Shown: positions 1 through 64,000 of the stretch, piece after piece
Numbering within the stretch: position 1 is the first letter of the stretch
Layout of the letters: every line of letters begins with the position of its first letter
NCBI GenBank assembly: GCA_049678605.1
Contig: JBAUEM010000014.1
Coordinates: 873 to 64,872, forward strand
DNA: 64,000 nt
Source: Dehalococcoidia bacterium
GTDB lineage: Bacteria; Chloroflexota; Dehalococcoidia; GIF9; AB-539-J10
Direction of reading: 5' to 3'
The notes under the pieces: model-generated
Databases searched by the model: none
What the model was told of the DNA's origin: nothing
The model's input: only the letters and a program-made list of their open reading frames with translations
Made by a program: the position numbers and the translations under genes

Positions 1-99
1 AGCCACGCCAATCAGGATACCCAGCATGGTCAAAGCTGACCTTAGCTTGTTACCAATCAAAGCCCGCAGCGCTGTAGAGAAACAATCCAAGAGTTTCAT
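1..99 (-). CDS. ABC transporter permease, MacB/FtsX family (first 33 codons only; runs off the window edge)
   Basis: Minus-strand ATG at 99. Translation MKLLDCFSTALRALIGNKLRSALTMLGILIGVA matches the conserved first TM segment of MacB-type permeases. It lies directly downstream of the ATPase gene. Confidence 0.75.
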   Translation of the reverse strand, partial: MKLLDCFSTALRALIGNKLRSALTMLGILIGVA

Positions 100-139
100 T
101 CCGATGCCTCTATTTGAAATTCAAGTGTCACCCTGACCC

Positions 140-805
140 TCAAAGAACACTTCCTTCAATCTGGCCATCGCGAATTTTAATGGTGCGCTGGGTATAAGCG
201 GCAATATCTGGTTCATGAGTAACCAAAACGATGGTCATGCCCTGTTCATTCAACTGCTTAAAAATCAGCATGATTTCCTGGCTAGTCTGGGTGTCAAGGT
301 TGCCTGTGGGTTCATCAGCTAAAATAAGAGAGGGATTATTTACTAAGGCTCGAGCGATAGCCACCCGTTGTTGTTCCCCTCCAGCTAGCTCGCTTGGTCT
401 GTGAGTGACCCGATGAGCTAGTCCCACGGACTCCAGGACCTGTAATGCTCTTTGCCGTCGGTTGCTGGCGCCGCTGTAAATAAGTGGCAGTTCCACATTG
501 GCTAAAGCCGTGGTCCTGGACAACAAGTGGAAGCTTTGGAAGACAAAACCTATCTTTTTATTTCTTATCTCGGCTAATTGATTATCGTTAAGCTCACTTA
601 CTTCGGTCCCATCCAGACGGTATTGTCCTGAAGTCGGCTTGTCAAGGCAGCCGATGATATTCATCAGGGTAGATTTCCCCGAGCCTGAAGGCCCTATGAT
701 AGATACCATCTCCCCTGACTCAATGCGGCAGCTAATCCCCCGCAGAGCAGGAACTTCGGTCTGTCCCGCTTTATACACTTTGGTTATGTTTTCAAGTTCA
801 AGCAT
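140..805 (-). CDS. ABC transporter ATP-binding protein (MacB/LolD type)
   Basis: 221-aa ORF with Walker [13 protein letters not shown] signature [15 protein letters not shown] and Walker [13 protein letters not shown]. Confidence 0.95.
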
Positions 806-808
806 TGG

Positions 809-1906
809 CTACATCATGAAGAAGCCGTCTGGTCGCTCCTCAGAAGTGGGTAATATCACCTTTTCTCCCTCCTGCAATCCCGACAAAACTTCAGTGTTTA
901 TCCCGTCGGTTAGCCCCAAGGTAATTTCTCGTTCTTCCTGCTGCCCGTCTACGAGCACTACAACCATTGGGTTTTCCAAGGTCCCCCGGATAGCTCTGTT
1001 CGGTATAAACAATACATCATCACGGCGCTCGATAATAATTTCAGCAGTGGCACTCATGCCGTCCCTGAGCTCTTCGACGGGATTTTCCAAAGTTATGGTG
1101 GTGTCGTAAGATACCACCCCAGCTCGAATTGTGCCTGCCGGGGAGATAAAAGCCACTCTACCCTCTACTTCTTCGTCAGGCAGGGCATCTAATATGATAT
1201 TCGCTTCCTGGCCTAGCTGCACTATGGCGATATCTATTTCATCAATGAAGCCGCGCATCTCTATATCACTGGTGTCAACCAGGGATATTGCCGGAGTGGC
1301 TAATGTTGCTGTCGAGATTTCTTTTCCTTCAGTTATGGTAATGTCAGCAACCACGCCATCAAAGGGAGCCACTATTACCGCCTTTTCCAGGTTAAGCTCT
1401 GCCGATTCCAAGTTGAGTTTTGCTATTTTCAAGTTCAGCTTTGCTATTTCCCAGCTCGCTTTGGCTGCATCTACCCTCTCCTCAAGTACCTCCTCGGACA
1501 CAATGGAGGTAGAATCATAATCATCCAGGTTAATCTCGGCGATTTCATATTGTGCTCGAGCAGCTTTGACTTGTTCCTCCGCTATTTCGACCTGCAACTC
1601 AGCCATCTCTACACTTGATTCCAAAGACGGTGCATCGAGCCTGGCTAATACCTGGCCTTCTGTCACGTTATTCCCTTCGTCAACCAGCACCTCTTCCACT
1701 GTACCCGTGGCACCAAATGATAAATATGCTTTGTTAGGCATTTCTAAACTGCCATCCGCCAAAACGGTTTTCACTATATCGCCTCGAGTAACCTCAACAG
1801 TTTTCGGTGTATCTTCGGGGCTGGCGCCTCTAGTAAGTACGATACCCAGTACTATACCAATAACAACCACGCAGATTGTTATTATTAGTGCTATCTTTTT
1901 TTTCAT
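809..1906 (-). CDS. Efflux transporter periplasmic adaptor subunit (HlyD/MacA family)
   Basis: N-terminal TM helix, coiled-coil hairpin (LQVEIAEEQVKAARAQYEIAE...LNLKIAKLNLESAELNLEKA) and beta-barrel tail. It ends 3 nt before the ATPase gene. ATG at 1906 has a GAAGGA RBS; the ORF could also start at 1933. Confidence 0.85.
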   Translation of the reverse strand: MKKKIALIITICVVVIGIVLGIVLTRGASPEDTPKTVEVTRGDIVKTVLADGSLEMPNKAYLSFGATGTVEEVLVDEGNNVTEGQVLARLDAPSLESSVEMAELQVEIAEEQVKAARAQYEIAEINLDDYDSTSIVSEEVLEERVDAAKASWEIAKLNLKIAKLNLESAELNLEKAVIVAPFDGVVADITITEGKEISTATLATPAISLVDTSDIEMRGFIDEIDIAIVQLGQEANIILDALPDEEVEGRVAFISPAGTIRAGVVSYDTTITLENPVEELRDGMSATAEIIIERRDDVLFIPNRAIRGTLENPMVVVLVDGQQEEREITLGLTDGINTEVLSGLQEGEKVILPTSEERPDGFFMM

Positions 1907-2010
1907 TTTCCTTCGCCTCTTTTCATTTTTCAAAAATTCGCCTGTTGTAACACAGCAAATATTTGCTTCAACGCAGAGCCAAGATGCCTAAAAGTTTAGC
2001 CGCAGGACTG

Positions 2011-2295
2011 TTAATCTCGATTGGCCTCGGTTTCTAAATTTTCAGTTCTAATTTCCCTTACTAACTTAGTAAACTCATTCACATGTTGACCCATAATATT
2101 GATGAACTCCTCGACTGCCTCCACTTTAACGAAGACCAGACCCCTTCCCTGAGGTAGCTTAAAAGTTAACAGCCTGGTACCAACATCCATATCCAATTCC
2201 TTTCTGGCTTCCACGGGTATAACTATCTGCCCTCGTGGGCCAACAACCGTTGAGCCAAAACACTTACCGACTACCTGCATGTCCTTGTCTTCCAT
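2011..2295 (-). CDS. AbrB/MazE/SpoVT-family DNA-binding protein
   Basis: SpoVT-AbrB-like looped-hinge motif GPRGQIVIPVEARKELDMDVGTRL. GGAGGG RBS precedes the ATG at 2295; the ORF track start at 2325 lacks an RBS. It sits upstream of the efflux operon on the same strand. Confidence 0.75.
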   Translation of the reverse strand: MEDKDMQVVGKCFGSTVVGPRGQIVIPVEARKELDMDVGTRLLTFKLPQGRGLVFVKVEAVEEFINIMGQHVNEFTKLVREIRTENLETEANRD

Positions 2296-2359
2296 TTTCC
2301 CTCCTAGAATGAACTTGGCGCCCAACTTAGTATCGTATGATATATCCTACTATTCTAAT

Positions 2360-2389
2360 ATTATATGATTTTTCTTATTATTTTGTCAA
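2360..2389 (-). promoter_or_regulatory. Sigma70-like promoter for the AbrB-like gene
   Basis: The minus strand reads TTGACA-18 nt-TATAAT (TTGACA at 2389-2384, TATAAT at 2365-2360). Confidence 0.5.
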
Positions 2390-2529
2390 ACAGGATGTTG
2401 GAGATTGTGTATTAACCACTCGTGGTGAGCGGAACTATGAGCGGCGGTCATGATAAAATTAAGTTGCCCTTCGACAGGCTCGGGCGAACGGGTTGCTGAA
2501 CGTCATTCGAATTTTAAGCATGGCTCGCG

Positions 2530-3249
2530 ATGAAAAAACTTATTGAGGGAGCAAGTAAGCTGGGTATAGAGTTAAATGCCAGGCAGGTAAAGCAATTTGA
2601 GCTTTACTACCAGGAGCTAATTGAATGGAATAAAAAAATTAACCTCACAGCCATAACAGATTACTCCTCGGTACAGGTAAAGCATTTCCTTGATTCCCTG
2701 ACCATCACTCTAGCTTTGCCTGAGGAAGAGGTGGAAAGACCAGATTTCAATATTATAGACATAGGCACAGGTGCCGGCTTCCCCGGCATACCGCTCAAAA
2801 TTCTTTTCCCTCAGCCCAGGCTGGTGCTCATTGAACCCACAACAAAAAAGACAGCTTTCCTTCATCACATCATCCGCAAACTGGAGCTGGAAAATGTGGA
2901 AGTGCTGAATAGTAGAGCTGAGGAAGCGGCTCATTTACCACTCTATCGTGAGCAATTTGCCCTGGTTCTCTCCCGTGCTGTAGCCTTGCTGCCTACCTTG
3001 GTGGAACTAACTCTGCCCTTTTGCCAGATTGGGGGAAGATTTATCGCTCAAAAGAAAGGGGAAGTCGACCGGGAGATAAACAGGGCGAAAAAAGCCATTG
3101 CTGCCCTGGGAGGCAAATTAGACCAGATAAAGAAAATAGAGTTGGACGAATTTGATGATGCGCGTTATTTGGTAATTATTGATAAAATATACCCGACACC
3201 AAGTAAATATCCCCGTCGTCCTGGCATACCAAGGCAACGGCCAATTTAA
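2530..3249 (+). CDS. rsmG: 16S rRNA (guanine527-N7)-methyltransferase RsmG
   Basis: N-terminal pattern LYYQELIEWNKKINLTAI...VKHFLDSL and SAM motif IDIGTGAGFPGIPLKI. Confidence 0.9.
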   Translation: MKKLIEGASKLGIELNARQVKQFELYYQELIEWNKKINLTAITDYSSVQVKHFLDSLTITLALPEEEVERPDFNIIDIGTGAGFPGIPLKILFPQPRLVLIEPTTKKTAFLHHIIRKLELENVEVLNSRAEEAAHLPLYREQFALVLSRAVALLPTLVELTLPFCQIGGRFIAQKKGEVDREINRAKKAIAALGGKLDQIKKIELDEFDDARYLVIIDKIYPTPSKYPRRPGIPRQRPI

Positions 3250-3370
3250 ATCATCCCAACGAAATCTTGCTATTTTCTTGGGAACCGTGCTTAAATTTAA
3301 CGTTAGTTTATATTCGGGTCCCCAAAAAGTCGCAAGACTTTTTGGGGTTAGTTCAGGAGGTGAAATAGAG

Positions 3371-3556
3371 ATGTGGAGTAGGAGATCCCGGAGGTTCTAC
3401 TTTGGCCTCCCTCCCTTCGCTTTCTACTTCCAGGGATTCAAGCCCTTCCCTCACAAAAAGGAGTATCTGGACATGCTCGAGGAGTACAAGAAAGACCTGG
3501 AGGAAGAACTCAAGGAGGTAGAAAGGGAAATCGAGGAAACAAAGAAGAGCCCGTAG
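3371..3556 (+). CDS. Small DUF5320-like coiled-coil protein
   Basis: AGGAGGTGA RBS lies 7 nt before the ATG at 3371. The 61-aa product has an Arg/Phe/Pro-rich N-terminus followed by a charged coiled coil (KEYLDMLEEYKKDLEEELKEVEREIEE). The family assignment is from memory. Confidence 0.45.
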   Translation: MWSRRSRRFYFGLPPFAFYFQGFKPFPHKKEYLDMLEEYKKDLEEELKEVEREIEETKKSP

Positions 3557-3846
3557 CAAAGAAGTGCAAGCCAGGGTCCAGTCCCATAAATAGCCGTTAT
3601 AATCATCGGCTTGTCATTAGCCCTTGTAGCAGGCAATATTGTTCAAGCTATCAGTTTGTCAGCTTGCTGTTGTGGGTTGGTATGGGAGCCGGCACTCAGA
3701 CCCTATTGCCTGATTTAGTGGCTTCTTGCCAATCCGTCGAAACTCTTGAAAAAATCTCGAAAAAATGCTTGACGGTACGTGGGGGGAGTGATACCGTATG
3801 TAACAACATCCTGCGGAAACTAGACTATTAGATAAGGAGGGGAGCT

Positions 3847-4983
3847 ATGTGGCAAAAGAAAATCTTCGCGTCGGCAATTCTGTTGGTAGCATTGATGATG
3901 GCTTTCCCGGCAGTCGGCCTGCTAGCCGGGGAAAGCAGCACAGACACCATGGATTTATCGACAAGGGAGAGCAGTATACTGGAGGCTTACGGCAAACTGC
4001 CTCTTCTGTTTATTGAGAACCGGGGGCAGGTGGACGAGGCGGTCAGGTACTACGTCAAGGCGTCAGGACAGACGGTCTATTTCACTGAAGAAAACATCGT
4101 TTTTGACCTTATCTGCTCTGACCTGGCGGAGGCAGATGACAGAGCCGACTTTGAGGAGGTACCGTCGGTTCAGTACGACCTCTCTATCAACAGCACGGAA
4201 TTTGGTTCGGTCACCACGCCTGGAGAAGGCATGTTTAACTATACCGCAGGAATGGTAGTCGACCTGGAGGCGACCCCAGATGCTGGCTACCGATTTGACA
4301 GGTGGACCGGTGATGTGGGCACCATTGCCGATGTCAATGCCGCTGCGACTACCATCACCATGGAGGATGACTACTCCATCACGGCTAACTTTGTGGGTGT
4401 TGAGGCTGGCGATGTGGGCATTAAGGCTGGCGACTGGATAAAGCTTAAGTATACGTTTAGTGGTTGGCCTGCTGGTCAGACGTATCCAGAGTGGTTGAAG
4501 TTGGAGTTTCTAACCGTTGAAGGCACAATAGCTACTGTGCGGTTTACGCAGCACATATCTGACGGAACCGAACAAAGCGACACCGCGCCTGTAGATGTTG
4601 TGTCTAACATCGAAGTCCCTATGCTCGCAGGCATTGTTATTTCCGCCAACCTGACAACAGGAGACTCCGTTTACATAGCTGGGCATGGCAATGTATCAAT
4701 AGAAGACGAAGCTATAAAAGCTTATGCGGGAGCAGACAGAACAGTAGTCTATGCAAGCTTTTCGCAGAATGAAACCCAGGTTACTTACTACTGGGATAAA
4801 TTGACCGGGGTAATGGTGGAGGTATCCTCAATTTATCCCGGCTTTACAGCCACCGCTAAGGCAGCAGAGACAAACATGTGGGAAGCTACAACTGTCCGGA
4901 TGCCGTGGTGGCCCTGGATAATAGTTGCGGTGGTGGCGGTGGGACTGGTGATTTTCTTCGTGCGTAGAAGAAGAGCTGCTTAG
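3847..4983 (+). CDS. Secreted, C-terminally membrane-anchored surface protein
   Basis: AAGGAGGGGAG RBS and a signal/TM segment FASAILLVALMMAFPAVGLLA. LPLLFIENRGQVDEAVRYYV resembles the N-terminal motif of large surface proteins (DUF7948-like, recalled). There is one InlB-B-repeat-like unit (GYRFDRWTGDVG...ITMEDDYSITANF). The C-terminus is a TM helix plus RRRRAA. Confidence 0.75.
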   Translation: MWQKKIFASAILLVALMMAFPAVGLLAGESSTDTMDLSTRESSILEAYGKLPLLFIENRGQVDEAVRYYVKASGQTVYFTEENIVFDLICSDLAEADDRADFEEVPSVQYDLSINSTEFGSVTTPGEGMFNYTAGMVVDLEATPDAGYRFDRWTGDVGTIADVNAAATTITMEDDYSITANFVGVEAGDVGIKAGDWIKLKYTFSGWPAGQTYPEWLKLEFLTVEGTIATVRFTQHISDGTEQSDTAPVDVVSNIEVPMLAGIVISANLTTGDSVYIAGHGNVSIEDEAIKAYAGADRTVVYASFSQNETQVTYYWDKLTGVMVEVSSIYPGFTATAKAAETNMWEATTVRMPWWPWIIVAVVAVGLVIFFVRRRRAA

Positions 4984-5281
4984 ACCAAAGGACGCTGAAC
5001 TGGGCCTTCCCCTCTTTACTCAGCCACTACGCTTTGTCGCCTCGCGATGACTTTTGTGTCACCATTTCTGCAAATCACCATAATCACAGTGCAGAGTCTA
5101 ATGATAACATTTCCAGATTTGATGGGCTCACTCTCTATTACTAAATTGACTGACTTCTTCACCGGGTGCGCTGAAATTCTGGAGAAATCACAAAAACGGT
5201 CTAACACTGGTTAATAACCTTCCGTGTCCAAATTCATTTGGCCTCCTCGGAATGACATTACCGGACGCTTTCATGTGGCAT

Positions 5282-5310
5282 TTGTGATTTAACTGGCACA
5301 GCGTTATAAT
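5282..5310 (+). promoter_or_regulatory. Candidate promoter giving a leaderless or near-leaderless pdxS mRNA
   Basis: TTGTGA (5282-5287), 17-nt spacer, TATAAT (5305-5310). The pdxS ATG at 5319 is only 9 nt downstream and has no convincing RBS. Confidence 0.4.
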
Positions 5311-5318
5311 GGAAATTG

Positions 5319-6200
5319 ATGGAAAAGGGTACCTGGAAAGTTAAGACAGGACTTGCCCAGACGCTGAAGGGCGGGGTGATTATGGACGTGGTCACTCCGG
5401 AGCAGGCTAAAATTGCCGAGGAAGCCGGTGCCTGCGCTGTTATGGCACTGGAACGAGTGCCAGCAGATATCCGCGCCGACGGCGGAGTGGCTCGCATGGC
5501 TGACCCCACTATAATTACGGCCATAATGGGAGCGGTCAGCATCCCGGTAATGGCTAAATGCCGCATCGGTCATTTTGTTGAGGCTCAGGTGCTGGAAGCA
5601 TTGGGCATTGATTTTATCGACGAGTCTGAAGTGCTTACTCCCGCCGATGAAAGCCATCATGTTTGGAAGCATGATTTTAAGGTTCCTTTTGTCTGTGGCT
5701 GCCGGGACTTGGGCGAAGCATTACGTCGTATTTCTGAAGGGGCGGCGATGATTAGGACTAAAGGCGAAGCTGGAACAGGTAACATCGTTGAAGCTGTAAG
5801 GCACATGCGGGCAGTCCAGGATGGGATTCGCAGAGTTCAGGCTTTACCTGAGGAGGAATTAGTAGCTGAGGCGAAAGTCCTTGGTGCTTCTCTGGAGCTG
5901 GTAATGGAGGTGCATAAAACAGGGAAGTTACCTGTTGTGAACTTTGCCGCCGGTGGTATAGCTACACCCGCCGATGCTGCTTTGATGATGCAACTAGGGG
6001 CTGAGGGAGTGTTTGTGGGCTCGGGAATTTTTAAGTCCAGCGACCCCGCAACCAGAGCGCAAGCTATCGTTAAAGCTACCACTCACTACCAGGACCCTGC
6101 TATCCTCGCTGAGGTATCTAAAGGTTTGGGAACTGCCATGCCCGGTCTGGACATAAAAGCTATACCCCAGCAAGAATTGCTGTCCCCCCGGGGTTGGTAA
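5319..6200 (+). CDS. pdxS: Pyridoxal 5'-phosphate synthase lyase subunit PdxS
   Basis: [48 protein letters not shown] is a near-canonical PdxS core. The ORF track starts at TTG 5316. Confidence 0.95.
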
Positions 6201-6224
6201 GGTGAAAAAAGGTATTGTCACAGG

Positions 6225-7628
6225 ATGCGAAGGGTAGTTACTGACGATCTAGATGCGCTACTTGATATCTTGCCACTCCATGTCCGTGAGCCGCTCTACC
6301 AGCAGCCCGACCATAGCGAGCTGTTGGAGGTAATCTTAGATTTAGGGCGTCTCCCCGAAGCCCGCTTTCCCCATAGAGAATTAGTCCTCAATTCTAAAGA
6401 GGTGAGCCAGTCTGATATTGATTATGTAGTATCACGCATTGGTGAGTTCACCGGGGATAATCGCGCCGGCATCAACCACACCCTTCACCGCATCTCAGCC
6501 ATACGCAATAGAAATGGCTACATAATTGGCTTGACCTGCCGTGTAGGCAGAGCTGTGTTCGGCACCGTAAGGATGATTCAAGACCTCATTGAATCGGGCA
6601 AAAATGTTCTGCTTCTAGGACGGCCCGGTATAGGCAAAACCACTATGCTGCGGGAGGTGGCTCGAGTGCTGGCTGATGACTTCAAAAAACGCGTTATCGT
6701 AATTGACACCTCCAATGAAATTGCCGGGGATGGAGACATTCCTCATCCTGCCATCGGGCATGCCCGGCGAATGCAAGTAGCTGCTCCCGCTGAACAACAT
6801 GCGGTAATGATTGAAGCAGTGGAAAATCACATGCCTGAGGTCATCATTATCGACGAAATAGGCACTGAACTTGAAGCTCAAGCAGCTCGAACTATCGCTG
6901 AGCGCGGAGTGCAGTTGGTGGGCACGGCACATGGTAACACTCTGGAAAACTTGATAATGAATCCTACCTTGTCTGACCTTATCGGCGGCATTCAGACGGT
7001 TACCTTGGGAGATGAAGAAGCCAGGCGACGGCACACGCAAAAATCTATTCTGGAGCGCAAGGCTCCGCCCACCTTTGGTGTGGTGGTGGAAATTGTAGAT
7101 TATTACAAGGTAACCGTACATTCTGACGTGACCGAGGCTGTTGATGCTCTCTTGCATGGGCAACCCCCCAAGGCCGAAGTGCGCTGGATGGATGAAGATG
7201 GTGAGGTAAAGAGGGAGGCGATAACCTCCCCTCTTATATGGGAAAGCAAGGAAGAGGAGCAGCCGGAAAAAACGCTGCGATTTTACCTCTTTGGCGCTAA
7301 CCGGTCTCGATTGGAACAAATTGCCAGGGAAAGGCGAAAAGAGCTGAAAATCGCCTCCGACCTTAAGCAAACTGACATTTTCCTCACTACACGAAGTTAT
7401 TACCGCCGCAAGCCGCAGAAGATACGGGATGCCGAAGCACTGGGTATACCAATCTATGTCCTTAAAAGCAATAATGCCGCTCAAATGAAGCAATGCCTGG
7501 ACGCCCTCTATCCCCGTGACACTCAATATACCTATGTTCATCATCTACAGCGTCTCTTAGCTGGACGCCGCGGTTTCAACTCTGGTAACCGGAGCATGGA
7601 ACCTGGCGGCAAAAGGAAGTCGAGGTAA
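6225..7628 (+). CDS. SpoIIIAA/Ycf45-like AAA ATPase (often annotated R3H-domain protein)
   Basis: Walker [10 protein letters not shown], Walker B VIIIDEIG and GTAHG sensor motif. N-terminal [16 protein letters not shown] is typical of this family. Confidence 0.8.
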
Positions 7629-7631
7629 TCC

Positions 7632-8267
7632 TTGGGACTGTTCATCACCTTTGAGGGTGGCGAAGGCTGTGGCAAAAGCACCCAATCCAGGCTCTTGCTG
7701 AAGAAGCTTGAGCAGCAAAATATCCCTGTGGTATTAACTCATGAACCTGGAGGCACGGCTCTGGGTAACGAATTAAGAAAAGCGCTTAAGAGGAGAAGGG
7801 GCTCCTTTATTTCGCCCCAGGCTGAGCTATTGCTCTTTGCTGCTTCCCGTGCCCAGTTGGTAGCTGAGCTAATTCGTCCTGCTTTAGAAGAAGGTAAAGT
7901 AGTCATCTGCGACCGCTTCACTCACTCCACACTGGTCTATCAGGGCTATGGGCGGGGACTCGATTTTACTGCCATAGAGATGGTCAATAATGTGGCAACA
8001 CAAGGCCTCAAGCCAGGCCTGGTCATCTTTTTGGATATTTCGCCTGAGCAGGGATTAGCGCGAAAGCGAAGTTTAAAAGACCGCTTTGAGCTGGAGGATT
8101 TATCGTTCCACCGGCGGGTGAGGGAGGGTTACCTCAAGATGGCCGCCGCCGAGCCCGACCGCTGGCTGGTGATAGATGCCTCTCTACCTAAAGGGAAAAT
8201 TACTGAGATTATCTGGGACAGGGTGAGCCAGTTATTGCCCTCCCACCCGTCATTGCGAGGAGCGTAA
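7632..8267 (+). CDS. tmk: dTMP (thymidylate) kinase
   Basis: FITFEGGEGCGKSTQ P-loop and DRFTHSTLVYQGYGRGL motif. TTG start lies 1 nt after the upstream stop. The last ~10 codons lie in a repeat element. Confidence 0.92.
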   Translation: MGLFITFEGGEGCGKSTQSRLLLKKLEQQNIPVVLTHEPGGTALGNELRKALKRRRGSFISPQAELLLFAASRAQLVAELIRPALEEGKVVICDRFTHSTLVYQGYGRGLDFTAIEMVNNVATQGLKPGLVIFLDISPEQGLARKRSLKDRFELEDLSFHRRVREGYLKMAAAEPDRWLVIDASLPKGKITEIIWDRVSQLLPSHPSLRGA

Positions 8268-8322
8268 GCGACGAAGCAATCTCGCCGCCCTTCATTTTGT
8301 GCGATATACTTATGCAGCACCT

Positions 8323-9369
8323 ATGCCCAAAGGAAAAGTCGCTGTAGCATTGAGTGGGGGGGTGGATTCCTCCGCAGCTGCTTTGTTGCTCAAAGAAGCC
8401 GCCTATGAAGTAATGGGCATACACATGCGCCTTTGGGATTCTCCGCGCTGTGACTACCAAGCACATCGGGCGGGGACTATCTGCCGCATTTTAGACATTC
8501 CCTACCATCAGGTTGACCTGCAAAAGGAATTTGAGTTCTGTGTAGTTGACTATTTCTGCCAGGAATACCAGCAGGGACGGACTCCCAATCCCTGCGTTGC
8601 CTGCAACCAGTACATAAAGTTTGGCCTCCTCCTCGACAAAGCACTCTCCCTGGGCGCTGACTATCTGGCTACAGGCCATTATGCCAGGGTAGAGCATTCC
8701 AGTGGTGGCTATCGCTTGCTTAAATCAGCAGACACCGGTAGCGACCAATCTTATTTTCTTTATACGCTAACCCAGGAAAAGCTCGGGCATATCCTGTTTC
8801 CTTTAGGTGAGTATAGCAGAGACGAGGTTAAACAGATGGCAAAGCAGGCGAGATTGCTCACAGCAACCAACTCCAGCCAGGATATTTGCTTTATCTCCCA
8901 GAAGAACTATGCCACTTTCCTCAGCCAGAGATTTTCCACTCTGCCTGGCGATGTTGTAGATACCCGGGGAAGAAAATTAGGTCAGCACCGGGGAATAGCT
9001 TTTTATACCATCGGGCAGAGGCATGGCCTGGGATTAGCCTCTGATAAGCCAATCTACGTCATAAGGATAGAGCCTGAAAGCAATAGAATTGTGGTTGGTC
9101 ATGAGAAAGAGCTCTACAGCCAAAAGCTTGCCGCTCAAAAGCTGAACTGGATATCAGGCAAGGCGCCGCGGGAGCCTATTACAGCCAAGGCCAAGATACG
9201 CTACAAGTCAAAAGAGGCAGAAGCTATTCTCTTTGTGAGGAATGACTCCGTGGATGTCCATTTTACTCAGCCACAAAAGGCGGTAACGCCTGGGCAGGCC
9301 ATTGTGTTTTATAATATGGACGAGGTACTGGGGGGCGGGATTATTGACTCCGATGGAATCGGAGCTTGA
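8323..9369 (+). CDS. mnmA: tRNA 2-thiouridine(34) synthase MnmA
   Basis: PP-loop VAVALSGGVDSS, catalytic-Cys region NPCVACNQYIKF and ATGHYAR motif. The ATG at 8323 is preferred over the GTG at 8299. Confidence 0.92.
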   Translation: MPKGKVAVALSGGVDSSAAALLLKEAAYEVMGIHMRLWDSPRCDYQAHRAGTICRILDIPYHQVDLQKEFEFCVVDYFCQEYQQGRTPNPCVACNQYIKFGLLLDKALSLGADYLATGHYARVEHSSGGYRLLKSADTGSDQSYFLYTLTQEKLGHILFPLGEYSRDEVKQMAKQARLLTATNSSQDICFISQKNYATFLSQRFSTLPGDVVDTRGRKLGQHRGIAFYTIGQRHGLGLASDKPIYVIRIEPESNRIVVGHEKELYSQKLAAQKLNWISGKAPREPITAKAKIRYKSKEAEAILFVRNDSVDVHFTQPQKAVTPGQAIVFYNMDEVLGGGIIDSDGIGA

Positions 9370-9394
9370 GCCTATAAATACGGAAACATAAATC

Positions 9395-9415
9395 CCCCTC
9401 TTAAGATAAGAGGGG
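9395..9415 (+). terminator. Terminator-like hairpin after mnmA (member of a recurring hairpin family)
   Basis: CCCCTCTTA-aga-TAAGAGGGG forms a 9-bp stem 26 nt after the mnmA stop. Similar hairpins occur near 41433 and 41505. The U-tract is weak. Confidence 0.35.
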
Positions 9416-9459
9416 TTAGGCCTGCCCGCCGAACAAATTCTTTGGCAGGCGGGGGAGTT

Positions 9460-10233
9460 ATGAAAGGAAGAACTTTGTCTCAGTTTCCAAACCTTGATGA
9501 GGAAGATAAGCTTAAATCGCAGGGCTATGAGCTTATCGCTGGCATCGATGAAGTTGGGCGGGGGGCTCTCGCCGGCCCTGTAGTGGCGAGCGCTGTTATC
9601 CTGCCTCACCCAGCCAATTTGCCATGGTTTGGGCTGGTCCGGGATAGCAAGGAATTAAACTACAAGAAGCGTGAATCCCTCTTCGACTTGATTAACAAGG
9701 AGGCTGTGGCTGTGGGCATTGGCATCGTTCCTTCTCAAGTGATTGACTCCATTAACATCCTCAAGGCCACCAAGCTGGCTATGATGCAGGCGGTGGAAAA
9801 ACTGCCCAAACAACCGAACTTCCTACTTATTGATAGAGTAACTTTGTCTCAATGTCCCATCCCTCAAAGAGGAATAACCAGAGGCGACAAACTGTGTCTC
9901 TCCATTGCTTGTGCTTCTATCATAGCCAAGGTCACCAGAGACCATATGATGCAAGAGTTTGACCAAATTTATCCTGGCTATGGATTTGCTCAGCATAAAG
10001 GCTATGGAACAGGAAGGCACATATCCTGTCTGCAGAAACTCGGGCCTTCGCCAATCCACCGTCTATACTTTGCCCCTGTCAGGGACATAATCACAAGCCA
10101 AAGCTCTGGCTCTTTGGCTTCCGCTCATCCTGAGCCCTTCGCCCCTTGTCATTCTGAGCGAGGCGAAGAATCTAACTCCGTTCAGGGTAAACTCCCTGAA
10201 GGATCAAGTGATGAATCGTCAAGAAGTTGGTAA
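9460..10233 (+). CDS. rnhB: Ribonuclease HII
   Basis: GIDEVGRGALAGPVVASAV catalytic motif and DSKELNYKKRE. The last ~48 codons are translated repeat element and overlap yraN. The ORF track start is TTG 9442. Confidence 0.9.
   Translation: MKGRTLSQFPNLDEEDKLKSQGYELIAGIDEVGRGALAGPVVASAVILPHPANLPWFGLVRDSKELNYKKRESLFDLINKEAVAVGIGIVPSQVIDSINILKATKLAMMQAVEKLPKQPNFLLIDRVTLSQCPIPQRGITRGDKLCLSIACASIIAKVTRDHMMQEFDQIYPGYGFAQHKGYGTGRHISCLQKLGPSPIHRLYFAPVRDIITSQSSGSLASAHPEPFAPCHSERGEESNSVQGKLPEGSSDESSRSW
10147..10203 (+). repeat. Intergenic repeat family 1 copy (tgtcattctgagc...gcgaagaatc)
   Basis: The same core occurs at 10608-10653, 27409-27545 and 58408-58462. Confidence 0.8.
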
Positions 10234-10591
10234 GCTGGGGGAGAAAACAGCCCGGAAATTCCTCAAAAAGCGAGGCTACCGTATTCGCGAGACGGGTTTT
10301 CGTTGCCCTCGTGGAGAAATTGATATCATTGCCCAGCAGAAGGACTATCTTGTCTTTGTCGAGGTCCGCACCAAGAGCAGTTTGGATTTCGGCACACCTG
10401 AGGAATCGATAACACAAGCCAAAAAGAAAAAGCTCGTTGCCTTAGCCCTTACCTATACCAATACTCACCAGAACCTCCCCCCTTTATGGCGTATAGACGT
10501 CGTAGCCATAGAACTCGATGACAAAGGCAAGACCAAGCGCATCGAGCTCATCGAAAATGCCGTCGAGCAGGACTCCCCGTTTCTTTGCTAG
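10208..10591 (+). CDS. YraN-family (UPF0102) endonuclease-like protein
   Basis: GEKTARKFLKKRGYRIRETGFRCPRGEIDIIA...LVFVEVRTK is the family pattern. Confidence 0.85.
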   Translation: MMNRQEVGKLGEKTARKFLKKRGYRIRETGFRCPRGEIDIIAQQKDYLVFVEVRTKSSLDFGTPEESITQAKKKKLVALALTYTNTHQNLPPLWRIDVVAIELDDKGKTKRIELIENAVEQDSPFLC

Positions 10592-10607
10592 CTATTATTA
10601 ACCTTGC

Positions 10608-10653
10608 TGTCATTCTGAGCCGCTGGCGAAGAATCCTTCGCGTAGCTCAGGAT
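10608..10653 (+). repeat. Intergenic repeat family 1 copy
   Basis: tgtcattctgagccgctggcgaagaatccttcgcgtagctcaggat. Confidence 0.75.
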
Positions 10654-10675
10654 TAGGACATATAATTTGCGGCGC

Positions 10676-11926
10676 TTATGTTGCTCTCAAGTAAGGCTCT
10701 AATACTTCAGGAATTAGTACTGTACCATCAGCTTGCTGGTAGTTTTCCAGCACAGCGATAAGGACTCGTGGTAGAGCCAATCCTGAGCCATTAAGCGTGT
10801 GAACAAACTGTGATTTGGCGCCAGGCTCAGGGCGATAGCGGATATTTGCTCGCCTCGCCTGAAAGTCACCGCAATTGCTGCAAGAACTGACCTCGAGCCA
10901 TTCATCACAGCCAGGAGCCCACATTTCAATATCATATGTTTTGCAGGCGGCGAAGCCGAGGTCTCCGGTACATAATTGCACCACGCGGTGAGGTATGTCC
11001 AGCTTCCGACATATGTCCTCAGCATCAGCTACCAATTTCTCCAGTGCTTCGTCAGAACTCTCCGGGTCGGTAACCTTGTAGAGCTCCACCTTATCAAATT
11101 GGTGCCCCCGCTTAATGCCCCTGGTGTCTGTGCCGGCAGCCATCTTCTCTCGACGGAAGCAAGGAGTATAGGCAACATAATGAAGGGGCAAGCTACCGGC
11201 ACTTAATATTTCATCACGGTGAAGGTTAGTTAACGGTACCTCCGCCGTGGGTATAAACCAGAAGTCATCTTCTTCGTCGTGATATAAATTATCGCCGAAC
11301 TTGGGTAAATTTCCTGAGCCGACCATACACTCTCGCTTTACCATAAAAGGAGGATAGATTTCTTTATAGCCATGCTCGTTTACATGAACATCGAGCATAA
11401 ATGAGATAAGCGCTCGTTGGAGGCGTGCCCCCAGACCTTTGAGAACATAAAACCTGGTCCCTGAGAGCTTCACTCCCCGATGAAAATCTATTATGCCCAA
11501 TTTTTCCCCCAACTCCCAGTGAGGCAGGGGCTTGAAGGATAACTCCCTTGGTTTGCCCCAGGTACGCACTACCACGTTATCACCCTCGCCTCTCCCTAAG
11601 GGCACACTGGAGTGGGGGATGTTGGGTAACTCCAGTAGCAAGGAATCAAGGTTAGCCTTAGCTTCTTTGGTCTGCTGCTGCAAGGAAGATACTTGCTCTC
11701 CCAATTGACGCATCTGGGCGATGAACTGAGGTGGTTTTTCCTTGCTTTTGCTCAGTTGTTTGCTTGCCTCGTTATGTTTGGCACGGAGTTCTTCGGTTTG
11801 ACGGAGCAAGCTGCGATAACGGCCGTCAATCTCAAGGATGCTATCGAGAGCAAAGCTATCGTCTCTTTTCTCCAGAGCCTGGCGAACAAGTTCAGGGTTT
11901 TCACGAATAAGCTTAATATCAAGCAT
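10676..11926 (-). CDS. serS: Serine--tRNA ligase
   Basis: N-terminal coiled coil MLDIKLIRENPE... and class II motifs FRRE / GSGLALPR. Confidence 0.97.
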   Translation of the reverse strand: MLDIKLIRENPELVRQALEKRDDSFALDSILEIDGRYRSLLRQTEELRAKHNEASKQLSKSKEKPPQFIAQMRQLGEQVSSLQQQTKEAKANLDSLLLELPNIPHSSVPLGRGEGDNVVVRTWGKPRELSFKPLPHWELGEKLGIIDFHRGVKLSGTRFYVLKGLGARLQRALISFMLDVHVNEHGYKEIYPPFMVKRECMVGSGNLPKFGDNLYHDEEDDFWFIPTAEVPLTNLHRDEILSAGSLPLHYVAYTPCFRREKMAAGTDTRGIKRGHQFDKVELYKVTDPESSDEALEKLVADAEDICRKLDIPHRVVQLCTGDLGFAACKTYDIEMWAPGCDEWLEVSSCSNCGDFQARRANIRYRPEPGAKSQFVHTLNGSGLALPRVLIAVLENYQQADGTVLIPEVLEPYLRAT

Positions 11927-11973
11927 GTGTAAGCTCTAAATCCTAGTTTCTAAACTCTAAACAAGTTCTTTCA

Positions 11974-12070
11974 AAATGCAAAAATAAAAATGCAAAATGA
12001 CAGAGCAAAAGTTAAAAAGTTTTGCGTTTTGAGTTGTCATTTTGATTTTTGACCTTTGATTTTTAGATTT
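11974..12070 (+). repeat. AT-rich ~95-bp palindromic element (copy 1 of 2)
   Basis: aaatgcaaaa...tgcaaaatgacagagcaaaagttaaaaagttttgcgttttgagttgtcattttgattttt aligns with 38005-38097 and has an internal inverted repeat. Confidence 0.8.
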
Positions 12071-12137
12071 CTGTATTGTTTAGGATTTCGAATTTTGTGC
12101 TTGGGATTTGTCATACTTTGGCCTGCATTTTGTATTT

Positions 12138-13604
12138 TTACTCTTTTGTCTTCAGATGGGGGAAAAGTATCACTTCTCGAATAGATTGCTGATTTGTAAA
12201 TAGCATCACCAGGCGGTCAATGCCCATACCCAGACCACCGGTAGGTGGCATCCCATACTCCAAAGCCTGAAGAAAATCTTCATCGGCGATTTCCACCTCC
12301 TCATCGACAACCTGTTCTTTTAGCTGCTGGCGAAACCTTTCCCTTTGCTCCAGGGGGTCATTAAGCTCGGTGAAGGCATTGGCAACCTCCATGCCAGCCA
12401 CAAAGCCCTCGAATCTCTCCACTAACCGGTCATCACCCCTCTTCCTCTTGGCCAGGGGTGACATTTCCACGGGGTAATCCAGAAGGAAAGTCGGCTGAAT
12501 AAGGTTTGGCTCGACAAAGGTGGAAATCAATTCGTCTATCAGCCTGCCTCTACCTTTACCTGGATCAACCTCCATTCCCATCTCTGTCATCCGCGTCCTC
12601 AGTGAAGCAGCATCAGGATAATCTTCAAAATCGATGCCGCAATGTTCTTTTATTGCCTCACGGAGGTAAAGTCTTTGCCACGGGAGACCAAGGTCAATGC
12701 TTTTGCCGTTGCAAGCAAGCTTGGTATCACCCAGAACCTCCTGAGCTATATGAACGAGCATCTCCTCAACCAATCTCATCATGTCATTGTAATCGCTATA
12801 AGCTTGATAGCACTCAAGCAAGGTGAATTCCGGGTTATGTCTAACAGAAATGCCTTCATTGCGAAAGGCATGCCCAATCTCGTAAACTTTGTCAAAGCCG
12901 CCTACCACCAGTCTCTTGAGGTGGAGCTCCAGGGCAATTCGCAGATAGAGGTCTTCATCAAGAGCATGGTGATGGGTGACAAAAGGGCGTGCTAATGCTC
13001 CGCCGGCATGGGGCTGAAGCACAGGAGTTTCTACCTCCATAAACCCCTGCTTATCGAGAAAACTTCTTATGGCAGTGATAATCTTGCTGCGCAAAATAAA
13101 AATGCTTTTACTCTCTTCGTTGGAAATAAGGTCGAGATATCTCTGCCGATAGCGTTTTTCTACGTCAGCTAGCCCATGCCACTTCTCTGGCAGCGGGCGA
13201 AGGGATTTACAGAGCATAGCGAAATCGGATACCTCCAGAGTGAGCTCTCCGGCTTTTGTCCGGAAGAGCTTCCCCCCTGCCCCGATAATGTCACCAATAT
13301 CAATATCCTGAAGAAATTCGTATCTCTCCCGGCCCAGAAGGTCATAGCGCAAAGAAAGCTGTATCTTCCCCGAGCTATCGCGGATATCAAGAAAGGACAT
13401 CTTACCCATAGAACGCTTGGACATAATACGGCCAGCCAGTGATATGTCCTGAGAGTTCTCTCCTTGCTGCTCAAAAAGAGTTATCGCTTCTCGAACAGTG
13501 TGGCTGGGATGATAGGAATGGGGATAAGGGTCTATGCCGCGCGCCCGAATTCTGCTCAGGCTATCCAGCCGCTGTTCAGTTATGCGTTCTAATCTTGAAC
13601 TCAT
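12138..13604 (-). CDS. lysS: Lysine--tRNA ligase (class II)
   Basis: OB-fold N-domain, FRNEGISVRHNPEFTLLE motif 2 and GMGIDRLVM motif 3. Confidence 0.97.
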   Translation of the reverse strand: MSSRLERITEQRLDSLSRIRARGIDPYPHSYHPSHTVREAITLFEQQGENSQDISLAGRIMSKRSMGKMSFLDIRDSSGKIQLSLRYDLLGRERYEFLQDIDIGDIIGAGGKLFRTKAGELTLEVSDFAMLCKSLRPLPEKWHGLADVEKRYRQRYLDLISNEESKSIFILRSKIITAIRSFLDKQGFMEVETPVLQPHAGGALARPFVTHHHALDEDLYLRIALELHLKRLVVGGFDKVYEIGHAFRNEGISVRHNPEFTLLECYQAYSDYNDMMRLVEEMLVHIAQEVLGDTKLACNGKSIDLGLPWQRLYLREAIKEHCGIDFEDYPDAASLRTRMTEMGMEVDPGKGRGRLIDELISTFVEPNLIQPTFLLDYPVEMSPLAKRKRGDDRLVERFEGFVAGMEVANAFTELNDPLEQRERFRQQLKEQVVDEEVEIADEDFLQALEYGMPPTGGLGMGIDRLVMLFTNQQSIREVILFPHLKTKE

Positions 13605-13702
13605 CAGAAATCAAAAGCCAAAAATACAACTCTAAGCTGTAAGTCTAATGCCCCAAATTTAAGTACCAAAACTGCCCTTCGGGCAAAATCGATGGAACTT
13701 AT

Positions 13703-13954
13703 TTAATTACCCCCTCCCTCTTCACCTTTGGCAAATTCACCTGCTCCCAAAATCTCCTTGGCTTCCTTTGCCAGAGCTTTGGGCACCATTATTTTCACCT
13801 CACCTAACCCATCAACTGTAACCCCGTAAACCAGACCAGCGCTCTCGTAGCTTAAGAGAACTGGTATACCTTCGCTCTCCAGCCGTCCCTTGATTATTTG
13901 CGCCTCCATGTACCTGGTAGTGCACACAGAAACCAATTGTTCCCTTGCAGACAT
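13703..13954 (-). CDS. DUF2007-like small protein (putative signal-transducing fold)
   Basis: 83-aa ORF. EAQIIKGRLESEGIPVLL...IMVPKALAKEAKEIL matches the DUF2007 pattern as I recall it. Confidence 0.6.
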   Translation of the reverse strand: MSAREQLVSVCTTRYMEAQIIKGRLESEGIPVLLSYESAGLVYGVTVDGLGEVKIMVPKALAKEAKEILGAGEFAKGEEGGGN

Positions 13955-13995
13955 AGTTCTTGCCTTCGTTTATTTTAGCAGAAACTCTTGGAGTA

Positions 13996-14024
13996 TTGCT
14001 AAAACGATGGATATTGTATAAAAT
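13996..14024 (+). promoter_or_regulatory. Candidate promoter of speH-speE
   Basis: TTGCTA (13996-14001), 17-nt spacer, TAAAAT (14019-14024), about 60 nt upstream of speH. Confidence 0.4.
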
Positions 14025-14084
14025 TTGCCCTGTTGCCCAAAGGGCTCCATCACAAATCTAAAATTCTAAAGGAGGGAAGATGAT

Positions 14085-14459
14085 TTGAACGCGCTTGCAA
14101 GACATCTGCTACTGGAACTAAAAATATGCAATAAGGAGGTGCTGGATGACTTAGATTTTCTCAAAGATTGTCTTAACGAAGCTGCCATTCAAAGTGGAGC
14201 TACCGTAGTGGGCGAGTCCTTTTATCATTTCTCCCCTTACGGAGTGAGCGGAGTGGTCAATATCGCTGAGTCACATATTGCCATTCATACCTGGCCGGAA
14301 TACGGGTACGCTGCTGTAGACGTTTTCACCTGTGGGGATGATGTAGACCCGGGAAAGGCTGCCAGGTTGATAACAGAGAGGCTGGGGGCCCAAAGCCACT
14401 CCTTAATCGAGCTTCGCAGGGGGATTATGGAGGATAGCCAGGTCGGGTGTGCAAAATGA
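14085..14459 (+). CDS. speH: S-adenosylmethionine decarboxylase proenzyme (SpeH type)
   Basis: Self-cleavage and core motif VNIAESHIAIHTWPEYGYAAVDVFTCG. TTG start with AGGAGGG RBS. Confidence 0.9.
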   Translation: MNALARHLLLELKICNKEVLDDLDFLKDCLNEAAIQSGATVVGESFYHFSPYGVSGVVNIAESHIAIHTWPEYGYAAVDVFTCGDDVDPGKAARLITERLGAQSHSLIELRRGIMEDSQVGCAK

Positions 14460-15379
14460 AAGATAACGACCCTGATAAACATAGATGGTTTTCTGACTAT
14501 ATAAGTCCTGACCTTACTATGCTGCATAGTATCAAGAAGAGAATATATTCAGGACGAAGTAAGTTTCAATCCATAGATATTGTCAACACGGGCAGCTTCG
14601 GTATCTGTCTCGTCCTCGATGGCAAGATTCAATCCAGCGAGGCGGACGAGTTTATTTACCATGAGGCTCTGGTACACCCAGCTATGCTTACCCATCCCCA
14701 GCCGCAGAGGGTATTCATTGCTGGGGGAGGTGAGGGTGCGACCTTAAGGGAAGTCCTGGCGCATAAGACGGTAAAAAAGGCTGTCATGGTGGATATTGAT
14801 GAAGAGGTTGTAAGCCTTTGTCGCCGCTTCTTGCCCTCCTGGCACCAGAATGCCTTCGATGACCCCCGGGCAGAGCTTCATTTCGTCGACGCCAGAAAAT
14901 ACCTGGATGAAAGTAGCGACAAATTCGATGTTATCATCATTGACTTGGCTGACCCCTTAGAGCAAGGGCCGGCACGCTTGCTATACACTCAGGAATTCTA
15001 CCAAATAGTCAAACAAAAACTAGGGCCTGATGGCATTATGTCAGTGCAGGCTGAATCTGCGGAATGGAAGAACTTAGATAATTTCATCGCTATTGCCAGT
15101 ACCTTAAGAAAGATTTTCCCGATAGCCCGTCCCTACCAGGTCCATGTACCTTCCTTTCTGGGCTTATGGGGCTTTGTTGCGGCTTCCCAAAGCCTTGACC
15201 CCCCTGAACTGACTCCCGAGGAAATTGACATCAGAATTTCAACAAGAATATCAAAAAAACTAAAATCCTACGATGGCCTTACCCATCAAGCCATGTTCAC
15301 TATCCCCAAGCATATTCGCCAACAGTTAGCTGCAAGCAAAAGAATCATCACTGACAAACAACCTATCTCTGCCTACTGA
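14456..15379 (+). CDS. speE: Spermidine synthase (polyamine aminopropyltransferase)
   Basis: VLDGKIQSSEADEFIYHEALVHP and GGGEGATLREVL motifs. The ATG overlaps the speH stop (ATGA). The ORF track start is GTG 14447. Confidence 0.93.
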   Translation: MKDNDPDKHRWFSDYISPDLTMLHSIKKRIYSGRSKFQSIDIVNTGSFGICLVLDGKIQSSEADEFIYHEALVHPAMLTHPQPQRVFIAGGGEGATLREVLAHKTVKKAVMVDIDEEVVSLCRRFLPSWHQNAFDDPRAELHFVDARKYLDESSDKFDVIIIDLADPLEQGPARLLYTQEFYQIVKQKLGPDGIMSVQAESAEWKNLDNFIAIASTLRKIFPIARPYQVHVPSFLGLWGFVAASQSLDPPELTPEEIDIRISTRISKKLKSYDGLTHQAMFTIPKHIRQQLAASKRIITDKQPISAY

Positions 15380-15489
15380 CTTGCCCGCACAAATTACTTC
15401 CTTGCCGTTCCCGACATCTTTTACTAATTCCACCTGAAAAGTAACTGCTCACCCTGATGTCATTATCAGGTCTTCGCCTTCTGTGCCCC

Positions 15490-15816
15490 TCAATTCTCCG
15501 GACTTTTTGCCTCTTCCTCGGCGGAACCCACCACTATCTCCTCTCCTTTTGAAAGATACAGCTGGCTTGTGCTTGATTTCACCCGTGGCACTATTTTCCC
15601 ACCACAATGAGGACAAAGCACCCCAACAGTTTGTCTCGAAGTAAAGATGATGCTGACAATTCCTACGACCGCCAGCGCTATTCCTACGCCCATTACCACC
15701 CACCAAATTGCTTCCCTGAAGTCAGGCCTCCTTAGAAAAAGGCCGAGGACTATCAGCGCAGCACCCAGGACCACCCACACCAGCACCGTTAGGATATCGT
15801 ACCTTTTATAAGTCAT
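15490..15816 (-). CDS. Small two-TM membrane protein with CPHCGG motif (paralog 1)
   Basis: GGAGGTG RBS, two hydrophobic helices and a CPHCGGKIVPR motif. About 90 aa are near-identical to the ORF at 22752-23054. Confidence 0.7.
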   Translation of the reverse strand: MTYKRYDILTVLVWVVLGAALIVLGLFLRRPDFREAIWWVVMGVGIALAVVGIVSIIFTSRQTVGVLCPHCGGKIVPRVKSSTSQLYLSKGEEIVVGSAEEEAKSPEN

Positions 15817-15873
15817 TTTCCCACCTCCTGTCTTAGACTATAAATAAAGTAGCATCTATCGCCTGCGTTGTCT
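15543..15873. repeat. 331-bp direct repeat, copy 1 (partner at 22781-23110)
   Basis: By-eye alignment shows about a dozen mismatches. It covers most of the small membrane-protein gene plus its RBS and upstream region. Confidence 0.9.
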
Positions 15874-15893
15874 CACCCCTTGTTGGCTTGGTT

Positions 15894-17486
15894 TCAAATT
15901 TCGGGACTTTCCCAGTCCTTTAGCGGCTTCATCCATTCCGCCCGTTTCACAAATTCGTCATGCGCTAAAGGAACTGGCGGGTGACAGACAAACTGTGGGT
16001 CAAATTCCCCCTTCACTTTTAACAGCCATTTGTGGTAATTTGGTCCGTAAGCTGGTCCCGTCAAGTACAGGGGCTGGTGGGGACCCAAGAGGGCGGTGTA
16101 AAAGCCTCTTCTTATGTTTTCCTTGGCTGTTTCCAGATAAAAGTGGTCAACCTTATTGGTATTTTCGTGGGGGTCCCAGTAGATAAGGAACTCAGAGTAG
16201 CCCTGATGACCGAGCTCAAAGCTTTGGAACCAACCGGTGTCACCGTAGTCAGGCATAAGCGGAGGCGTGAAATTTCTCTTCAGCTCGGCAAAGTTTTCTC
16301 CCTGGGCAATGGCATGCTCAATTGTTTCTATGACATAATCCACGGAGACATATCCGCCGCACATCAGCCACATTCCCGCTGAGTCGGCATTCTTGAACCA
16401 GGATTCATCCGTGGGACGGGTTGGTCGCGCTTCCCCCCCGAGCTCGGCTATTATATCCGTCAATACTCGCTCCTCGTATTTAAGCTGCTCCTCGGAAGCA
16501 AAGCCTATGAGCAATACGCGGAGGACATGAAATTTAGTGATGGTCTCCTCGTTCTCCTTTGACCAGAGTTTCCAGAACTCCTCCTTCGACCTTGCTCTGG
16601 CAATCACCCGCCAGAATAGAGGCACCTTGGTGACTCCGGCTCCTATCTCGGCTTTGGCCATCTCATACATGGCTTTTTTCAGGGCATCTCTACTGGGCAT
16701 AGTAAAATTGAGCCACCTTACTCTATTGATGGGAAGCTGCAGGCTGGTATTTGGTGAGATGCCGCTTGGCTCAAGCCTTTCGGGTTGGAATGGCAGAAGC
16801 TTTATGGCCATCTTGGTCACAATTCCCAGGGAGCCTCTGTGCCCGGTATAACCTCGCAGTAGTCCCCTGAGGTCTGGTCCCGGCCCCTCGCCCCAGAAAG
16901 GGTCATCCTGCAACGCCAGTGAACCCAGCCTGACCAGTTCGCCGTCAGGCAAAACGAGTTCCGTTCCCAGTATCCGTCGGTGAGGTAGACCGACGCGGTA
17001 GCTGAGTGGTGACCACCCGTCACCTATCATGTTGGCAATAGCCGACGCTTGCGAACCACCCCCACCGATAACAACATATAGTCCTCTTTTCATGGCCTCT
17101 TCTTGGAGTTGCGAGTAAATAACGCCGGGGCCAACAACAGCATAAAGATGCTTGTCATCAAGTTCGAAGTCGTTCATCCTCTTCAGGTCTATAATTAGAG
17201 CGTCGGAAACATGGGGATGAGAGCGGGCACCATACCATCCGGTGCTGTAGGGGACAAAGGGAATTCTATGGCGGTTGCAGACCCTGACAATCTTTTGAAC
17301 CTCCTCTGTGGTTCGGGGCATGATAACACAGCCTGGCACTCTGGTCATCACCCTCTCATAGCCCAGGCCACATTCATATCCCGCGGGTCCAGCCCGATAA
17401 CCTTCACAAATTGCCGGGTGAGCCGAAATATACTCCGAGCCGACGATGGACTCCAATACCTTATACGCTTCCTGGGATATAGCCAT
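15894..17486 (-). CDS. FAD-binding oxidoreductase (GlcD / vanillyl-alcohol-oxidase superfamily)
   Basis: 530-aa ORF with N-terminal FAD-binding-domain layout (EEVQKIVRVCNRHRIPFVPYSTG..., GGGGSQASAIANM). It is in an operon with an Fe-S/CCG subunit. Confidence 0.7.
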   Translation of the reverse strand: MAISQEAYKVLESIVGSEYISAHPAICEGYRAGPAGYECGLGYERVMTRVPGCVIMPRTTEEVQKIVRVCNRHRIPFVPYSTGWYGARSHPHVSDALIIDLKRMNDFELDDKHLYAVVGPGVIYSQLQEEAMKRGLYVVIGGGGSQASAIANMIGDGWSPLSYRVGLPHRRILGTELVLPDGELVRLGSLALQDDPFWGEGPGPDLRGLLRGYTGHRGSLGIVTKMAIKLLPFQPERLEPSGISPNTSLQLPINRVRWLNFTMPSRDALKKAMYEMAKAEIGAGVTKVPLFWRVIARARSKEEFWKLWSKENEETITKFHVLRVLLIGFASEEQLKYEERVLTDIIAELGGEARPTRPTDESWFKNADSAGMWLMCGGYVSVDYVIETIEHAIAQGENFAELKRNFTPPLMPDYGDTGWFQSFELGHQGYSEFLIYWDPHENTNKVDHFYLETAKENIRRGFYTALLGPHQPLYLTGPAYGPNYHKWLLKVKGEFDPQFVCHPPVPLAHDEFVKRAEWMKPLKDWESPEI

Positions 17487-17501
17487 TTTTTCTCCTTGAA
17501 C

Positions 17502-18797
17502 CTATACTCTAAGGGAAGCCAGGACAACCTCCGAGATATCAAAAACCTTCAAGTTTGCTCCATTCTTACCGATGGCTTGGGTGAAACTATCCTTGCACCG
17601 AGGACAGGCTGAAACGATGGCTTCAGCGCCTACCTCTTTGGCCTCTGCTAACCTTTGCTCTGCGGCCCAGGAAGCAAATTCCGGGAATGCTTCTTTAGTT
17701 CCTCGGCCGGCTCCGCAACAAAAGGCATTTTCTCTCATCCGCGGCATTTCCACCAGCTTGACACCGGGGACGGAGTTCAAAATATCCCTTGGCTGCTGGT
17801 AAACTCCGTTGGTACCGCGCCTTCGCTCTAGCGGAGGATTCACCACTCCCCATAATCCGCGTTCTCCTTGCCACGGTACCCACGGTTCACTGAGCCGACC
17901 CAAGCTGCACGGGTCGTGATAGGTCAGGCGCAAATCAATCCGTCTGGCAAGCTTCAGGGCACCTTTTTGGATCGATTCGGCTACAAACTCTGTGACGTGT
18001 ACCACCCTGAACCCCAGGTCGGCGGTTGACATATTTAGTATCTTGGGATAATCAACTTTCCACATTCGATAGCCCTCAGCACAACTGGTCAGAAGGGTCT
18101 TGGCTCCGGTTTTCTTAACAGCCTCGATATTACGCTGAGCCAATTCCCGTGCTTCATCAATCATGCCCACGGAATAGAGCATATTGCCGCAGCACCACTC
18201 ATCGGGTAGCAGCATGAACGGAGTCCCGGAGGCATTTAGTATCTTCGCCGTGGCCTGGGCTATCTCGGGATGACTATAAGAGGCAGAGCAGCCAACAAAG
18301 TAGAGCACATCGGCTTTAGGAGAAGGCTTTATTTCTTCGGTAAGCCATTTCTTTCGATTTTCGTGAGGAGAGCCAAAGAAATTGTGATTCTTCATTATTT
18401 TCTGGGCGGTCTTTTTGTGTTCGGGCATGGGGCCCTGGCCATCTTTTACCGCCTTTATTCTGAGTGCCTCCAGTGTAAGCTCTATTTCCAGGTCGAGGTT
18501 TCGCTTACAGCCAACATCACACGCCCCACACAGGGTGCAGGCGTAGAGTATCTTTAAGAGTTCCTCCGAGTAATCTAGCCGGCCTTCAACCAATGCCAGC
18601 CCGATTCTCATTTTTCCATACGCACCATAGGAATCAAACAAATACCTCGTGGCACTGGGGCATCTTGTGCTGTACTTCACACCCGGCATGTATATATGGT
18701 CAACCCAGGTACACCCTTTACATTTGACGCACCTGCTCATATCGAAGACAAAGTTTTCTATTTGTGTTACATCCAGGCTGACTTTCTCTTCAGGCAT
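17502..18797 (-). CDS. (Fe-S)-binding oxidoreductase subunit, GlcF/HdrD-like with two CCG domains
   Basis: CVKCKGC and CTLCGACDVGC ferredoxin-type clusters. Cys-rich CCG motifs are FVGCSASY...WCCGN and LTSCAEGY...FCCGAG. Confidence 0.85.
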   Translation of the reverse strand: MPEEKVSLDVTQIENFVFDMSRCVKCKGCTWVDHIYMPGVKYSTRCPSATRYLFDSYGAYGKMRIGLALVEGRLDYSEELLKILYACTLCGACDVGCKRNLDLEIELTLEALRIKAVKDGQGPMPEHKKTAQKIMKNHNFFGSPHENRKKWLTEEIKPSPKADVLYFVGCSASYSHPEIAQATAKILNASGTPFMLLPDEWCCGNMLYSVGMIDEARELAQRNIEAVKKTGAKTLLTSCAEGYRMWKVDYPKILNMSTADLGFRVVHVTEFVAESIQKGALKLARRIDLRLTYHDPCSLGRLSEPWVPWQGERGLWGVVNPPLERRRGTNGVYQQPRDILNSVPGVKLVEMPRMRENAFCCGAGRGTKEAFPEFASWAAEQRLAEAKEVGAEAIVSACPRCKDSFTQAIGKNGANLKVFDISEVVLASLRV

Positions 18798-18866
18798 TTA
18801 ACCTCCGTAAACTAACCCATGCCAATCCTGCGATTCTCGCGGGGACCCAGTTAATTCAAATTTAAT

Positions 18867-20324
18867 TTAGAAGCATAAATTTCCCGGATTCATAACATTC
18901 TGAGGGTCAAAGACCCTCTTCACCCTTCTTAGTGCCGTGGCATATCCCGCTGCTCTCTGGTATACCAGTTTCGCCAATTCCCCATAAGGTCTGGTAAAAA
19001 GAGCCCCTTCGTTTAGCAAAACCTTGGCGGCTTCACGGTATAAACTTCGGACCCTTTCCACCTCCGATTGACTGGTTGGGTCATAGAAGAATTCAAATTC
19101 CAGATGACAAGCTCGATTGTGCTCTATGGGCTGTAGATAGCCTCCGATGTCGCCTATCGGGTAACCAAGTCTGGCAGCTATTTCCTCAACCTTACTGATG
19201 AATTTGGAAGCCCAGGTGGGCTTGGCGATAAAGAAAAGGCTTTGACAAGCCCCTTTGTAGCGGTTCTTCCAGTAGGTTACTTCCCTGGGCCAGGGTTTGC
19301 GAAGCATGGGTAAGAGCTTCTTGCCTAAGCCAGGAAATCCCGGTAGACCATCAGCAAGGGAAATTTCGGGGAATTCATTGTTGATAACCTTATCCAGCAC
19401 TTCTTTTTCATATTGGAGCTTCTCCGGCGGGCGCCTCGCCATGCCGCTTGTTACCAGAATGAGAGTCCAGGCGGGTAACGATGCCCTTAATTTTACAAAA
19501 TCCTGGGGCCAATCCTCAGCCATTATTGCTGCTAGGTTAGTATTATTCAGGAGGAGACACTCCTGGCCTATTCTGAGCCTCAGCACCCTGTAGAGGAACT
19601 CGATGGTATAGTCGAGATCGGGAACCGGAGCCAGCAGAATCCTGTCCATCCGGGGCCGGTATTCAATTTTCAGGTTAGCCCAGGTTACCACCCCCATCGT
19701 CCCTTGGGCACCCTGGAGAAAGCGGTAGAAATCCAAGCCCGGCCCGGAGGGGTTAGCCCCCTTGGATGGCGAATCGGGGTAGCCGGTTACACTGGCCGAG
19801 CCCGTCCGGAAGATTTCTCCAGTGGGCCAGACCACCTCCATGCCTTGGAGGGGCTCACCGTAATCATATACCGTGTTGGTAGGCACTTCTCTTTCGAGAT
19901 AGTCGGTAACCACGGAGCGCAAGGGATGTGGTAAGAGCGGCATTATCATTCTGAAGCCCTTTTTCCCTAGTTCGCTCGTGAGTTGTTCCCAGGTTACTCC
20001 AACTTCTATTCTAACTCTTCTGTTAAGCTCATCGATTTCGAATATCTTGTTCATTCCGGTTAGGTCCAGAACGATACCACCTTGTTTGGGAATAGTAGCG
20101 CCGTAAAAATGGGCGCGGGAGCTTATAGGCACCACGGGTATTGAGTGCTCATTTGCGAACCTGATGACCTTTTGGACATCTTCAGTTTTTTGGGGTTTTA
20201 CAACGTAGTTGGGCATTCCCGGCGTTGCCAGGCTGAAGTCGGTAGAATATTCCTTCAGGACTTCGGGGGCATCAGTGAACTTCTCTGACCCTACCAGTTT
20301 CAGGAGCCCTTCTCTTATACTCAT
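18867..20324 (-). CDS. FAD-binding oxidoreductase (GlcD/GlcE-like)
   Basis: 485-aa ORF. EDVQKVIRFANEHSIPVVPISSRAHFYG gives the FAD-binding-domain layout; C-terminal VFDPQNVMNPG is typical of FAD-linked oxidases. Confidence 0.8.
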   Translation of the reverse strand: MSIREGLLKLVGSEKFTDAPEVLKEYSTDFSLATPGMPNYVVKPQKTEDVQKVIRFANEHSIPVVPISSRAHFYGATIPKQGGIVLDLTGMNKIFEIDELNRRVRIEVGVTWEQLTSELGKKGFRMIMPLLPHPLRSVVTDYLEREVPTNTVYDYGEPLQGMEVVWPTGEIFRTGSASVTGYPDSPSKGANPSGPGLDFYRFLQGAQGTMGVVTWANLKIEYRPRMDRILLAPVPDLDYTIEFLYRVLRLRIGQECLLLNNTNLAAIMAEDWPQDFVKLRASLPAWTLILVTSGMARRPPEKLQYEKEVLDKVINNEFPEISLADGLPGFPGLGKKLLPMLRKPWPREVTYWKNRYKGACQSLFFIAKPTWASKFISKVEEIAARLGYPIGDIGGYLQPIEHNRACHLEFEFFYDPTSQSEVERVRSLYREAAKVLLNEGALFTRPYGELAKLVYQRAAGYATALRRVKRVFDPQNVMNPGNLCF

Positions 20325-20550
20325 AGTTTGACCTCCTCCTTTTAAACAACCAGTTTAGGAACTGCACAATAAAGGAGGAGGACTACTTCATTGCCTTTGA
20401 TAAAGTCCATTCTACCGGAACTAGACTAGCAAAGCGATCAAAAAATAAGCGACTCGTCATACAGCTGACATTTTGTAATGCTTCAGTCGTTTTCGGACAA
20501 ATCGACCCTGCTAAAATGATGCACCCCAACCTCAGTTTTTGTCAAATCAA

Positions 20551-20719
20551 TGATGCCTATCGCATATCATATCTTTCATTACGCCTTTGACCAGGACTTG
20601 TTTAATACCGGACAGATTTCGAACCAGCATGAAAAAGTCGATAGCTAATACATAATGTACTAGCGCCAGCGAGCCTTCAAACAACTGACAAACAACCTAT
20701 CTCTGCCTATTGACTTGCC
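20551..20719. pseudogene. Chimeric gene-fragment scar: plsY 3' fragment fused to speE 3' end
   Basis: 20551-20685 aligns with plsY coding sequence 23349-23483 (about 13 mismatches in 135 nt). 20686-20719 aligns with the speE 3' end 15352-15385 (1 mismatch, stop codon retained). The join falls in a shared GACAAACA microhomology. Confidence 0.85.
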
Positions 20720-20765
20720 GTCTCAATAGCCATTTGCCTCCTCCAAGGTGGAAATCATACCCGAT

Positions 20766-22328
20766 TCAAAAGGCTTCCCGCTTACCAGTATATTTCTCCC
20801 TCAACTTTGGTTTTTCGATCTTGCCAGTGGGATTTCGTGGCACCTTATCGAATATGATTCGCCTTGGCCACTTATACTTGGGTAAATGGGCTTGATAGAA
20901 CTCCTTTATCTCCTCCTCGGTCAGGGTCATGCCAGGCTTAGGGTCGATTATAGCTGCCACTATTTCGCCTAGCCTCTCATCTGCAACTCCAATTACGGCA
21001 ACATCATGGACCTTGAGGTGACCTTGAAGCACTGCTTCTATCTCAACGGGGAAAATGTTTTCTCCACCACTAATGACTACATCCTTCTTCCTGTCGACAA
21101 GATAGATAAAGCCGTCGCTATCCATTCTCGCCATATCGCCGGTATGTAACCAGCCTCCTTTAAGAGCTTCGGCTGTTTTTTCCGGGTTCTTATAATACCC
21201 TTTCATCACCCCGTTGCCCCTGAGGAGCAGCTCACCAACCTCACCTTGAGCTACGTCCTCATCCTTATCATTTACGATGCGTGTTTGCCAGTTCAAGCCA
21301 GGTTTGCCAATAGCCCCAATCTTATGTTCATTTCCGTAACCTAGGCAAACAGGTCCCGGCCCGGTGGACTCACTCAGGCCAAAATCCGTCTCGTACAGCA
21401 TATGAGGAAAATATTCCTTCCAGCGCTTAGGTATGCTCGGTGGTATCGCCTGCGCCCCCATATGAAGACGACGGCAAGAGCTTAGGTTATCATAGTCCTC
21501 TTTTCTCAGTTCTCCCCGATCCAGCGCCCCGAGGATGTCCTGAGCCCACGGCACCAACAGGAACAGTTTTGTTACCTTCTCCTTATATATGGCGTCAAAC
21601 ATGTTTTTCGGGTTAACCTCGGTTAACAGCGTTCCCCGAGCTCCTACAACCAGGTTTCCCAGCCAGTGCACTTGGGAGAGGTGATACAACGGGGCACATA
21701 CCAGGAAATTATCGCTGTGATTTGTTTGATGTTCGAAGACTTGACCTACAGCAGCCCACTCAAGGTTTTTATGAGTAAGAAGTATTGCTTTGGGTGGTCC
21801 GGTGGTTCCGGCGGTAAAGAAGAGCACAGCTTCGTTTTCAGCGCTTATCCCTACTTCTGGAGGTTTGGGCGAAGCTTTGCTTAGTATATGTTCAAAACCT
21901 TCCATATCTGGAGGCACGTTCTGACCCACAAAGATGTAATGCTCTATTGTTGGTAGCTGAGAGCGAGCAGCCTCTACCTTTTCGGTAAATTCCTGGCTTG
22001 AAACCATCACTTTAGCTTCAACTATGTCAGCGCAGTATTTGAGGTCTCTCATGCCAAACCTGAAATTGAGGGGCACCGGCCAGGCTCCAGTCCGCATAAT
22101 GCCAAAATAGCCCTCAAGCCAATTAATGGAATTCATCATCCAATCTAATACTCTATCCCCCTTCCTAACCCCCCTCTCTATCAGGGCATTAGCTACTCTA
22201 TTTACTCTCTCGTCAAAATCCTTCCAGGTGATTTGATTTCTCAGTTTCTGACTCGGTCTTAGCTCGATAAGGGCTATATCACTGGGATACATTCGGGCGT
22301 TTCTGGCTATCATCTCAACAACCGTCAT
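20766..22328 (-). CDS. AMP-dependent acyl-CoA synthetase/ligase
   Basis: AMP-binding motif FFTAGTTGPPKAILLTHKN, later WLHTGDMARMDSDGFIYLVDRKKD and GKIEKPKLRE. Confidence 0.9.
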   Translation of the reverse strand: MTVVEMIARNARMYPSDIALIELRPSQKLRNQITWKDFDERVNRVANALIERGVRKGDRVLDWMMNSINWLEGYFGIMRTGAWPVPLNFRFGMRDLKYCADIVEAKVMVSSQEFTEKVEAARSQLPTIEHYIFVGQNVPPDMEGFEHILSKASPKPPEVGISAENEAVLFFTAGTTGPPKAILLTHKNLEWAAVGQVFEHQTNHSDNFLVCAPLYHLSQVHWLGNLVVGARGTLLTEVNPKNMFDAIYKEKVTKLFLLVPWAQDILGALDRGELRKEDYDNLSSCRRLHMGAQAIPPSIPKRWKEYFPHMLYETDFGLSESTGPGPVCLGYGNEHKIGAIGKPGLNWQTRIVNDKDEDVAQGEVGELLLRGNGVMKGYYKNPEKTAEALKGGWLHTGDMARMDSDGFIYLVDRKKDVVISGGENIFPVEIEAVLQGHLKVHDVAVIGVADERLGEIVAAIIDPKPGMTLTEEEIKEFYQAHLPKYKWPRRIIFDKVPRNPTGKIEKPKLREKYTGKREAF

Positions 22329-22751
22329 TGCGTTAGTTTGCCTCCCTTCGTGCGTATTCTACCACATTTTACAATTACGCATCGATGTGACTTAGCCCGT
22401 TTGAATGACCTAAAGTCTAGCCGAGCTGTATCAGGCCTATAATGAGAAAAGGAGAACCCAGCATGTTGACCCTCATAGGGAGTTAGTACCTCATATGGTT
22501 AGAACTTCTATGATTCAACGGTCTCCTGTTGGGTTAGCTACTTAAATGATTTGACACGCTTAGTATAAGCCTCATCGAGGTATGGCACCTTTAAAGTCTT
22601 ACCTAATCTTGGGGAGGAAGTTTTGTTTGCCACCCTTTGAAAATCCCCCTATAAACTCGTAAGCCCACAATCCCATTCCATGACTCTATCCAGTACTGCC
22701 TTGATTTGACGATAGTTAACTCTATATAAGTAAAGCTCAGTTATCCTGCTA

Positions 22752-23054
22752 TCAACCTTTATCCAATACCTCTTCCTCCCCTCCTTTTGAAAGATACAGT
22801 TGGCTTGTGCTTGATTTCACCCGTGGCACTATTTTTCCACCACAATGAGGACAAAGCATCCCAACAGTTTGTCTCGAAGTAAAGATGATGCTGACAATTC
22901 CTACGACTGCCAGCGCTATTCCTACGCCCATTACCACCCACCAGATTGCTTCCCTGAAGTCAGGCCTCCTTAGAAAAACGCCGAGGACTATCAGCGCAGC
23001 ACCCAGGACCACCCACACCAGCACCGTTAGGATATCGTACCTTTTATAAGTCAT
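22752..23054 (-). CDS. Small two-TM membrane protein with CPHCGG motif (paralog 2)
   Basis: Same RBS and sequence as 15490-15816 except for the C-terminal tail, which lies outside the repeat. Confidence 0.7.
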   Translation of the reverse strand: MTYKRYDILTVLVWVVLGAALIVLGVFLRRPDFREAIWWVVMGVGIALAVVGIVSIIFTSRQTVGMLCPHCGGKIVPRVKSSTSQLYLSKGGEEEVLDKG

Positions 23055-23110
23055 TTTCCCACCTCCTATTCTAGACTATAACAAAGTACCATCTATCGCC
23101 TACGTTGTCT
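22781..23110. repeat. 330-bp direct repeat, copy 2 (partner at 15543-15873)
   Basis: See copy 1. Confidence 0.9.
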
Positions 23111-23332
23111 AGCCCCTAGCAGCTTCTCCAAAAGTCTTTTCAATTTCCGTAGGCTTCAGCCCCCTGAGGTTACAGAAAGCCTGTTATCCAAGAGCTGTTT
23201 ATCAGGAGTCTGTAGATAACTGTGCTATGCCAGAGAGAGCATAATCACGTTTGAAATTGTCGAATACACACTATGGACGATTGTTCAGTCGGAACTACTT
23301 ATGAAAGCTCGGATACCCCACGACTGATGACC

Positions 23333-23947
23333 TCATTTTACTTTCTTCTGATGCCTATCGTATATTATGTCTTTCATTATGCCTTTAGCCAGGACTTGTT
23401 TAATACCGGACAGATTTCGAACCAGCATGAAAAGGTCGATAGCCAGTACATAACGTACTAGCGGCAGCGAGCCTTCAAACAACCAGACAAACAGAGGCAA
23501 CAGGGCAAATCCAATGAGTATGGCCGACGTAAATTTACGGGTAGTAAAGAACGGAATAGCTATTATTGCCAGCGTAACAAGTATTGCCCTGGGGGCTAGT
23601 ACGAGAAAGATACCTATAATGGTGGCTGAACCTCTGCCACCCCTGAAACCTGCGAACACAGGGAAATTATGCCCTACTAGAACACCAAAACCGGTCCCAA
23701 AGACCCAGAGTTCCGAAATGTTTAGAGTCTGTGCAATGAGTATAGCACCCGACCCCTTCGCGACATCAATGAGGCCGACAAAAATGCCTTCATGAGTACC
23801 AATTTGGCGGATAACATTAGCGGCACCCATGTTACCTGAACCGACATTCCGAATATCTATGCCTTTCCTCATGCGAGACACAATGTAGGCTGTAGGAATG
23901 GAGCCTAAAAGATACCCGATGATTATGCTTAGAATACCTGGTAGCAT
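23333..23947 (-). CDS. plsY: Glycerol-3-phosphate acyltransferase PlsY
   Basis: GYLLGSIPTAYIVSR...DIRNVGSGNMGAANV and FRGGRGSAT motifs in a multi-TM protein. Confidence 0.93.
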   Translation of the reverse strand: MLPGILSIIIGYLLGSIPTAYIVSRMRKGIDIRNVGSGNMGAANVIRQIGTHEGIFVGLIDVAKGSGAILIAQTLNISELWVFGTGFGVLVGHNFPVFAGFRGGRGSATIIGIFLVLAPRAILVTLAIIAIPFFTTRKFTSAILIGFALLPLFVWLFEGSLPLVRYVLAIDLFMLVRNLSGIKQVLAKGIMKDIIYDRHQKKVK

Positions 23948-24087
23948 GTCCTCACCACAAAGGATGCCTTATGCTCTATTCATGGTGACACAGCATCCTC
24001 GGACTCCGGGAAATGAATTTTTAGTCAAGCGAGTCACTTCATCTTACGCTGGAAATCCGCTGTATTCTCCGTCATTTTCTATCGCTG

Positions 24088-24966
24088 CTAGGTGGCAGAT
24101 TGTCTGTTTCCAAGCACGCTAACAATAATGAGACCAGGCCCTGTGTGCGTGCCGATAACAGGGCTTGTACGCGAGAGGTAAATAGGAACTTGAGGATACC
24201 TTGAGTGAAACCTCTGGACCAACCTGTTGGCCTCATCCAAGTCAGTGGCATACTCTACAGCTAACCCTTCAACGTTGCCAAAGCTTGCGGCAAAGTTGTA
24301 CAGGTAGTCTATCGCCTTAGCTCGGGAGCGTTCCCGAGCACAGGGATGCACTTCACCATCCTTAATGCCGATGACAGGGTTTACCTTGAGTAATGAACCA
24401 AGAAAGGCTTGCGCTTTGCCGATGCGCCCGCCGCGTTCCAGGTATTCAAGGGTATCAAAGGCAGCACGCATATCTACCCGCCCGATGGTGTGACGGGCCA
24501 CATCCAGTACTTCATCAAGGCTAGCCCCACTTTGGGCTGCTTTGGCAGCAGCGATTGTTATGAAACCCTGTGCCATAACCGCCCATTGCGAGTCCAGGAC
24601 CTCTACACGACATTGCTTCTTCATCAACCCAACGGCTTGTAACGCCACCTGATAGGTAGCACTGAGCTTGGAAGTTACACTGGTAACCACGATCTCGTTT
24701 GTTTTTTCGGCAAGCTTATCGTATGCATCGGCAAAAGCCGCTGGTGGCGGCACAGATGTCGCAGGCAAAACCTTGGTGATCCGTAGCTTTTCATAGAACT
24801 GGTCAGGACTCAGGTCGAGACTATCGCGGTAGAGGTCCGTGCCAAAGCGGACAACAAGCGGAACCACTGTAATCCCGAACTCCTCAGCTACCTGAGGGGG
24901 CAGGTCGGCAACACTATCAGTCACAATGGCTACATTAGGCACGGATATTATCCTTTCCTTCACCAA
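24088..24966 (-). CDS. DegV-family fatty-acid-binding protein
   Basis: VAIVTDSVADLPPQVAEEFGITVVPLVV... and C-terminal SPVIGTHTGPG are the DegV pattern. Confidence 0.9.
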   Translation of the reverse strand: MVKERIISVPNVAIVTDSVADLPPQVAEEFGITVVPLVVRFGTDLYRDSLDLSPDQFYEKLRITKVLPATSVPPPAAFADAYDKLAEKTNEIVVTSVTSKLSATYQVALQAVGLMKKQCRVEVLDSQWAVMAQGFITIAAAKAAQSGASLDEVLDVARHTIGRVDMRAAFDTLEYLERGGRIGKAQAFLGSLLKVNPVIGIKDGEVHPCARERSRAKAIDYLYNFAASFGNVEGLAVEYATDLDEANRLVQRFHSRYPQVPIYLSRTSPVIGTHTGPGLIIVSVLGNRQSAT

Positions 24967-25121
24967 GCAACCCCGACAATATCATTTTGCGGCCACACGG
25001 GACTGGAATAGTCCGGGTCGTCTGTAGATACGATACTGCTTGCTCATAAACTGCGCGAGGAAATGACACCACACCGGGGCGGGCTACCAGGGCGAGAGGA
25101 GCCATTAGTCCAGCTACGATA

Positions 25122-25352
25122 TTATTTCCAGTCAGTTAGTTCGGCCTTTGCCAGCATACTTCCAAGTGCCACTAACCATAACGACGAGGTGATCGCCAGG
25201 CCTAAAATCCACCAGCTTAACGTATCCTCCTGCTGGATATCCCCTATGACCATTTTGGACAATAAATAAAGAAGACCAATCCCAGCCGCTGCTAGCATAG
25301 AGTGTGCCACTACACGCCATCCTTTTCGTGTTAAAAACTTCTTTATAAGCAT
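25122..25352 (-). CDS. Hypothetical small membrane protein (76 aa, 2 TM)
   Basis: AGGAGGGAG RBS lies 2 nt before the ATG; two hydrophobic segments. No recognisable family. Confidence 0.5.
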   Translation of the reverse strand: MLIKKFLTRKGWRVVAHSMLAAAGIGLLYLLSKMVIGDIQQEDTLSWWILGLAITSSLWLVALGSMLAKAELTDWK

Positions 25353-25597
25353 CGCTCCCTCCTTGCCCTTCTATTGATATTATAATCCATGGAGAACATC
25401 CTGAAAAGTGGAGGGGAAAGTCGGCGCGCATTCAAAAGTTGGTAAAAGGGGTCCACTCTATTTTTCTCAACACCCCATTCTTCTGTCATCGCGAGGCATG
25501 GGATTGCCGCGCTTCGCTCGCAAGGACAAAAGCCTCTTTATCGATGGGGGATAAGTCCCCGCCTTCTCAAATGGCTGTCGATTGAGGTTTTGTTTTC

Positions 25598-26149
25598 TTA
25601 CGCTTCTAAGCAGTTGAGGTAAACTTGCAAAGCTGAGCGATAACTTTGGTAAGTCCGGGAATCGAAGAGAACGAACACGACATCTTTAAGGGATGGCGCT
25701 TGCTCCTTAAGAAACGAAACAACTGTGCTTACTGCTATTTTTGCCGCTTCATCCACGGGATAGCCATAGGCTCCGGTGCTTATGGAAGGAAAGGAAATGC
25801 TGGCCAATTTGGTCTCGGTAGCTAGTTTCAGGCACTCGTAATAGGCACTCCTCAAAAGCTCAGCTTCGTTTCTACTGCCACCATGCCAGATGGGACCAGC
25901 AGTATGTATCACATAATGTGATTTGAGATTTCCCCCCGTGGTGATTACAGCTTTGCCTGTGGGCAATCTTCCTTGCTGGGCAACAATTTTCTTGCATTCC
26001 TCTAATATTGCTGGTCCCCCGGCCCGGTGTATCGCCCCATCCACCCCTCCGCCACCCATTAGGCTGGAGTTGGCAGCGTTAACGATGGCATCGGTAGCTT
26101 GCCTGGTGATATCCCCTTGGACAATAGAAATTTTTGTTTGACTGGTCAT
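25598..26149 (-). CDS. Macro-domain protein (O-acetyl-ADP-ribose deacetylase type)
   Basis: IVQGDITRQATDAIVNAANSSLMGGGGVDGAIHRAGG and SISTGAYGYP motifs. An internal ATG is preferred over the ORF track start at 26176. Confidence 0.9.
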   Translation of the reverse strand: MTSQTKISIVQGDITRQATDAIVNAANSSLMGGGGVDGAIHRAGGPAILEECKKIVAQQGRLPTGKAVITTGGNLKSHYVIHTAGPIWHGGSRNEAELLRSAYYECLKLATETKLASISFPSISTGAYGYPVDEAAKIAVSTVVSFLKEQAPSLKDVVFVLFDSRTYQSYRSALQVYLNCLEA

Positions 26150-26268
26150 AATCTCCATCTCAAAAAAAAGGGTCAACTCTATTTAATTATTTGTTTCATT
26201 GTTTCCAGCTCCTCCCTCTTCTCATTGATTAAGGTCAAAATTCGGAGCTTGAAAAGAATGAAAAGTGC

Positions 26269-27357
26269 CTAGACATTAAATAAGAAGGTAACTACATCTC
26301 CATCCTGGATGATGTAATTTTTGCCTTCTGTCCTTAGCAGACCTCTTTTTCGCGCCTCAGCTAGATTGCCGCAACTTTCCAAATCGCTATAGCCGATAAC
26401 CTCAGCTCGGATAAATCCCCTTTCCATGTCGGAGTGAATCTTTCCTGCCGCTTTTGGTGCTGGAGTTCCGCCGGAGATAGTCCAGGCCTTTAGCTCAGAG
26501 GAAACTGTGGTAAAGAAAGAAACCAATCCCAGAAGGCGGTAGGAAAGGTCGATAACCCGGTCAAGCGCCGGTTTGCTCAGCCCCATAGCTTCACGGAATT
26601 CCTTGGCTTCAGCGTCGCTAAGCTGGGCTAGCTCCATCTCCAGCTTGCCGCAAAGAGCTACCACGGCAAACTGGGGGTAAAGGGAACTTATCCCACCTTC
26701 CAATTGTGAAGCCTGTGATATTTGCTCCTCTCCTATATTAAGAACTACCAGCATAGGTTTGGCGGTAAGAAATTGATAGTTGGATAACATTTTGAGATCT
26801 TCTTTAGCCAGGCCTTGTAGTCTTATTGGTATATCCTTCTCTAACTCCGCCTTAACCTTTTGAAGCAGAAGTTGCTCCTTTAAATAGGACTCCCGCTCTG
26901 CTGCTTTAGCTCCTTTTAAACTTGTCTCCAGTTTGTCAAGCCTTCTCTCGATAATAGCTAAATCGGAAATAGTGAGTTCTAAATCTAAGGAAGCTATGTC
27001 TCGTTTCGGCTCTATGCTTCCTTCAGGATGGGGAACCTTGTCATCTTCAAAAGCCCGGACTACCTGGAGCAAGGCATCAGCAGTAGTTAGATAGCTCAAG
27101 AATTCTCCCCCTACTCCTTCCGTCCCGAAGCCCTTGAGGGACCCGGCGATATCTGTGTAACTCACCTCTGCGGGAACTGTCTTTTTGGGCTGGAATATAC
27201 CTTCCAGCACTGATAGTCGGGAATCAGGCACCTTAGCCACGCCGGTATTGGGAGCCATGGTAGGGGAATAAGCGGTAACTTCAACTCTGCCTTTGGTTAG
27301 GGCATTAAAGATAGTCGTTTTGCCGCTCTCAGGTATCCCGATAATGGCAACCTTCAT
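26269..27357 (-). CDS. ychF: Redox-regulated ribosome-binding ATPase YchF
   Basis: G1 GIPESGKTT and C-terminal TGS-like GKNYIIQDGDVVTFLFNV. Confidence 0.93.
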   Translation of the reverse strand: MKVAIIGIPESGKTTIFNALTKGRVEVTAYSPTMAPNTGVAKVPDSRLSVLEGIFQPKKTVPAEVSYTDIAGSLKGFGTEGVGGEFLSYLTTADALLQVVRAFEDDKVPHPEGSIEPKRDIASLDLELTISDLAIIERRLDKLETSLKGAKAAERESYLKEQLLLQKVKAELEKDIPIRLQGLAKEDLKMLSNYQFLTAKPMLVVLNIGEEQISQASQLEGGISSLYPQFAVVALCGKLEMELAQLSDAEAKEFREAMGLSKPALDRVIDLSYRLLGLVSFFTTVSSELKAWTISGGTPAPKAAGKIHSDMERGFIRAEVIGYSDLESCGNLAEARKRGLLRTEGKNYIIQDGDVVTFLFNV

Positions 27358-27408
27358 GATTATATCCTATCATATTTTGCTTTGAGCGATTGATTAATAA
27401 CATTCATT

Positions 27409-27545
27409 TGTCATTCTGAGCCGAAGGCGAAGAATCTAACTCCGCTCAGGGTAAACTCCGCGAAGAATCCTTCGCATGGCTCAGGACGGCGTCTAGAGAT
27501 TCTTCGTCGTCCAAATGAATTTGGACTCCTCAAAATGACATTGCT
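27409..27545 (+). repeat. Composite of intergenic repeat families (family 1 plus the gtccaaatgaatttgg...aatgacatt unit)
   Basis: Family 1 core occupies 27409-27487. The following unit resembles 5222-5260. Confidence 0.7.
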
Positions 27546-27605
27546 AAGCGCCCTCTTTTGAGCTTCTGCCAGGAAAAGTTAGTGCTGTGATAGAATACCA
27601 GGTAA

Positions 27606-28604
27606 ATGCTCTACATTCTTTATGGTCGGGACGATTTCTCCCTTAATCAAGCTGTGGAGAAAATTAAAGCTGACCTGGGCGATTGGGAAATGCTAGCGGC
27701 TACCACCACTAGCTTAGAGGGTCAACATCTGACTTTAAGTGAACTTAGAAATAAATGTGGTGCCGCTCCCTTTTTATCCTCACATCGCCTGGTTATAGTT
27801 GATGGCTTATTAGGGCGCTTTGAGGTAAAACAAAGCAGACCACGGTCTGGCAAAGGCAAATCTGGAAATGGGCTGGGGGAATGGGAAGGCCTGGCTTCTT
27901 ACATCAAGCAAATGCCAGAAACGACTGTGCTGATGTTAGTTGATGGGGAGATGAAGGGCCCTAATCCTCTATTAAAGAAGCTTTCACCATTAGCCGAAGT
28001 AAGAACTTTCCCCTTGTTGCGAGGCAGGGATTTAAAGGCCTGGATACAACAACGAGTAAGGGCAGAGGGCGGCGATATCACCCCCCAAGCCGTGAATTTG
28101 CTCGCTGAGCTCATAGGCGGAGACTTATGGGCGATGAATGGTGAAATTCAGAAACTGCTTCTTTATAGTCGAGAGCGACCTGTCGGAGAAGATGATGTTA
28201 GACAACTGGTAAGTCATGTCCAGGAAGCTAGCATCTTTGCTCTGGTGGATGCCGTGGCCGAAGGTCGAACCGAGTTAGCCCAACGGATACTTCATCGGTT
28301 ATATCATGAGGGTATGGCACCAATATATATCCTGGTCATGATTACCAGGCAATTCCGCTTAATAGCTCAAGCCAAAGATTTGGGACCAGGACTGTCCCGC
28401 CTGCAGATTCAGGATAGGTTGGGGCTGAAATCAAGCTATAGCTTAGATAAGACGCTTAGCCAGGCCAAATTGTATGATTTTGAGGGCGTAAAACGGGTTT
28501 ACGATAAGCTTTTGGAAACCGACTTAGCCATCAAAACTGGCAAATATAGCGATAAATTAGCTATCGAGCTCCTGGTAACCGAGCTTGCCTGCCTGAATCC
28601 GTAA
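27606..28604 (+). CDS. holA: DNA polymerase III subunit delta
   Basis: N-terminal MLYILYGRDDFSLNQAVEKIK, AAPFLSSHRLVIV, and C-terminal helical domain with SLDKTLSQAKLY. Confidence 0.85.
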   Translation: MLYILYGRDDFSLNQAVEKIKADLGDWEMLAATTTSLEGQHLTLSELRNKCGAAPFLSSHRLVIVDGLLGRFEVKQSRPRSGKGKSGNGLGEWEGLASYIKQMPETTVLMLVDGEMKGPNPLLKKLSPLAEVRTFPLLRGRDLKAWIQQRVRAEGGDITPQAVNLLAELIGGDLWAMNGEIQKLLLYSRERPVGEDDVRQLVSHVQEASIFALVDAVAEGRTELAQRILHRLYHEGMAPIYILVMITRQFRLIAQAKDLGPGLSRLQIQDRLGLKSSYSLDKTLSQAKLYDFEGVKRVYDKLLETDLAIKTGKYSDKLAIELLVTELACLNP

Positions 28605-29040
28605 GTGAAAGCCCTGGGCATAGCGAAGCAATCTCCTCTCCCTTGATTGGAGAGGATTAAGGTGAGGGTGCTGTGCCAAAGGCGAGGCAATCCCATTCTC
28701 CACCCTGTCATCCTGAGCATAGCGAAGGATCTCAGCTCGCCGAGATTGCTTCGGGGCTTCGCCCCTCGCAATGACGAAGGAATGTGCCATTGCGAACCCG
28801 ATTTCCTCCCCCTTAAACCGCTTCTGTCATTGCGAGCGAAGCGTGGCAATCCCTCTCCCTTGACGGGAGAGGATTAAGAGCATGTCCTGAGTCTATCGAA
28901 GGATGGGGCTGATGTGCCGGGGTGAGGCAATCTCCTCTCCCTTGATGGGAGAGGATTAAGGTGAGGGTGCTGTGCCGAAGGCGCGGCAATCTCGGTGGGG
29001 GTATGCGGGGCTATTCTAGAGACACAGTACCTCGTTTATG
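28605..29040. repeat. Hot spot of at least 6 nested short palindromic intergenic repeats (three families)
   Basis: Hairpin unit cctctcccttgaYgggagaggattaaggtgagggtg occurs at 28635-28670, 28852-28880 and 28934-28969. It is interleaved with gtcattgcgag...caatcc and catcctgagc...gaaggatc units. About 70 bp at 28621-28700 is repeated at 28915-28995. Confidence 0.85.
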
Positions 29041-29086
29041 GTAGGCTTAATTAGTATTGTGTCTGGAATCGCAAAGGAGGTTCGCA

Positions 29087-29536
29087 ATGAAAGCATGTGA
29101 AGGACGAGTTGGCCGGGTTTTCGTGATACGGCTGGAGGATGGGGATGTTGTGCCCGAATGTATTGAGCGGTTTGCAAAGGAGAAATGGGTGTCTGTGGGA
29201 CAGGCTATCTTGGTGGGTGGAATAGGGGGTGGCGACGTCGTTGTCGGTCCGAGACGTTCGGAAGAAAGACCGCCAGAGCCCATGCTCCTGCCCATTGACG
29301 GAGCACATGAGGTGGTGGGAGTGGGTGTGCTCGCCCCCGGTGAAGATGGCAAACCGGTTTTGCACATCCATGCTGCACTGGGGCGGGCAGGGCAGACCAT
29401 GACCGGATGCCTGCGGCATGGCGTCACCACCTGGCTTGTCGGAGAAGTCATCCTCTACGAAATCCTCGGCACAAAGGTGGTGCGTGTTCAGGACAAGCAG
29501 AGCGGCTTCGAGCTTCTGGAGCCTGGGAGCAGCTAA
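29087..29536 (+). CDS. PPC-domain (DUF296) DNA-binding-type protein
   Basis: RVFVIRLEDGDVVPECIERFA...GAHEVVGVGVLA...VLHIHAALG...TMTGCLRHG matches the PPC/DUF296 pattern. AAAGGAGG RBS precedes the ATG at 29087. Confidence 0.8.
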   Translation: MKACEGRVGRVFVIRLEDGDVVPECIERFAKEKWVSVGQAILVGGIGGGDVVVGPRRSEERPPEPMLLPIDGAHEVVGVGVLAPGEDGKPVLHIHAALGRAGQTMTGCLRHGVTTWLVGEVILYEILGTKVVRVQDKQSGFELLEPGSS

Positions 29537-29541
29537 AATTT

Positions 29542-29577
29542 CCTCTCCCTTGATGGGAGAGGATTAAGGTGAGGGTG
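29542..29577 (+). repeat. Hairpin repeat (cctctccc-ttgat-gggagagg + gattaaggtgagggtg) copy
   Basis: Identical core to 28934-28969. Confidence 0.85.
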
Positions 29578-29720
29578 AAAAGGAGAAGCGTGGCAATCCC
29601 GCTGGCAGCGTATTCAATGGCATTTGAGACATAATACCTAATTTGTAGTAGGCCTAATTAGTATGGTGTCCCTGGAATTCGCAAGAAAGTCCGTTTTTTG
29701 CTACAATGGAGAGCCGAGCA

Positions 29721-32700
29721 ATGAGTTATTTTCTGGGCGTAGATATTGGCTCCGTCAACGCCAAGCTGGCGCTCATAGACGAGAACGGCGGGGTTGTTGA
29801 GTTTGATACCGAGAAGGTAATCTCCAGCCCCAGGGCCGCAGTCAGTTTACTTATCGCCAGGCTGGGCGAGAGATTCAATCTTGAAGAGATTGTCGCTGCC
29901 GGCGTATCCGGCTCCGGCAGGGCTGTTATCCCCAAAGAGCTTGGTTGGACGGAATACAGCAGCTCACTGGCGATTGCCTCCGGACTGCTTCACCGTTACC
30001 CCGACGTTAAAACTGTCATACAAATCGGCGGCCAGAGTACCCTGGTGATAGAGCTGGAAGATGGCTTGAAAAAGCCGTGGAAGGTGGAATCCAATCCCCT
30101 CTGCGCTGCGGGCACGGGAAGGTTCCTGGAGCAACAGGCATACAGGATTGGCATCAGCATGGAGGACTTCGCCAGCCTGGCCCTGAAATGTAAAGGCACT
30201 CCCCCCAGAATAGCCGCCCGGTGCAGCGTCTTTGCCAAGACCGACCTCATCCACCTCCAGCAGAAGGGTGCCCCGCTGGACGCCATGCTCTACGCACTCT
30301 GCGAGAGCGTGGCCCGGATGGTCGCCTCTTTGAAGAAAGGCACTTTCCAGGAGCCGGTCTATTTTGTGGGCGGCGTTGCCGCCAATCCTGCCGTGGCAAA
30401 ATCCCTCAATGATATGATTTCTGCCAGGAACGGGCATCCCGTTGAGGTAATCATTCCCGGAGACTACCTTCACATGGAGTCCCTGGGTTCGGCATTACTT
30501 TCAATAGGAAAAACTTCCCAGGGCGTTATGCTGACAGGAACGGACGCCAGGCAGCGCCATTTTGAAATGCCCAGGCTGGAAATTGTCGCCGTTCAGGACG
30601 GTAAGGACAGTCAGAGGATAGAAGAACAATGTGTTGGCTACCTCGGGGTCGATGTTGGCTCCACCAGCACCAAGGCTGTGATGATGGATGAATCGGGCAC
30701 ACGATTGCTGGGGAAAAACTACCTGATGACTGCGGGAAGACCGGTTGAGGCTGTCAGGCAGGTCTTCAGGAACTTGCTTCGGGAGGGCGCAGACAAGGTC
30801 AAGATAGCTGGCGTTGGCGTTACCGGCTCGGGTAGATATCTGGTGGGTGGCTTCATCGGGGCAGACTTGATTAAGAATGAGATAACGGCACAGACCAGAG
30901 CTGCCGCCGAGATGGACCCTGAAGCAGACATCATCGAGATCGGCGGACAGGACTCCAAGCTGGTCATCAAGAGAAACGGTGTTGTCGTGGACTATCATAT
31001 GAACAAAGCCTGTGCTGCGGGAACGGGAAGCTTCATTGACGAGCTGGCTGAGATGCTCGGCATTTCCGTGACCAACGGTGAGTTTGCTGATTTGGCATTT
31101 GCTGCTCCCCATACCATTGAGCTAGGGACGAGATGTGCTGCGTTTATGGGTCAGGCGGTGGCCTCGGCACAGCAGGAAGGCGTGCCCCTGGAAATAATCA
31201 CGGCCAGTCTGGCCAACTCCATAGCCAAGAACTATCTCTCCAAGGTGGTGGAGCACAGAAAGCTGGGCGACAAGGTTATCCTCACGGGAGCGGTATTCTA
31301 CAACAAGGCCGTGGTCTCTGCCTTCTATCAGCAGCTTGAAGGTAAAACACTGACCGTGCCGGAGCACAAAGAGGTCAGCGGCGCTATAGGCGCAGCCCTC
31401 CTGGCAAAAGAGGCCATGGCTCCGACAAAGTCGGAGGAATCGAAATTCAAGGGCTTTCAGGAGGTTGTGGATAGAGAGTGTAAGCTTACTACATTCGTGT
31501 GCAAAGGGTGCGACAACAACTGCACCATTACCCGGATGGAGATGCCCGGTGAAGAGCCTAGCTATTATGGCAGCAGGTGCGACAAGTACGACGCCATAGC
31601 CAGCCATGCCAAGAGAGAGACCTTCTTCGATAAGCGGGAACAGTTGCTCTTTCGAGAGTACAAGAAGGATTCCGGCACAGGGCCTGCGGTGGGCATTCCC
31701 AGGGCATTGCTGGTCTATGACTATGCTCCGCTAATTATCGGGTTCCTTAATGCCCTCGACGCCAGGGTTGTCCTTTCCAGCCAGACCAACAACGCAATCA
31801 TGGAGCAGGCCATCGAGTTAAGCTACACCGACAGTTGTTTTCCCATGAAGCTTCTCCACGGGCATGCGGCAATGCTCAAGGACGTTGACCACATCCTTTA
31901 CCCCTGCGCCATTCGCCTGGGTAGAAAAGATGGGGATGCGAACCAGAAATACTCCTGTCCCTTAGTTCAGGCCTCCCCGTTCATAATACGCCAGACGGTC
32001 AACCTGGGAGAGCGGATACTGATACCCATAATTGATTTCAGTCGGGGCGATGCCGATGTGATAAAGAACTTTGCGGATGTCGCTGTGAAGATGGGGTTCA
32101 GTAGAAAGAAAGGCAAGGAAGCAGCCCTGGCCGGCATGGAATCTCAGCGGAGGTTCGAGGCTGACCAGGCAGTGCTGGGCAGGGAACTATTGAGGCAACT
32201 GCGCCAAAGCGACCAGTTGGGCGTGGTCCTCTTCGCCAGGTCTTATATGTCGCAGGATGCCGGGGCAAATCTGGGCATAGCGGAGAAGCTTGCTCAACTT
32301 GGGGTGGTGCCCATACCGCTGGACTTTTTGCCACTGGAGTCGGTGAATGCCAAGGATTACTCCGACCGTCCTTACTGGTTCTATGAGAACAAATATATAG
32401 CCGGCGCGGCTATAACTGTCTCAGACCCGCAGCTTTATGGGTTGTCGCTGACAAACTTTGGATGCGGCCCGAACTCCTTTATCCTCCACCTTGTAGAAGA
32501 TATCATGGGGGGCAAGCCTCTGGGGCAGTTGGAAATAGACGAGCATGCCGCTGAGGCTGGTATCGTTACCCGCCTCGAAGCCTTCGTCGACACCATTCAG
32601 GGATTCGCACGTTCCACTAAGCCACGTGAAGTGTCACACAAAGATATCTATCGGAGAGCATTTCCGCCCGTCATTGATGCCAAGAAGACCTTTATTATTC

Positions 32701-33866
32701 CCAGGATGGCGCCGCACATTGAGCTTGTAGCTGCGCTTCTAGAGGGCAGCGGCTTCAGAGCAGTTGTGCTTCCTGAGGCCAATGAACGCAATCTATTTTA
32801 TGCCGATAAGATAACATCGGGCGTGGAATGTTTGCCCTATCGGGTAACCCTGGGCGACTTTCTGAGGTTCTGTTACGAAGATGGCACCGACTTGAAAAAT
32901 GTCGAGGCAGTTATGGCCGGGGCGTACGGTCCCTGCCGCTTTGGCAAATATGCCCTGGAACAAATCAAGGTACTTAAGGAGGTGGGCATTGACCTTCCCA
33001 TACGGACCACTGTGTCGAACAATGCGTATCGGGATACAGACATTAGCCCTAGTTTTGCCCGCCTCGCCTGGAAGGGCAGCGTTGCTATTGACTATCTCCA
33101 AAGGTTGCTCTGGCGCACTCGCCCTTATGAAAAGCGGCCAGGCTCGGCAGACGAACTGTTTGACGAATATCTCGGCAGAATTGTCGGTCGCGTCCGTAAG
33201 AAGGAAGGTTTCGATGATATCCTGCGCCAGGCAACTTCTGATTTCAGGTCTCTCATTGACCCGGAGCTGCCCCGCAAGCCGCTGGTGGGCATTAATGGCG
33301 AAATCTTTCTGCGCTCCAACAGATTTAGCAACCAGGACCTGGTCAGGGAGTGCGAAAAGGCTGGGCTGGAGGTCGTCGTTTCTTCCATGGGGGAATGGAT
33401 GAAATATATCTTCCACCGGCACGTTGAGGATGCTATCAGGGACCGCAAATTCCTGAAGGCGCTGATTAGCTACGTGATAAAGCGTGTCTGGGAGCATGAC
33501 GAGCACACGGTAGTCAAACATTTCCAGGACCTGGTTGATGAGAGAGAGCCCTCAACAAAAGAGTTACTGGCACAGACAAGCCGCTGGCTTTCCCCAAAAT
33601 GCGGAAGCGAGGCAGTTCTCAGTATAGGTAGTGGAATCGAATGGATGGAGAATCCTGAGTTTGCTGGTGTGATATCGGTAATGCCCCATGGCTGTATGCC
33701 CGGTGGGATTGTGGCTGCCATGTCCGAGAAGTTCAGTGCCTTGTATCGCAAGCCCTGGATTAACCTCACCTATGACGGCTTTGTGGAAAGCACCAACCTT
33801 ACGAGAATCAACAATTTTGCTGAGGTCATCAGGTTTTGCAGCCAGGAAGGAAGGGAGGGTGCTTAG
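29721..33866 (+). CDS. Fused acyl-CoA dehydratase activase-related protein (two BcrAD/BadFG ATPase modules + large C-terminal dehydratase-like/DUF2229-type region)
   Basis: Two actin-fold ATPase modules are present (GVDIGSVNAKLAL...CAAGTGRFLE and GVDVGSTSTKAVMMD...CAAGTGSFID). A Cys-rich linker (CKLTTFVCKGCDNNC...RCDKYD) is followed by about 700 aa. GGAGAG RBS favours the ATG at 29721 over 29706. Confidence 0.85.
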   Translation: MSYFLGVDIGSVNAKLALIDENGGVVEFDTEKVISSPRAAVSLLIARLGERFNLEEIVAAGVSGSGRAVIPKELGWTEYSSSLAIASGLLHRYPDVKTVIQIGGQSTLVIELEDGLKKPWKVESNPLCAAGTGRFLEQQAYRIGISMEDFASLALKCKGTPPRIAARCSVFAKTDLIHLQQKGAPLDAMLYALCESVARMVASLKKGTFQEPVYFVGGVAANPAVAKSLNDMISARNGHPVEVIIPGDYLHMESLGSALLSIGKTSQGVMLTGTDARQRHFEMPRLEIVAVQDGKDSQRIEEQCVGYLGVDVGSTSTKAVMMDESGTRLLGKNYLMTAGRPVEAVRQVFRNLLREGADKVKIAGVGVTGSGRYLVGGFIGADLIKNEITAQTRAAAEMDPEADIIEIGGQDSKLVIKRNGVVVDYHMNKACAAGTGSFIDELAEMLGISVTNGEFADLAFAAPHTIELGTRCAAFMGQAVASAQQEGVPLEIITASLANSIAKNYLSKVVEHRKLGDKVILTGAVFYNKAVVSAFYQQLEGKTLTVPEHKEVSGAIGAALLAKEAMAPTKSEESKFKGFQEVVDRECKLTTFVCKGCDNNCTITRMEMPGEEPSYYGSRCDKYDAIASHAKRETFFDKREQLLFREYKKDSGTGPAVGIPRALLVYDYAPLIIGFLNALDARVVLSSQTNNAIMEQAIELSYTDSCFPMKLLHGHAAMLKDVDHILYPCAIRLGRKDGDANQKYSCPLVQASPFIIRQTVNLGERILIPIIDFSRGDADVIKNFADVAVKMGFSRKKGKEAALAGMESQRRFEADQAVLGRELLRQLRQSDQLGVVLFARSYMSQDAGANLGIAEKLAQLGVVPIPLDFLPLESVNAKDYSDRPYWFYENKYIAGAAITVSDPQLYGLSLTNFGCGPNSFILHLVEDIMGGKPLGQLEIDEHAAEAGIVTRLEAFVDTIQGFARSTKPREVSHKDIYRRAFPPVIDAKKTFIIPRMAPHIELVAALLEGSGFRAVVLPEANERNLFYADKITSGVECLPYRVTLGDFLRFCYEDGTDLKNVEAVMAGAYGPCRFGKYALEQIKVLKEVGIDLPIRTTVSNNAYRDTDISPSFARLAWKGSVAIDYLQRLLWRTRPYEKRPGSADELFDEYLGRIVGRVRKKEGFDDILRQATSDFRSLIDPELPRKPLVGINGEIFLRSNRFSNQDLVRECEKAGLEVVVSSMGEWMKYIFHRHVEDAIRDRKFLKALISYVIKRVWEHDEHTVVKHFQDLVDEREPSTKELLAQTSRWLSPKCGSEAVLSIGSGIEWMENPEFAGVISVMPHGCMPGGIVAAMSEKFSALYRKPWINLTYDGFVESTNLTRINNFAEVIRFCSQEGREGA

Positions 33867-33881
33867 ACAGCCCTGCCTTTT

Positions 33882-33972
33882 TGTCATTGCGAGTGACCTG
33901 CCCGCCTGCTCGCCGTATGACTTCAGCAGGCGAGCCAAGGCTTGGCAGGCGGGAGCGTAGCAATCCCTGCGG
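33882..33972 (+). repeat. 91-bp repeat element, forward copy (inverted partner 42062-42153)
   Basis: The reverse complement aligns almost base-for-base with 42062-42153, with a handful of mismatches. Confidence 0.85.
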
Positions 33973-34076
33973 CTAAATTCTAAATCCTAATTTCTAAACT
34001 CTAAACAAATCCAAATATCGAAATTCAAATCTCTAAAAGGATTTTTTATTCTTCCCTTTAATTAGACCTTTCACCC

Positions 34077-36287
34077 TCAGGTATACTCTGGACCTCTGCC
34101 TCGCCGCCTCATTGCCCATACCGCCAGCGCCACTGAAACCAGCACCAGCAAGCCTACTATGGCCGTCTTCTCGGCCGGAGTAGTGTTGACGGCTACCGTG
34201 CTCATGGCCACAACGGGCAACAGCCCAGCCCTCACTATTGGCTTCAGGCTGGGATGCTCAGTTATAAACTCAGCTATTGGTGGGCTGACTCTATAATAGA
34301 CGCCTACCAGGGCTTGTCCCAGCGGGTTGGTCAGCAGGTATTCATCTCTGAACTCACGGAGAATTTGTATTTCCTCGGCCATGGGCGTGCCGTAAGCTGC
34401 GGTGGCGATGAAGCATATTTTAGGCACATCGATGGTCAAGGTAGCATCTCCACCGACATCAAAGCCGATGGTCAGCACTACATCTTCTCCGAAATTCGTG
34501 AGCTTGTCTGTCAAGTACGTGCCACCCAGGATGGTCAATGTTGCGGACACCCCGAGGTCGATATCAGTCACGGTGTAGTCGATGTCTTCCGCCAGAGTGA
34601 ACTCATCATCATCCACGATAGAGACTACCGATGTGGCGGTGCCCCAGGTGGTGATCGTTGTCACATCACCCCCGGCAAGGATGTCATAGGTGGTTGTTGT
34701 CGGAAAGATGCTGGGTTGAATTCCAATAGCCGTGATGGTAAAAGTGGCATCGCCATCAACATCGAAGCTGATGGTCAGCACCAAGCTCTCGCCGATATCA
34801 ATATGCTTGCCTTCAATGTAAGGGTCATGGAGGACGGTCAGCGTGGCCCTGTCGGCATTGATAGAGGTCACAGTGTAGTCGGTGTTCTTTACTAGCGTAT
34901 AGTTATCATTATCCACGATGGAAGTTACGTTGCTGGCAGTGCCCCAGGTGATGGTGGTTTGGGCATCAGCCGGACTGTCCAGGTCGTATTCTTTTGTTTG
35001 CGGAGAGAGAACGGGAAGGATTCCGGTAGCCGTGATGGTAAAAGTGGCATTGGCACCGACATCGAATTCAATGGTCAGCACAGCTTTCTCCCCGATAGCC
35101 GTGAGCTCGTTGCGGAGGTAAGGGTCATTGCGGATGGTCAGAGTGTCGCTGTCAGCATCGATAGGGGTCAAGGTGTAGTGGGTGCCGGCCGTTAGGGGAT
35201 CCCCGTCATCATCCACGATGGAATTTATGCTGTCGGCAGTGTTCCATATGATTGTAGTTGTGACATCACCTGGGTTATCCAGGTCGTAGTTCTTTGCTTG
35301 TGGAGAGGCCGCCGCATTGACTCCGGTAGCCGTGATCTCAAAAGTGGCATTGCCGCCAACATTGAAGTTGATGGTCAGCACCACCTTGGCACCGATATCT
35401 GTGAGCTCACTGGCAAGATAATCATCCAGGATGGTAAGCGGCGCCTTACCCCCGGCGGTGTCCCCCACCGTGTAGTCACCTGGCCGGGTCAAAGGATTGC
35501 CATTTTCAGTGATGGAATCTACGTTATCGGCGGTACCCCATGTAATCGTGGTTTTGACATCAGCCGGACTGTCGATATTGTATTGGGCTGTTGTCGGATC
35601 GATAGAGGGCTTAGTCCCGATTGCTGTGATGGTAAGGGTGGCATCATCACCGCGATCGAATTCGATGGTCAGCACCACTTCGTCACCGATATCTGTGAGC
35701 TCACTGGCAAGATAATCATTCAGGATGGTCAGCGGCGCCTCACCCTCGACGGTGTCCCCCACCGTGTAGTCACCTGGCCGGGTTAAAAGATTGCTATTTT
35801 CAGTGGTGGAATCTACGTAGGCAGCAATACCCCAGGTGATGGTGGTTTCGACGTCATCCGGATCGTCGAGGTCGTATTGGGCTGTTGTCGGAGAGATAGT
35901 GGGCTGAGTTCCAGTAGCCGTGATGGTAAGTGCGGCAGCACCGACATCAAATTTAATGATCAGCTCTACCTCGTCTCCAATATCCGGGAGCTTATCTTCG
36001 AGATAAGTATTCAAGATGATTAGATGCTTAACCAGTACTATGTAGTCTTTGTTTAGGCCCTCCTCCAAATCACCCTCGTCATCGGTGATCTCTTCTATAG
36101 TGCTGGCGATGCCCCAGCTGATGGTGGTCATGACTTCAGCTGGGTCATCTAGGTCGTATTCGGCTGTTGTCGGCGAGATGCTAGGGAATTCAACTGCCAT
36201 CACCGATACGGCTGTCACCAAGCTCAGACTCAATGCCAACAGCAGGGCGAGAGATACTTGTGTTATTGCCCTAAATTTTCCTTTCAT
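34077..36287 (-). CDS. Cell-surface repeat protein: signal peptide, 6 x ~97-aa repeats, CFIATAAYG-box C-terminal domain, TM anchor
   Basis: Six tandem units follow the pattern SPTTAxYDLDxPxDVxTTITWG...DYTV...LTIxxxYLxxxLxxIGxxVVLTIxFDxGxxATxTITAxG, which is CBM_X2-like. The final 114 aa (34080-34420) begin KICFIATAAYGTPMAEEIQILREFRDEYL and end in a TM helix plus RRRGRG. Confidence 0.85.
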   Translation of the reverse strand: MKGKFRAITQVSLALLLALSLSLVTAVSVMAVEFPSISPTTAEYDLDDPAEVMTTISWGIASTIEEITDDEGDLEEGLNKDYIVLVKHLIILNTYLEDKLPDIGDEVELIIKFDVGAAALTITATGTQPTISPTTAQYDLDDPDDVETTITWGIAAYVDSTTENSNLLTRPGDYTVGDTVEGEAPLTILNDYLASELTDIGDEVVLTIEFDRGDDATLTITAIGTKPSIDPTTAQYNIDSPADVKTTITWGTADNVDSITENGNPLTRPGDYTVGDTAGGKAPLTILDDYLASELTDIGAKVVLTINFNVGGNATFEITATGVNAAASPQAKNYDLDNPGDVTTTIIWNTADSINSIVDDDGDPLTAGTHYTLTPIDADSDTLTIRNDPYLRNELTAIGEKAVLTIEFDVGANATFTITATGILPVLSPQTKEYDLDSPADAQTTITWGTASNVTSIVDNDNYTLVKNTDYTVTSINADRATLTVLHDPYIEGKHIDIGESLVLTISFDVDGDATFTITAIGIQPSIFPTTTTYDILAGGDVTTITTWGTATSVVSIVDDDEFTLAEDIDYTVTDIDLGVSATLTILGGTYLTDKLTNFGEDVVLTIGFDVGGDATLTIDVPKICFIATAAYGTPMAEEIQILREFRDEYLLTNPLGQALVGVYYRVSPPIAEFITEHPSLKPIVRAGLLPVVAMSTVAVNTTPAEKTAIVGLLVLVSVALAVWAMRRRGRGPEYT

Positions 36288-36467
36288 GAAATCTTTAACC
36301 TCCTTCTTTATTCATTCCCTTGGTTGGTAGTTCTACTCTCTTCACATATTTCTTCGCATACTCAGCACCTCTTCCGGCCAAGCCCCACCGATATTGCAGT
36401 TTATGAGCTTGTCCTTAAAGAGCTCTAACAATTTAGCGTTTTTCCAAAATCTCCAGCTTATAGTATT

Positions 36468-36498
36468 ATTATATCACCCATCCGCATATTCTTGGCAA
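36468..36498 (-). promoter_or_regulatory. Candidate extended -10 promoter of the surface-protein gene
   Basis: The minus strand reads TTGCCA-19 nt-TATAAT with a TGA immediately upstream of the -10 (TGATATAAT). It is back-to-back with the pan promoter. Confidence 0.35.
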
Positions 36499-36500
36499 TG

Positions 36501-36529
36501 TTGACAAAATAATACGGATTTATTATCAT
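36501..36529 (+). promoter_or_regulatory. Sigma70-like promoter of the pan operon leader
   Basis: TTGACA (36501-36506), 17-nt spacer, TATCAT (36524-36529). Confidence 0.5.
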
Positions 36530-36536
36530 ATAAAAT

Positions 36537-36669
36537 AGCCATTGACCCTTGAGGCAGTGAGCTAGAGAACTGGATAGTTAAAAGTCCGCTTGGATCGGCG
36601 GTGACCGAGACGGACAAGAAAAGTTGTCGTGATAATCCTCTCGGTTATGCCGGGAGGATTTTTTAATTT
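36537..36669 (+). promoter_or_regulatory. Structured 5' leader with terminator/antiterminator alternative (candidate pan-motif-type riboregulator)
   Basis: ACCGAGA (36604-36610) can pair with TCTCGGT (36639-36645), enclosing the hairpin CGGACAA-gaaaag-TTGTCG. That pairing sequesters the 5' arm of the terminator at 36634-36660. Confidence 0.45.
36634..36669 (+). terminator. Intrinsic terminator inside the pan leader
   Basis: AATCCTCTCGG-ttatg-CCGGGAGGATT forms an 11-bp stem followed by TTTTAATTT, 42 nt upstream of the first ORF. Confidence 0.7.
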
Positions 36670-36710
36670 ATGGTTATGTGTGGCGCTATAACGGCTGAGG
36701 ATGTAAACAG

Positions 36711-37577
36711 ATGGTAAAGGCAGGCTTTATTGGCGCTGGAACGACAGGCACTGCCCTGGCAGTAAGGCTTTCTCAAAAGGGATACCCGGTGGTGGCTGTA
36801 TCTAGCCGAACTTTGTCCTCGGCACAGAAGCTAGCAGGGCTGGTGCCCAATTGCCAGGTTTGCCATACAGCTCAGGAGGTGGCAGAGGCTGCTGAGCTGG
36901 TCTTCATCACCACTCCTGACGACGTTGTAGCCCAGGTATGCAGCGAAGTTCAGTGGCGTGAAGGACAGAGCGTCGTGCATTGCAGTGGCGCTCATTCCGT
37001 GGATATTCTGGAACCAGCAAAGAAACTTGGGGCTGCTGTTGGCTCCTTTCACCCGTTGCAGACTTTTGCCGATGTTGACCAGGCCATAGAAAACTTGCCT
37101 GGCTCTACCTTTGCCTTGGAAGCCGAGGAGCCCCTATTATCAACGCTGAAGGAGTTGACTCTCCTCCTGAACGGCAACTGGGTGGAACTTAAGCCAGGGG
37201 ACAAGGTACTGTATCACGCAGCAGCCGTTTTCGCTTGTAATTATCTGGTGACCCTGGTTAAGTTGGCTCTGGACTTGTGGCTGGACTTCGGGGTATCGTC
37301 GAAGGAGGCGACCAGGGCCTTGCTGCCCTTGCTCGCAGGAACAATAAACAATATTGACAATATCGGCTTGCCTGACTGCCTCACCGGTCCTGTTGCCCGC
37401 GGGGATTCAGGCACTATAGAGAGGCACTTAAGCGCTCTTGAGACCAAGAGACCCTCTTTGCTCACCACCTATAAGGAGCTGGGGCTTCAGACTATTCCTA
37501 TTGCTTTAGCTAAAGGCAAGGTCAATGAACAGAAGGCAGAAGAGATGAAAGCCTTACTTTCTTTGAAAAGAAAGTAA
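36711..37577 (+). CDS. Rossmann-fold / DUF2520-domain oxidoreductase (candidate ketopantoate reductase)
   Basis: GFIGAGTTGTALA dinucleotide-binding motif with a C-terminal DUF2520-like helical domain. It is the first gene of the panD-panB-panC operon. Confidence 0.75.
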   Translation: MVKAGFIGAGTTGTALAVRLSQKGYPVVAVSSRTLSSAQKLAGLVPNCQVCHTAQEVAEAAELVFITTPDDVVAQVCSEVQWREGQSVVHCSGAHSVDILEPAKKLGAAVGSFHPLQTFADVDQAIENLPGSTFALEAEEPLLSTLKELTLLLNGNWVELKPGDKVLYHAAAVFACNYLVTLVKLALDLWLDFGVSSKEATRALLPLLAGTINNIDNIGLPDCLTGPVARGDSGTIERHLSALETKRPSLLTTYKELGLQTIPIALAKGKVNEQKAEEMKALLSLKRK

Positions 37578-37609
37578 GCAAAGAAACTTCACGCTTAGGG
37601 AGGTAGAAA

Positions 37610-37984
37610 ATGAGAACTATGCTGAAAAGTAAAATCCACCGAGCCCGGGTTACTCAAGTCGATTTAGATTACGAAGGCAGTATCACTATTGACAGGTCTC
37701 TCATGGAGGCCAGCGACATCTTGCCCTTCGAAAGAGTGGAGGTGCTAAACGTTAACAATGGGGCCAGGTTCGGCACTTATGCTATCGAAGGTGAGGCAAA
37801 TTCAGGGATTATTGGTATCAATGGTGCTGCTGCCAGACTGGTGGCAAAGGGCGACATAGCCATCATCCTCTCTTATTGCCAGGTTCCTGATGATGAGGCA
37901 ATCAGCATGACCCCAAGCATAGTTCGTGTGGATAGTCAAAACAGAATCGTTGAACCTTTATCTATGGTTCCTCTCCGTGGATGA
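37610..37984 (+). CDS. panD: Aspartate 1-decarboxylase
   Basis: [25 protein letters not shown] contains the pyruvoyl-forming G-S site. Confidence 0.95.
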
Positions 37985-38004
37985 GGAATGTAAATAAAAG
38001 ATTA

Positions 38005-38097
38005 AAATGCAAAATGCAAAAATACAGAGCAAAATTTAAAAAGTTTTACATTTTGAGTTGTCACTTTGATTTTTTATCTTTGACTTTTAATTTTTAG
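38005..38097 (+). repeat. AT-rich ~95-bp palindromic element (copy 2 of 2)
   Basis: Aligns with 11974-12070. It lies between panD and panB. Confidence 0.8.
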
Positions 38098-38111
38098 GGA
38101 AGGAGGGAGGC

Positions 38112-38948
38112 ATGCGGGTTACTATTATTGATATAAAAGAGATGAAGCAGAGAAAAGAGAAGATACCTATGCTTACCGCTTATGACTACGTGACGGCCAA
38201 GATGGTTGATGAAGCTGGTATGCCTTTGATATTGGTTGGGGATAGCTTAGGGATGGTGATGTTGGGCTATGAGTCAACCATCCCGGTGACTATGGAGGAG
38301 ATGATTCATCATACCAAAGCTGTAGTGAGAGGTGCCAAGAAGGCCTTAATAATAGGCGATATGCCGTTTATGACCTATCATATCAGCGTCTCCGATGCTT
38401 TACATAATGCTGCGAGGTTTATTCAAGAAGGGGGGGCACAGGCGGTGAAGTTGGAGGGGGGCGAGGTCGTTGCTGAGAAAGTCAGGCGCCTTGTTGACTG
38501 TGGTATCCCGGTTATGGGGCATATCGGGCTTACTCCACAATTTATACATCAATTGGGAGGGTTTAAGGTACGGGGTAAGGAGGCGGACGAAGCTAAAAAG
38601 TTGCTTAACGATGCCCGTATTTTGGAGGAAGCTGGCGCCTTTGCTATCGTTCTGGAATGCACTCCAGCACCTCTTTCCAAATTGATTACTCACAAGCTGG
38701 CTATCCCTACAATCGGTATCGGCGCTGGGCCTGATTGTGATGGACAAGTTCAGGTAATCAGCGATATGTTGGGCCTTTACACCGACTTTGTGCCCAGGCA
38801 TGCCAAGCAATATGCCAGGTTAGCCGGAGAAATCAAGACTGCTGTTTCTAGTTACATATCTGAAGTTAAATCTCTCAGTTTCCCCACTATGGAACATAGC
38901 TACACCATGGATGAAAGCCTCATCAAACAGCTAGAGGCTGAAAGCTAG
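38112..38948 (+). CDS. panB: 3-methyl-2-oxobutanoate hydroxymethyltransferase
   Basis: IPMLTAYDY...LVGDSLGMVMLGY...AVKLEGG...VMGHIGLTPQ motifs. Confidence 0.95.
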   Translation: MRVTIIDIKEMKQRKEKIPMLTAYDYVTAKMVDEAGMPLILVGDSLGMVMLGYESTIPVTMEEMIHHTKAVVRGAKKALIIGDMPFMTYHISVSDALHNAARFIQEGGAQAVKLEGGEVVAEKVRRLVDCGIPVMGHIGLTPQFIHQLGGFKVRGKEADEAKKLLNDARILEEAGAFAIVLECTPAPLSKLITHKLAIPTIGIGAGPDCDGQVQVISDMLGLYTDFVPRHAKQYARLAGEIKTAVSSYISEVKSLSFPTMEHSYTMDESLIKQLEAES

Positions 38949-38990
38949 CGGCATGCAGGTATAGTTAACCGCATAATCTTGTATAAAATT

Positions 38991-39026
38991 CCTCGCCCTC
39001 GATGGGAGAGGATTAAGGTGAGGGTG
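38991..39026 (+). repeat. Hairpin repeat copy between panB and panC
   Basis: cctcgccctcgatgggagaggattaaggtgagggtg. Confidence 0.8.
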
Positions 39027-39069
39027 AAATCCCCCTCCCTCTAACTCCCTCCCGCCAGGGGAGGGAGTT

Positions 39070-39909
39070 TTGCAATTGACTATAGTAAAGACCATACCCG
39101 AGATAAGGGCACTAAGACAGAAGCTCAGCGGCATAGTGGGCTTCGTCCCCACTATGGGCTATCTTCACGAAGGCCATCTGGCTTTAGTAAAGCAGGCCAG
39201 GATGGAAAATTCCGTCGTTATTGTTAGCATTTACGTCAACCCCACTCAATTCGGCCCCAGGGAAGATTTTGGCGCTTATCCCCGAGAGCTTAACCGTGAC
39301 CTGGAGTCGTTGCGGGGAGAGGGGGTGGATATCGTCTTTGTCCCCTCCGATGATGAGATGTACCCACCCGAATTTAGTAGCTGGGTGGATGTGGAGAAGG
39401 TGACCGAGCGAGTTGAGGGAGCATCTCGTCCGGGGCATTTTAGGGGTGTAGCCACTGTAGTGGCCAAGCTATTCAACATTGTCCAGCCAACACGGGCTTA
39501 CTTCGGGCAGAAAGATGCCCAGCAGGTGATGGTCATTAAGAGAATGGTGGCTGACCTTAACATGGGGATAAGAATCGTGGTTGTACCTACGGTCAGGGAG
39601 AGCGATGGGCTGGCTATGAGCAGTCGCAATATTTACCTTAACCCCAAAGAACGCCAGGCAGCCACAATATTGTTCAAGGCTCTTACCTTAGCCCGGCAGT
39701 TAAGGCGGGGTGGGGAAAAGGATGCTGGAAAGATTCGCCGGCAAATGACCTCACTTATCCCAAAAGAACCTCTAGCCCGAATTGACTATGTCAGCATTGC
39801 TGATGCCGAAACAATGGCAGAATTGAGCTTGATCGACCGCCCGGCATTGGCTTCCTTAGCCGTCAGGATAGGTAAAATGAGGTTGATAGATAACATGCCT
39901 CTGGAATAA
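39070..39909 (+). CDS. panC: Pantoate--beta-alanine ligase
   Basis: GFVPTMGYLHEGHLALV (HIGH-like) and FGQKDAQQ motifs. TTG start; an alternative TTG at 39076 has better RBS spacing. Confidence 0.93.
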   Translation: MQLTIVKTIPEIRALRQKLSGIVGFVPTMGYLHEGHLALVKQARMENSVVIVSIYVNPTQFGPREDFGAYPRELNRDLESLRGEGVDIVFVPSDDEMYPPEFSSWVDVEKVTERVEGASRPGHFRGVATVVAKLFNIVQPTRAYFGQKDAQQVMVIKRMVADLNMGIRIVVVPTVRESDGLAMSSRNIYLNPKERQAATILFKALTLARQLRRGGEKDAGKIRRQMTSLIPKEPLARIDYVSIADAETMAELSLIDRPALASLAVRIGKMRLIDNMPLE

Positions 39910-40093
39910 GTGCCTCGGTGTGTCTTTGCCAGGCTTTTTCCTTCTCTAGCACTGTGAGAATCCCCCCTTTGTCATTGCGAGGGGCGGAAGCCCCGAAGCA
40001 ATCCCAGTGGGATTGGGCGGGGACAAGCCCCGCCCCTACGGTCTTCTGACGCAGTGTAGTGGCGGAGTTTATCTCCGCCTTACTTTGTCATTT

Positions 40094-40130
40094 CCTCTCC
40101 CTTGACGGGAGAGGATTAGGGTGAGGGGTG
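40094..40130 (+). repeat. Hairpin repeat copy
   Basis: cctctcccttgacgggagaggattagggtgaggggtg. Confidence 0.8.
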
Positions 40131-40397
40131 GTGTGCCGAAAGCGAAGAATCTCACCTCCGCTGAGGACAGGCTCCACGAAGGGTCTCCCGGATTCTTCCG
40201 TCGCGAAAAAGTTCAATTCAGCGTCCTTTGCTCTAGACAGCTTTCCTTCTCTGCCTGAGAAAGAAGAAAATCCCCAGTCCCATTACCACCGCACCGATAA
40301 TCCGTCAATAAGCTGTTGGTTCACTGTTGCTGGCGTCCTCAATTTTCTCTGCCATTTCTTTCAGTTCAAGCGCTTATGTTATTTCTAGCACCAAATA

Positions 40398-41246
40398 CTA
40401 TCTTATTAATTCCTCCAGGGTCTTATCGCCGGTCCCTGATGGGTAGTATTTGAGCTCCGCCTCGTATTTCGGGTCTGGACCTATGACATCCATGGTGCTA
40501 TCCACCGCCTCTTTTATAGTCGCCTTCTCCGAGCATAGCTGTCCAATTAAATAAGGAGTGGCTTCATCCACATAGTGCAAATCCACGCTGGCATCCCAGG
40601 CAAGATAGGCCGAGGCGCCTTTATCAACAAATGCTTCAGCCAGGTCTGTCAAATAGATGCCGGAACAGCCCATCATTATGATGACGGTATCATCAAATTC
40701 CTTTGTCATACTTTTGCTGATGAATTTTTGCGATATACTGAACACCCAGGGATAACCTTCAGCAATGCTGGCCATAAACAGTCGGTCGTCTAACACATCG
40801 AGCTGATGCTTTTTCCAGTCAAATTCCTCATTGGTAAACAATGTGGTCTTGTAATATGTCTGTTCCTCTCCTTCCAGTATACCGGAATGAGATCGAAAGA
40901 CGATTAGTTTATAGCCACGGCCTGACAGCCCGCGGTAAAAATCAACCGTAATATTATTACCCTGGTAGAGGTCAACTTCAAAGCCGTAGTCCTCAAGCTC
41001 ACTGGTGACCTCTGTAATAAAGTCTTCGTTTTCCCGGAAGCTAGAAAGCTGGTCAACGATTGCTGCCTTTAGCTTCCCCCCGTTATCCGCAGGGGGCTGG
41101 CCCACGGGGTAGATACGGACAAAGACAACAATGCCGGCAATGGCTAATGCTATAAGCAGCCAGGCAAACCAGGGCAAGCCCCGAAAAAGGGGTTTGCCTT
41201 TAGCTTGCTTTCCTTTAGTCTGGTTCTTAGCCTTTGCTTTAGCCAA
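40398..41246 (-). CDS. Membrane-anchored extracytoplasmic protein with caspase/gingipain-like (clan CD) His...Cys arrangement
   Basis: Lys-rich cytoplasmic N-terminus and one TM helix. After that come strand-His (KLIVFRSHSG) and strand-Cys (TVIIMMGCSG), followed by LAEAFVDKGASAYLAWDASV, resembling the post-Cys helix and GAxA strand of C25-type peptidases. The fold call is pattern-based only. Confidence 0.6.
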   Translation of the reverse strand: MAKAKAKNQTKGKQAKGKPLFRGLPWFAWLLIALAIAGIVVFVRIYPVGQPPADNGGKLKAAIVDQLSSFRENEDFITEVTSELEDYGFEVDLYQGNNITVDFYRGLSGRGYKLIVFRSHSGILEGEEQTYYKTTLFTNEEFDWKKHQLDVLDDRLFMASIAEGYPWVFSISQKFISKSMTKEFDDTVIIMMGCSGIYLTDLAEAFVDKGASAYLAWDASVDLHYVDEATPYLIGQLCSEKATIKEAVDSTMDVIGPDPKYEAELKYYPSGTGDKTLEELIR

Positions 41247-42061
41247 TGTTCCACTCCTCCATCGTCAAAGCCCCTACCATAGCATCCAGAGGTCCATGCT
41301 CAGTCTCACCAGGCCCCTGGATGATGTAAGCAGTCATATCGAACTACAAGCCATCAACTTACCTCGTAATACTTTAGTTTTTCCATAAGTTCCGTCTTGA
41401 AATTAGGAGGCTCTCTCCTTCCGTATCCCCCCTTAAGATAAGGGGGGTTATGAACGTTCCTCAACATCCTCTAACATAAAGACGTTCTCTTTCATAACTC
41501 CCCTAGCCCCTCTTAGTCTTAAGAGGGGGGATTTTGGAAAAACTTACCTGTTACCTTGCCTCCATTCTAGCTTGTTTCGTCACTTGTATCAATTGGGCAA
41601 ACCTGTGCGGTACTGTCAACCGTTGGTCGGCGAGAATCCTGATGGACGTCAAATCATAGTCGACTGCGTGAATTTTTACACGATTCCCTCGTTATTGCGA
41701 GCCTCTTTGCTCCCTGTGAGTGCGAGGCTCCTCCCCCTGTCATTGCCAGAAGCCCCCGATGAATCGGGGCGACGAAGCAATCCCGGTGTGGCTGTTGAGG
41801 ATAGAGATTGCCGCGCTTTCGGCCCGCAGTGGCATACGGACACAATAACGTACGCTCGGCGCTCGTCCCCGCCTTCAATCGTGAAGGGAGGGATTCCTTC
41901 ACGCCTCGAAACCCAAGCCGTAGACTCACTGAACCTCAGAAAATAGAATACAAGCCATGGTGCGCCGCACACCACCCGTGCCGGATGAAAATGGCGTTAT
42001 TTTCTACGTAATATCAAAGCACAAAATATAAATGACCAAACAGTTTAGAAATTGGAATTTA

Positions 42062-42153
42062 GCCGCAGAGATTGCTTCGCTCCCGCCTGCCAAGCCTTGG
42101 CTCGCCTGCTGAAGTCATACGGCGAGCAGGCGGGCAGGTCGCTCGGAATGACG
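42062..42153 (-). repeat. 91-bp repeat element, inverted copy (partner 33882-33972)
   Basis: See partner. Confidence 0.85.
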
Positions 42154-42254
42154 ACTCAAACCAGCAAGCAGCTCTCTCTCCTCTCAGTTGAGGGAAGAGG
42201 ATTGTCGTGAAGGTGAGGGGGTGGAGATGAACTCTGCCCCTACGATTAAGTTCT

Positions 42255-43853
42255 CTATTTCGTAGCCCTGCGGCGCCTTCGCACCAGCAAGATTGTCCCA
42301 ACTATGATGGCTGCGCCAACGGCAATCCAGGGTGCTATGGCACGCAGTGTATCAATGGGAGATATGGGAGCTTCCGTCTCAGTAAGTGTCAGGATCACTG
42401 CGAGTGTCCGGGGTGTAATGGCTGCTCCAGCCGCTGCTACGGTTATTGTGGCGGAATAATCACCAGCGCTCATACCTGCTATATCTACAGAAGCCGTTAC
42501 CTCATCATGCTCACCGGTGGAACTACCATTTGTGGGCACTAAGGTCAGCCAGGCAGCGTCATCACTCACCGACCAATCTAGAGTACCCGTAACGGAGTTC
42601 CAGATTTCCAGTGTCTGATTTGCCGAGTTCGCCTCGCCAGCCACAGCGCTGAAACTCAAGCTCGCCGGACCGAAAGCAATCGTGGGAGCTTCCGTCTCAG
42701 TAAGGGGCAGGCTCACCGCCAGTGTCCGGGGTGTATTAGTTGCTCCAGCCGCTGCTATGGTTATGGTGGCGGAATAATCACCAGTGCTCATATCTGCTAT
42801 ATCTACAGAAGCCGTTACCACATCGTGCTCACCGGTGGAACTACCACTTGTGGGCGATAAGCTAAGCCAGTCGGCGTCATCACTCACCGACCAATCTAGA
42901 GTACTCGTACCGGAGTTCCAGATTTCCAGTGTCTGATTTGCCGGGTTAGCCTCACCAGCCACAGCACTGAAACTCAAGCTCGCCGGACCGAAAGCAATCG
43001 TGGGACCTTCCGTCCCAGTAAAGGTCAGGCTCACCACCAGTGTCCGGGGTGTATTAGGTGCTCCAGCCGCTGCTATGGTTATGGTGGCGGAATAATCACC
43101 AGTGCTCATACCTGTTACATCTACAGAAGCCGTTACCTCATCATGCTCACCGCTGGAACTACCACTCGTCGGCGCTAAGGCCAGCCAGGCAGCGTCATCA
43201 CTCACCGACCAGTCAAGCGTTCCTGGGCCTGAGTTCCATATCTCCAGTATCTGACTCGCCGGATTTGCTCCGCCCGCGGTGGCAAGGAAGGTAAACCTTT
43301 TTGGGTTAAAGGCTATGGTTGGTTCTGTTGGCAGAGAGACCTGCACTGAATGGTCCTCCGTGGTAGTGCTGATGAGGTTCGCCTGCCAATCATACATCCC
43401 TACCTCCTCCGGGGTGATATCGCTGGTGCTGCCGCCGGAGCCAAGAACCTCGAAGTGTATTTGGGCAAGGTAGCCCGTGCCAGTGACGCCGGGCGCGGGT
43501 GCGGCCGGTGTGGTGGCAATCACCCTGATTCTTCCTGTATCCACGGTATCCGGGGGGATATAGACCCAGTCACCTGGTTCTACCACAACGGTGTGACCAT
43601 CGATTTCGCCGCCTGTGACATCGGTCACGGTGATAATATTTTCGTCATAGGTAACATCGAAGCCGCAGATATTGTAGTTCTCCACGTAATCCACAGTCAC
43701 ATCGGCAACGAAGGAGCTTCCCGGATTCACCTCAGCTGGGGCATCTATGCCCACCGTCACCGTGCCATTGGCGCCAGTAATAGAAAGTGGCAGCAATGCC
43801 AGTGCCAGGCCCAGGCTTACTATGATGGCTAAAATGCCTTTCCAATGTTTCAT
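42255..43853 (-). CDS. Anchor protein A: signal peptide + cohesin + 3 BACON-like domains + C-terminal TM/RRRRR
   Basis: The cohesin-like module (about 43338-43766) reads GTVTVGIDAPAEVNPGSSFVADVTVDYVENYNICGFDVTYD...GTGYLAQIHFEVLG. It is followed by three ~105-aa repeats (L.FSAVAGEANPANQTLEIWNSG..LDWSVSDDA.WL.L.PTSGSS.GEHD.VTASVD...GDYSATITIAAAG). The C-terminus is PWIAVGAAIIVGTILLVRRRRRATK. Confidence 0.85.
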   Translation of the reverse strand: MKHWKGILAIIVSLGLALALLPLSITGANGTVTVGIDAPAEVNPGSSFVADVTVDYVENYNICGFDVTYDENIITVTDVTGGEIDGHTVVVEPGDWVYIPPDTVDTGRIRVIATTPAAPAPGVTGTGYLAQIHFEVLGSGGSTSDITPEEVGMYDWQANLISTTTEDHSVQVSLPTEPTIAFNPKRFTFLATAGGANPASQILEIWNSGPGTLDWSVSDDAAWLALAPTSGSSSGEHDEVTASVDVTGMSTGDYSATITIAAAGAPNTPRTLVVSLTFTGTEGPTIAFGPASLSFSAVAGEANPANQTLEIWNSGTSTLDWSVSDDADWLSLSPTSGSSTGEHDVVTASVDIADMSTGDYSATITIAAAGATNTPRTLAVSLPLTETEAPTIAFGPASLSFSAVAGEANSANQTLEIWNSVTGTLDWSVSDDAAWLTLVPTNGSSTGEHDEVTASVDIAGMSAGDYSATITVAAAGAAITPRTLAVILTLTETEAPISPIDTLRAIAPWIAVGAAIIVGTILLVRRRRRATK

Positions 43854-43878
43854 AATCTCACCTCCTTGTGTTATGCAG

Positions 43879-46368
43879 CTACGAAAAGTAGATTGTCTTA
43901 ATTGCAGTTATATCCCCAGTATCTATCATTTCATCACCATTGACATCGGCACAATCGGTTGGGGGGTCTAGTTCAAAGTAAATCCTCTTTGCCTTGGTGA
44001 TGTCCCCGCTATCTACGACGCCATCTCCATTAGCATCGCCCACTATACATACGAACAAGGCTAGAATCTTCTGATCAGTGTTAGGCGTGGTGAACGAATC
44101 GGTAACGGTAACTGTGACACTGAAGCCGCCAGATGCTGTCGGTGTTCCTGAGATAACTCCAGCCAGGGAGCAAGTTAAGCCAGCGGGTAATCCAGTCGCC
44201 CCCCAGGTACGAGGAGTCTTACCACCAGTTGCCACAAGAGTTGTCGAGTAGGCGTATCCTATCTTTATATTAGGAAGAGAAGTTGTGGTTATCTCCAGAG
44301 CGGCATATACCTTCAAGGCTAGAATCTTCTGGTCAGTGTTAGGCGTGCTGAACGAATCGGTAACAGTAACTGTGACACTAAAGTCACCCGACGCCTCCGG
44401 TGTTCCTGAGATGACTCCAGCCGTGGAGCAAGTTAAGCCAGTGGGTAATCCGGTCGCCACCCAGGTACGAGGAGTCTTACCACCAGTCGCCGTAAGAGTC
44501 GCCGAGTAGGCATCTTCTTCCTTCGCCTCAGGAAGAGAAGTTGTGGTTATCTCCAGAGCGGCATATACCTTCAAGGCTAGAACCTTCTCATCTGTATTAG
44601 GTGTGGAGAAGGAATCAGTAACGTTAACTGTGGCCGTGAAGTCACCCGACTCCGTCGGTGTTCCTGAGATGACTCCAGCCGTGGAGCAAGTTAAGCCAGC
44701 AGGTAATCCAGTCGCCCCCCAGGTATAAGGAGTCTTACCGCCGATGGCCGTAAAAGTTGCCGAGTAGGCATCTCCTACCTTCGCCTCAGGAAGGGAAGTT
44801 GTGGTTATCTCAAGGGGTGGGTATACCTTCAAGGCTAGAGTCGTCTGAGCAGTGTTAGGCGTGGAGAAGGAATCGGTAACGGTAACTGTGACACTGAAGT
44901 CGCCAGACGCTGTCGGAGTTCCTGAAATCACTCCAGCCGTGGAGCAAGTTAAGCCAGCAGGTAATCCAGTCGCCCCCCAGGTATAAGGAGTCTTACCGCC
45001 GATGGCCGTAAGAGTTGCCGAGTAGGCATCTCCTACCTTCGCCTCAGGAAGGGAAGTCGTGGTTATCTCAAGGGGTGGGTATACCTTCAAGGCTAGAATC
45101 TTCTGGTCAGTGTTAGGCGTGCTGAACGAATCGGTAGCAGTAACTGTGACACTAAGGTCGCCAGACTCCGTCGGAGTTCCTGAAATCACTCCAGCCGTGG
45201 AGCAAGTTAAGCCAGCAGGTAATCCAGTCGCTCCCCAGGTATAAGGTGGCTGACCACCACTTGCCGCAAGAGTCGCCGAGTAGGCATCTCCTACCTTCGC
45301 CTCGGGAAGAGAAGTTGTGGTTATCTCCAGAGCGGCATATACCTTCAAGGCTAGAATCTTGCTATCTGTATTAGGTGTGGAGAAGGAATCAGTAACGTTA
45401 ACTGTGGCCGTGAAGTCACCCGACTCCGTTGGAGTTCCTGAGATAACTCCATCCGCTGAGCAAGCTAAGCCAGCAGGTAATCCAGTCGCCCCCCAGGTAT
45501 GAGGAGTCTTACCACCAGTCGCTGCGAGAGTTGTGGTGTAAGGGTTCCCCGGGTACCCGTTAGGAAACGTAGTAGTGGTTATCTCAAGAGCAGGATATAC
45601 CTTTAAAGCTAGACCCTTGCTATCAGTGTCAGGTGGGCCGGCATCATCAGTAACGGTAACAGTGGGCGTGAAGTCACCCGACGCCGTTGGAGTTCCTGAG
45701 ATAACTCCAGCCGTGGAGCAACTTAAGCCACCAGGTAACCCGGTTGCCCCCCAGTTATAAGGTGGCTGACCACCGGTTGCCTCCAGCGTTGCCTCATAGT
45801 AGTCTCCTACCTTCGCCTCAGGAAGCGAAGTCGTGGTTATCTCCAGGGGGAAGGGAGCAGCAACATGTACCGAGTCATCTACTGTGGTCGTATCTATCTT
45901 GTTAGCCTCATAGTCATACATCCCCACCCCTTCCAGATGTATGGCACTGGTCTCGCAACTGGAGCCCAAAACATTGAAGTTTATTTGGGCGATGTGGCCT
46001 GTGCCAGTGACTCCAGGTCCGGGCATGCCGGGTACGACAGCGAGCACCCTGATTTTCCCTGGATCCGACGGACCGGAGGGATAGTAGACCCAGTCGACTT
46101 CAACGGCGTGACCATCGATTTCGCCGCCTGTGACATCGGTCACGGTGATAATTGTTTGGTCATAGGTAACGTCAAAGCCGCAGGCATCGTAGTTCTCCAC
46201 ATAATCCACAGTCACATTGGCAACGAAGGAGCTTCCCGGATTCACCTCAGCCGGGGCATCAATGCTCACCGTCACCGTGCCATTGGCGCCAGTAATAGAA
46301 AGTGGCAGCAATGCCAGTGCCAGGCCCAGGCTGACTACGATGGCTAAAATACCTTTCCAATGTTTCAT
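43879..46368 (-). CDS. Scaffold protein B: signal peptide + cohesin + 7 He_PIG-like Ig repeats + dockerin
   Basis: Cohesin about 45862-46281. Seven 86-aa repeats follow (LEITTTSLPEAKVGDAYSATL.A.GG..PYTWGATGLPAGLTCSTAGVISGTPT.SGDF..TVTVTD). The dockerin at 43882-44049 reads GDANGDGVVDSGDITKAKRIYF...CADVNGDEMIDTGDITAIKTIYFS. Confidence 0.88.
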   Translation of the reverse strand: MKHWKGILAIVVSLGLALALLPLSITGANGTVTVSIDAPAEVNPGSSFVANVTVDYVENYDACGFDVTYDQTIITVTDVTGGEIDGHAVEVDWVYYPSGPSDPGKIRVLAVVPGMPGPGVTGTGHIAQINFNVLGSSCETSAIHLEGVGMYDYEANKIDTTTVDDSVHVAAPFPLEITTTSLPEAKVGDYYEATLEATGGQPPYNWGATGLPGGLSCSTAGVISGTPTASGDFTPTVTVTDDAGPPDTDSKGLALKVYPALEITTTTFPNGYPGNPYTTTLAATGGKTPHTWGATGLPAGLACSADGVISGTPTESGDFTATVNVTDSFSTPNTDSKILALKVYAALEITTTSLPEAKVGDAYSATLAASGGQPPYTWGATGLPAGLTCSTAGVISGTPTESGDLSVTVTATDSFSTPNTDQKILALKVYPPLEITTTSLPEAKVGDAYSATLTAIGGKTPYTWGATGLPAGLTCSTAGVISGTPTASGDFSVTVTVTDSFSTPNTAQTTLALKVYPPLEITTTSLPEAKVGDAYSATFTAIGGKTPYTWGATGLPAGLTCSTAGVISGTPTESGDFTATVNVTDSFSTPNTDEKVLALKVYAALEITTTSLPEAKEEDAYSATLTATGGKTPRTWVATGLPTGLTCSTAGVISGTPEASGDFSVTVTVTDSFSTPNTDQKILALKVYAALEITTTSLPNIKIGYAYSTTLVATGGKTPRTWGATGLPAGLTCSLAGVISGTPTASGGFSVTVTVTDSFTTPNTDQKILALFVCIVGDANGDGVVDSGDITKAKRIYFELDPPTDCADVNGDEMIDTGDITAIKTIYFS
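44050..45855 (-). repeat. Array of 7 tandem 258-bp coding repeats (He_PIG-like units) in scaffold B
   Basis: The 258-bp period is visible as recurring antisense ORFs starting MVISRA/GGYTFKAR at 44285, 44543, 45059, 45317 and 45575. Confidence 0.9.
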
Positions 46369-46372
46369 AATC

Positions 46373-48808
46373 TCACCTCCTTTTGTTATGCAGGGAGCTA
46401 ACTCCGAAATAGATTATCTTAATTGCAGTTATATCCCCGGTATCTATCATTTCATCTCCATTGGCATCGGCACAGGGCGTTGGGGGGTCTAATGCAAAGT
46501 AAATCCTCTTTACCTTGGTGATGTCCCCGGCGTCTACGACGCCATCCATGTTGGCATCGCCCAGCTTACATGATATCGTCAGGCTTAGAACCTCCTCATC
46601 AGTGTTACCTAGAGCACCGGTGACAGTGACCGTGACATTGAAGCTACCAGCTTCCGCTACCGGAGTTCCTGAGATGACTCCAGCGGCGGAGCAGGTCAAG
46701 CCAGGAGGTAATCCAACTGCATTCCAGGAATAAGGAGTCTTACCGCCGGTGGCTTCAAGGGTGGCCGAGTAGGCATCCCCTACCTTCCCTTCGGGAAGCG
46801 TAGTTGTGGTTATCTCCAGGGCAGGGTACACCTTCAGGGCTAGGTCTGTGCTGTCAGTGTTAGCTGGGTCGAAGGAGTCGGTGACAGTAACCGTGACAGT
46901 GAAGTCACCATCCTCTGTTGGAGTCCCTGAGATGACTCCAGCCGCGGAGCAAGTCAAACGGGCAGGCAATCCAGTCGCCCCCCAGGTATAACCTGGCTTA
47001 CCACCGGTCGCCGTAAGAGTCGCTGAGTAGGCATCCCCTACTTTGCCTTCGGGAAGCTCAGTTGTGGTTATTTCCAGGGGTGGGTATACCTTCAGGGCCA
47101 GGTCTGTGCTGTCAGTGTTAGCTGGGTCGAAGGAGTCGGTAACAGTAACCGTGACGATGAAGTCGCCAGATGCTGTTGGAGTCCCTGAGATGACTCCAAC
47201 GGCGGAGCAATTCAAACCGGCAGGCAGTCCAGTTGCCTCCCAGGTGTAGGGCGGGACGCCGCCCGTGGCCTCCATGGTTTCCTCGTAAGCCTCACCTACC
47301 ACTCCGTCAGACAGGTGGGTGGTGAGGATGGAAAGCTCCACTTCGGTCCTTACTCTCGCCCGAAGGCAGGCATTCCCTTCACTTGTGGCAAGGTCGTCCC
47401 ACGTGCCGACATCCCCACATCTGGCATAAGATACGCCAGTCTGTATTGGCGGGTCAGCAAGCGCCCACCTGGTTTCAACGGGTATAGGGTAATTATAACC
47501 CGGCGTGGTCATATTGAGGGCTATGGTAAACGGCTGGCCACTGGCCAGCGAGACGGGAGAGCTAAGCGGTATAGAGTAGTAACCCAACTCCTGGCAAGTC
47601 CCCGATTGTAACGTGGCCGGGTCGTCGAGGCCATCGGAGATGTCGCCGTCGAGGTACACATAAATATCATACTCGGCGTTGTTGCTGGTGGTCCAGAAGT
47701 CAACGTGGGTGAGGCTGCCATCCTGAGTTGAGGTGAAGATGTTGGCCATCCAGGCGGAGGGCGCACCGCAGCCACCGTCGGCAACCATGCCAGCTTCGTC
47801 CCAGTAGTAGAGCTTCTCATTCGGGTCGTAATCTTTGTACTCGAGGTAGGCTATCTCCTCCATGCAGCTTGAATTGTAGGCTAGCCAGAAATAGCCACTG
47901 TCGCCCCAAGTTGTCCCCCAGCTATTCTTAACTAGCCAGGCACCAGTCCCCCCCGGCGGCTCAAAGTGGGGAACACTGTCATCCCAACCAATAATAGAGA
48001 CGAGATGGTTAGCAGCCGGACATTCATCGCAATCATAAACAGTGCCATAGGTAGCATCAGTGTATACATGCGCTCCATGATGATAGAAAGCCATGGTCAC
48101 AGGTCCCTGGTTATATACCACCTCTTTTATCAAACCGGTTTGGCTTTGGTCGTTGGTTACCAATCTATATCCATTGACTCTCTTAACAGGTGTGCAGTTG
48201 TCACACAGGCAAGCGCCGTTGCACTGCAAACCAGATGAATTGTAAGGATTGCACGACTCTAAAACTGCGCCTTTTTTGATAAAGACTTCGCTAGCGAGCC
48301 AGCTCCATCCACCACCATGAGATGGCTCTATCCCGCAGGGTTCGTCAGAATCATCGTAAAGATAGACCCAAGAACGGTCCACGCATAAAGCCACACTCTG
48401 TTCAGAAAAATCGTACCCTGTATTTTCACCGATCAAAACTGCTGATTCCAAGACAGAGGTAGTGCCAAAAATCCAGCAAGTTCCGCAGGAAAGCTGGTTT
48501 TTTATAGAGGTCACCTTGTCCTGGTCTCTCCAGTCGAAGCTGTCGGGGAGAGCGCCTGATTTCAAGAGACCTCCCGCAGGGATTGCATCGAGGTGGCTCA
48601 GGTCCATAGGCGGAGGAATATAGCCATAGAAAGGCTCCGGTGGCTCCTCCCAGAACTTGACGAAATCAGGATTCAGTGGACCTAGATGGAAAGTGTCATC
48701 TTCCTGGGCCTGGAGGTCGCTCATGCCTGCGGGGGGCATTAGGGCGATAGCAGCAAGCATGACCAGAGAACAAATTATCTTGAGCTTTTTGTCCCGATTA
48801 AGAATCAT
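46373..48808 (-). CDS. Dockerin-bearing papain-family (C1) cysteine protease with lectin-like domain and 3 He_PIG repeats
   Basis: The signal peptide follows the ATG at 48808 (GGAGGAG RBS). Catalytic triad context is NQLSCGTCW (Cys codon 48476-48478), NHLVSIIGWD and LVKNSWGTTWGDSGYFW. Three He_PIG units lie at 46571-47335 and the dockerin at 46403-46570. Confidence 0.88.
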   Translation of the reverse strand: MILNRDKKLKIICSLVMLAAIALMPPAGMSDLQAQEDDTFHLGPLNPDFVKFWEEPPEPFYGYIPPPMDLSHLDAIPAGGLLKSGALPDSFDWRDQDKVTSIKNQLSCGTCWIFGTTSVLESAVLIGENTGYDFSEQSVALCVDRSWVYLYDDSDEPCGIEPSHGGGWSWLASEVFIKKGAVLESCNPYNSSGLQCNGACLCDNCTPVKRVNGYRLVTNDQSQTGLIKEVVYNQGPVTMAFYHHGAHVYTDATYGTVYDCDECPAANHLVSIIGWDDSVPHFEPPGGTGAWLVKNSWGTTWGDSGYFWLAYNSSCMEEIAYLEYKDYDPNEKLYYWDEAGMVADGGCGAPSAWMANIFTSTQDGSLTHVDFWTTSNNAEYDIYVYLDGDISDGLDDPATLQSGTCQELGYYSIPLSSPVSLASGQPFTIALNMTTPGYNYPIPVETRWALADPPIQTGVSYARCGDVGTWDDLATSEGNACLRARVRTEVELSILTTHLSDGVVGEAYEETMEATGGVPPYTWEATGLPAGLNCSAVGVISGTPTASGDFIVTVTVTDSFDPANTDSTDLALKVYPPLEITTTELPEGKVGDAYSATLTATGGKPGYTWGATGLPARLTCSAAGVISGTPTEDGDFTVTVTVTDSFDPANTDSTDLALKVYPALEITTTTLPEGKVGDAYSATLEATGGKTPYSWNAVGLPPGLTCSAAGVISGTPVAEAGSFNVTVTVTGALGNTDEEVLSLTISCKLGDANMDGVVDAGDITKVKRIYFALDPPTPCADANGDEMIDTGDITAIKIIYFGVSSLHNKRR

Positions 48809-48882
48809 GGCTTTGCATCTCCTCCATTGGGCTAACGAAATTTCGTAGCAGTTTAGTTTCCCCAAAACTCTAGCTATAGTTC

Positions 48883-48910
48883 ACAGTATACCACTCCCCC
48901 GCACTGTCAA
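48883..48910 (-). promoter_or_regulatory. Candidate internal promoter for protease-scaffold B-anchor A
   Basis: The minus strand reads TTGACA-16 nt-TACTGT, about 75 nt upstream of the ATG at 48808. Confidence 0.3.
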
Positions 48911-49276
48911 GCGAGCGCCACCAGGCATCGTCACATCTATGCACAAATTTCGACTCAATCGGGACAGGTCGAAAATCCGGATGACAGGACGAAGTAGCTT
49001 TGACATTTGGGTTTGTTGAGGGTCAGGGCTTGTCCCCGAGTTCCAGTATGATTCTCTCTGTCCTGGCTGGGGAGAGTTAGACCCGTCCTTTTCACGAGGC
49101 GTGAACAACCTGTCCTGAAAAGAGCCGAAGAGTGAGACAATTTCAGCCCCATCCTTCGATAAACGCAGGACAGGCTCCTTATCCCTCCCGTCGAGGGACA
49201 GGAAACAGCGGGACTCCGTAGGGGTGGAACTCCCCGACTAAGGCGGAGATGAACTCCGCCCCTACGATTGAGTCCT

Positions 49277-49933
49277 CTATCTTATAGCCCTGCGGCGCCT
49301 TCGCACCAGCAGGCTTGTCCCAACTATGATGGCTGCGCCAACGGCAATCCAGAGCGCCACAATAGCCACCTTACTAATGGGACGAGCAGTACCGCCAACA
49401 GGAGGTGCAGGACCGCTTATGTCCACTGAAGCGCCCATTGTGGTAGTACTAATAGCGAGCGCGTTGCAATCATACATTCCTACCCCTTCCAGGTTGATGA
49501 CGCTACTATCGCCGCCGGAGCCAACAGCATCGAAGTGTATTTGGGCAAGGTAGCCCGTGCCATTGATCCCACACCCGGGTGGGCCCGATATGGTGGCCGC
49601 CACCCTGATTCTTCCTGTATCCGGGCCAGCAGGAATGTAGGACCAGTCGCCTGGAGCTACTTCAACGGCGTGACCATCGATTACGCCGCCTGTGACATCG
49701 GTCGCCGTGATAACTGTTTCGTCATAGGTAACATCGAAGCCGCAGGAGTCGAAGTCCGTCACCCAATCCACAGTCACATTAGCAACGAAGGAGCTTCCCG
49801 CCTCCACCTCAGCCGGGGCATCTATGCCCACCGTCACCGGGCCATTGTCGCCGCCCGTAATAGAAAGTGGCAGCAATGCCAGTGCCAGGCCCAGGCTTAC
49901 TATAATTGCTAAAATGCCTTTTCTATGGTGCAT
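49277..49933 (-). CDS. Anchor protein D: signal peptide + cohesin + C-terminal TM/RRRRR
   Basis: Cohesin at about 49418-49843 (GPVTVGIDAPAEVEAGSSFVANVTVDWVTDFDSCGFDVTYD...). The C-terminus VALWIAVGAAIIVGTSLLVRRRRRAIR is nearly identical in DNA to the 3' end of anchor A. Confidence 0.85.
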   Translation of the reverse strand: MHHRKGILAIIVSLGLALALLPLSITGGDNGPVTVGIDAPAEVEAGSSFVANVTVDWVTDFDSCGFDVTYDETVITATDVTGGVIDGHAVEVAPGDWSYIPAGPDTGRIRVAATISGPPGCGINGTGYLAQIHFDAVGSGGDSSVINLEGVGMYDCNALAISTTTMGASVDISGPAPPVGGTARPISKVAIVALWIAVGAAIIVGTSLLVRRRRRAIR

Positions 49934-49962
49934 AATCTCACCTCCTTGTGTTATGCAGGGAG

Positions 49963-50048
49963 CTAACTAGCTCCGAAGTAGGTTATCCTACTTGCAGTTA
50001 TATCTCCAGTATCTATCTTACCATCTCCATTGACATCGGCACAATTGG
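49963..50048 (-). pseudogene. Orphan dockerin second-half remnant
   Basis: The minus strand encodes TNCADVNGDGKIDTGDITASRITYFGAS-stop, immediately after and out of frame with the scaffold E stop. It duplicates the last 26 codons of a dockerin. Confidence 0.8.
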
Positions 50049-52532
50049 TTATCCAAAGTAGATTATCCTAATTGCAGTTATATCTCCAGTATCTACCTTA
50101 CCATCATCATTGACATCGGCACAATCGGTTGGGGGGTCTATTCCGAAGTAAATCCTCTTTACCTTGGTGATGTCCCCAGTATCTACGACGCCATCTCCAT
50201 TAGCATCGCCCACTATACATACCCACAAGGCTAGAATCTTCTGGTCAATGTTAGGCGTGGTGAACGAATCGGTAACAGTAACTGTGACACTGAAGTTACC
50301 CGACACTGTCGAGTTTCCTGAGATGACTCCAGCCGTGGAGCAAGTTAAGCCGGCGGGTAATCCAGTCGCCCCCCAAGTATGAGGAGTCTTACCACCGGTC
50401 GCCACAAGAGTTGTCGAGTAGGCGTATCCTATCTTTATATTAGGAAGGGAAGTTGTGGTTATCTCCAGAGCGGCATATACCTTCAAGCTTAAAACCTTGT
50501 TAACAATGTTGGGCGGGCTGAACGAATCGGTAGCAGTAACTGTGACACTAAAGTCGCCAGATGCTGTCGGAGTTCCTGAGATGACTACAGCCGTGGAGCA
50601 AGTCAAGCCAGCGGGTAATCCAGTCGCCCCCCAGGTATGAGGAGTCTTACCACCGGTTGCCGTAAGAGTCGCCGAGTAGGGATCTCCTACCTTCGCCTCG
50701 GGAAGAGGAGAAGTTGTGGTTATCTCCAGAGCGGCATATACCTTCAAGGCTAGAATCTTGCTATCTGTATTAGGAGTGGAGAAGGAATCGGTAACAGTAA
50801 CTGTGACACTGAGGTCGCCAAATGCCGTCGGAGTTCCTGAGATGACTCCAGCCGTGGAGCAAGTTAAGCCGGCAGGCAGTCCAGTCGCCACCCAGGTACG
50901 AGGAGTCTTACCGCCAGTGGCCGTAAGAGTCGCCGAGTAGGCATCTCCTACCTTCGCATCAGGAAGAGAAGTCGTGGTTATCTCAAGGGGTGGGTACACC
51001 TTCAAGGCTAGAATCTTGCTATCTGTATTAGGCGTGGAGAAGGAATCGGTAACGGTAACTGTGACACTAAAGTCGCCAGATGCTGTTGGTGTTCCTGAAA
51101 TCACTCCAGCCGTGGAACAAGTTAAGCCAGCAGGTAACCCAGTCGCCCCCCACGTATAACCTGGCTTACCACCGGTCGCCGTAAGAGTCGCCGAGTAGAC
51201 ATCTCCTACCTTCGCCTCAGGAAGAGAAGTTGTGATTATCTCCAGAGCGGGGTATACCTTCAAGGCCAGGTCCTTGCTCTCGCTGTCGGGCGGAGTGGCG
51301 GAATCAGTAACGGTAACTGCGACCGTGAAGTCACCCGACGCCGTTGGAGTTCCTGAGATAACTCCAGCCGTGGAGCAGGTCAAGCCGGCAGGTAATCCGG
51401 TCGCCCCCCAGGTATAAGGAGGCGTACCACCACTTGCCTCAAGAGTCACCGTGTAGGAATCTCCCACCTTCGCCTCGGGGAGTGAGGTCGTGCTTATCTC
51501 AAAATACGATATCCTCAGGCTTAGGACCTCTTCATCAGTGTTAGGCGTGGAGAAGGAATCGGTAACAGTAACCGTGACACTGAAATCACCAGTTGCTGTT
51601 GTAGTTCCTGAGATAACTCCCGCCGTGGAGCAACTTAAGCCGGCAGGTAATCCGGTCGCCCCCCAGGTAAGCGGTGGCTTACCACCAGTCGCCGCGAGAG
51701 TTGCGCTGTAGGGCTCCCCCGGGGTCCCGCTAGGAAGTGCAGTAGTGGTTATCTCAAGGGCAGGATATACCTTCAAAGCTAGACCCTTGCTATCAGTGTC
51801 GGGTGGGCCGGCGGAATCGGTAACAGTAACTGTGACCGTGAAGTCGCCGGATGCCGTTGGAGTTCCTGAGATAACTCCAGCTGTGGAGCAAGTTAAGCCG
51901 GCAGGTAACCCGGTCGCCCCCCAGGTGTAAGGTGGCTGGCCACCAGTGGCCGTAAGAGTCGCCGAGTAGACATCGCCTACCTTCGCCTCGGGAAGTGAAG
52001 TTGTGGTTATGCCCAAGACATCAGCGACATGTACAGAGTCATCCACTGTGGTCGTATCTATCCTGTTAGCCTCATAGTCATACATCCCCACCCCTTCCAG
52101 ATGTATGGCACTGGTTTGGCAACCGTAGCCCACAACATTGAAGTGTATTTGGGCGATGTAGCCTGTGCCAGTGACTCCAGGCCCAGGTATGCCTGCTATG
52201 CCAGTGATCACCCTGATTCTTCCTTGGTCCGGGCCAGAGGGGATATAGAACCAGTCGCCTGGATCTACTTCAACGGTGTGACCATCGATTTCGCCGCCTG
52301 TAACATCGGTCACGGTGATAATTGTTTCGTCATAGGTAACATCGAAGCCGCAGGAGTTGAAGTCCGTCACCCAATCCACAGCCACATCGGCAACGAAGGA
52401 GCTTCCCGGATTCACCTCAGCCGGGGCAACTATGCTCACCGTCACCGTGCCATTGGCGCCAGTAATAGAAATGGGGACCAACGCCAAACAAAAAACTACG
52501 AGCCAGGGTAAAAAATGCCTAAACTTTCCCAT
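50049..52532 (-). CDS. Scaffold protein E: signal peptide + cohesin + 7 He_PIG-like repeats + dockerin
   Basis: Cohesin about 52026-52451 and dockerin at 50052-50219 (GDANGDGVVDTGDITKVKRIYFGIDPPTDCADVNDDGKVDTGDITAIRIIYFG). The architecture is the same as scaffold B. Confidence 0.88.
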   Translation of the reverse strand: MGKFRHFLPWLVVFCLALVPISITGANGTVTVSIVAPAEVNPGSSFVADVAVDWVTDFNSCGFDVTYDETIITVTDVTGGEIDGHTVEVDPGDWFYIPSGPDQGRIRVITGIAGIPGPGVTGTGYIAQIHFNVVGYGCQTSAIHLEGVGMYDYEANRIDTTTVDDSVHVADVLGITTTSLPEAKVGDVYSATLTATGGQPPYTWGATGLPAGLTCSTAGVISGTPTASGDFTVTVTVTDSAGPPDTDSKGLALKVYPALEITTTALPSGTPGEPYSATLAATGGKPPLTWGATGLPAGLSCSTAGVISGTTTATGDFSVTVTVTDSFSTPNTDEEVLSLRISYFEISTTSLPEAKVGDSYTVTLEASGGTPPYTWGATGLPAGLTCSTAGVISGTPTASGDFTVAVTVTDSATPPDSESKDLALKVYPALEIITTSLPEAKVGDVYSATLTATGGKPGYTWGATGLPAGLTCSTAGVISGTPTASGDFSVTVTVTDSFSTPNTDSKILALKVYPPLEITTTSLPDAKVGDAYSATLTATGGKTPRTWVATGLPAGLTCSTAGVISGTPTAFGDLSVTVTVTDSFSTPNTDSKILALKVYAALEITTTSPLPEAKVGDPYSATLTATGGKTPHTWGATGLPAGLTCSTAVVISGTPTASGDFSVTVTATDSFSPPNIVNKVLSLKVYAALEITTTSLPNIKIGYAYSTTLVATGGKTPHTWGATGLPAGLTCSTAGVISGNSTVSGNFSVTVTVTDSFTTPNIDQKILALWVCIVGDANGDGVVDTGDITKVKRIYFGIDPPTDCADVNDDGKVDTGDITAIRIIYFG
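50220..52020 (-). repeat. Array of 7 tandem ~258-bp coding repeats (He_PIG-like units) in scaffold E
   Basis: Same unit as in scaffold B. Antisense ORFs recur at 50455, 50716, 50974, 51232, 51490 and 51745. Confidence 0.9.
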
Positions 52533-52557
52533 CTCTTATCTTTCACCTCCTTTCTTA

Positions 52558-53112
52558 TCAATCGAGTCCCATAATGATTCTTTTTATCTTGGTTATGTCT
52601 CCGGTATCTATAAAGCCGTCCTGATTAGCATCAGCACAGGGCGTTGGGGGGTCCAATCCCATAATGATTCTCTTCACCTTGGTTATGTCCCCGGTATCTA
52701 CCACGCCATCTCCGTTAGCATCGCCAGGGATGCAACCGGGTAGACGCAAGGGATGGTAGACCGTCCCGATCTTTTCAAAGGTACCACTGGCTGCCGCTAT
52801 AACATTGCCTCCATAGTTTACGCTAAAGTATACGGTCTCACCCTCATCGGCCTCATCGCCAGGCACATCTACCCAGTAATATGACACCCCGTGCTGCATA
52901 TAGAGGGTAGCAGGGCACGGCCCAACATAAGGGTCTTCCAGCCAAGCAGTTACCACTGTGCCATCAGGCACATTTTGGTCACCGATAGTCACCGGTCCAA
53001 AAAAGCGGCACTCTGGACCGACGTGAGCGAGAACTATACCAGGCAACAGAGCCAGGACAACCATAGCTACCACCGCAAATAAGTGTAATACCTTTACGTT
53101 GCCTCTTCTCAT
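52558..53112 (-). CDS. Small secreted dockerin protein (unknown ~95-aa domain + dockerin)
   Basis: GAAGGAGGG RBS and a signal peptide. The dockerin at 52561-52734 reads GDANGDGVVDTGDITKVKRIIMGLDPPTPCADANQDGFIDTGDITKIKRIIMGLD. Confidence 0.8.
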   Translation of the reverse strand: MRRGNVKVLHLFAVVAMVVLALLPGIVLAHVGPECRFFGPVTIGDQNVPDGTVVTAWLEDPYVGPCPATLYMQHGVSYYWVDVPGDEADEGETVYFSVNYGGNVIAAASGTFEKIGTVYHPLRLPGCIPGDANGDGVVDTGDITKVKRIIMGLDPPTPCADANQDGFIDTGDITKIKRIIMGLD

Positions 53113-53199
53113 CCCTTTTTCCCTCCTTCACATAAGACTGATTAGCGACTGCCAATCTGAACTAGAGAGCTCATTTTGGCCTCAAACATAAACATAGGG

Positions 53200-53233
53200 T
53201 ATAGGCAGCCCCAGAAATCTGGGACTGCCTATA
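53200..53233 (-). terminator. Stem-loop between the 1201-aa gene and the small dockerin gene (weak terminator or processing site)
   Basis: TATAGGCAGCCCC...GGG(A)CTGCCTATA forms a roughly 13-bp interrupted stem. The downstream minus-strand tract CCCUAUGUUUAUGUU is only moderately U-rich. Confidence 0.3.
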
Positions 53234-53275
53234 CAACTCATTCAGCTAAGGGCATTAACTTACCCACGCCAGAGA

Positions 53276-56200
53276 TTACGTTCCAAGGTAAATCCTCTTT
53301 ACCTGGGTTATGTCTCCCGCATCTACGAAGCTGTCCTGATTGGCATCGGCTCCAATAGTGGCAGGATCTATTCCAAAGTAAATCCTCTTTACCTTAGTGA
53401 TGTCTCCGGTATTCACCACATTGTCCTGATTGGCATCACCCAGCATCAGCGGGTCATCAGGTTCGTCTACTACCGCGAAGTCGAGGTTCCACTGACGGGT
53501 TATCGTGCCTTCCTCTTCGAAGAGCCACGCCGTCAGGCTAGCCCTAGTGGCGAGCTCGTCAGTGTAGACCAATACTGCGGCAACGGCATGGTGACATTCA
53601 TCATCAGGCCAGAATTTCTCCCACAAGGCCAGCTCCTCAGGACCGGGCTCCTTCATGAAACTTTCACCCATGGTTCTGTCGAGATTAGTAACACTTCCAT
53701 AGGTGCCAGCAAGGAAGCCATTCTCAACGTCAATATCGGGTAGACAAATGCTGACGCCCTCGTTCGTAATGTTCGGGATAATGGCCATCTGTGCACCATC
53801 AACTGTACCTAAATTCCACTCGACTCTCTCACCAACTACCGGGAAGCCATCTCGGTCGCAGGCCCAGATGAATGCCATCTTATAGTTGGTCAGTTCGGGG
53901 TTCAAGCAAGAGACGACGTCGTCTACCTGGAACACCATGCGAGTGTCAGGGGGATCGTTTGGCTCTGGGTCATTGCCCCTGATATCCTTGCCCCAGGTCC
54001 AGGTCTTTTCGACATCGTTGGAAACCACATACAGATGCTTGCGCAGGTAAGGGTAGTCAGCGATAGCCTTTACTGTGGTGTTACCTACTATCTCCCCTGT
54101 GGGAATGTCATAGCCACCAACGACCAGCCAGGCGCTGAGGTCAAGGTTCCAGTCACCGTTGAGCCAGACCATGGCCTCACCGTGGTTGTCGGAGTAGACC
54201 TCAACCTTGGTTGGGTGCTGCGGGTCATATGGAGTCACACCGGGTAGCTGGTTGATAATGTCCCAGAAGGGGTAAGGTCCGTAGGAATCAACCTCAAAAC
54301 CGTAGCTATCCCAGTCATAGCCGCCGTTGTTGATGAAGGGCGGGATAAACGGACTGCTGGCTATCATCTCCTCATAGAATGGGTTGGTGTAGACGATGCC
54401 TTCGGGTCCGGGATTGTTCAGGTCTCTCTCAACCCACTCGTAGTAGATGTCGCCCTTGTCAGCGTCTTTGAAGAATCCAACACCCTCGGTAATCTTGAAG
54501 ACTATCTTGGCTGGCGGCATGGGGCAGTCCCACCAGTTCAGCTTACCATTGCGGACAATTGTCTTGCGGTCAAGCTTATAATCGTGATCGATGGTTGGAC
54601 TGTAGGTATCCAGGGTGCTGTAAGGTCCGATAACCGGAGCCTGAGCTACCAGGGCACCAGGTATGTCAAGCCTCGTGGGACGTTCGTCGAGAGTCCACTC
54701 TAGGTAGTCACCCAGCTCCTCAGCATGGTCGAGATTGCTGTCAATCTCGCTCATGATGTTGTCATTGGGCTGACACATAATGTCATAATGCGGGCGTAGC
54801 TCCGCCCACTCAGCGCCAGCCAGGATTGGCCAGTCGTCGGGAAGAACCCAGCGTCCCTCGGGAAGTCTGGTCTCAGCAAAACCATCGCCATCGAGGTCAA
54901 CAAGTTTATCCTCTCTCCAGCTCAGGTTATCGCCCATAAACCAGCCCTTGACTCGAGTGCGGAGTAGGGCATCCTGGGATACGTTCAGTTCCTGCGACAG
55001 ATCATCAAGAGTAGGATCCCAGACAGGATCGCTAATCTCGTAGTACCATTGCACATCAGGACCTGGAGGACTTGGTATGGTGGTCCAGTCTGTAGTAACC
55101 ACCACGGTATCGGCGGTATTGCTCTCTATCTCCCGTATCTGTAGGTCACCTATGAAGGTGATGCTGCCATCATCTTCCTCTTCTCCCTTCCATACCTCGA
55201 TAGTCTTTCCTACAAACTCGTCTACCGCCCAGTTCGCAGTGGGGTCCCAAATGTCATTGGGGAAGGCATCATAGACCATACCACTGTCGAGTACAGGATC
55301 CCACAGTCCATCGTCGTGATAAGCTCTCTCGCCCTGCATGTTGCCCAGGGTGAGTTCCTCAAATTTGAGGAAGAACACCACAAAGCCGTGCTGGTTGATG
55401 AGTTGCCATGGCTCAAGTTCATCATACAAGGCGCATGCCACATCGCACTCGCCGGGCTTCTCGGAAAACACGATGCAGCGAGCAACACCATCCTCGTCAA
55501 CAGTAGTCCAGACAGTGTCCTGCATACCGGTAGCCGGCATCCAATTAGATTGTGGTACGACGGCCTCCAAGGTTCCAGGAGACTCATTCTCAAGGGTAAA
55601 GCATACGTCAAAGCCAGTATAGCTCGTGCCGAACTGCTTCTCCAGGACTATTTTCTCTCCGGCCCATCTTACCTGGGGAACCTTCTCAAGTTCCTGAGTC
55701 CAGAAGTTCCAACTGATGATCTCGGGGAAAACAGGCCACTCGTCGTAGTGAAGCCGGTCAGGATACTTGGCGACAACGACGATCTTCACCGCTTCCTCAC
55801 CGCAGGCAATCAGCTCTACTCCGGTTAGTCCGGTCATCATACCGTCTATATCTGCATCACCACTTTCGGTTTCTATGTACTTGGTGCTACAGTCTTCGGG
55901 ATTGCCATTCAAGAAACCGACAAGTCGTGAGGGGTATGCGGCCTGCATGTCATCGATAAGAGTAACCAGCCCAGGCTGCAACCCCAACATGGGGTCCATC
56001 CAGTCACCAGCAGGAATGCCGCTGGGCAGGTCGTGTACCGGAGCTCGGGCATCCATCACCCACCATTCAACATCGGCACCGTCGGCAAAAGAGAGAAACT
56101 CCTCTCCACCATCGGTTATGAAGTTGCCGATAATCAAATCGTACAAATAGGCTTCGCCTTCCCACTTCTTCAGATTCTCGTTCCACCAGACTTGGGTTTC

Positions 56201-56881
56201 GCCCGAGTCATAAATCTCTTCTTCGGTGTACGAATCCCACGCGAAGAGCCAGGTGTCAAAGATCTTGCCCCACTTCTTTATGGCCATGAGGGTGGTGGCG
56301 GGGTAATCCGTGAAAGCCTCAGTATCGGCATAGATTACCAGCTCGCCCCAGCCGCTGCCGTGTACTGTGACGCAATTGTCAAAAGGGTCGCCGCCGGATA
56401 CTATGCTCCAGGCGCCATTAAGGTAAAAACTGGACTCAAAGCGCCACTGCATGACGTGACCCATATAGAGATCAGGAACACAGAATGTGGCCTCAGTGCC
56501 AATGATATTGTACTCCTGCTGGGGTATCAGGCCCACGCCTATCAGAATCTCAAACTCGGCGTCCTGATCCAGGCCTCCCCACCACCCGGTAGCTGATATG
56601 ACATGCATTCCCGCAGAAAGGGCAGGGAACGTCGTGGTCAATTCGAACGGAGCTGTATTGTCAGTGCTGTCATAAGTCCCGTCTATATACCAGTCAACGC
56701 TATCAGCCGTCGGATTGGTCGCGGCCTCGAAGGTCACAGTCTCGCCTTCCTTGGCATAGGGGGGACCAGCGATGACGATATCGGCATGTCCCGCCAGGAC
56801 TGTCAGCGGCATCAGGCCGACAACGAGTGCTAAAGCAAAGATAAGATATAACGCTTTAGCGTGCCATTTAGGTTTTTTCAT
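53276..56881 (-). CDS. 1201-aa secreted dockerin protein of unknown function
   Basis: GGAGGAAATAA RBS and a signal peptide (ALYLIFALALVVGLMPLTVLA). About 1100 aa have no motif I can place. The dockerin at 53279-53443 reads GDANQDNVVNTGDITKVKRIYFGIDPATIGADANQDSFVDAGDITQVKRIYLGT. Confidence 0.85.
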   Translation of the reverse strand: MKKPKWHAKALYLIFALALVVGLMPLTVLAGHADIVIAGPPYAKEGETVTFEAATNPTADSVDWYIDGTYDSTDNTAPFELTTTFPALSAGMHVISATGWWGGLDQDAEFEILIGVGLIPQQEYNIIGTEATFCVPDLYMGHVMQWRFESSFYLNGAWSIVSGGDPFDNCVTVHGSGWGELVIYADTEAFTDYPATTLMAIKKWGKIFDTWLFAWDSYTEEEIYDSGETQVWWNENLKKWEGEAYLYDLIIGNFITDGGEEFLSFADGADVEWWVMDARAPVHDLPSGIPAGDWMDPMLGLQPGLVTLIDDMQAAYPSRLVGFLNGNPEDCSTKYIETESGDADIDGMMTGLTGVELIACGEEAVKIVVVAKYPDRLHYDEWPVFPEIISWNFWTQELEKVPQVRWAGEKIVLEKQFGTSYTGFDVCFTLENESPGTLEAVVPQSNWMPATGMQDTVWTTVDEDGVARCIVFSEKPGECDVACALYDELEPWQLINQHGFVVFFLKFEELTLGNMQGERAYHDDGLWDPVLDSGMVYDAFPNDIWDPTANWAVDEFVGKTIEVWKGEEEDDGSITFIGDLQIREIESNTADTVVVTTDWTTIPSPPGPDVQWYYEISDPVWDPTLDDLSQELNVSQDALLRTRVKGWFMGDNLSWREDKLVDLDGDGFAETRLPEGRWVLPDDWPILAGAEWAELRPHYDIMCQPNDNIMSEIDSNLDHAEELGDYLEWTLDERPTRLDIPGALVAQAPVIGPYSTLDTYSPTIDHDYKLDRKTIVRNGKLNWWDCPMPPAKIVFKITEGVGFFKDADKGDIYYEWVERDLNNPGPEGIVYTNPFYEEMIASSPFIPPFINNGGYDWDSYGFEVDSYGPYPFWDIINQLPGVTPYDPQHPTKVEVYSDNHGEAMVWLNGDWNLDLSAWLVVGGYDIPTGEIVGNTTVKAIADYPYLRKHLYVVSNDVEKTWTWGKDIRGNDPEPNDPPDTRMVFQVDDVVSCLNPELTNYKMAFIWACDRDGFPVVGERVEWNLGTVDGAQMAIIPNITNEGVSICLPDIDVENGFLAGTYGSVTNLDRTMGESFMKEPGPEELALWEKFWPDDECHHAVAAVLVYTDELATRASLTAWLFEEEGTITRQWNLDFAVVDEPDDPLMLGDANQDNVVNTGDITKVKRIYFGIDPATIGADANQDSFVDAGDITQVKRIYLGT

Positions 56882-57252
56882 TTATTTCCTCCTTTTAGTC
56901 TTTTAATTGTTCTCTCTAGTCTGAAGTCGACCACTTCATCCTAGAGCGCTTCAGGTATTATTGGCAAGACTTTGTTTGCCAGCCTGCTTGTCTCAGGCTG
57001 CCCCTTCGCCAGGTATCAACCTGAGCGTTTTATCCATTTGCGCCTGGGGCCGGGCTTTTTCCCCTCCAGAGTCCTTGGAGAGTGCTCAGGAGTTCCAGAC
57101 CCTTTTGGGACTTTGCAATAGCAGTACCTCCTTTCCAGCTCGGAAATCATAGCATTTTCTGGGCTGCCTTTTTTCACATTCGGGCTATATTCAGTTGTTA
57201 ATGTTCACTTTGGCTATAAACTTGACAAGTCGTTGCTAGCTACAACATTCTA

Positions 57253-57281
57253 AGTATAACTAGGCATCTTCTTTTTGTCAA
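57253..57281 (-). promoter_or_regulatory. Candidate promoter P2 of the cohesin-dockerin cluster
   Basis: The minus strand reads cctaTTGACA-17 nt-TATACT, about 365 nt upstream of the ATG at 56881. Confidence 0.5.
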
Positions 57282-57370
57282 TAGGTTGCTTCAGTCGCCA
57301 TTTATTTGGCATGCTTACCTTTGTATTTCTATTTGTCACCCCCACGGTGCGGCTAAGCAACTCGCCTCCC

Positions 57371-57400
57371 GTTATATCATCCTTCGTTGAGTATTGTCAA
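57371..57400 (-). promoter_or_regulatory. Candidate promoter P1 (tandem, same cctaTTGACA box)
   Basis: The minus strand reads cctaTTGACA-18 nt-TATAAC. Confidence 0.4.
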
Positions 57401-57753
57401 TAGGCAGGAAAAAAATTCAATTTCTTGCCAGGCTCAGCACCATTTCTGGGGAGCTCAGGCAGCTTTGGGCCACCTGTTACCTTCTGCTTAGTCCCGCAGG
57501 GATAAGCCAAGACAGCGGAGACAAAAATGGCCATGGCAATAATGCCAATGCGCCCGCTAACAATGCTCGTAGAGAACTCGGGAGATGAGACTAAATTACC
57601 ATCCACCTGGACTGAGGCGCCGAAAAGCAACTACATTGACATTATGCCCCGGGCCAGGCATTCTGCTCTTCCCCTCGCGAATCCTTGGGTAACCCCACTT
57701 TTAATTCGTAGTTGCCTCATTCATCAAGCCCGGCTACCCAATAAATTGAGCAA

Positions 57754-58239
57754 CTACGCTTTTTGAACAGCCTCAGTCTCAAACAGATTTTCCGGGCTCT
57801 CTAGATGGTCAATATATAGAATGCCATCGAGATGCTCAATTTCCTGCTCAAGAGCCTGAGCCAGAAGCCCTTGTGCTTTGAGGCGAAATTCCTTACCGTA
57901 TCGGTCTCGCGCTTTGACTTTCACTGTTACCGCTCTTTTTATTTCCCCAAGGTAGCCAGGTATGGATAAGCAGCCTTCCTGAACTATTCGCTCACCTTCC
58001 TTTTTTACTATTTCAGGGTTAATCATGGTGATCAGTTCCTGTTCTGGCACCTCGATGACTGCTATGCGGAGCAACACTCCTACCTGCGGGGCAGCGAGGC
58101 CGGCTCTGTTTGGGTCAGCGCGTAACGTATCAATCATGGCATCGATTAACTTTTGAATTGAGTCATCGATTTTGGTTACTCTTTTGGCCTTTTGCCGCAA
58201 CACAGGGTCGGGCAAGGTGCGAATCTGTAAAACTGCCAT
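57754..58239 (-). CDS. def: Peptide deformylase
   Basis: [16 protein letters not shown] and QEIEHLDG metal-binding motifs. Confidence 0.95.
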
Positions 58240-58407
58240 GTCTTCCTCTGAAAACGCGCCTGGATTTTTATCCCATACTAATTATAACCTGCTTGCTGGC
58301 GAAAATCACCTTAAATATTCGAGATTGAGGAGCCTGTTCCGAGCGTGAGCGAGGAATCTCGTTGAGATTGCTTCGTCGCTTCGCTCCTCGCAATGACGGG
58401 ATAGAGG

Positions 58408-58462
58408 TGTCGTTCTGAGCCGAAGGCGAAGAATCTAGTAATGCTCAGGGCAAGCTCTGCGT
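58408..58462 (+). repeat. Intergenic repeat family 1 copy
   Basis: tgtcgttctgagccgaaggcgaagaatctagtaatgctcaggg, preceded by a gagattgcttcg...cgcaatgac unit at 58355-58400. Confidence 0.75.
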
Positions 58463-58484
58463 CATTGGGTGGTTGTTAGACGCC

Positions 58485-59183
58485 TCATATTTTGCCAAAA
58501 CGGCGCTGGCGGCGTTTATATTCAGAAAGCGCTTCCTCAACGTCTTTAAGACCAAAATCAGGCCATAACACTGGAGTGAAGTAAAGTTCACTATAGGCAG
58601 CCTGCCAGAGGAGAAAGTTGCTCAGGCGGCTCTCACCGCCAGTGCGTATGACCAGGTCAGGGTTGGGAATGTCAGTGCTATATAGATACCGGACAAACAC
58701 AGACTCATCTATATGGTCACCAGGAATATCAGAGTCAGCGATGCGTCTGGCTGCCTGGACAATTTCATCACGTCCCCCATAATCGAAGGCGAGGCAAAGT
58801 GTAAGACCGGTATTATTTTTGGTGAGTTCCACTGCTGCCTTCACCTTTTCCCGTAGTTTCTGAAACAGCCTGTCCAGCCTGCCCAGGTGTAGCAGTCGGA
58901 TGTTTTCTTGGTGAAAAGCCTGAGTTTCCTGGTCAATCTTCCTTGCCAGAAGACTGAGTAAGCCTGCAACCTCTATCCTCGGCCGGTTCCAGTTCTCGGT
59001 GGAGAACATATAAAGGGTCAGGTATTTTACTCCATAATTGGCAAAAATCTTTACCACCGGGCGAATATTCCCGCTGCCAGCATTGTGTCCGGCAAACCGG
59101 GGTAAATGGCGCTTCTTTGCCCATCGGCCATTGCCATCCATGATAATGGCGACATGCTGGGGAGGATAATTTGTTTGAATCAT
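58485..59183 (-). CDS. uppS: Isoprenyl transferase (undecaprenyl-diphosphate synthase family)
   Basis: HVAIIMDGNGRWAKKR and RTGGESRLSNFLLWQAAYSELYF motifs. Confidence 0.93.
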   Translation of the reverse strand: MIQTNYPPQHVAIIMDGNGRWAKKRHLPRFAGHNAGSGNIRPVVKIFANYGVKYLTLYMFSTENWNRPRIEVAGLLSLLARKIDQETQAFHQENIRLLHLGRLDRLFQKLREKVKAAVELTKNNTGLTLCLAFDYGGRDEIVQAARRIADSDIPGDHIDESVFVRYLYSTDIPNPDLVIRTGGESRLSNFLLWQAAYSELYFTPVLWPDFGLKDVEEALSEYKRRQRRFGKI

Positions 59184-60373
59184 AAACTAGCCTCACGAGA
59201 AAGGAGATGCCTGATTTTCAGCAAGGGATAGGCGGAGCTACGTCTCAGGACAGCCAGAATTAACCTGCTGTGCCAATCGAAGGAAAAATCGCTGGAGTTG
59301 AGCAAAGCCTCAGCCCTGCCACCAGAATCCAACATGTTGAATATTCCCTCGATTTGGCGGTCGCTTAGTTTGGCATAAGCCCATCTAGCCCAGTAGCCAC
59401 GGGAGAGTTCCTTGCCCATTTTTGCCTTCCACTGCTTTTGATAGCGCGAAAGCTGGCCAGCGGTTAAATTATCACTGCTGAGAGCCTCATCAAGCACCTC
59501 GGCAGCTATATGGGCACCAAGATGCCCAAAGTATATTCCTCCGCCGGTAGTTGGCTTGACCTGCCCGGCAGCATCCCCGATAACCAGTACCCTGTCTCCG
59601 TAGCTGCGAGCTAAAGTTCCTACGGGGATAGCCTTTTGCTCGATTTCCACCTCCCGACTTGTTATTCTACCCTGGCAGGAGAGATTGTTGAGGAATTTTT
59701 GCAGATGTAGCTTAGCCTGAGATGTTGCTAAAAGGCCAACGTATGCTTTATTTGTTGAAGTGGGCACGAGCCAGGCAAACAAACCTGGTGCTATTTCCTG
59801 ACCAAAGTATACTTCGAGTTCATCAACGTTTTTCGCTTCAATTTCGGCCTGAGCACCGACGAGGAAGTTCTTGATTTTGCCCAGACCCAGCTTTCGAGGC
59901 AGCTTGGGCCTGAATCCGTTAGCCAGTATCACAGCTCTAGCACTGAATATCTCCCTGGCTCCGGAGCACAAAGTTTCCGCTTGTATACTATCCCTCCCAG
60001 GAATAATGTCAATGACCGGGGAAGAGAAGAAATATTGTGCCCCCTGGGATTGGGCTTTAGAGGCTAGCGCTTTATCAAGTAAAAGCCGATTGACAACGTA
60101 AGCCTGAACATTTTCAGTTTGCACTCTTAAGCATCTTCCTGAAGGGGAGAAAAACTTGGCCGAGTTTACCCTGGTTAATATCCCATCTGTGCCGGGGTTC
60201 AAGGACTGGAAACATTCGGTACTGATTATTCCTGTGCAACAGACATTGAGTCTCGACGCACTTTTTTCTTCAAAAACAGCGACATCATGACCTGATGAGG
60301 CTAGTTCATAAGCTATGTAGCTGCCGGCTGGCCCCGCCCCTACTATGATGACATCGTAAAATTGGTCCGACAA
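59180..60373 (-). CDS. Geranylgeranyl-reductase-family FAD-dependent oxidoreductase
   Basis: YDVIIVGAGPAGS dinucleotide motif and VLVIGDAAGQVKPTTGGGI motif. TTG start; 4-nt overlap with uppS. Confidence 0.75.
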   Translation of the reverse strand: MSDQFYDVIIVGAGPAGSYIAYELASSGHDVAVFEEKSASRLNVCCTGIISTECFQSLNPGTDGILTRVNSAKFFSPSGRCLRVQTENVQAYVVNRLLLDKALASKAQSQGAQYFFSSPVIDIIPGRDSIQAETLCSGAREIFSARAVILANGFRPKLPRKLGLGKIKNFLVGAQAEIEAKNVDELEVYFGQEIAPGLFAWLVPTSTNKAYVGLLATSQAKLHLQKFLNNLSCQGRITSREVEIEQKAIPVGTLARSYGDRVLVIGDAAGQVKPTTGGGIYFGHLGAHIAAEVLDEALSSDNLTAGQLSRYQKQWKAKMGKELSRGYWARWAYAKLSDRQIEGIFNMLDSGGRAEALLNSSDFSFDWHSRLILAVLRRSSAYPLLKIRHLLSREASL

Positions 60374-60614
60374 TTTTCTGCCACCTTTTTAGATTTCTAC
60401 TACATTATTATATAACATATCGTTCGGTCATACCTGTTTGTCGATTTGACACGTACCTTACCGTGTACCGAGGTAGAGCACATTAATGACAGCGGTGGCT
60501 GAGGTGTTTTACCTGTGGGTTGAAACGGGGAGCATGTTTCGTCCTACCGGGATTATTGCGGACAATGCAGAGCTGCTCTACACCAGCTAGCATAAGTAAG
60601 GTGAACTGCTCTCA

Positions 60615-61205
60615 TCATATGGTCTTTCCCTTCTCACCGCCCTGACGTTTGGCTTCAGGAGTGGAGAGCTGAGCGTACTCGACCAGCCGTTCCATTAAAT
60701 TGTCATGGCTCTTGGCCTCATCTCTAAGCATTCCCTCTATATCCGCTCCGGGATTGAGATACTCAAGTGTCTTGTAGTTTATCATCTTGAGCAGACTGAT
60801 AAGGGTACGCCTGTCCTCATATGATAGTGGCGACAGGCTTTCTCGGATAAACTCCCAGCCTGCCAGGGTTGCCGGTTTAAGGGCGTCCTTCCCCTTGTCG
60901 CTGATAGTCAGATGTACTACCCTGCGGTCCTTCGTGTCTCTTGCCCTTTTGATCAGACCAGCCCTGACCATGCGGTCGGCTAGCATACTGATGCTGTTCG
61001 GGCTACGTTGTAACCACTGGGCTACTTCACTTGGCTTTGCACTACCACCGAGGTATTGTATAGTCACAAGCACTGCATACCGCTCCGAATTAAGCTTGTG
61101 TTCACCAAATACTTTGTCCTCACATATCTTAAGCAGGGCGTCGGCTCGGTGTATCATGAGCCACGTGGTCAAAATTAGGTTTTCGGCTTCGAACTTTACC
61201 GCCAT
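60615..61205 (-). CDS. MarR-family transcriptional regulator (paralog 1, with extended basic C-terminal tail)
   Basis: Winged-helix core ERYAVLVTIQYLGGSAKPSEVAQWLQRSPNSISMLADRMVRAGLIKRARDTKDRRVVHLTISDKG. Confidence 0.85.
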   Translation of the reverse strand: MAVKFEAENLILTTWLMIHRADALLKICEDKVFGEHKLNSERYAVLVTIQYLGGSAKPSEVAQWLQRSPNSISMLADRMVRAGLIKRARDTKDRRVVHLTISDKGKDALKPATLAGWEFIRESLSPLSYEDRRTLISLLKMINYKTLEYLNPGADIEGMLRDEAKSHDNLMERLVEYAQLSTPEAKRQGGEKGKTI

Positions 61206-61257
61206 ATTTAACCTCTCCTGATTATTTCATGGAAACTTTGCTCGTTTGGTCCGCTTC

Positions 61258-61287
61258 TATTATAACAACTGCTGTTTGTTACAACAA
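61258..61287 (-). promoter_or_regulatory. marR paralog 1 promoter with overlapping palindromic operator
   Basis: The minus strand reads TTGTTG-17 nt-TATAAT. The palindrome TTTGTT-ac-AACAAA at 61274-61287 overlaps the -35. Confidence 0.45.
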
Positions 61288-61374
61288 ATCAACATGGCTC
61301 AACCTGCCGGGATTATTGTGGACCCTGAGGAGCTGCTCTACACCAGCTAGCATAAGTTGACTTAACTGACCTCG

Positions 61375-61977
61375 TCATTCGGTCTTTTTCTTGGTCTTTC
61401 TCTTCTCACCACCCTGACGTTTAGCTTGGGGAATGGAGGGCAACCCGTACTTGCTCAGCCATTCCTTTACATTGGCCGCTTGCTTGGACTCATCTCTCTT
61501 CCTTTTTTCCACATCCATTCCAGGATTGAGACATTCCAGTATCTCGTATTTTAGTGTCCCGAGCAGACTGAGAAGAGTACTCCTCTCCTCATGTGATAGT
61601 GGTGACATGTGTTTCCGCATAACCTCAAACATTGCTCGACTTGCTGGTTTAAGGGCGTTCTCCCCCTTGCTGGTGTTAACCACGCGTACTACCCTGCGGT
61701 CACCCTTGTCTCTTATCCTTCTGACCAGACCAGCTTTGACCATGCGGTCGATTATCATACTGATGCTGTTTGTGCTACGTTCCAACCACCGGGCTATGTC
61801 AGTTACATTTGTAGGACCAACGAAGTAATCTACAGTCCCAAGCACTGCGAACTGCTCAGTAGTAAGCCCATATTCCTCAAGTATTTTGTCCTCACACTGC
61901 TTAAGCAGGGTGTAGGTTTGGTAAATCTGGCGCCACAATCTCAAAACTAGAATTTCAGATTCAAGATTTGTCTTCAT
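61375..61977 (-). CDS. MarR-family transcriptional regulator (paralog 2)
   Basis: Same architecture as paralog 1 (EQFAVLGTVDYFVGPTNVTDIARWLERSTNSISMIIDRMVKAGLVRRIRDKGDRRVV). It is part of a ~766-bp tandem duplication. Confidence 0.85.
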   Translation of the reverse strand: MKTNLESEILVLRLWRQIYQTYTLLKQCEDKILEEYGLTTEQFAVLGTVDYFVGPTNVTDIARWLERSTNSISMIIDRMVKAGLVRRIRDKGDRRVVRVVNTSKGENALKPASRAMFEVMRKHMSPLSHEERSTLLSLLGTLKYEILECLNPGMDVEKRKRDESKQAANVKEWLSKYGLPSIPQAKRQGGEKRKTKKKTE

Positions 61978-62031
61978 ATTTAGCTCCTCCTGATCATTTC
62001 AATGGGACCTTTGCTCGTTTGGTCCGCTTTT

Positions 62032-62067
62032 ATTATAACAACTTCTGTTTGTTTACAACAAATCAAC
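62032..62067 (-). promoter_or_regulatory. marR paralog 2 promoter and degenerate operator
   Basis: TATAAT on the minus strand at 62037-62032. A TTTGTTT-ac-AACAAA imperfect palindrome is in the same relative position as in paralog 1. Confidence 0.4.
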
Positions 62068-62340
62068 ATGACTTAATAATAACTTTCTCCAATTCGTGCA
62101 GTCCCACATTGCCACTCGCGTTGCCCACATGGACGTTGTGCCACAATGAGAGCGACTGGGATGCGTTCTGGTCAAGGTAAGCAAACCAGGGGGTAAATTT
62201 TCCCCCAACAAATCGATACAACCGTGCCGAATAGGTGCTTGCCACTTCGGAGTTCTTCACTCCGTCGGGGCGACCTAGAGAGGTGGCGACGGAAGCTTTC
62301 CCCGCTCCCGCCGCCTATATAAACAGAAAGGAGGTAAGTG

Positions 62341-62475
62341 ATGAAAAAATTGGTTGATCTTCCACTGGGCGATAGCCTCGTTCGCATTTTATCAAATCGT
62401 CTACGCTATATTAGCTTAAGAATAGCGCTGTTACAAAAAAATGTCAATAGCCTAAATCATCTAAAACCTAAGTGA
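62341..62475 (+). CDS. Candidate 44-aa small ORF (below the ORF-track cutoff)
   Basis: Strong RBS AAAGGAGGTAAGTG lies directly before the ATG at 62341. Product is MKKLVDLPLGDSLVRILSNRLRYISLRIALLQKNVNSLNHLKPK. No family recognised. Confidence 0.3.
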   Translation: MKKLVDLPLGDSLVRILSNRLRYISLRIALLQKNVNSLNHLKPK

Positions 62476-62591
62476 GGGAGGGGTTGTTAGCTCACAAAAA
62501 ATCTAACCCAAAAACTATTATGATTTGGCCTGATTAAAACTTTAGAAGGAAGTAAAGCCAGGCTATGAAGAAGATGGATATGCATTCGAGG

Positions 62592-62600
62592 TGATATAAT
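62592..62600 (+). promoter_or_regulatory. Extended -10 promoter element upstream of the second reductase gene
   Basis: TGATATAAT lies 46 nt upstream of the TTG start at 62646. Confidence 0.4.
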
Positions 62601-62645
62601 TGAAGATAGGTCTCTATTACTTCGCTTGTTAGGGGTGTTTGGTCT

Positions 62646-63791
62646 TTGAAACAAAGCCACGATGTAATCGTTGTTGGTGCTGGTCCGGCTGGGGCAACAC
62701 TGGCTTACGAGCTGGCGAGGAGGGGGATCGGGGTATTAGTTTTAGAAAAAGAGAAACTGCCCCGCTATAAGTGTTGTGCTGGCGGAGTCACCAGCAAGGC
62801 GGCAAAACTTCTGGATTTCGATATCTCCGAAGTAGTGGAAGACGTAATTTATGAGGTTAGCTTTACTTTTAATCTCGGCAGCCCTTATCGGGGACAGCAT
62901 AGTCAGCCATTGATATATACCGTGATGCGTGATGTATTTGACTATTTTTTGGTGAAGAGGGCACAACAACTGGGAGCTGTGCTTGTGGATGGTCAGAAGG
63001 TAACGCAAATACAGGTGAGCGCTGATTGGGTTGAGATTTCCACTGCTGACAACATTTTTCGCTCCCGACTTGTGGTCGGGGCTGATGGGGCTTATAGCGT
63101 AGTGGCAAGAGAGCTGGGCATGGGAAGGAGCATGGAATATGTCGCGGGAATAGAGTCGGAAATTGTTGTGCCCGAGGAAGAGCTGGCAAAATGGAAATCG
63201 CGAGTCCAGATAGACCTGGGGTGCATTCCTGGGGGTTATGCCTGGGTGTTCCCCAAGCGTAACCATCTCTCTATTGGAGCTGGATGTCTTGCCTCCAAGG
63301 CAAGACATTTGGACCGCCACCATCAGAAGTTTCTAAATTCACTAAGTATTGGTAGTTACACTATCGCCAGGTCAAGTAGCCACTTGATACCAACGTGTAC
63401 AAAAGGAAGGCTTGTTTGGCAAGATAAAGCCTTGCTTCTGGGGGATGCGGCTGGGCTTGCTGACCCATTAACGGGTGAGGGAATTTATAACGCCATCCAG
63501 AGTGCCCAGCTTGCTGCACCAGTGATTGAGAACTCTTTACTGAAGCGCAAGGTTGGGTTGCCGGATTACCAACAGATTGTAGAGAAGGCGATAATGTCTG
63601 AGTTGAGAATAGCGCGAACGCTGTCAAAAAATTTTGTCCGCTTCCCTCGTTTGGCGTTTGGAATGTTCAACCGGAGTGATGGAGCGTGGAGAGCTATATG
63701 CAACTTGATGCTGGGCGAAATAGACTATGCTGCTATCAAGGGAAAGGCAGGCGGATTCAAGGGCATATTAAATCACCTGTTTCGAGCTTAG
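62646..63791 (+). CDS. Geranylgeranyl-reductase-family FAD-dependent oxidoreductase (second paralog)
   Basis: HDVIVVGAGPAGATLAYELARRGIGVLVLEK and LLLGDAAGLADPLTGEGI motifs. Confidence 0.75.
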   Translation: MKQSHDVIVVGAGPAGATLAYELARRGIGVLVLEKEKLPRYKCCAGGVTSKAAKLLDFDISEVVEDVIYEVSFTFNLGSPYRGQHSQPLIYTVMRDVFDYFLVKRAQQLGAVLVDGQKVTQIQVSADWVEISTADNIFRSRLVVGADGAYSVVARELGMGRSMEYVAGIESEIVVPEEELAKWKSRVQIDLGCIPGGYAWVFPKRNHLSIGAGCLASKARHLDRHHQKFLNSLSIGSYTIARSSSHLIPTCTKGRLVWQDKALLLGDAAGLADPLTGEGIYNAIQSAQLAAPVIENSLLKRKVGLPDYQQIVEKAIMSELRIARTLSKNFVRFPRLAFGMFNRSDGAWRAICNLMLGEIDYAAIKGKAGGFKGILNHLFRA

Positions 63792-63862
63792 CACAACAAT
63801 CTTAAAGTGGCCGGGGCATACATAAGAGTAAAATTTGTTATAATTTGAAGTAGGGGAGTGAG

Positions 63863-64000
63863 GTGTCTAAGATACTGGACAAAATAAACGCCCCCGGCGA
63901 TGTTAAGGGGCTAAACCAAGATGAACTAGGTGCACTTTGTTCCGAGCTCAGGGAGCTATTGGTAAGCCGGGTTAGTGAAAACGGAGGGCATCTAGCATCC
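63863..64000 (+). CDS. dxs: 1-deoxy-D-xylulose-5-phosphate synthase (first 46 codons; continues past the window)
   Basis: GTG start. VSKILDKINAPGDVKGLNQDELGALCSELRELLVSRVSENGGHLAS matches the conserved Dxs N-terminus, including GGHLAS. Confidence 0.85.
   Translation, partial: MSKILDKINAPGDVKGLNQDELGALCSELRELLVSRVSENGGHLAS

Follow-up and report, generated by a model that had tools for sequence, protein, structure and literature searches.

Investigating a 64-kb window of an uncultured Dehalococcoidia MAG (the window being the whole stretch of DNA analysed here), we observed a cluster of seven genes (Table 1) which, judged from its sequence, quite probably encodes a cohesin-dockerin assembly of the cell surface, the modules of which would bind one another. 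The fuller statement, that this assembly is wired as proposed below and tethers a coat or adhesion layer, rather than being a polymer-degrading multi-enzyme complex, has in our view a somewhat better than even chance of being correct.

Organisation and conservation of the gene cluster

An ORF check of the 64-kb window recovered seven co-directional minus-strand ORFs (42255-56881), each where an earlier note on this DNA had placed it, and every product carries one N-terminal hydrophobic segment (7/7), a predicted Sec signal peptide. A second, C-terminal hydrophobic segment followed by RRRRR is found in exactly two proteins, ANCH_BACON and ANCH_short, the same two which had been described as cohesin-bearing membrane anchors. 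Searched with HMMs made from its own modules, the 64-kb stretch yielded exactly four cohesins and five dockerins, and the proteins can be divided into two anchors, two cohesin-7xHe_PIG-dockerin stalks and three dockerin-only cargos. This division, proposed in the earlier note, is supported by the HMMs, by comparative genomics and by database names (the NCBI automatic names there read "cohesin domain-containing" and "dockerin type I repeat-containing", with ANCH_short as 'cohesin domain-containing protein [Dehalococcoidia bacterium]'); comparative genomics and names likewise place the suspected Chloroflexota host in Dehalococcoidia. Comparison of the seven proteins with the Pfam models Cohesin, Dockerin_1, He_PIG, BACON and Peptidase_C1 gave matches to all five, He_PIG being matched seven times in each scaffold, in agreement with the seven Ig-like domains read earlier, and BACON/BACON_2 three times in ANCH_BACON, the gene of which contains 318-nt repeats.

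Table 1. Features of the cohesin-dockerin cluster and its surroundings (positions in the window)
Feature	Position	Strand	Description
ANCH_BACON	42255..43853	-	signal peptide, cohesin 43338-43757, 3 BACON domains, TM helix 42279-42347, RRRRR
SCAF1	43879..46368	-	signal peptide, cohesin 45862-46275, 7 He_PIG, dockerin 43882-44040
PROT	46373..48808	-	signal peptide, propeptide, papain-family C1, lectin-like (Cwp84-type), 3 He_PIG, dockerin about 46400-46564
Intergenic gap, 410 nt	48866..49276	-	parts the cluster into two units; from sequence
ANCH_short	49277..49933	-	type I membrane anchor; signal peptide, cohesin 49439-49834, TM helix 49301-49381, RRRRR
Dockerin repeat relic	49966..50048	-	out-of-frame, CADVNGDGKIDTGDITASRITYFGAS*; directly after SCAF2 stop; HMM E=7e-12, ORF fragment 49966-50067
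SCAF2	50049..52532	-	monovalent adaptor or stalk; signal peptide, cohesin 52026-52442, 7 He_PIG, dockerin 50052-50210
SMALL	52558..53112	-	184 aa, secreted; ~95-aa domain and near-symmetric dockerin 52561-52728
GC-rich hairpin	53199..53234	-	immediately after BIG stop; conserved in five loci, one compensatory pair
BIG	53276..56881	-	1201 aa, secreted, all-beta, first gene of cluster; dockerin 53279-53443 at C-terminal end
Promoter-like TTGACA-17-TATACT	57253..57281	-	about 370 nt upstream of BIG; 11/12 consensus matches; consensus match only
Promoter-like TTGACA-17-TATAAC (second)	about 57370-57399	-	consensus match only

The hairpin 3' of BIG probably serves either to attenuate transcription as a terminator or to stabilise the 3' end, and would so raise BIG mRNA over that of the downstream genes; the position of BIG as the first gene behind a near-consensus promoter-like site, together with this conserved hairpin, would fit a product made in excess. 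The intergenic gap contains a further hairpin (about 49242-49260) right after the ANCH_short stop as well as a promoter-like TTGACA ... TGgTATACT ahead of the PROT gene, and the 3' end and downstream hairpin region of the two anchors are 84% identical (family D13). While the listed PROT ORF begins with TTG at 48865, the likely start is the ATG at 48808, which is preceded by GGAGGAG and at which the signal peptide begins. The half-dockerin relic behind SCAF2 marks a past duplication or recombination.

A search of metagenomic data for syntenic clusters, as the earlier note had advised, found the identical seven-gene order in at least four other contigs, namely in the Dehalococcoidia MAG JBAVCL01 and in three further samples, represented by JGI contigs; the anchors are 67-81% identical to these relatives and the He_PIG copy number ranges from 4 to 7.

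Cohesin and dockerin modules

The Pfam gathering scores are 24.1 bits for Cohesin (PF00963) and 22.9 bits for Dockerin_1 (PF00404). All four cohesins lie above the former (32.9, 50.1, 29.7 and 35.3 bits) and cover almost the full model length (from positions 1-2 to 132-139 of 139), so that the earlier reading of four cohesin modules stands. They are 66-74% identical to one another, and the best solved match of their profile is the ScaC cohesin (5lxv, E=0.003), which lends indirect support to the nine-stranded beta jelly-roll expected of them. Relatives of the window cohesin occur in NosD/beta-helix proteins with dockerin and in multi-cohesin proteins, and more distant ones include proteins with 4-7 cohesins; in the window there is one cohesin per protein. 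Two of the five dockerins pass the Dockerin_1 threshold (33.7 and 23.3 bits) and three remain just below it (21.4, 19.7 and 17.5 bits). The five clearly belong to a single family, with 52-80% identity among them. Each consists of two tandem segments of about 22 residues, in which a calcium loop is followed by a helix, and the loop residues (D-x-N-x-D-x3-D-x2-D) are invariant in 10/10 repeats; positions 17-18 are K-R, an arrangement shared with C. thermocellum. The profile of the five matches 13 solved dockerins, best of all CelS (1daq, E=2e-6), and the duplicated calcium loop, reported earlier as characteristic of type I dockerins, is thereby corroborated. In the AF2 model of BIG, helices 1128-1138 and 1158-1169 directly follow the two dockerin loops (pLDDT about 80).

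The dockerins of BIG and SMALL are internally symmetric, those of the stalks and the protease asymmetric. In relatives, the two repeats of the BIG and SMALL dockerins change in concert (KR to KL in both repeats of SMALL at locus L001; TG..KR to M[GAL]..ER in both BIG/SMALL repeats of more distant relatives), and across relatives this concerted change hits the recognition positions 10/11 and 17/18. Such a pattern would be the signature of dual-binding dockerins under selection, and lends indirect support to their predicted Ca2+-dependent binding of cognate cohesins. In NJ trees which took in four genomes, the cohesins form ANCH_BACON, ANCH_short and SCAF clades and the dockerins SMALL, BIG, upstream-SCAF and PROT+downstream-SCAF clades.

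The cargo proteins

The earlier note had counted three dockerin-only cargos including a protease, which is confirmed, but its "protease cargo" under-describes the cluster: BIG, not the protease, is the evolutionarily central cargo and the main dockerin cargo in this Chloroflexota group. BIG is acidic (pI 4.05), is matched in Pfam by Big_7 and Dockerin_1 only, and founds a family of at least 121 relatives (at least 120 sequence clusters, members of ~1100-1300 aa) without Pfam model or name. Its AF2 model (pLDDT 89 for the whole protein, 88 for the core) is all beta with two C-terminal helices. The matches that Foldseek listed are all either arrays of several Ig domains or adhesin domains of Gram-positive bacteria (AspA, RspB, SdrC/G), the core matches being weak, generic beta-sandwiches (TM 0.18-0.26); two fold searches gave no S-layer chain in the 50 matches listed per search, and there was no enzyme fold among the matches listed. 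By fold class, the model points to a non-catalytic, adhesin-like protein. The core is strongly conserved and loop-rich, with W, D, H and E residues that do not vary (e.g. YSDNHGEA), and it might bind a ligand or act as a catalyst in a fold absent from the PDB. Among the C-termini of 120 family members, 84 are dockerins by HMM and ~9 more are divergent dockerins (dockerins making up about 75% of the endings), about 25 carry a different ~55-aa module and one ends in TM+RRRQ like the window anchors; in view of this swapping of modules, the C-terminus of BIG is an interchangeable tether. Some distant homologues are solitary, with neither protease nor cohesin nearby. Beside BIG homologues of 37-53% identity there is still a C1+Lectin_like gene, among them at one locus which lacks cohesins and dockerins altogether.

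SMALL (Dockerin_1, 33.7 bits) has 51 relatives, always of about 185-200 aa. PROT matches Peptidase_C1 with 129 bits (cut-off 20.7) and Lectin_like (PF18560) with 106 bits (cut-off 27), and contains motifs for the catalytic Cys, His and Asn (CGTCW, NHLVSIIGW and KNSWG). Among solved structures, its best relative is Cwp84 of C. difficile (4ci7, 4d59), the alignment with 4ci7 spanning both the protease and the lectin-like domain; by these matches, PROT is a predicted Cwp84-like cysteine protease of papain fold with a lectin-like domain.

Proposed assembly and alternative explanations

All seven proteins would leave the cell via their Sec signal peptides, and ANCH_short and ANCH_BACON, the latter with three BACON spacers, would as type I membrane proteins display a cohesin outside the cell. 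The monovalent adaptors SCAF1 and SCAF2 may plug into these anchors by their Ca2+-binding dockerins, forming stalks roughly 25-30 nm long with a free cohesin at the end, and in the general scheme these free cohesins would receive the dockerin cargos BIG, SMALL and the Cwp84-like protease. A more specific wiring is suggested by the sequence classes, in which the symmetric dockerins of BIG and SMALL would go to the stalk cohesins and the asymmetric dockerins of stalks and protease to the anchor cohesins, the putative partners adjoining one another within each transcription unit; clade membership and gene adjacency are the two grounds for this arrangement. The likeliest role of the system would be to construct a coat or adhesion layer of protein outside the cell, BIG being its main product, and to keep this layer in place; we consider this role plausible, if short of probable. 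The Cwp84-like protease might serve as processing or turnover enzyme of the coat, cleavage of BIG being a conjecture.

A more specific and rather doubtful version holds that in these peptidoglycan-poor Dehalococcoidia a BIG coat may be attached through dockerins to cohesin stalks that are anchored in the membrane, and not to a wall polymer, with the number of He_PIG domains setting the length and the Cwp84-like protease maturing or remodelling the coat. The occurrence of PROT-like genes next to BIG homologues and the S-layer-maturing Cwp84 as closest solved relative count for the coat; the solitary distant BIG homologues count against it, as does an M23 peptidase with cohesin and dockerin in a related MAG, which fits a degradative role. 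BIG evolves more slowly than S-layer proteins usually do, which also speaks against a coat, while its size, acidity and all-beta model, its place as first gene behind a strong promoter-like site and the conserved 3' hairpin would be in keeping with an S-layer protein.

As for the modules themselves, it seems extremely improbable that they are evolutionary leftovers, or beta-sandwich and EF-hand look-alikes without mutual binding, in otherwise unrelated secreted proteins. Such a view could draw on the three dockerins under the Pfam threshold and on the modest E value, 0.003, with which the cohesin profile finds a solved cohesin, but is opposed by the invariance of the calcium-loop residues (10/10 repeats), the concerted change of both dockerin repeats in relatives, the full-length cohesin HMM match and the strict synteny across at least five contigs. 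The earlier note had spoken of self-linking scaffolds, and one may envisage filaments in which each cohesin-Ig7-dockerin protein binds the next head to tail, giving anchor-rooted chains of variable length capped by cargo. Cohesin and dockerin indeed share one polypeptide, the modules resemble one another closely (66-74% among cohesins, 52-80% among dockerins), and neighbouring anchor and scaffold genes have 93% DNA identity at their 5' ends (family D7), which suggests gene conversion. However, anchor and scaffold cohesins form separate clades maintained across four genomes and the scaffold dockerins are consistently unlike those of the cargos; since binding of all with all would need no module differentiation, these clades count against self-polymerisation, which we regard as very unlikely, and self-linking is unsupported as stated. 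Because role-specific clades are kept across genomes, the module sequences argue for a fixed hierarchy from cargo to stalk to anchor over free head-to-tail polymerisation.

Regarding function, the cluster could be a cellulosome analogue scavenging protein or necromass, the stalks keeping the protease, and dockerin enzymes encoded elsewhere in the genome, at a distance from the membrane while BIG and SMALL bind substrate. That one cargo is an intact papain-family protease would fit, as would the M23 peptidase with cohesin, He_PIG and dockerin in the related MAG, a C1 protease fused to four cohesins at locus L006, the similar peptidase-bearing complexes inferred in Cloacimonadota (PMC8542988), and the BACON and lectin-like domains, which may bind glycans. 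Yet only one of the five dockerin proteins is an enzyme, the conserved core cargo BIG has no enzyme fold among the matches listed, the scaffolds are monovalent, so that enzymes are not placed side by side, and the nearest solved relative of the protease processes the cell's own S-layer precursor; such a complex appears unlikely. The cluster might also serve intercellular adhesion or partner recognition, with BIG as an adhesin on extendable stalks. A role of this kind has been proposed for cohesin/dockerin proteins of ANME archaea and their sulfate-reducing partners (PMC10553843, PMC9012536), and this precedent, the bacterial surface adhesins (AspA, RspB, SdrC/SdrG) as best listed fold matches of the BIG core and the variable He_PIG copy number between relatives all speak in its favour. 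As these fold matches are weak (TM 0.18-0.26) and of generic beta-sandwich type, and partner-specific adhesins are not usually conserved over many lineages as strongly as BIG is, we hold this explanation to be quite unlikely.

Comparison with known systems and significance

The cluster shares with clostridial and ruminococcal cellulosomes type I-like cohesins and dockerins (the duplicated 22-residue calcium loop plus helix) and, if its wiring is as suggested, a hierarchy of anchor, adaptor and cargo; ScaC of Ruminococcus flavefaciens, with one cohesin and one dockerin, is a monovalent adaptor scaffoldin like the stalks. Unlike cellulosomes, it contains no glycoside hydrolases, no CBM3 and no polyvalent scaffoldin, has He_PIG/BACON spacers and giant non-catalytic, small and protease cargos, and resides in Dehalococcoidia. 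Cellulosomes are anchored by SLH domains or sortase, whereas the cluster has a C-terminal TM helix and Arg cluster: no SLH domain, LPXTG motif or NCBIfam sorting signal was found in the cluster proteins. The Pfam search found no GH, PL, CE or CBM enzyme domain in the seven cluster proteins either, in line with the earlier statement that this is not a cellulosome, an identity which we reject, given that the cluster within the 64-kb window lacks CAZyme cargo, polyvalent scaffoldin, CBM and SLH or sortase anchor.

Non-cellulosomal cohesins and dockerins are known in Archaeoglobus fulgidus, ANME archaea, Seep-SRB and Ca. Stygibacter/Cloacimonadota, where peptidases, binding proteins and adhesin-like proteins are found among the cargos and a role in surface assembly or adhesion was proposed (PMC9012536, PMC10553843, PMC8542988). 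Since peptidase-cargo cohesin/dockerin systems were already inferred in other uncultured phyla (PMC8542988, PMC9012536), the concept is less novel than the earlier note implied. Our literature search found no paper combining cohesin, dockerin and Dehalococcoidia. Like the cluster, these systems belong to hosts without cellulose degradation; the cluster differs in having its parts in one compact, syntenic seven-gene cluster with defined anchors, and in a cargo family, BIG, conserved across many lineages.

With Cwp84 and SlpA of Clostridioides difficile, the resemblance lies in the catalytic unit of papain fold and lectin-like PF18560 domain and in the predicted location of PROT, surface-held beside a large surface protein as Cwp84 is; the tethers differ (CWB2 repeats on a peptidoglycan-linked polymer in Cwp84, three He_PIG domains and a dockerin in PROT), and BIG is unrelated to SlpA. 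In the tetrabrachion-protease complex of Staphylothermus marinus, long coiled-coil stalks, with a protease bound to them, keep a surface canopy well away from the membrane; stalk-held canopy and protease resemble our proposal by analogy only, tetrabrachion having no cohesin or dockerin.

Many non-cellulolytic bacteria and archaea have cohesin and dockerin modules, and to our knowledge almost no such system has an assigned function. The cluster offers a small, closed and syntenically conserved system of four sockets, five plugs, two membrane anchors and three cargos, with 20 pairings, and brings to light the large unnamed BIG family of surface proteins. If the envelope reading were true, protein engineers would gain monovalent cohesin-dockerin pairs that are orthogonal by nature and come with their own Ig spacers; such a system would also be the first cohesin-dockerin-tethered S-layer-like envelope, would explain how a bacterium without a conventional wall retains a surface layer, and would give the widespread non-cellulosomal cohesin and dockerin modules a defined physiological job.

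Composition of the cluster

All seven co-directional minus-strand genes that the earlier note had claimed were found as open reading frames (see table): two anchors with a cohesin and a transmembrane segment (ANCH_short and ANCH_BACON), two scaffolds or stalks of cohesin-7xHe_PIG-dockerin type (SCAF1 and SCAF2) and three cargos (BIG, SMALL and the protease PROT). Its count of four cohesins and five dockerins was reproduced exactly in the 64 kb by HMMs trained on the modules of the window itself, which picked up a half-dockerin relic as well. Each of the four predicted cohesin proteins passed the curated threshold of Pfam Cohesin, with almost the full model covered, and Dockerin_1 matched all five predicted carriers, two of them above the 22.9-bit threshold and three just below it. 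The residues of the calcium loop, described by the earlier note for each dockerin copy, are invariant in both repeats of the five dockerins, which share 52-80% pairwise identity and whose profile retrieved 13 solved dockerins, with C. thermocellum CelS at the top (E=2e-6). Pfam further gave seven He_PIG matches per scaffold and three in PROT, three BACON matches in ANCH_BACON and, as expected of the claimed papain-like protease, Peptidase_C1 in PROT (129 bits), together with a Lectin_like domain (106 bits). Neither glycoside hydrolases nor CBM enzymes, whose absence had been claimed, were detected in the cluster proteins by Pfam or NCBIfam.

The claimed topology also holds. A single N-terminal hydrophobic segment, in keeping with a signal peptide, occurs in all seven proteins, and only the two anchors possess a second, C-terminal one followed by RRRRR; NCBIfam models of C-terminal sorting signals (PEP-CTERM, PGF-CTERM, LPXTG and others) did not match the anchors. 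All seven proteins are acidic (pI 4.0-4.4).

Two neighbours were considered as further members and rejected: a 282-aa transmembrane protein, because it is not kept downstream of the cluster in related loci, and a protein with six CBM_X2 modules, which lacks cohesin and dockerin and has its own CFI-box-CTERM signal. The latter, secreted and encoded 6 kb from the cluster, carries this sorting domain at its C-terminus (NF041770, 103.6 bits) with a transmembrane helix and represents a second surface protein, with an anchoring system unlike that of the cluster; CBM_X2 is the X2 module of cellulosomal scaffoldins. Four antisense ORFs opposite the cohesin-coding segments are mechanical ORFs and not genes, resembling one another only because the cohesins are similar.

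Coordinates of the features in the window and in related loci (L numbers, on other contigs)
Feature	Source	Position	Strand	Remark
BIG	window	53276-56881	minus	1201 aa
SMALL	window	52558-53112	minus	184 aa
SCAF2	window	50049-52532	minus	827 aa
Half-dockerin relic	window	49966-50067	minus	out of frame
ANCH_short	window	49277-49933	minus	218 aa
PROT	window	46373-48865	minus	probable start ATG 48808, GGAGGAG Shine-Dalgarno in front
SCAF1	window	43879-46368	minus	829 aa
ANCH_BACON	window	42255-43853	minus	532 aa
Antisense ORFs	window	43350-43832, 45865-46347, 49535-49912, 52029-52511	plus	125-160 aa
Transmembrane protein	window	40398-41246		282 aa
panC	window	39070-39909		
pan motif	window	36537-36617	plus	RF01749, 39.1 bits
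CBM_X2 protein	window	34077-36287	minus	736 aa
BcrAD_BadFG/DUF2229 fusion	window	29706-33866	plus	1386 aa
M23 peptidase protein	L002	789-4241	plus	1150 aa
C1 protease with cohesins	L006	20984-23702	plus	
Inhibitor_I42 protein	L008	20770-21186	plus	
GIY-YIG nuclease	L004	11205-11534	minus	
GIY-YIG nuclease	L005	6840-7079	minus	
GIY-YIG nucleases	L006	7922-8209; 19972-20232	plus; minus	

Transcription units and duplication

A 410-nt gap, in which a hairpin follows ANCH_short and a promoter-like stretch precedes PROT, divides the cluster into BIG-SMALL-SCAF2-ANCH_short and PROT-SCAF1-ANCH_BACON. The two anchor genes are 84% identical in their 3' end and downstream hairpin region, and identity reaches 93% between the 5' ends of an anchor gene and the scaffold gene next to it; the scaffold and anchor pair was therefore duplicated and partly homogenised. 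Directly behind the SCAF2 stop lies an out-of-frame relic of a second dockerin repeat, CADVNGDGKIDTGDITASRITYFGAS, closed by a stop of its own, whose end resembles the '...IYFGAV' ends of the L001 and L004 orthologues, which suggests a past tandem duplication followed by a new stop codon.

BIG is preceded by a near-consensus promoter-like TTGACA-17-TATACT, and directly 3' of its stop codon stands a GC-rich hairpin, of which 14 consensus pairs are kept across five loci, even where BIG identity has dropped to 53%, as it has in one of them; the loops vary, and at one pair UA is replaced by CG as a compensatory change. We infer that this hairpin acts as an attenuator or 3' stabiliser, raising BIG mRNA over the downstream genes.

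Role-specific cohesins and dockerins

Neighbour-joining trees were built from the cohesin and dockerin modules of the window together with those of four loci, which stand for three further genomes. The cohesins cluster by role and not by genome: ANCH_BACON and ANCH_short each form a clade, the latter marked by a Cys pair of its own (PGCG...MYDC), and the scaffolds make up a third group. The dockerins do the same, falling into those of SMALL, of BIG, of the upstream scaffold, and of the protease together with the downstream scaffold; a Cys pair flanking the first repeat is missing only in BIG. Dockerins of BIG and SMALL are internally symmetric (K-x-K-R in both repeats), and those of scaffolds and protease asymmetric, their second repeat reading T-A-I-[KR]-[IT]. 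In relatives, the two repeats of a cargo dockerin vary in step: both are KL in SMALL of L001, and in SMALL and BIG proteins further removed both are M[GAL]..ER, as would be expected of functional dual-binding dockerins co-evolving with their partner. The self-linking of scaffolds proposed in the earlier note finds no such backing, since the role-specific differentiation speaks against indiscriminate linking and argues for a hierarchy, in which cargos would bind the stalk cohesins, and stalks or protease the anchor cohesins, the exact wiring being the more conjectural part.

The cargos and their relatives

The body of BIG matches no Pfam model, and searches of BIG, SMALL and the 282-aa protein against PDB and PHROGs sequences, as well as of these and the remaining cluster proteins against NCBIfam, revealed nothing beyond dockerin. 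BIG has at least 121 relatives of 1000-1300 aa. Its AlphaFold2 model from a 63-sequence alignment is confident (pLDDT 89.2, pTM 0.72) and consists almost entirely of beta-sandwich domains; it shows a core, at about residues 650-990, that is rich in loops and highly conserved, and two helices near the C-terminus that coincide with the dockerin repeats. Against the PDB, Foldseek matched the whole model only to generic multi-Ig proteins (TM about 0.1); the separately modelled core (pLDDT 87.7, pTM 0.83) was matched weakly by adhesin domains of Gram-positive bacteria (AspA AgI/II, RspB, SdrC/G) and by no enzyme fold, on which ground an enzymatic BIG was rejected. An alpha2-macroglobulin-like trap was likewise dismissed, the alpha2M and complement matches at TM about 0.1 reflecting generic Ig arrays, and 'CGEE', near a possible thioester position, is not conserved across the family.

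Among 120 family representatives, the C-terminus of BIG is a dockerin by HMM in 84 and a divergent dockerin in about nine more, another Trp-rich module of about 55 aa in about 25, and in one a transmembrane helix with RRRQ, like the anchors of the window. Of the comparative evidence that the dockerin would serve to hold BIG on the cell, this swapping of tethers is the strongest. The Trp-rich module (P0042, P0055, P0102, P0134 and other homologues; VW.YD....W..Y.P..P.W.N.L..M.....YWI.VS.D..W.Y.) is not matched by Pfam and may represent a docking or anchoring module that has so far escaped recognition. BIG homologues of 53% and 38% identity still adjoin cohesin and dockerin genes, those of 53% and 37% a C1 protease gene; the 37% locus has neither cohesin nor dockerin, and other distant homologues stand alone. 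In L008, where both modules are absent, the neighbouring protease has the lectin-like domain too, and a chagasin-family cysteine-protease inhibitor (Inhibitor_I42) encoded nearby may control it.

PROT has all catalytic Cys, His and Asn motifs, and its top solved relatives are structures of C. difficile Cwp84 (4ci7, 4d59), aligned over both papain and lectin-like domains; Cwp84 matures the S-layer precursor. SMALL, with 51 relatives all of about 185-200 aa, contains a domain of about 95 aa without an assigned fold.

Among 50%-identity representatives, 971 proteins are related to the anchor cohesin, 365 of them at E<=1e-10; some have four to seven cohesins, others are dockerin-bearing NosD/beta-helix proteins, and an M23 peptidase also belongs here. 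L007 encodes a multi-cohesin protein, and in L006, from a more distant relative, four tandem cohesins, a dockerin and PKD domains share one polypeptide with the papain-family C1 protease; the protease there would itself be a polyvalent scaffoldin. Elsewhere in the related genome that contains L001, locus L002 encodes a protein with BNR/Asp-box-like repeats, M23 peptidase, cohesin, He_PIG and dockerin (P0159 is of similar architecture), by its domains an enzyme that would be both plug and socket.

Source and conservation of the locus

NCBI holds MAG proteins labelled [Dehalococcoidia bacterium] that are identical to the window's anchor ('cohesin domain-containing protein'), BIG ('Ig-like domain-containing protein') and SMALL ('dockerin type I repeat-containing protein') and are encoded on a contig of 66,971 bp; the modules have therefore already been annotated automatically. 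The rest of the window is ordinary chromosome (lysS, serS, holA, ychF, panC, def, uppS), with an Rfam pan motif upstream of the pantothenate genes and, unrelated to the cluster, a fusion of two BcrAD_BadFG ATPase domains with DUF2229 (CoA-enzyme activase type).

Synteny, which the earlier note had proposed to search for, was found: the seven genes recur in the same order in the Dehalococcoidia MAG JBAVCL01 (L001) and in the JGI contigs L003, L004 and L005, which come from three further samples, with anchors 67-81% identical, and L011 has a 52% identical BIG in the same chromosomal neighbourhood. A profile search of genome contigs with the cohesin alignment yielded one related MAG only, the wider distribution coming from protein searches. 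He_PIG repeats (unit 258 nt, 60-90% identical at the DNA level) number four in L001 versus seven in the window, so that stalk length is evolutionarily adjustable. Small GIY-YIG nuclease genes occupy the gap between transcription units in L004 and L005 and, in L006, lie upstream of BIG and between cohesin and protease genes; they are absent at the corresponding places in the window.

A proposed surface assembly

We propose that all seven proteins would be exported by Sec, that the two type I membrane anchors would display their cohesins outside the cell, and that the two cohesin-Ig7-dockerin stalks would plug into them, with BIG and SMALL on the stalk tips and the protease on an anchor or stalk. 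The outcome would be a protein layer kept at a distance of tens of nanometres from the membrane and made mainly of BIG, with PROT as its putative processing or turnover enzyme. Several observations fit such a layer: BIG is by its fold non-catalytic and shows signals of abundance, PROT resembles Cwp84, tethers are swapped, and the anchor is transmembrane; an anchor of this kind instead of SLH domains or sortase suits a lineage that generally lacks a conventional peptidoglycan wall. That the cluster is a real cohesin-dockerin surface assembly is probable; a role in coat or adhesion rather than degradation is tentative, its chances a little short of even, and assembly and role taken together are, on balance, mildly favoured as the best explanation.

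A complex degrading protein or necromass could draw on the encoded protease, the cohesin- and dockerin-bearing M23 peptidase of the related MAG and a precedent in Cloacimonadota, but only one of the cargos is an enzyme, the scaffolds are monovalent, and the fold of BIG also speaks against it. An apparatus for adhesion between cells, of the kind suggested for ANME and SRB, agrees with the adhesin-like fold matches of BIG, although these are weak. Head-to-tail polymerisation of the scaffolds is less likely in view of the role-specific clades, and that the modules are look-alikes which do not interact is very unlikely, given invariant calcium loops and concerted repeat changes.

Non-cellulosomal cohesin/dockerin systems are already known, and the automatically named cluster proteins form no new category. 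Our literature search returned no paper on such a system in Dehalococcoidia, and only incidental co-mentions of dockerin with Chloroflexota. New are the Dehalococcoidia host, the compact anchor/stalk/cargo operon with transmembrane anchors, the Cwp84-type protease as cargo and the BIG family, recognised here as the principal cargo bearing dockerins, with tethers that can be exchanged. Given the breadth of the cohesin family, the cluster takes its place, compact and monovalent, in a large non-cellulosomal cohesin-dockerin world that has been little studied.

Follow-up and report, generated by a model that had tools for sequence, protein, structure and literature searches.

Organization of the gene cluster

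The window analyzed here, a 64-kb stretch of DNA taken as a whole, contains a cluster of seven open reading frames, A to G, all on the minus strand where the initial annotation had placed them. A six-frame HMM scan of the whole window identified exactly four cohesins (in A, B, D, and E) and exactly five dockerins (in B, C, E, F, and G), every one of which sits inside the A–G cluster. A and D combine a cohesin with a C-terminal membrane helix, B and E combine a cohesin with a dockerin, and C, F, and G carry a dockerin only.

We assessed the architecture of B (43879..46368, minus strand) and E (50049..52532, minus strand) using Pfam, HMM, and repeat searches, together with AF2/Foldseek for B. 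The results showed that each protein consists of a signal peptide, one N-terminal cohesin, seven Ig-like He_PIG modules, and one C-terminal dockerin, in agreement with the initial annotation. In B, the cohesin is encoded at nt 45862-46275 (Pfam Cohesin, aa 32-169, E 4e-13, above the gathering score), the He_PIG modules at about nt 44050-45861 (seven stretches, E 4e-69), and the dockerin at nt 43882-44049 (Dockerin_1, aa 777-824), with ITAIKTIYFS as its helix 3. In E, the cohesin lies at nt 52026-52442 (aa 31-169, E 1.5e-8), the He_PIG modules at about nt 50220-52025 (seven stretches, E 4e-74), and the dockerin at nt 50052-50219 (Dockerin_1, aa 775-820), with ITAIRIIYFG as helix 3; these modules too are on the minus strand. 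Tandem Repeats Finder detected a 258-nt repeat unit, with 6.9 copies in B and 7.0 in E. With one cohesin, one dockerin, and He_PIG modules alone in between, B and E are non-catalytic and fit, on composition, a monovalent adaptor scaffoldin of the ScaC or ScaH kind.

The He_PIG modules of both proteins are connected through linkers of 2-3 residues, so the resulting rod is probably stiff. Taking about 4 nm per module, we estimate the rod at about 25-30 nm, where both length and rigidity are assumptions. Such a rod bears on the idea that the dockerin of B or E folds onto the cohesin of its own chain, leaving the protein self-capped or auto-inhibited until a higher-affinity partner is met. Were the pair compatible, the spacer of about 600 aa would keep the two modules at a high effective local concentration, but the short linkers and probable stiffness argue against closure. 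So do relatives that retain both modules although these lie only 0-1 residues apart and are unable to pair in cis. We regard this arrangement as highly improbable.

Protein A (42255..43853, minus strand; 532 aa) is an anchor with a signal peptide, a cohesin (aa 33-172; Pfam Cohesin 8.6e-8), three BACON modules (nt 42365-43261; Pfam BACON_2 1.4e-25), a TM helix, and an RRRRR tail. Protein D (49277..49933, minus strand; 218 aa) opens with a signal peptide and a cohesin (aa 34-165), which only about 14 aa of linker separate from the TM helix and the terminal RRRRR, so that its cohesin lies at the membrane surface. We searched A and D for an SLH domain, an LPXTG motif, and known C-terminal sorting-signal models using Pfam and NCBIfam, and found none. 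Both would be type-I membrane proteins with an extracellular cohesin, held at the membrane in D or atop the three BACON modules in A.

Among the dockerin-only proteins, C (46373..48865, minus strand) is a papain-family (C1) cysteine peptidase that also has a lectin-like domain and three He_PIG modules, and its dockerin falls into one class with that of B (Pfam Peptidase_C1 3.6e-37, Lectin_like 2.7e-30). F (52558..53112, minus strand) is a 184-aa secreted protein with a small N-terminal domain and a near-symmetric dockerin (ITKVKRIIMG / ITKIKRIIMG). G (53276..56881, minus strand), the first gene in the cluster, encodes a secreted protein of 1201 aa, all-beta and built of several sandwiches, whose C-terminal dockerin is near-symmetric and lacks the Cys pair (Pfam Big_7 and Dockerin_1; dockerin HMM 6e-31). 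The AF2 model of G (pLDDT 81.6) gave no catalytic fold in Foldseek, with multi-Ig/MG-domain matches only, at low TM (about 0.1), and none of its approximately 120 homologues carries an annotation. A Pfam search for GH domains in the cargo of the cluster and of its relatives found none; the dockerin-bearing cargo of relatives comprised C1, C14, and M23 peptidases and a NosD/beta-helix protein. The set of two membrane-anchored cohesins and three dockerin-only proteins, which had been proposed from the sequence at the outset, was borne out, and this architecture is conserved in relatives.

The intergenic gaps are 25 nt (F-E), 115 nt (E-D), 4 nt (C-B), and 25 nt (B-A), and that between D and C is 411 nt. 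One shared hairpin-bearing sequence occurs 3' of A and 3' of D. Together with the long D-C gap, it suggests two units, G-F-E-D and C-B-A. A promoter-like site (TTGACA-17-TATACT; 57253..57281, minus strand) lies upstream of G and matches 11 of 12 consensus positions, as a consensus match only. Between G and F, a hairpin with a 16-bp stem (53199..53234, minus strand) has a terminator- or attenuator-like form.

Identity and classes of the cohesins and dockerins

All four cohesins pass the Pfam PF00963 cut-off of 24.1 bits (A 32.9, B 50.1, D 29.7, and E 35.3). AF2 modeled the B cohesin as a nine-strand beta-sandwich with a pLDDT of 95.1, and cohesin strands are numbered here from this model. When the model was compared with the PDB by Foldseek, essentially all of the top 50 matches were cohesins; the best was 2xdh (E 2.4e-12, TM 0.77, 19% identity), followed by the type I cohesins 6kgc, 5nrm, 1aoh, and 1ohz. 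The cohesin profile gave only weak partial alignments to PDB sequences (E 0.004), so that contact residues are not transferable one by one.

The dockerins of E (23.3 bits) and F (33.7 bits) exceed the Pfam PF00404 cut-off of 22.9 bits, and those of G (21.4), B (19.7), and C (17.5) fall slightly below it. All five contain two F-hand repeats, each consisting of a DxNxDxxxDxxD loop and a helix. In 14 aligned dockerins these loops were invariant, with D5, N7, D9, D16, N37, D39, and D46 fixed, and in a set of 44 dockerins the Ca-ligand positions and helix residues were invariant. A family-specific HMM recognised the sub-threshold dockerins with an E value of 1e-33, and the dockerin profile matched C. 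thermocellum type I dockerins in the PDB (2ccl_B, 6e-7), with a K-R dyad in helix 1 in common. The invariant loops, the family HMM, and the PDB match together secure the sub-threshold modules as dockerins.

These data also bear on whether the modules have kept cohesin-like and dockerin-like folds but lost the ability to bind each other, the dockerin acting, for example, as a Ca-stabilised C-terminal cap and the cohesin as a generic beta-sandwich. The three sub-threshold dockerin scores and the weak sequence matches of the cohesins to solved structures would fit this reading, but the invariance seen in the 44 dockerins, the strong purifying conservation of the cohesins, and the strict co-location of cohesin- and dockerin-bearing genes in every related locus speak against it. 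Strong dockerin binding is, moreover, known from the A. fulgidus cohesin family, the closest relative by structure. The chance that binding has been lost appears very slim.

In 35 of the 44 dockerins, one Cys precedes the dockerin and another lies in the inter-repeat linker; seven have neither, and two have the linker Cys alone. This pattern suggests a disulfide that probably links the dockerin to the module before it.

The helix strings ITKVKRIYF, ITAIKTIYF, and ITKIKRIIM, quoted earlier for comparison of the recognition helices, were found as given, and that comparison did separate the dockerins into conserved classes (B/C/E versus F/G). Helix 1 reads ITKVKRIYF in the dockerins of B, C, E, and G, and nearly so in F. 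Helix 1 and helix 3 are identical at 12 of 13 positions in F and at 7-10 of 13 in B, C, and E, in which helix 3 has the form ITAI[KR]x; F and G are near-symmetric. The asymmetry of the B, C, and E dockerins is mild, since helix 3 differs at positions 15, 16, and 18 only. The B and C dockerins are 77-88% identical and form one class, and the dockerin classes are conserved across genomes. According to published work, enzyme-borne dockerins tend toward a dual binding mode and anchoring dockerins toward asymmetry (PMC5429695). The near-symmetric dockerins of F and G and the less symmetric ones of B, C, and E agree with this trend.

The anchor and stalk cohesins of the cluster are 55-81% identical and belong to a single family. 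Three cohesin classes are kept across at least six genomes (B numbering): the anchors share L96, with T114/W123 in A and N114/C123 in D, and the stalk or soluble cohesins have I96/H114/Y123. Class-specific residues also appear as MYDW in A and as PGCG and MYDC in D. The dockerin-binding face of type I cohesins is the sheet 8-3-6-5, and position 114 is predicted by the model to lie in strand 8 of this sheet. The cohesin genes have a mosaic structure, with homogenisation between paralogues in the 5' half (88-97% nt identity) and distinct sequences in the 3' half, where the class residues lie (A vs B 63-68%, B vs E 77-97%). Strands 3 and 6, along with the greater part of strand 8, are invariant in all cohesin classes.

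Proposed assembly and competing arrangements

We put at about even chances the reading that, in an uncultured Dehalococcoidia bacterium, the locus encodes a non-cellulosomal cohesin–dockerin system for protein display that is anchored in the cytoplasmic membrane and wired as a hierarchy. In this hierarchy, B and E would act as monovalent adaptor scaffoldins, stiff rods of seven tightly joined He_PIG modules. Their C-terminal dockerin, Ca-binding and type-I-like, would plug into a cohesin closer to the membrane, and the N-terminal cohesin at the distal end would take another dockerin-bearing protein. The dockerins of E, B, and protease C would be received by the anchor cohesins of D and A, and those of F and G by the stalk cohesins, such that gene order would mirror assembly order (G,F to E to D, and C to (B) to A). 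A papain-like protease and large beta-rich proteins would then be held at set distances off the membrane, and this display distance may have been tuned in evolution through the number of stalk modules (4-7). Stacking of adaptor on adaptor, as in ScaH, is possible by analogy and is not required by the data.

The class residues on which the hierarchy draws have two caveats: class conservation could reflect orthology instead of specificity, and the mosaic cohesin pattern could reflect where flanking homology permits gene conversion. Helix 1 is near-identical in the five dockerins, so a cohesin that takes F or G via the KxKR helix might also take B, C, and E. Because protease C carries a dockerin of B's class, the partition into scaffold dockerins and cargo dockerins is not clean. 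The invariance of strands 3 and 6 and most of strand 8 across cohesin classes is likewise an observation that runs against the hierarchy.

The same observations lend weight to a possible but somewhat doubtful alternative of promiscuous or self-compatible, ScaH-like adaptors, in which all cohesins take all dockerins, or the dockerins of B and E also bind the cohesins of B and E. Adaptors could then be inserted zero, one, or several times, yielding variable-length linear tethers with one terminal cargo each. The similarity of the cohesin paralogues with their invariant strand-3/6/8 core and the common helix 1 would favor promiscuity, and a cohesin that accepts cargo C should accept B, whose dockerin is of one class with it. 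Single chains with both cohesin and dockerin are also recurrent in the family and often have the two modules abutting. Against promiscuity, however, the residues that separate anchor from stalk cohesins, strand 8 included, are conserved in at least six genomes, and so are the dockerin classes. Length is already supplied by the stalks, which vary in module number, and if a 1:1 protein with a long tether were self-compatible, it might close into rings or be lost in soluble oligomers without ever meeting an anchor.

The initial annotation had gone further, presenting the 1:1 protein as the unit of a linear polymer or an S-layer-like mesh. Chain formation is logically possible, but a protein with two binding sites can give only linear or cyclic chains, so the mesh did not stand. 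Nor could such chains be decorated by dockerin-only cargo, as had been suggested, since two binding sites leave a single cargo at the tip. Open-ended head-to-tail B/E polymers, or a mesh growing from A and D as a wall substitute, are thus permitted in part by the architecture; polycohesin relatives could provide branches, and the S-layer protein SbsB is among the many multi-Ig Foldseek matches of G. On the other side, B and E alone make a mesh impossible, each chain has one free cohesin, the HMM scan of the 64-kb window detected no polycohesin protein, and the Foldseek matches of G, with TM of about 0.1, are uninformative. We consider this arrangement very unlikely. The hierarchical wiring appears from the sequences to fit the conserved cohesin and dockerin classes at least as well as a polymer does.

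Relatives and comparison with known systems

The order G-F-E-D-C-B-A is kept in at least five further Dehalococcoidia metagenome genomes (L001, L003, L004, L010, and L012/L015). The spacer between cohesin and dockerin is quantised in steps of about 86 aa, with 4, 5, 5, 6, or 7 modules in B orthologues and 4 or 7 in E orthologues. An exhaustive profile search of the cohesin subfamily returned 1655 representatives; among the best 150, cohesin and dockerin occur in the same chain in 45, and 22 of these are 1:1. Such chains in relatives include peptidases, a beta-helix protein, and a stand-alone 249-aa SP-Coh-Doc protein, and polycohesin proteins exist as well. Only 0-1 residues separate cohesin from dockerin in 15 of the 42 chains with measurable spacing. 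Since abutting modules can bind only in trans, plug-and-socket stacking is a plausible theme of this family. Two cohesin–dockerin proteins (L016 and P0240) have near-symmetric dockerins, an arrangement at odds with the hierarchy.

Stalks, peptidases, beta-helix proteins, and SP-Coh-Doc proteins that each bear one plug and one socket could, if they share a single loose specificity, serve this Dehalococcoidia clade as universal daisy-chain connectors and build open-ended, mixed, membrane-rooted extracellular filaments. This is an unlikely reading. If true, a lineage that may be without a conventional wall would have a kind of programmable "proteolysome" or exoskeleton, its filaments being set in length and composition by how strongly pass-through units are expressed relative to dockerin-only caps.

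Among the known systems closest to B and E is ScaH of Ruminococcus flavefaciens (PDB 8AJY), which likewise has one cohesin, one dockerin, and no catalytic module. ScaH, which sits between the single-cohesin surface anchor ScaE and other components, has a dockerin that was found to recognise the cohesin of the same protein; it has been described as a variable-length adaptor or spacer. A stackable one-plug-one-socket adaptor is therefore already known from rumen cellulosomes, with exactly the mechanism that had been proposed for B and E, and the earlier contrast with classical cellulosomes had overlooked the monovalent adaptors ScaC and ScaH. There is no close homology to ScaH, whose modules are type III (dockerin profile vs 8ajy_B, E 0.0056). 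The host of ScaH is a Firmicute whose cellulosome degrades plant fibre and is anchored through a sortase linkage, whereas the system described here has a TM-helix anchor, a spacer of 4-7 He_PIG modules, a peptidase plus unknown proteins as cargo, and a Dehalococcoidia host. If adaptors do stack here, a ScaH-type variable-length tether would have evolved independently outside cellulosomes.

R. flavefaciens ScaC also has a single cohesin and a single dockerin, and its type-I-like cohesin recruits other dockerins than those accepted by the cohesin that holds ScaC. This switch of specificity matches the favored hierarchical wiring. Unlike B and E, ScaC is short and lacks an Ig stalk; it docks on a polycohesin scaffoldin instead of a membrane anchor, and the enzymes it recruits are hemicellulases. 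Outside cellulosomes, the Archaeoglobus fulgidus pair ORF2375/2376 (2XDH) includes the best structural match of the B cohesin, and strong, specific binding has been reported there; it is archaeal, at 19% identity to the B cohesin, and we found no multi-gene anchor-stalk-cargo cluster described for it in the accessible literature. The dockerin/cohesin proteins of ANME archaea are similar by description, being abundant, non-cellulosomal, and from uncultured sediment anaerobes. Some of them combine a dockerin with up to five cohesins, with function unknown, and their cargo is mostly substrate-binding proteins.

The C. thermocellum cellulosome (CipA, with SdbA/OlpB anchors) resembles the cluster in its type-I-like dockerin with two F-hand repeats and a K-R dyad, in the expected 8-3-6-5 face, and in its tiered anchor-scaffold-cargo logic. 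It differs in that the anchors of the cluster use a TM helix, not SLH or sortase, and that the anchor and stalk cohesins are one family rather than separate types I and II. HMM and Pfam searches detected no polycohesin scaffoldin or glycoside hydrolase in the 64-kb window and no CBM in proteins A to G. The features by which a cellulosome is recognised, namely carbohydrate-active cargo, a polycohesin scaffoldin with CBM, and SLH or sortase anchoring, are all lacking from the cluster.

A full-text literature search yielded no paper linking cohesin and dockerin with Dehalococcoidia, and the matches listed for Chloroflexi are, by their titles and abstract openings, community metagenomics. The proposed system would extend cohesin–dockerin assembly to Dehalococcoidia, with protease display rather than plant-fibre degradation and with direct membrane anchoring. 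Its four cohesins and five dockerins form a compact natural set at 55-90% identity with few class-differing residues, well suited for mapping specificity, and the modules could be mined for orthogonal or stackable synthetic-biology connectors. A scan of 185,579 GTDB species genomes with narrow cohesin patterns matched a single species (JBAVCL01, three loci), which, given how narrow the patterns are, says little about distribution.

We also tried mirror-tree correlations between cohesin and dockerin orthologue groups across six genomes as a measure of specificity, which gave r values of 0.79 for cohE-docG, 0.74 for cohA-docB, 0.63 for cohD-docE, and 0.66 for cohD-docC. Non-binding neighbor segments correlated equally (bodyG-docG 0.77, BACON-cohA 0.88), indicating that the signal comes from linkage blocks whose breakpoints fall within the He_PIG arrays. 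It was dropped as evidence of specificity. Just past the stop codon of E, a degenerate, out-of-frame copy of the second dockerin repeat of E was found (49972..50050, minus strand; 79-80 nt, period 80, 91% matches; family D13). It reads NCADVNGDGKIDTGDITASRITYFGAS in a different frame and, judged by its letters, is a relic of duplication or recombination.

Module content and gene order of the cluster

The cohesin-dockerin cluster consists of seven co-directional genes on the minus strand of the window, in the order G-F-E-D-C-B-A. Pfam searches assigned Big_7 and a dockerin to G (53276-56881), a dockerin only to F (52558-53112), Cohesin alone to D (49277-49933), Cohesin and three BACON modules to A (42255-43853), and Peptidase_C1, Lectin_like, three He_PIG modules and a dockerin to C (46373-48865). 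The stalk proteins E (50049-52532) and B (43879-46368) each contained one Cohesin, seven He_PIG stretches and one Dockerin_1, and Tandem Repeats Finder detected a 258-nt unit at 6.9 copies in B and 7.0 in E. All seven proteins have signal-peptide-like N-termini, and the anchors A and D terminate in a hydrophobic helix followed by RRRRR. The B, C and G dockerins scored slightly below the Pfam threshold, with the DxNxDxxxDxxD loops intact in all three. A six-frame scan of the 64-kb window with family-built HMMs gave exact totals of four cohesins and five dockerins, as counted in the initial annotation, and found neither module outside the cluster. The architecture it had described for B and E, one cohesin, seven Ig-like spacers and one dockerin, was upheld by Pfam, the family HMMs and Tandem Repeats Finder, and the description proved right in every detail open to checking.

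Among PDB entries, the dockerin profile matched type I dockerins of Clostridium thermocellum (6e-7). The AF2 model of the B cohesin is a nine-strand sandwich (pLDDT 95.1); its Foldseek neighbours are cohesins, with 2XDH, a non-cellulosomal A. fulgidus protein, ranked first (E 2.4e-12, TM 0.77) and type I cohesins next.

The gene order is complete in three related Dehalococcoidia contigs (L001, L003, L004) and partial in L010 and in L012 plus L015, two parts of one genome. The intergenic gaps measure 163 nt (G-F), 25 nt (F-E), 115 nt (E-D), 411 nt (D-C), 4 nt (C-B) and 25 nt (B-A). The end of the E-D spacer is identical in sequence to the B-A spacer, and the 3' ends of A and D, together with a hairpin-bearing stretch of ~35 nt directly downstream of each, share 84% identity. 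A strong promoter-like site was predicted upstream of G by consensus match, and a hairpin with a 16-bp stem lies 3' of G. From the gap sizes, shared spacer ends, 3'-end likeness, promoter-like site and hairpin, we read the cluster as two paralogous units, one of cargo, cargo, stalk and anchor and the other of cargo, stalk and anchor. The D-C gap divides the two putative operons in the window; in L001 the same gap holds a GIY-YIG nuclease gene and a small ORF (13559-14052). Directly 3' of the E stop codon, a degenerate, out-of-frame copy (49972-50050, minus strand; 91% identical) of the ~80 nt encoding the second dockerin repeat of E marks a duplication or recombination scar at the E-D junction.

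Cohesin and dockerin classes and the possible assembly of B and E

The four cohesins of the window are 64-79% identical in pairs (55-90% over four fully sampled genomes), and all cohesin classes share invariant strands 3 and 6, and most of strand 8, in the dockerin-binding sheet. Dockerin helix 1 is near-uniform, reading ITK[VA]KRI[YI][FM] in all five window proteins, and the dockerins of protease C and stalk B form one class (77-88% identity). These similarities favor cross-reactive adaptors that may stack, the B and E dockerins also binding B and E cohesins as in Ruminococcus flavefaciens ScaH. Against stacking, and in favor of a hierarchy in which the B, C and E dockerins would dock on the A and D anchors and those of F and G on the B and E stalks, the cohesins fall into three classes (A; D; stalk/soluble), each kept across genomes. 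At position 96 the anchors have L and the stalk/soluble cohesins I. A is marked by T114 (on strand 8) and W123, D by N114 and C123, and the soluble class by H114 and Y123; positions 134 and 140 likewise vary by class. The comparison of helix residues that had been suggested earlier also sorted the dockerins into conserved classes, with ITAIKxIYFS in B/C, ITAIRIIYFG in E and near-symmetric sequences in F and G.

A further argument for hierarchy came from the 5' regions of the cohesin genes, aligned over ~600 nt (30 nt upstream plus the first 570 coding nt; A 43284-43883, B 45799-46398, D 49364-49963, E 51963-52562). Over the first ~300 nt, which run from the upstream RBS region through the signal peptide and halfway into the cohesin, A, B and D share 88-97% identity, and E joins this block from alignment column 120 (78-97%). 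Identity over the remaining half, where the class residues lie, is 63-68% for A versus B and 77-97% for B versus E. The cohesin genes are mosaics whose 5' parts in A, B and D were homogenised by gene conversion, while the class-bearing half stayed distinct. Each of these points can also be explained neutrally, for example by orthology or by available flanking homology; we therefore give the hierarchical wiring about an even chance and regard ScaH-like stacking as a tentative, rather doubtful alternative.

Distance-matrix correlation proposed the co-evolving pairs cohE-docG, cohA-docB, cohD-docE and cohD-docC, but non-binding neighbours correlated equally. The correlations are thus no evidence of co-evolution; the locus is a mosaic of linkage blocks broken within repeat arrays, which is interesting in its own right.

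A protein that pairs a single cohesin with a single dockerin offers only two binding sites and can form linear or cyclic chains with one free cohesin per chain. The initial annotation had proposed head-to-tail chains capped or decorated by cargo, and a linear polymer or S-layer-like mesh. Capping and a linear chain are possible; decoration is not, given the single free cohesin. A mesh is excluded because B and E units each have only two binding sites, and the HMM scan found no node with at least three sites, as a mesh requires, encoded in the window. Head-to-tail polymerisation may occur; as a concept it is not novel.

Stalks, a possible disulfide clasp and membrane anchors

Cohesin-to-dockerin spacing changes in discrete steps of ~86 aa. 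Spacers of ~347, 433, 437, 521 and 602 aa in B orthologues correspond to 4, 5, 5, 6 and 7 modules, and those of ~348-351 and 600-601 aa in E orthologues to 4 and 7. At the DNA level the He_PIG repeats share 75-90% identity, and neighbouring modules are joined by two or three residues. The stalk is a rapidly resizing rod and is probably stiff. An Ig-like module is ~4 nm long; if this holds here, a seven-module stalk would extend roughly 25-30 nm. Only ~14 residues separate the cohesin of D from its TM helix, so in a D-E complex the cohesin of E would be held one stalk-length off the membrane.

In the dockerin regions examined (43882-44060, 46400-46570, 50052-50230, 52567-52740 and related loci), a cysteine pair, one before the dockerin and one in the inter-repeat linker (PTPC), was complete in 35 of 44 sequences and absent from 7, including G, whose dockerin lacks both; 2 had the linker cysteine only. 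Their co-occurrence points to a disulfide that would clasp the dockerin to the final strand of the module before it.

The C-termini of A and D (42258-42360, 49280-49382) share GGTA[YRH]P..K, then PWIA[VL]GAAIIVG, then RRRR(R). No known sorting-signal model matched this segment, so it may serve as an ordinary TM anchor or represent a sorting signal not yet described. About 6 kb from the cluster, a 736-aa secreted protein (34077-36287, minus strand) carries six CBM_X2 (X2) repeats, then a CFIATAAYG segment, a C-terminal TM helix and an RRRGRG tail, and is a further membrane-anchored surface protein. X2 modules are otherwise typical of cellulosomal scaffoldins.

Known systems, the wider family and neighbouring genes

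The locus differs from a cellulosome in every defining feature: we found no CAZyme cargo and neither SLH nor sortase anchor in the cluster, no CBM in proteins A-G, and no polycohesin scaffoldin in the window. In composition it is a monovalent adaptor system of the ScaC/ScaH kind. Such adaptors are established in R. flavefaciens, where ScaC switches specificity and ScaH has a dockerin that binds the ScaE anchor and also "recognized its own cohesin" (PMC5301203). A peptidase dockerin of the same species binds the anchor directly (PMC5301203), a parallel to protease C. Non-cellulosomal cohesin-dockerin proteins are also known from A. fulgidus and ANME archaea. No paper connecting cohesin and dockerin with Dehalococcoidia came up in a full-text literature search, and the Chloroflexi matches were, by the titles and abstract openings listed, community metagenomics. 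The B/E feature is real and conserved, a variation on a known design in which a Dehalococcoidia cohesin-dockerin system anchored in the membrane bears a protease and uses He_PIG stalks as adaptors.

The cohesin alignment, used as a profile in an exhaustive search, matched 1655 representative proteins at E <= 1e-3, of which 95 reached E <= 1e-30. Among the best 150, cohesin and dockerin occurred together in 45, 22 of them at 1:1; 20 had a C-terminal TM helix with a basic tail, and many were polycohesin proteins, in which the number of cohesins reached six. The cohesin abuts the dockerin, 0-1 residues apart, in 15 of 42 cohesin-dockerin representatives with measurable spacing; such zero-linker forms can act only in trans. 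The cassette makes up a stand-alone 249-aa protein (P0240, signal peptide-cohesin-dockerin). On related Dehalococcoidia contigs it recurs in an M23 peptidase (L006 789-4241) and, with a gap of ~1 residue, a NosD/beta-helix and GLUG protein (L007 315-5426) and a caspase C14 peptidase (L018 1081-5070). Two further proteins without a recognised catalytic domain (L007 5452-8886, L014 1607-7894) carry it mid-chain, before a large uncharacterised C-terminal region. Because the cassette recurs on many relatives and varied proteins, one dockerin and one cohesin per chain is a clade-wide design principle and not a peculiarity of B and E.

Cargo G belongs to a family of ~120 secreted homologues of 1000-1300 aa, with an occasional dockerin or PKD as the only Pfam domains. 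Its AF2 model is all-beta (pLDDT 81.6) and matched only multi-sandwich proteins (alpha-2-macroglobulin/complement, SbsB, Ig arrays) at TM ~0.1.

Elsewhere in the window, a 1386-aa fusion of BcrAD_BadFG ATPase domains and a CoA-enzyme-activase domain (DUF2229; 29706-33866, plus strand) is unrelated to the cluster. The window yielded no tRNA genes, and the only Rfam match was a pan-motif RNA (RF01749; 36537-36617, plus strand; 39.1 bits versus a gathering score of 36.2), located upstream of a DUF2520 oxidoreductase-like gene (36711-37577), panB (38112-38948) and panC (39070-39909).
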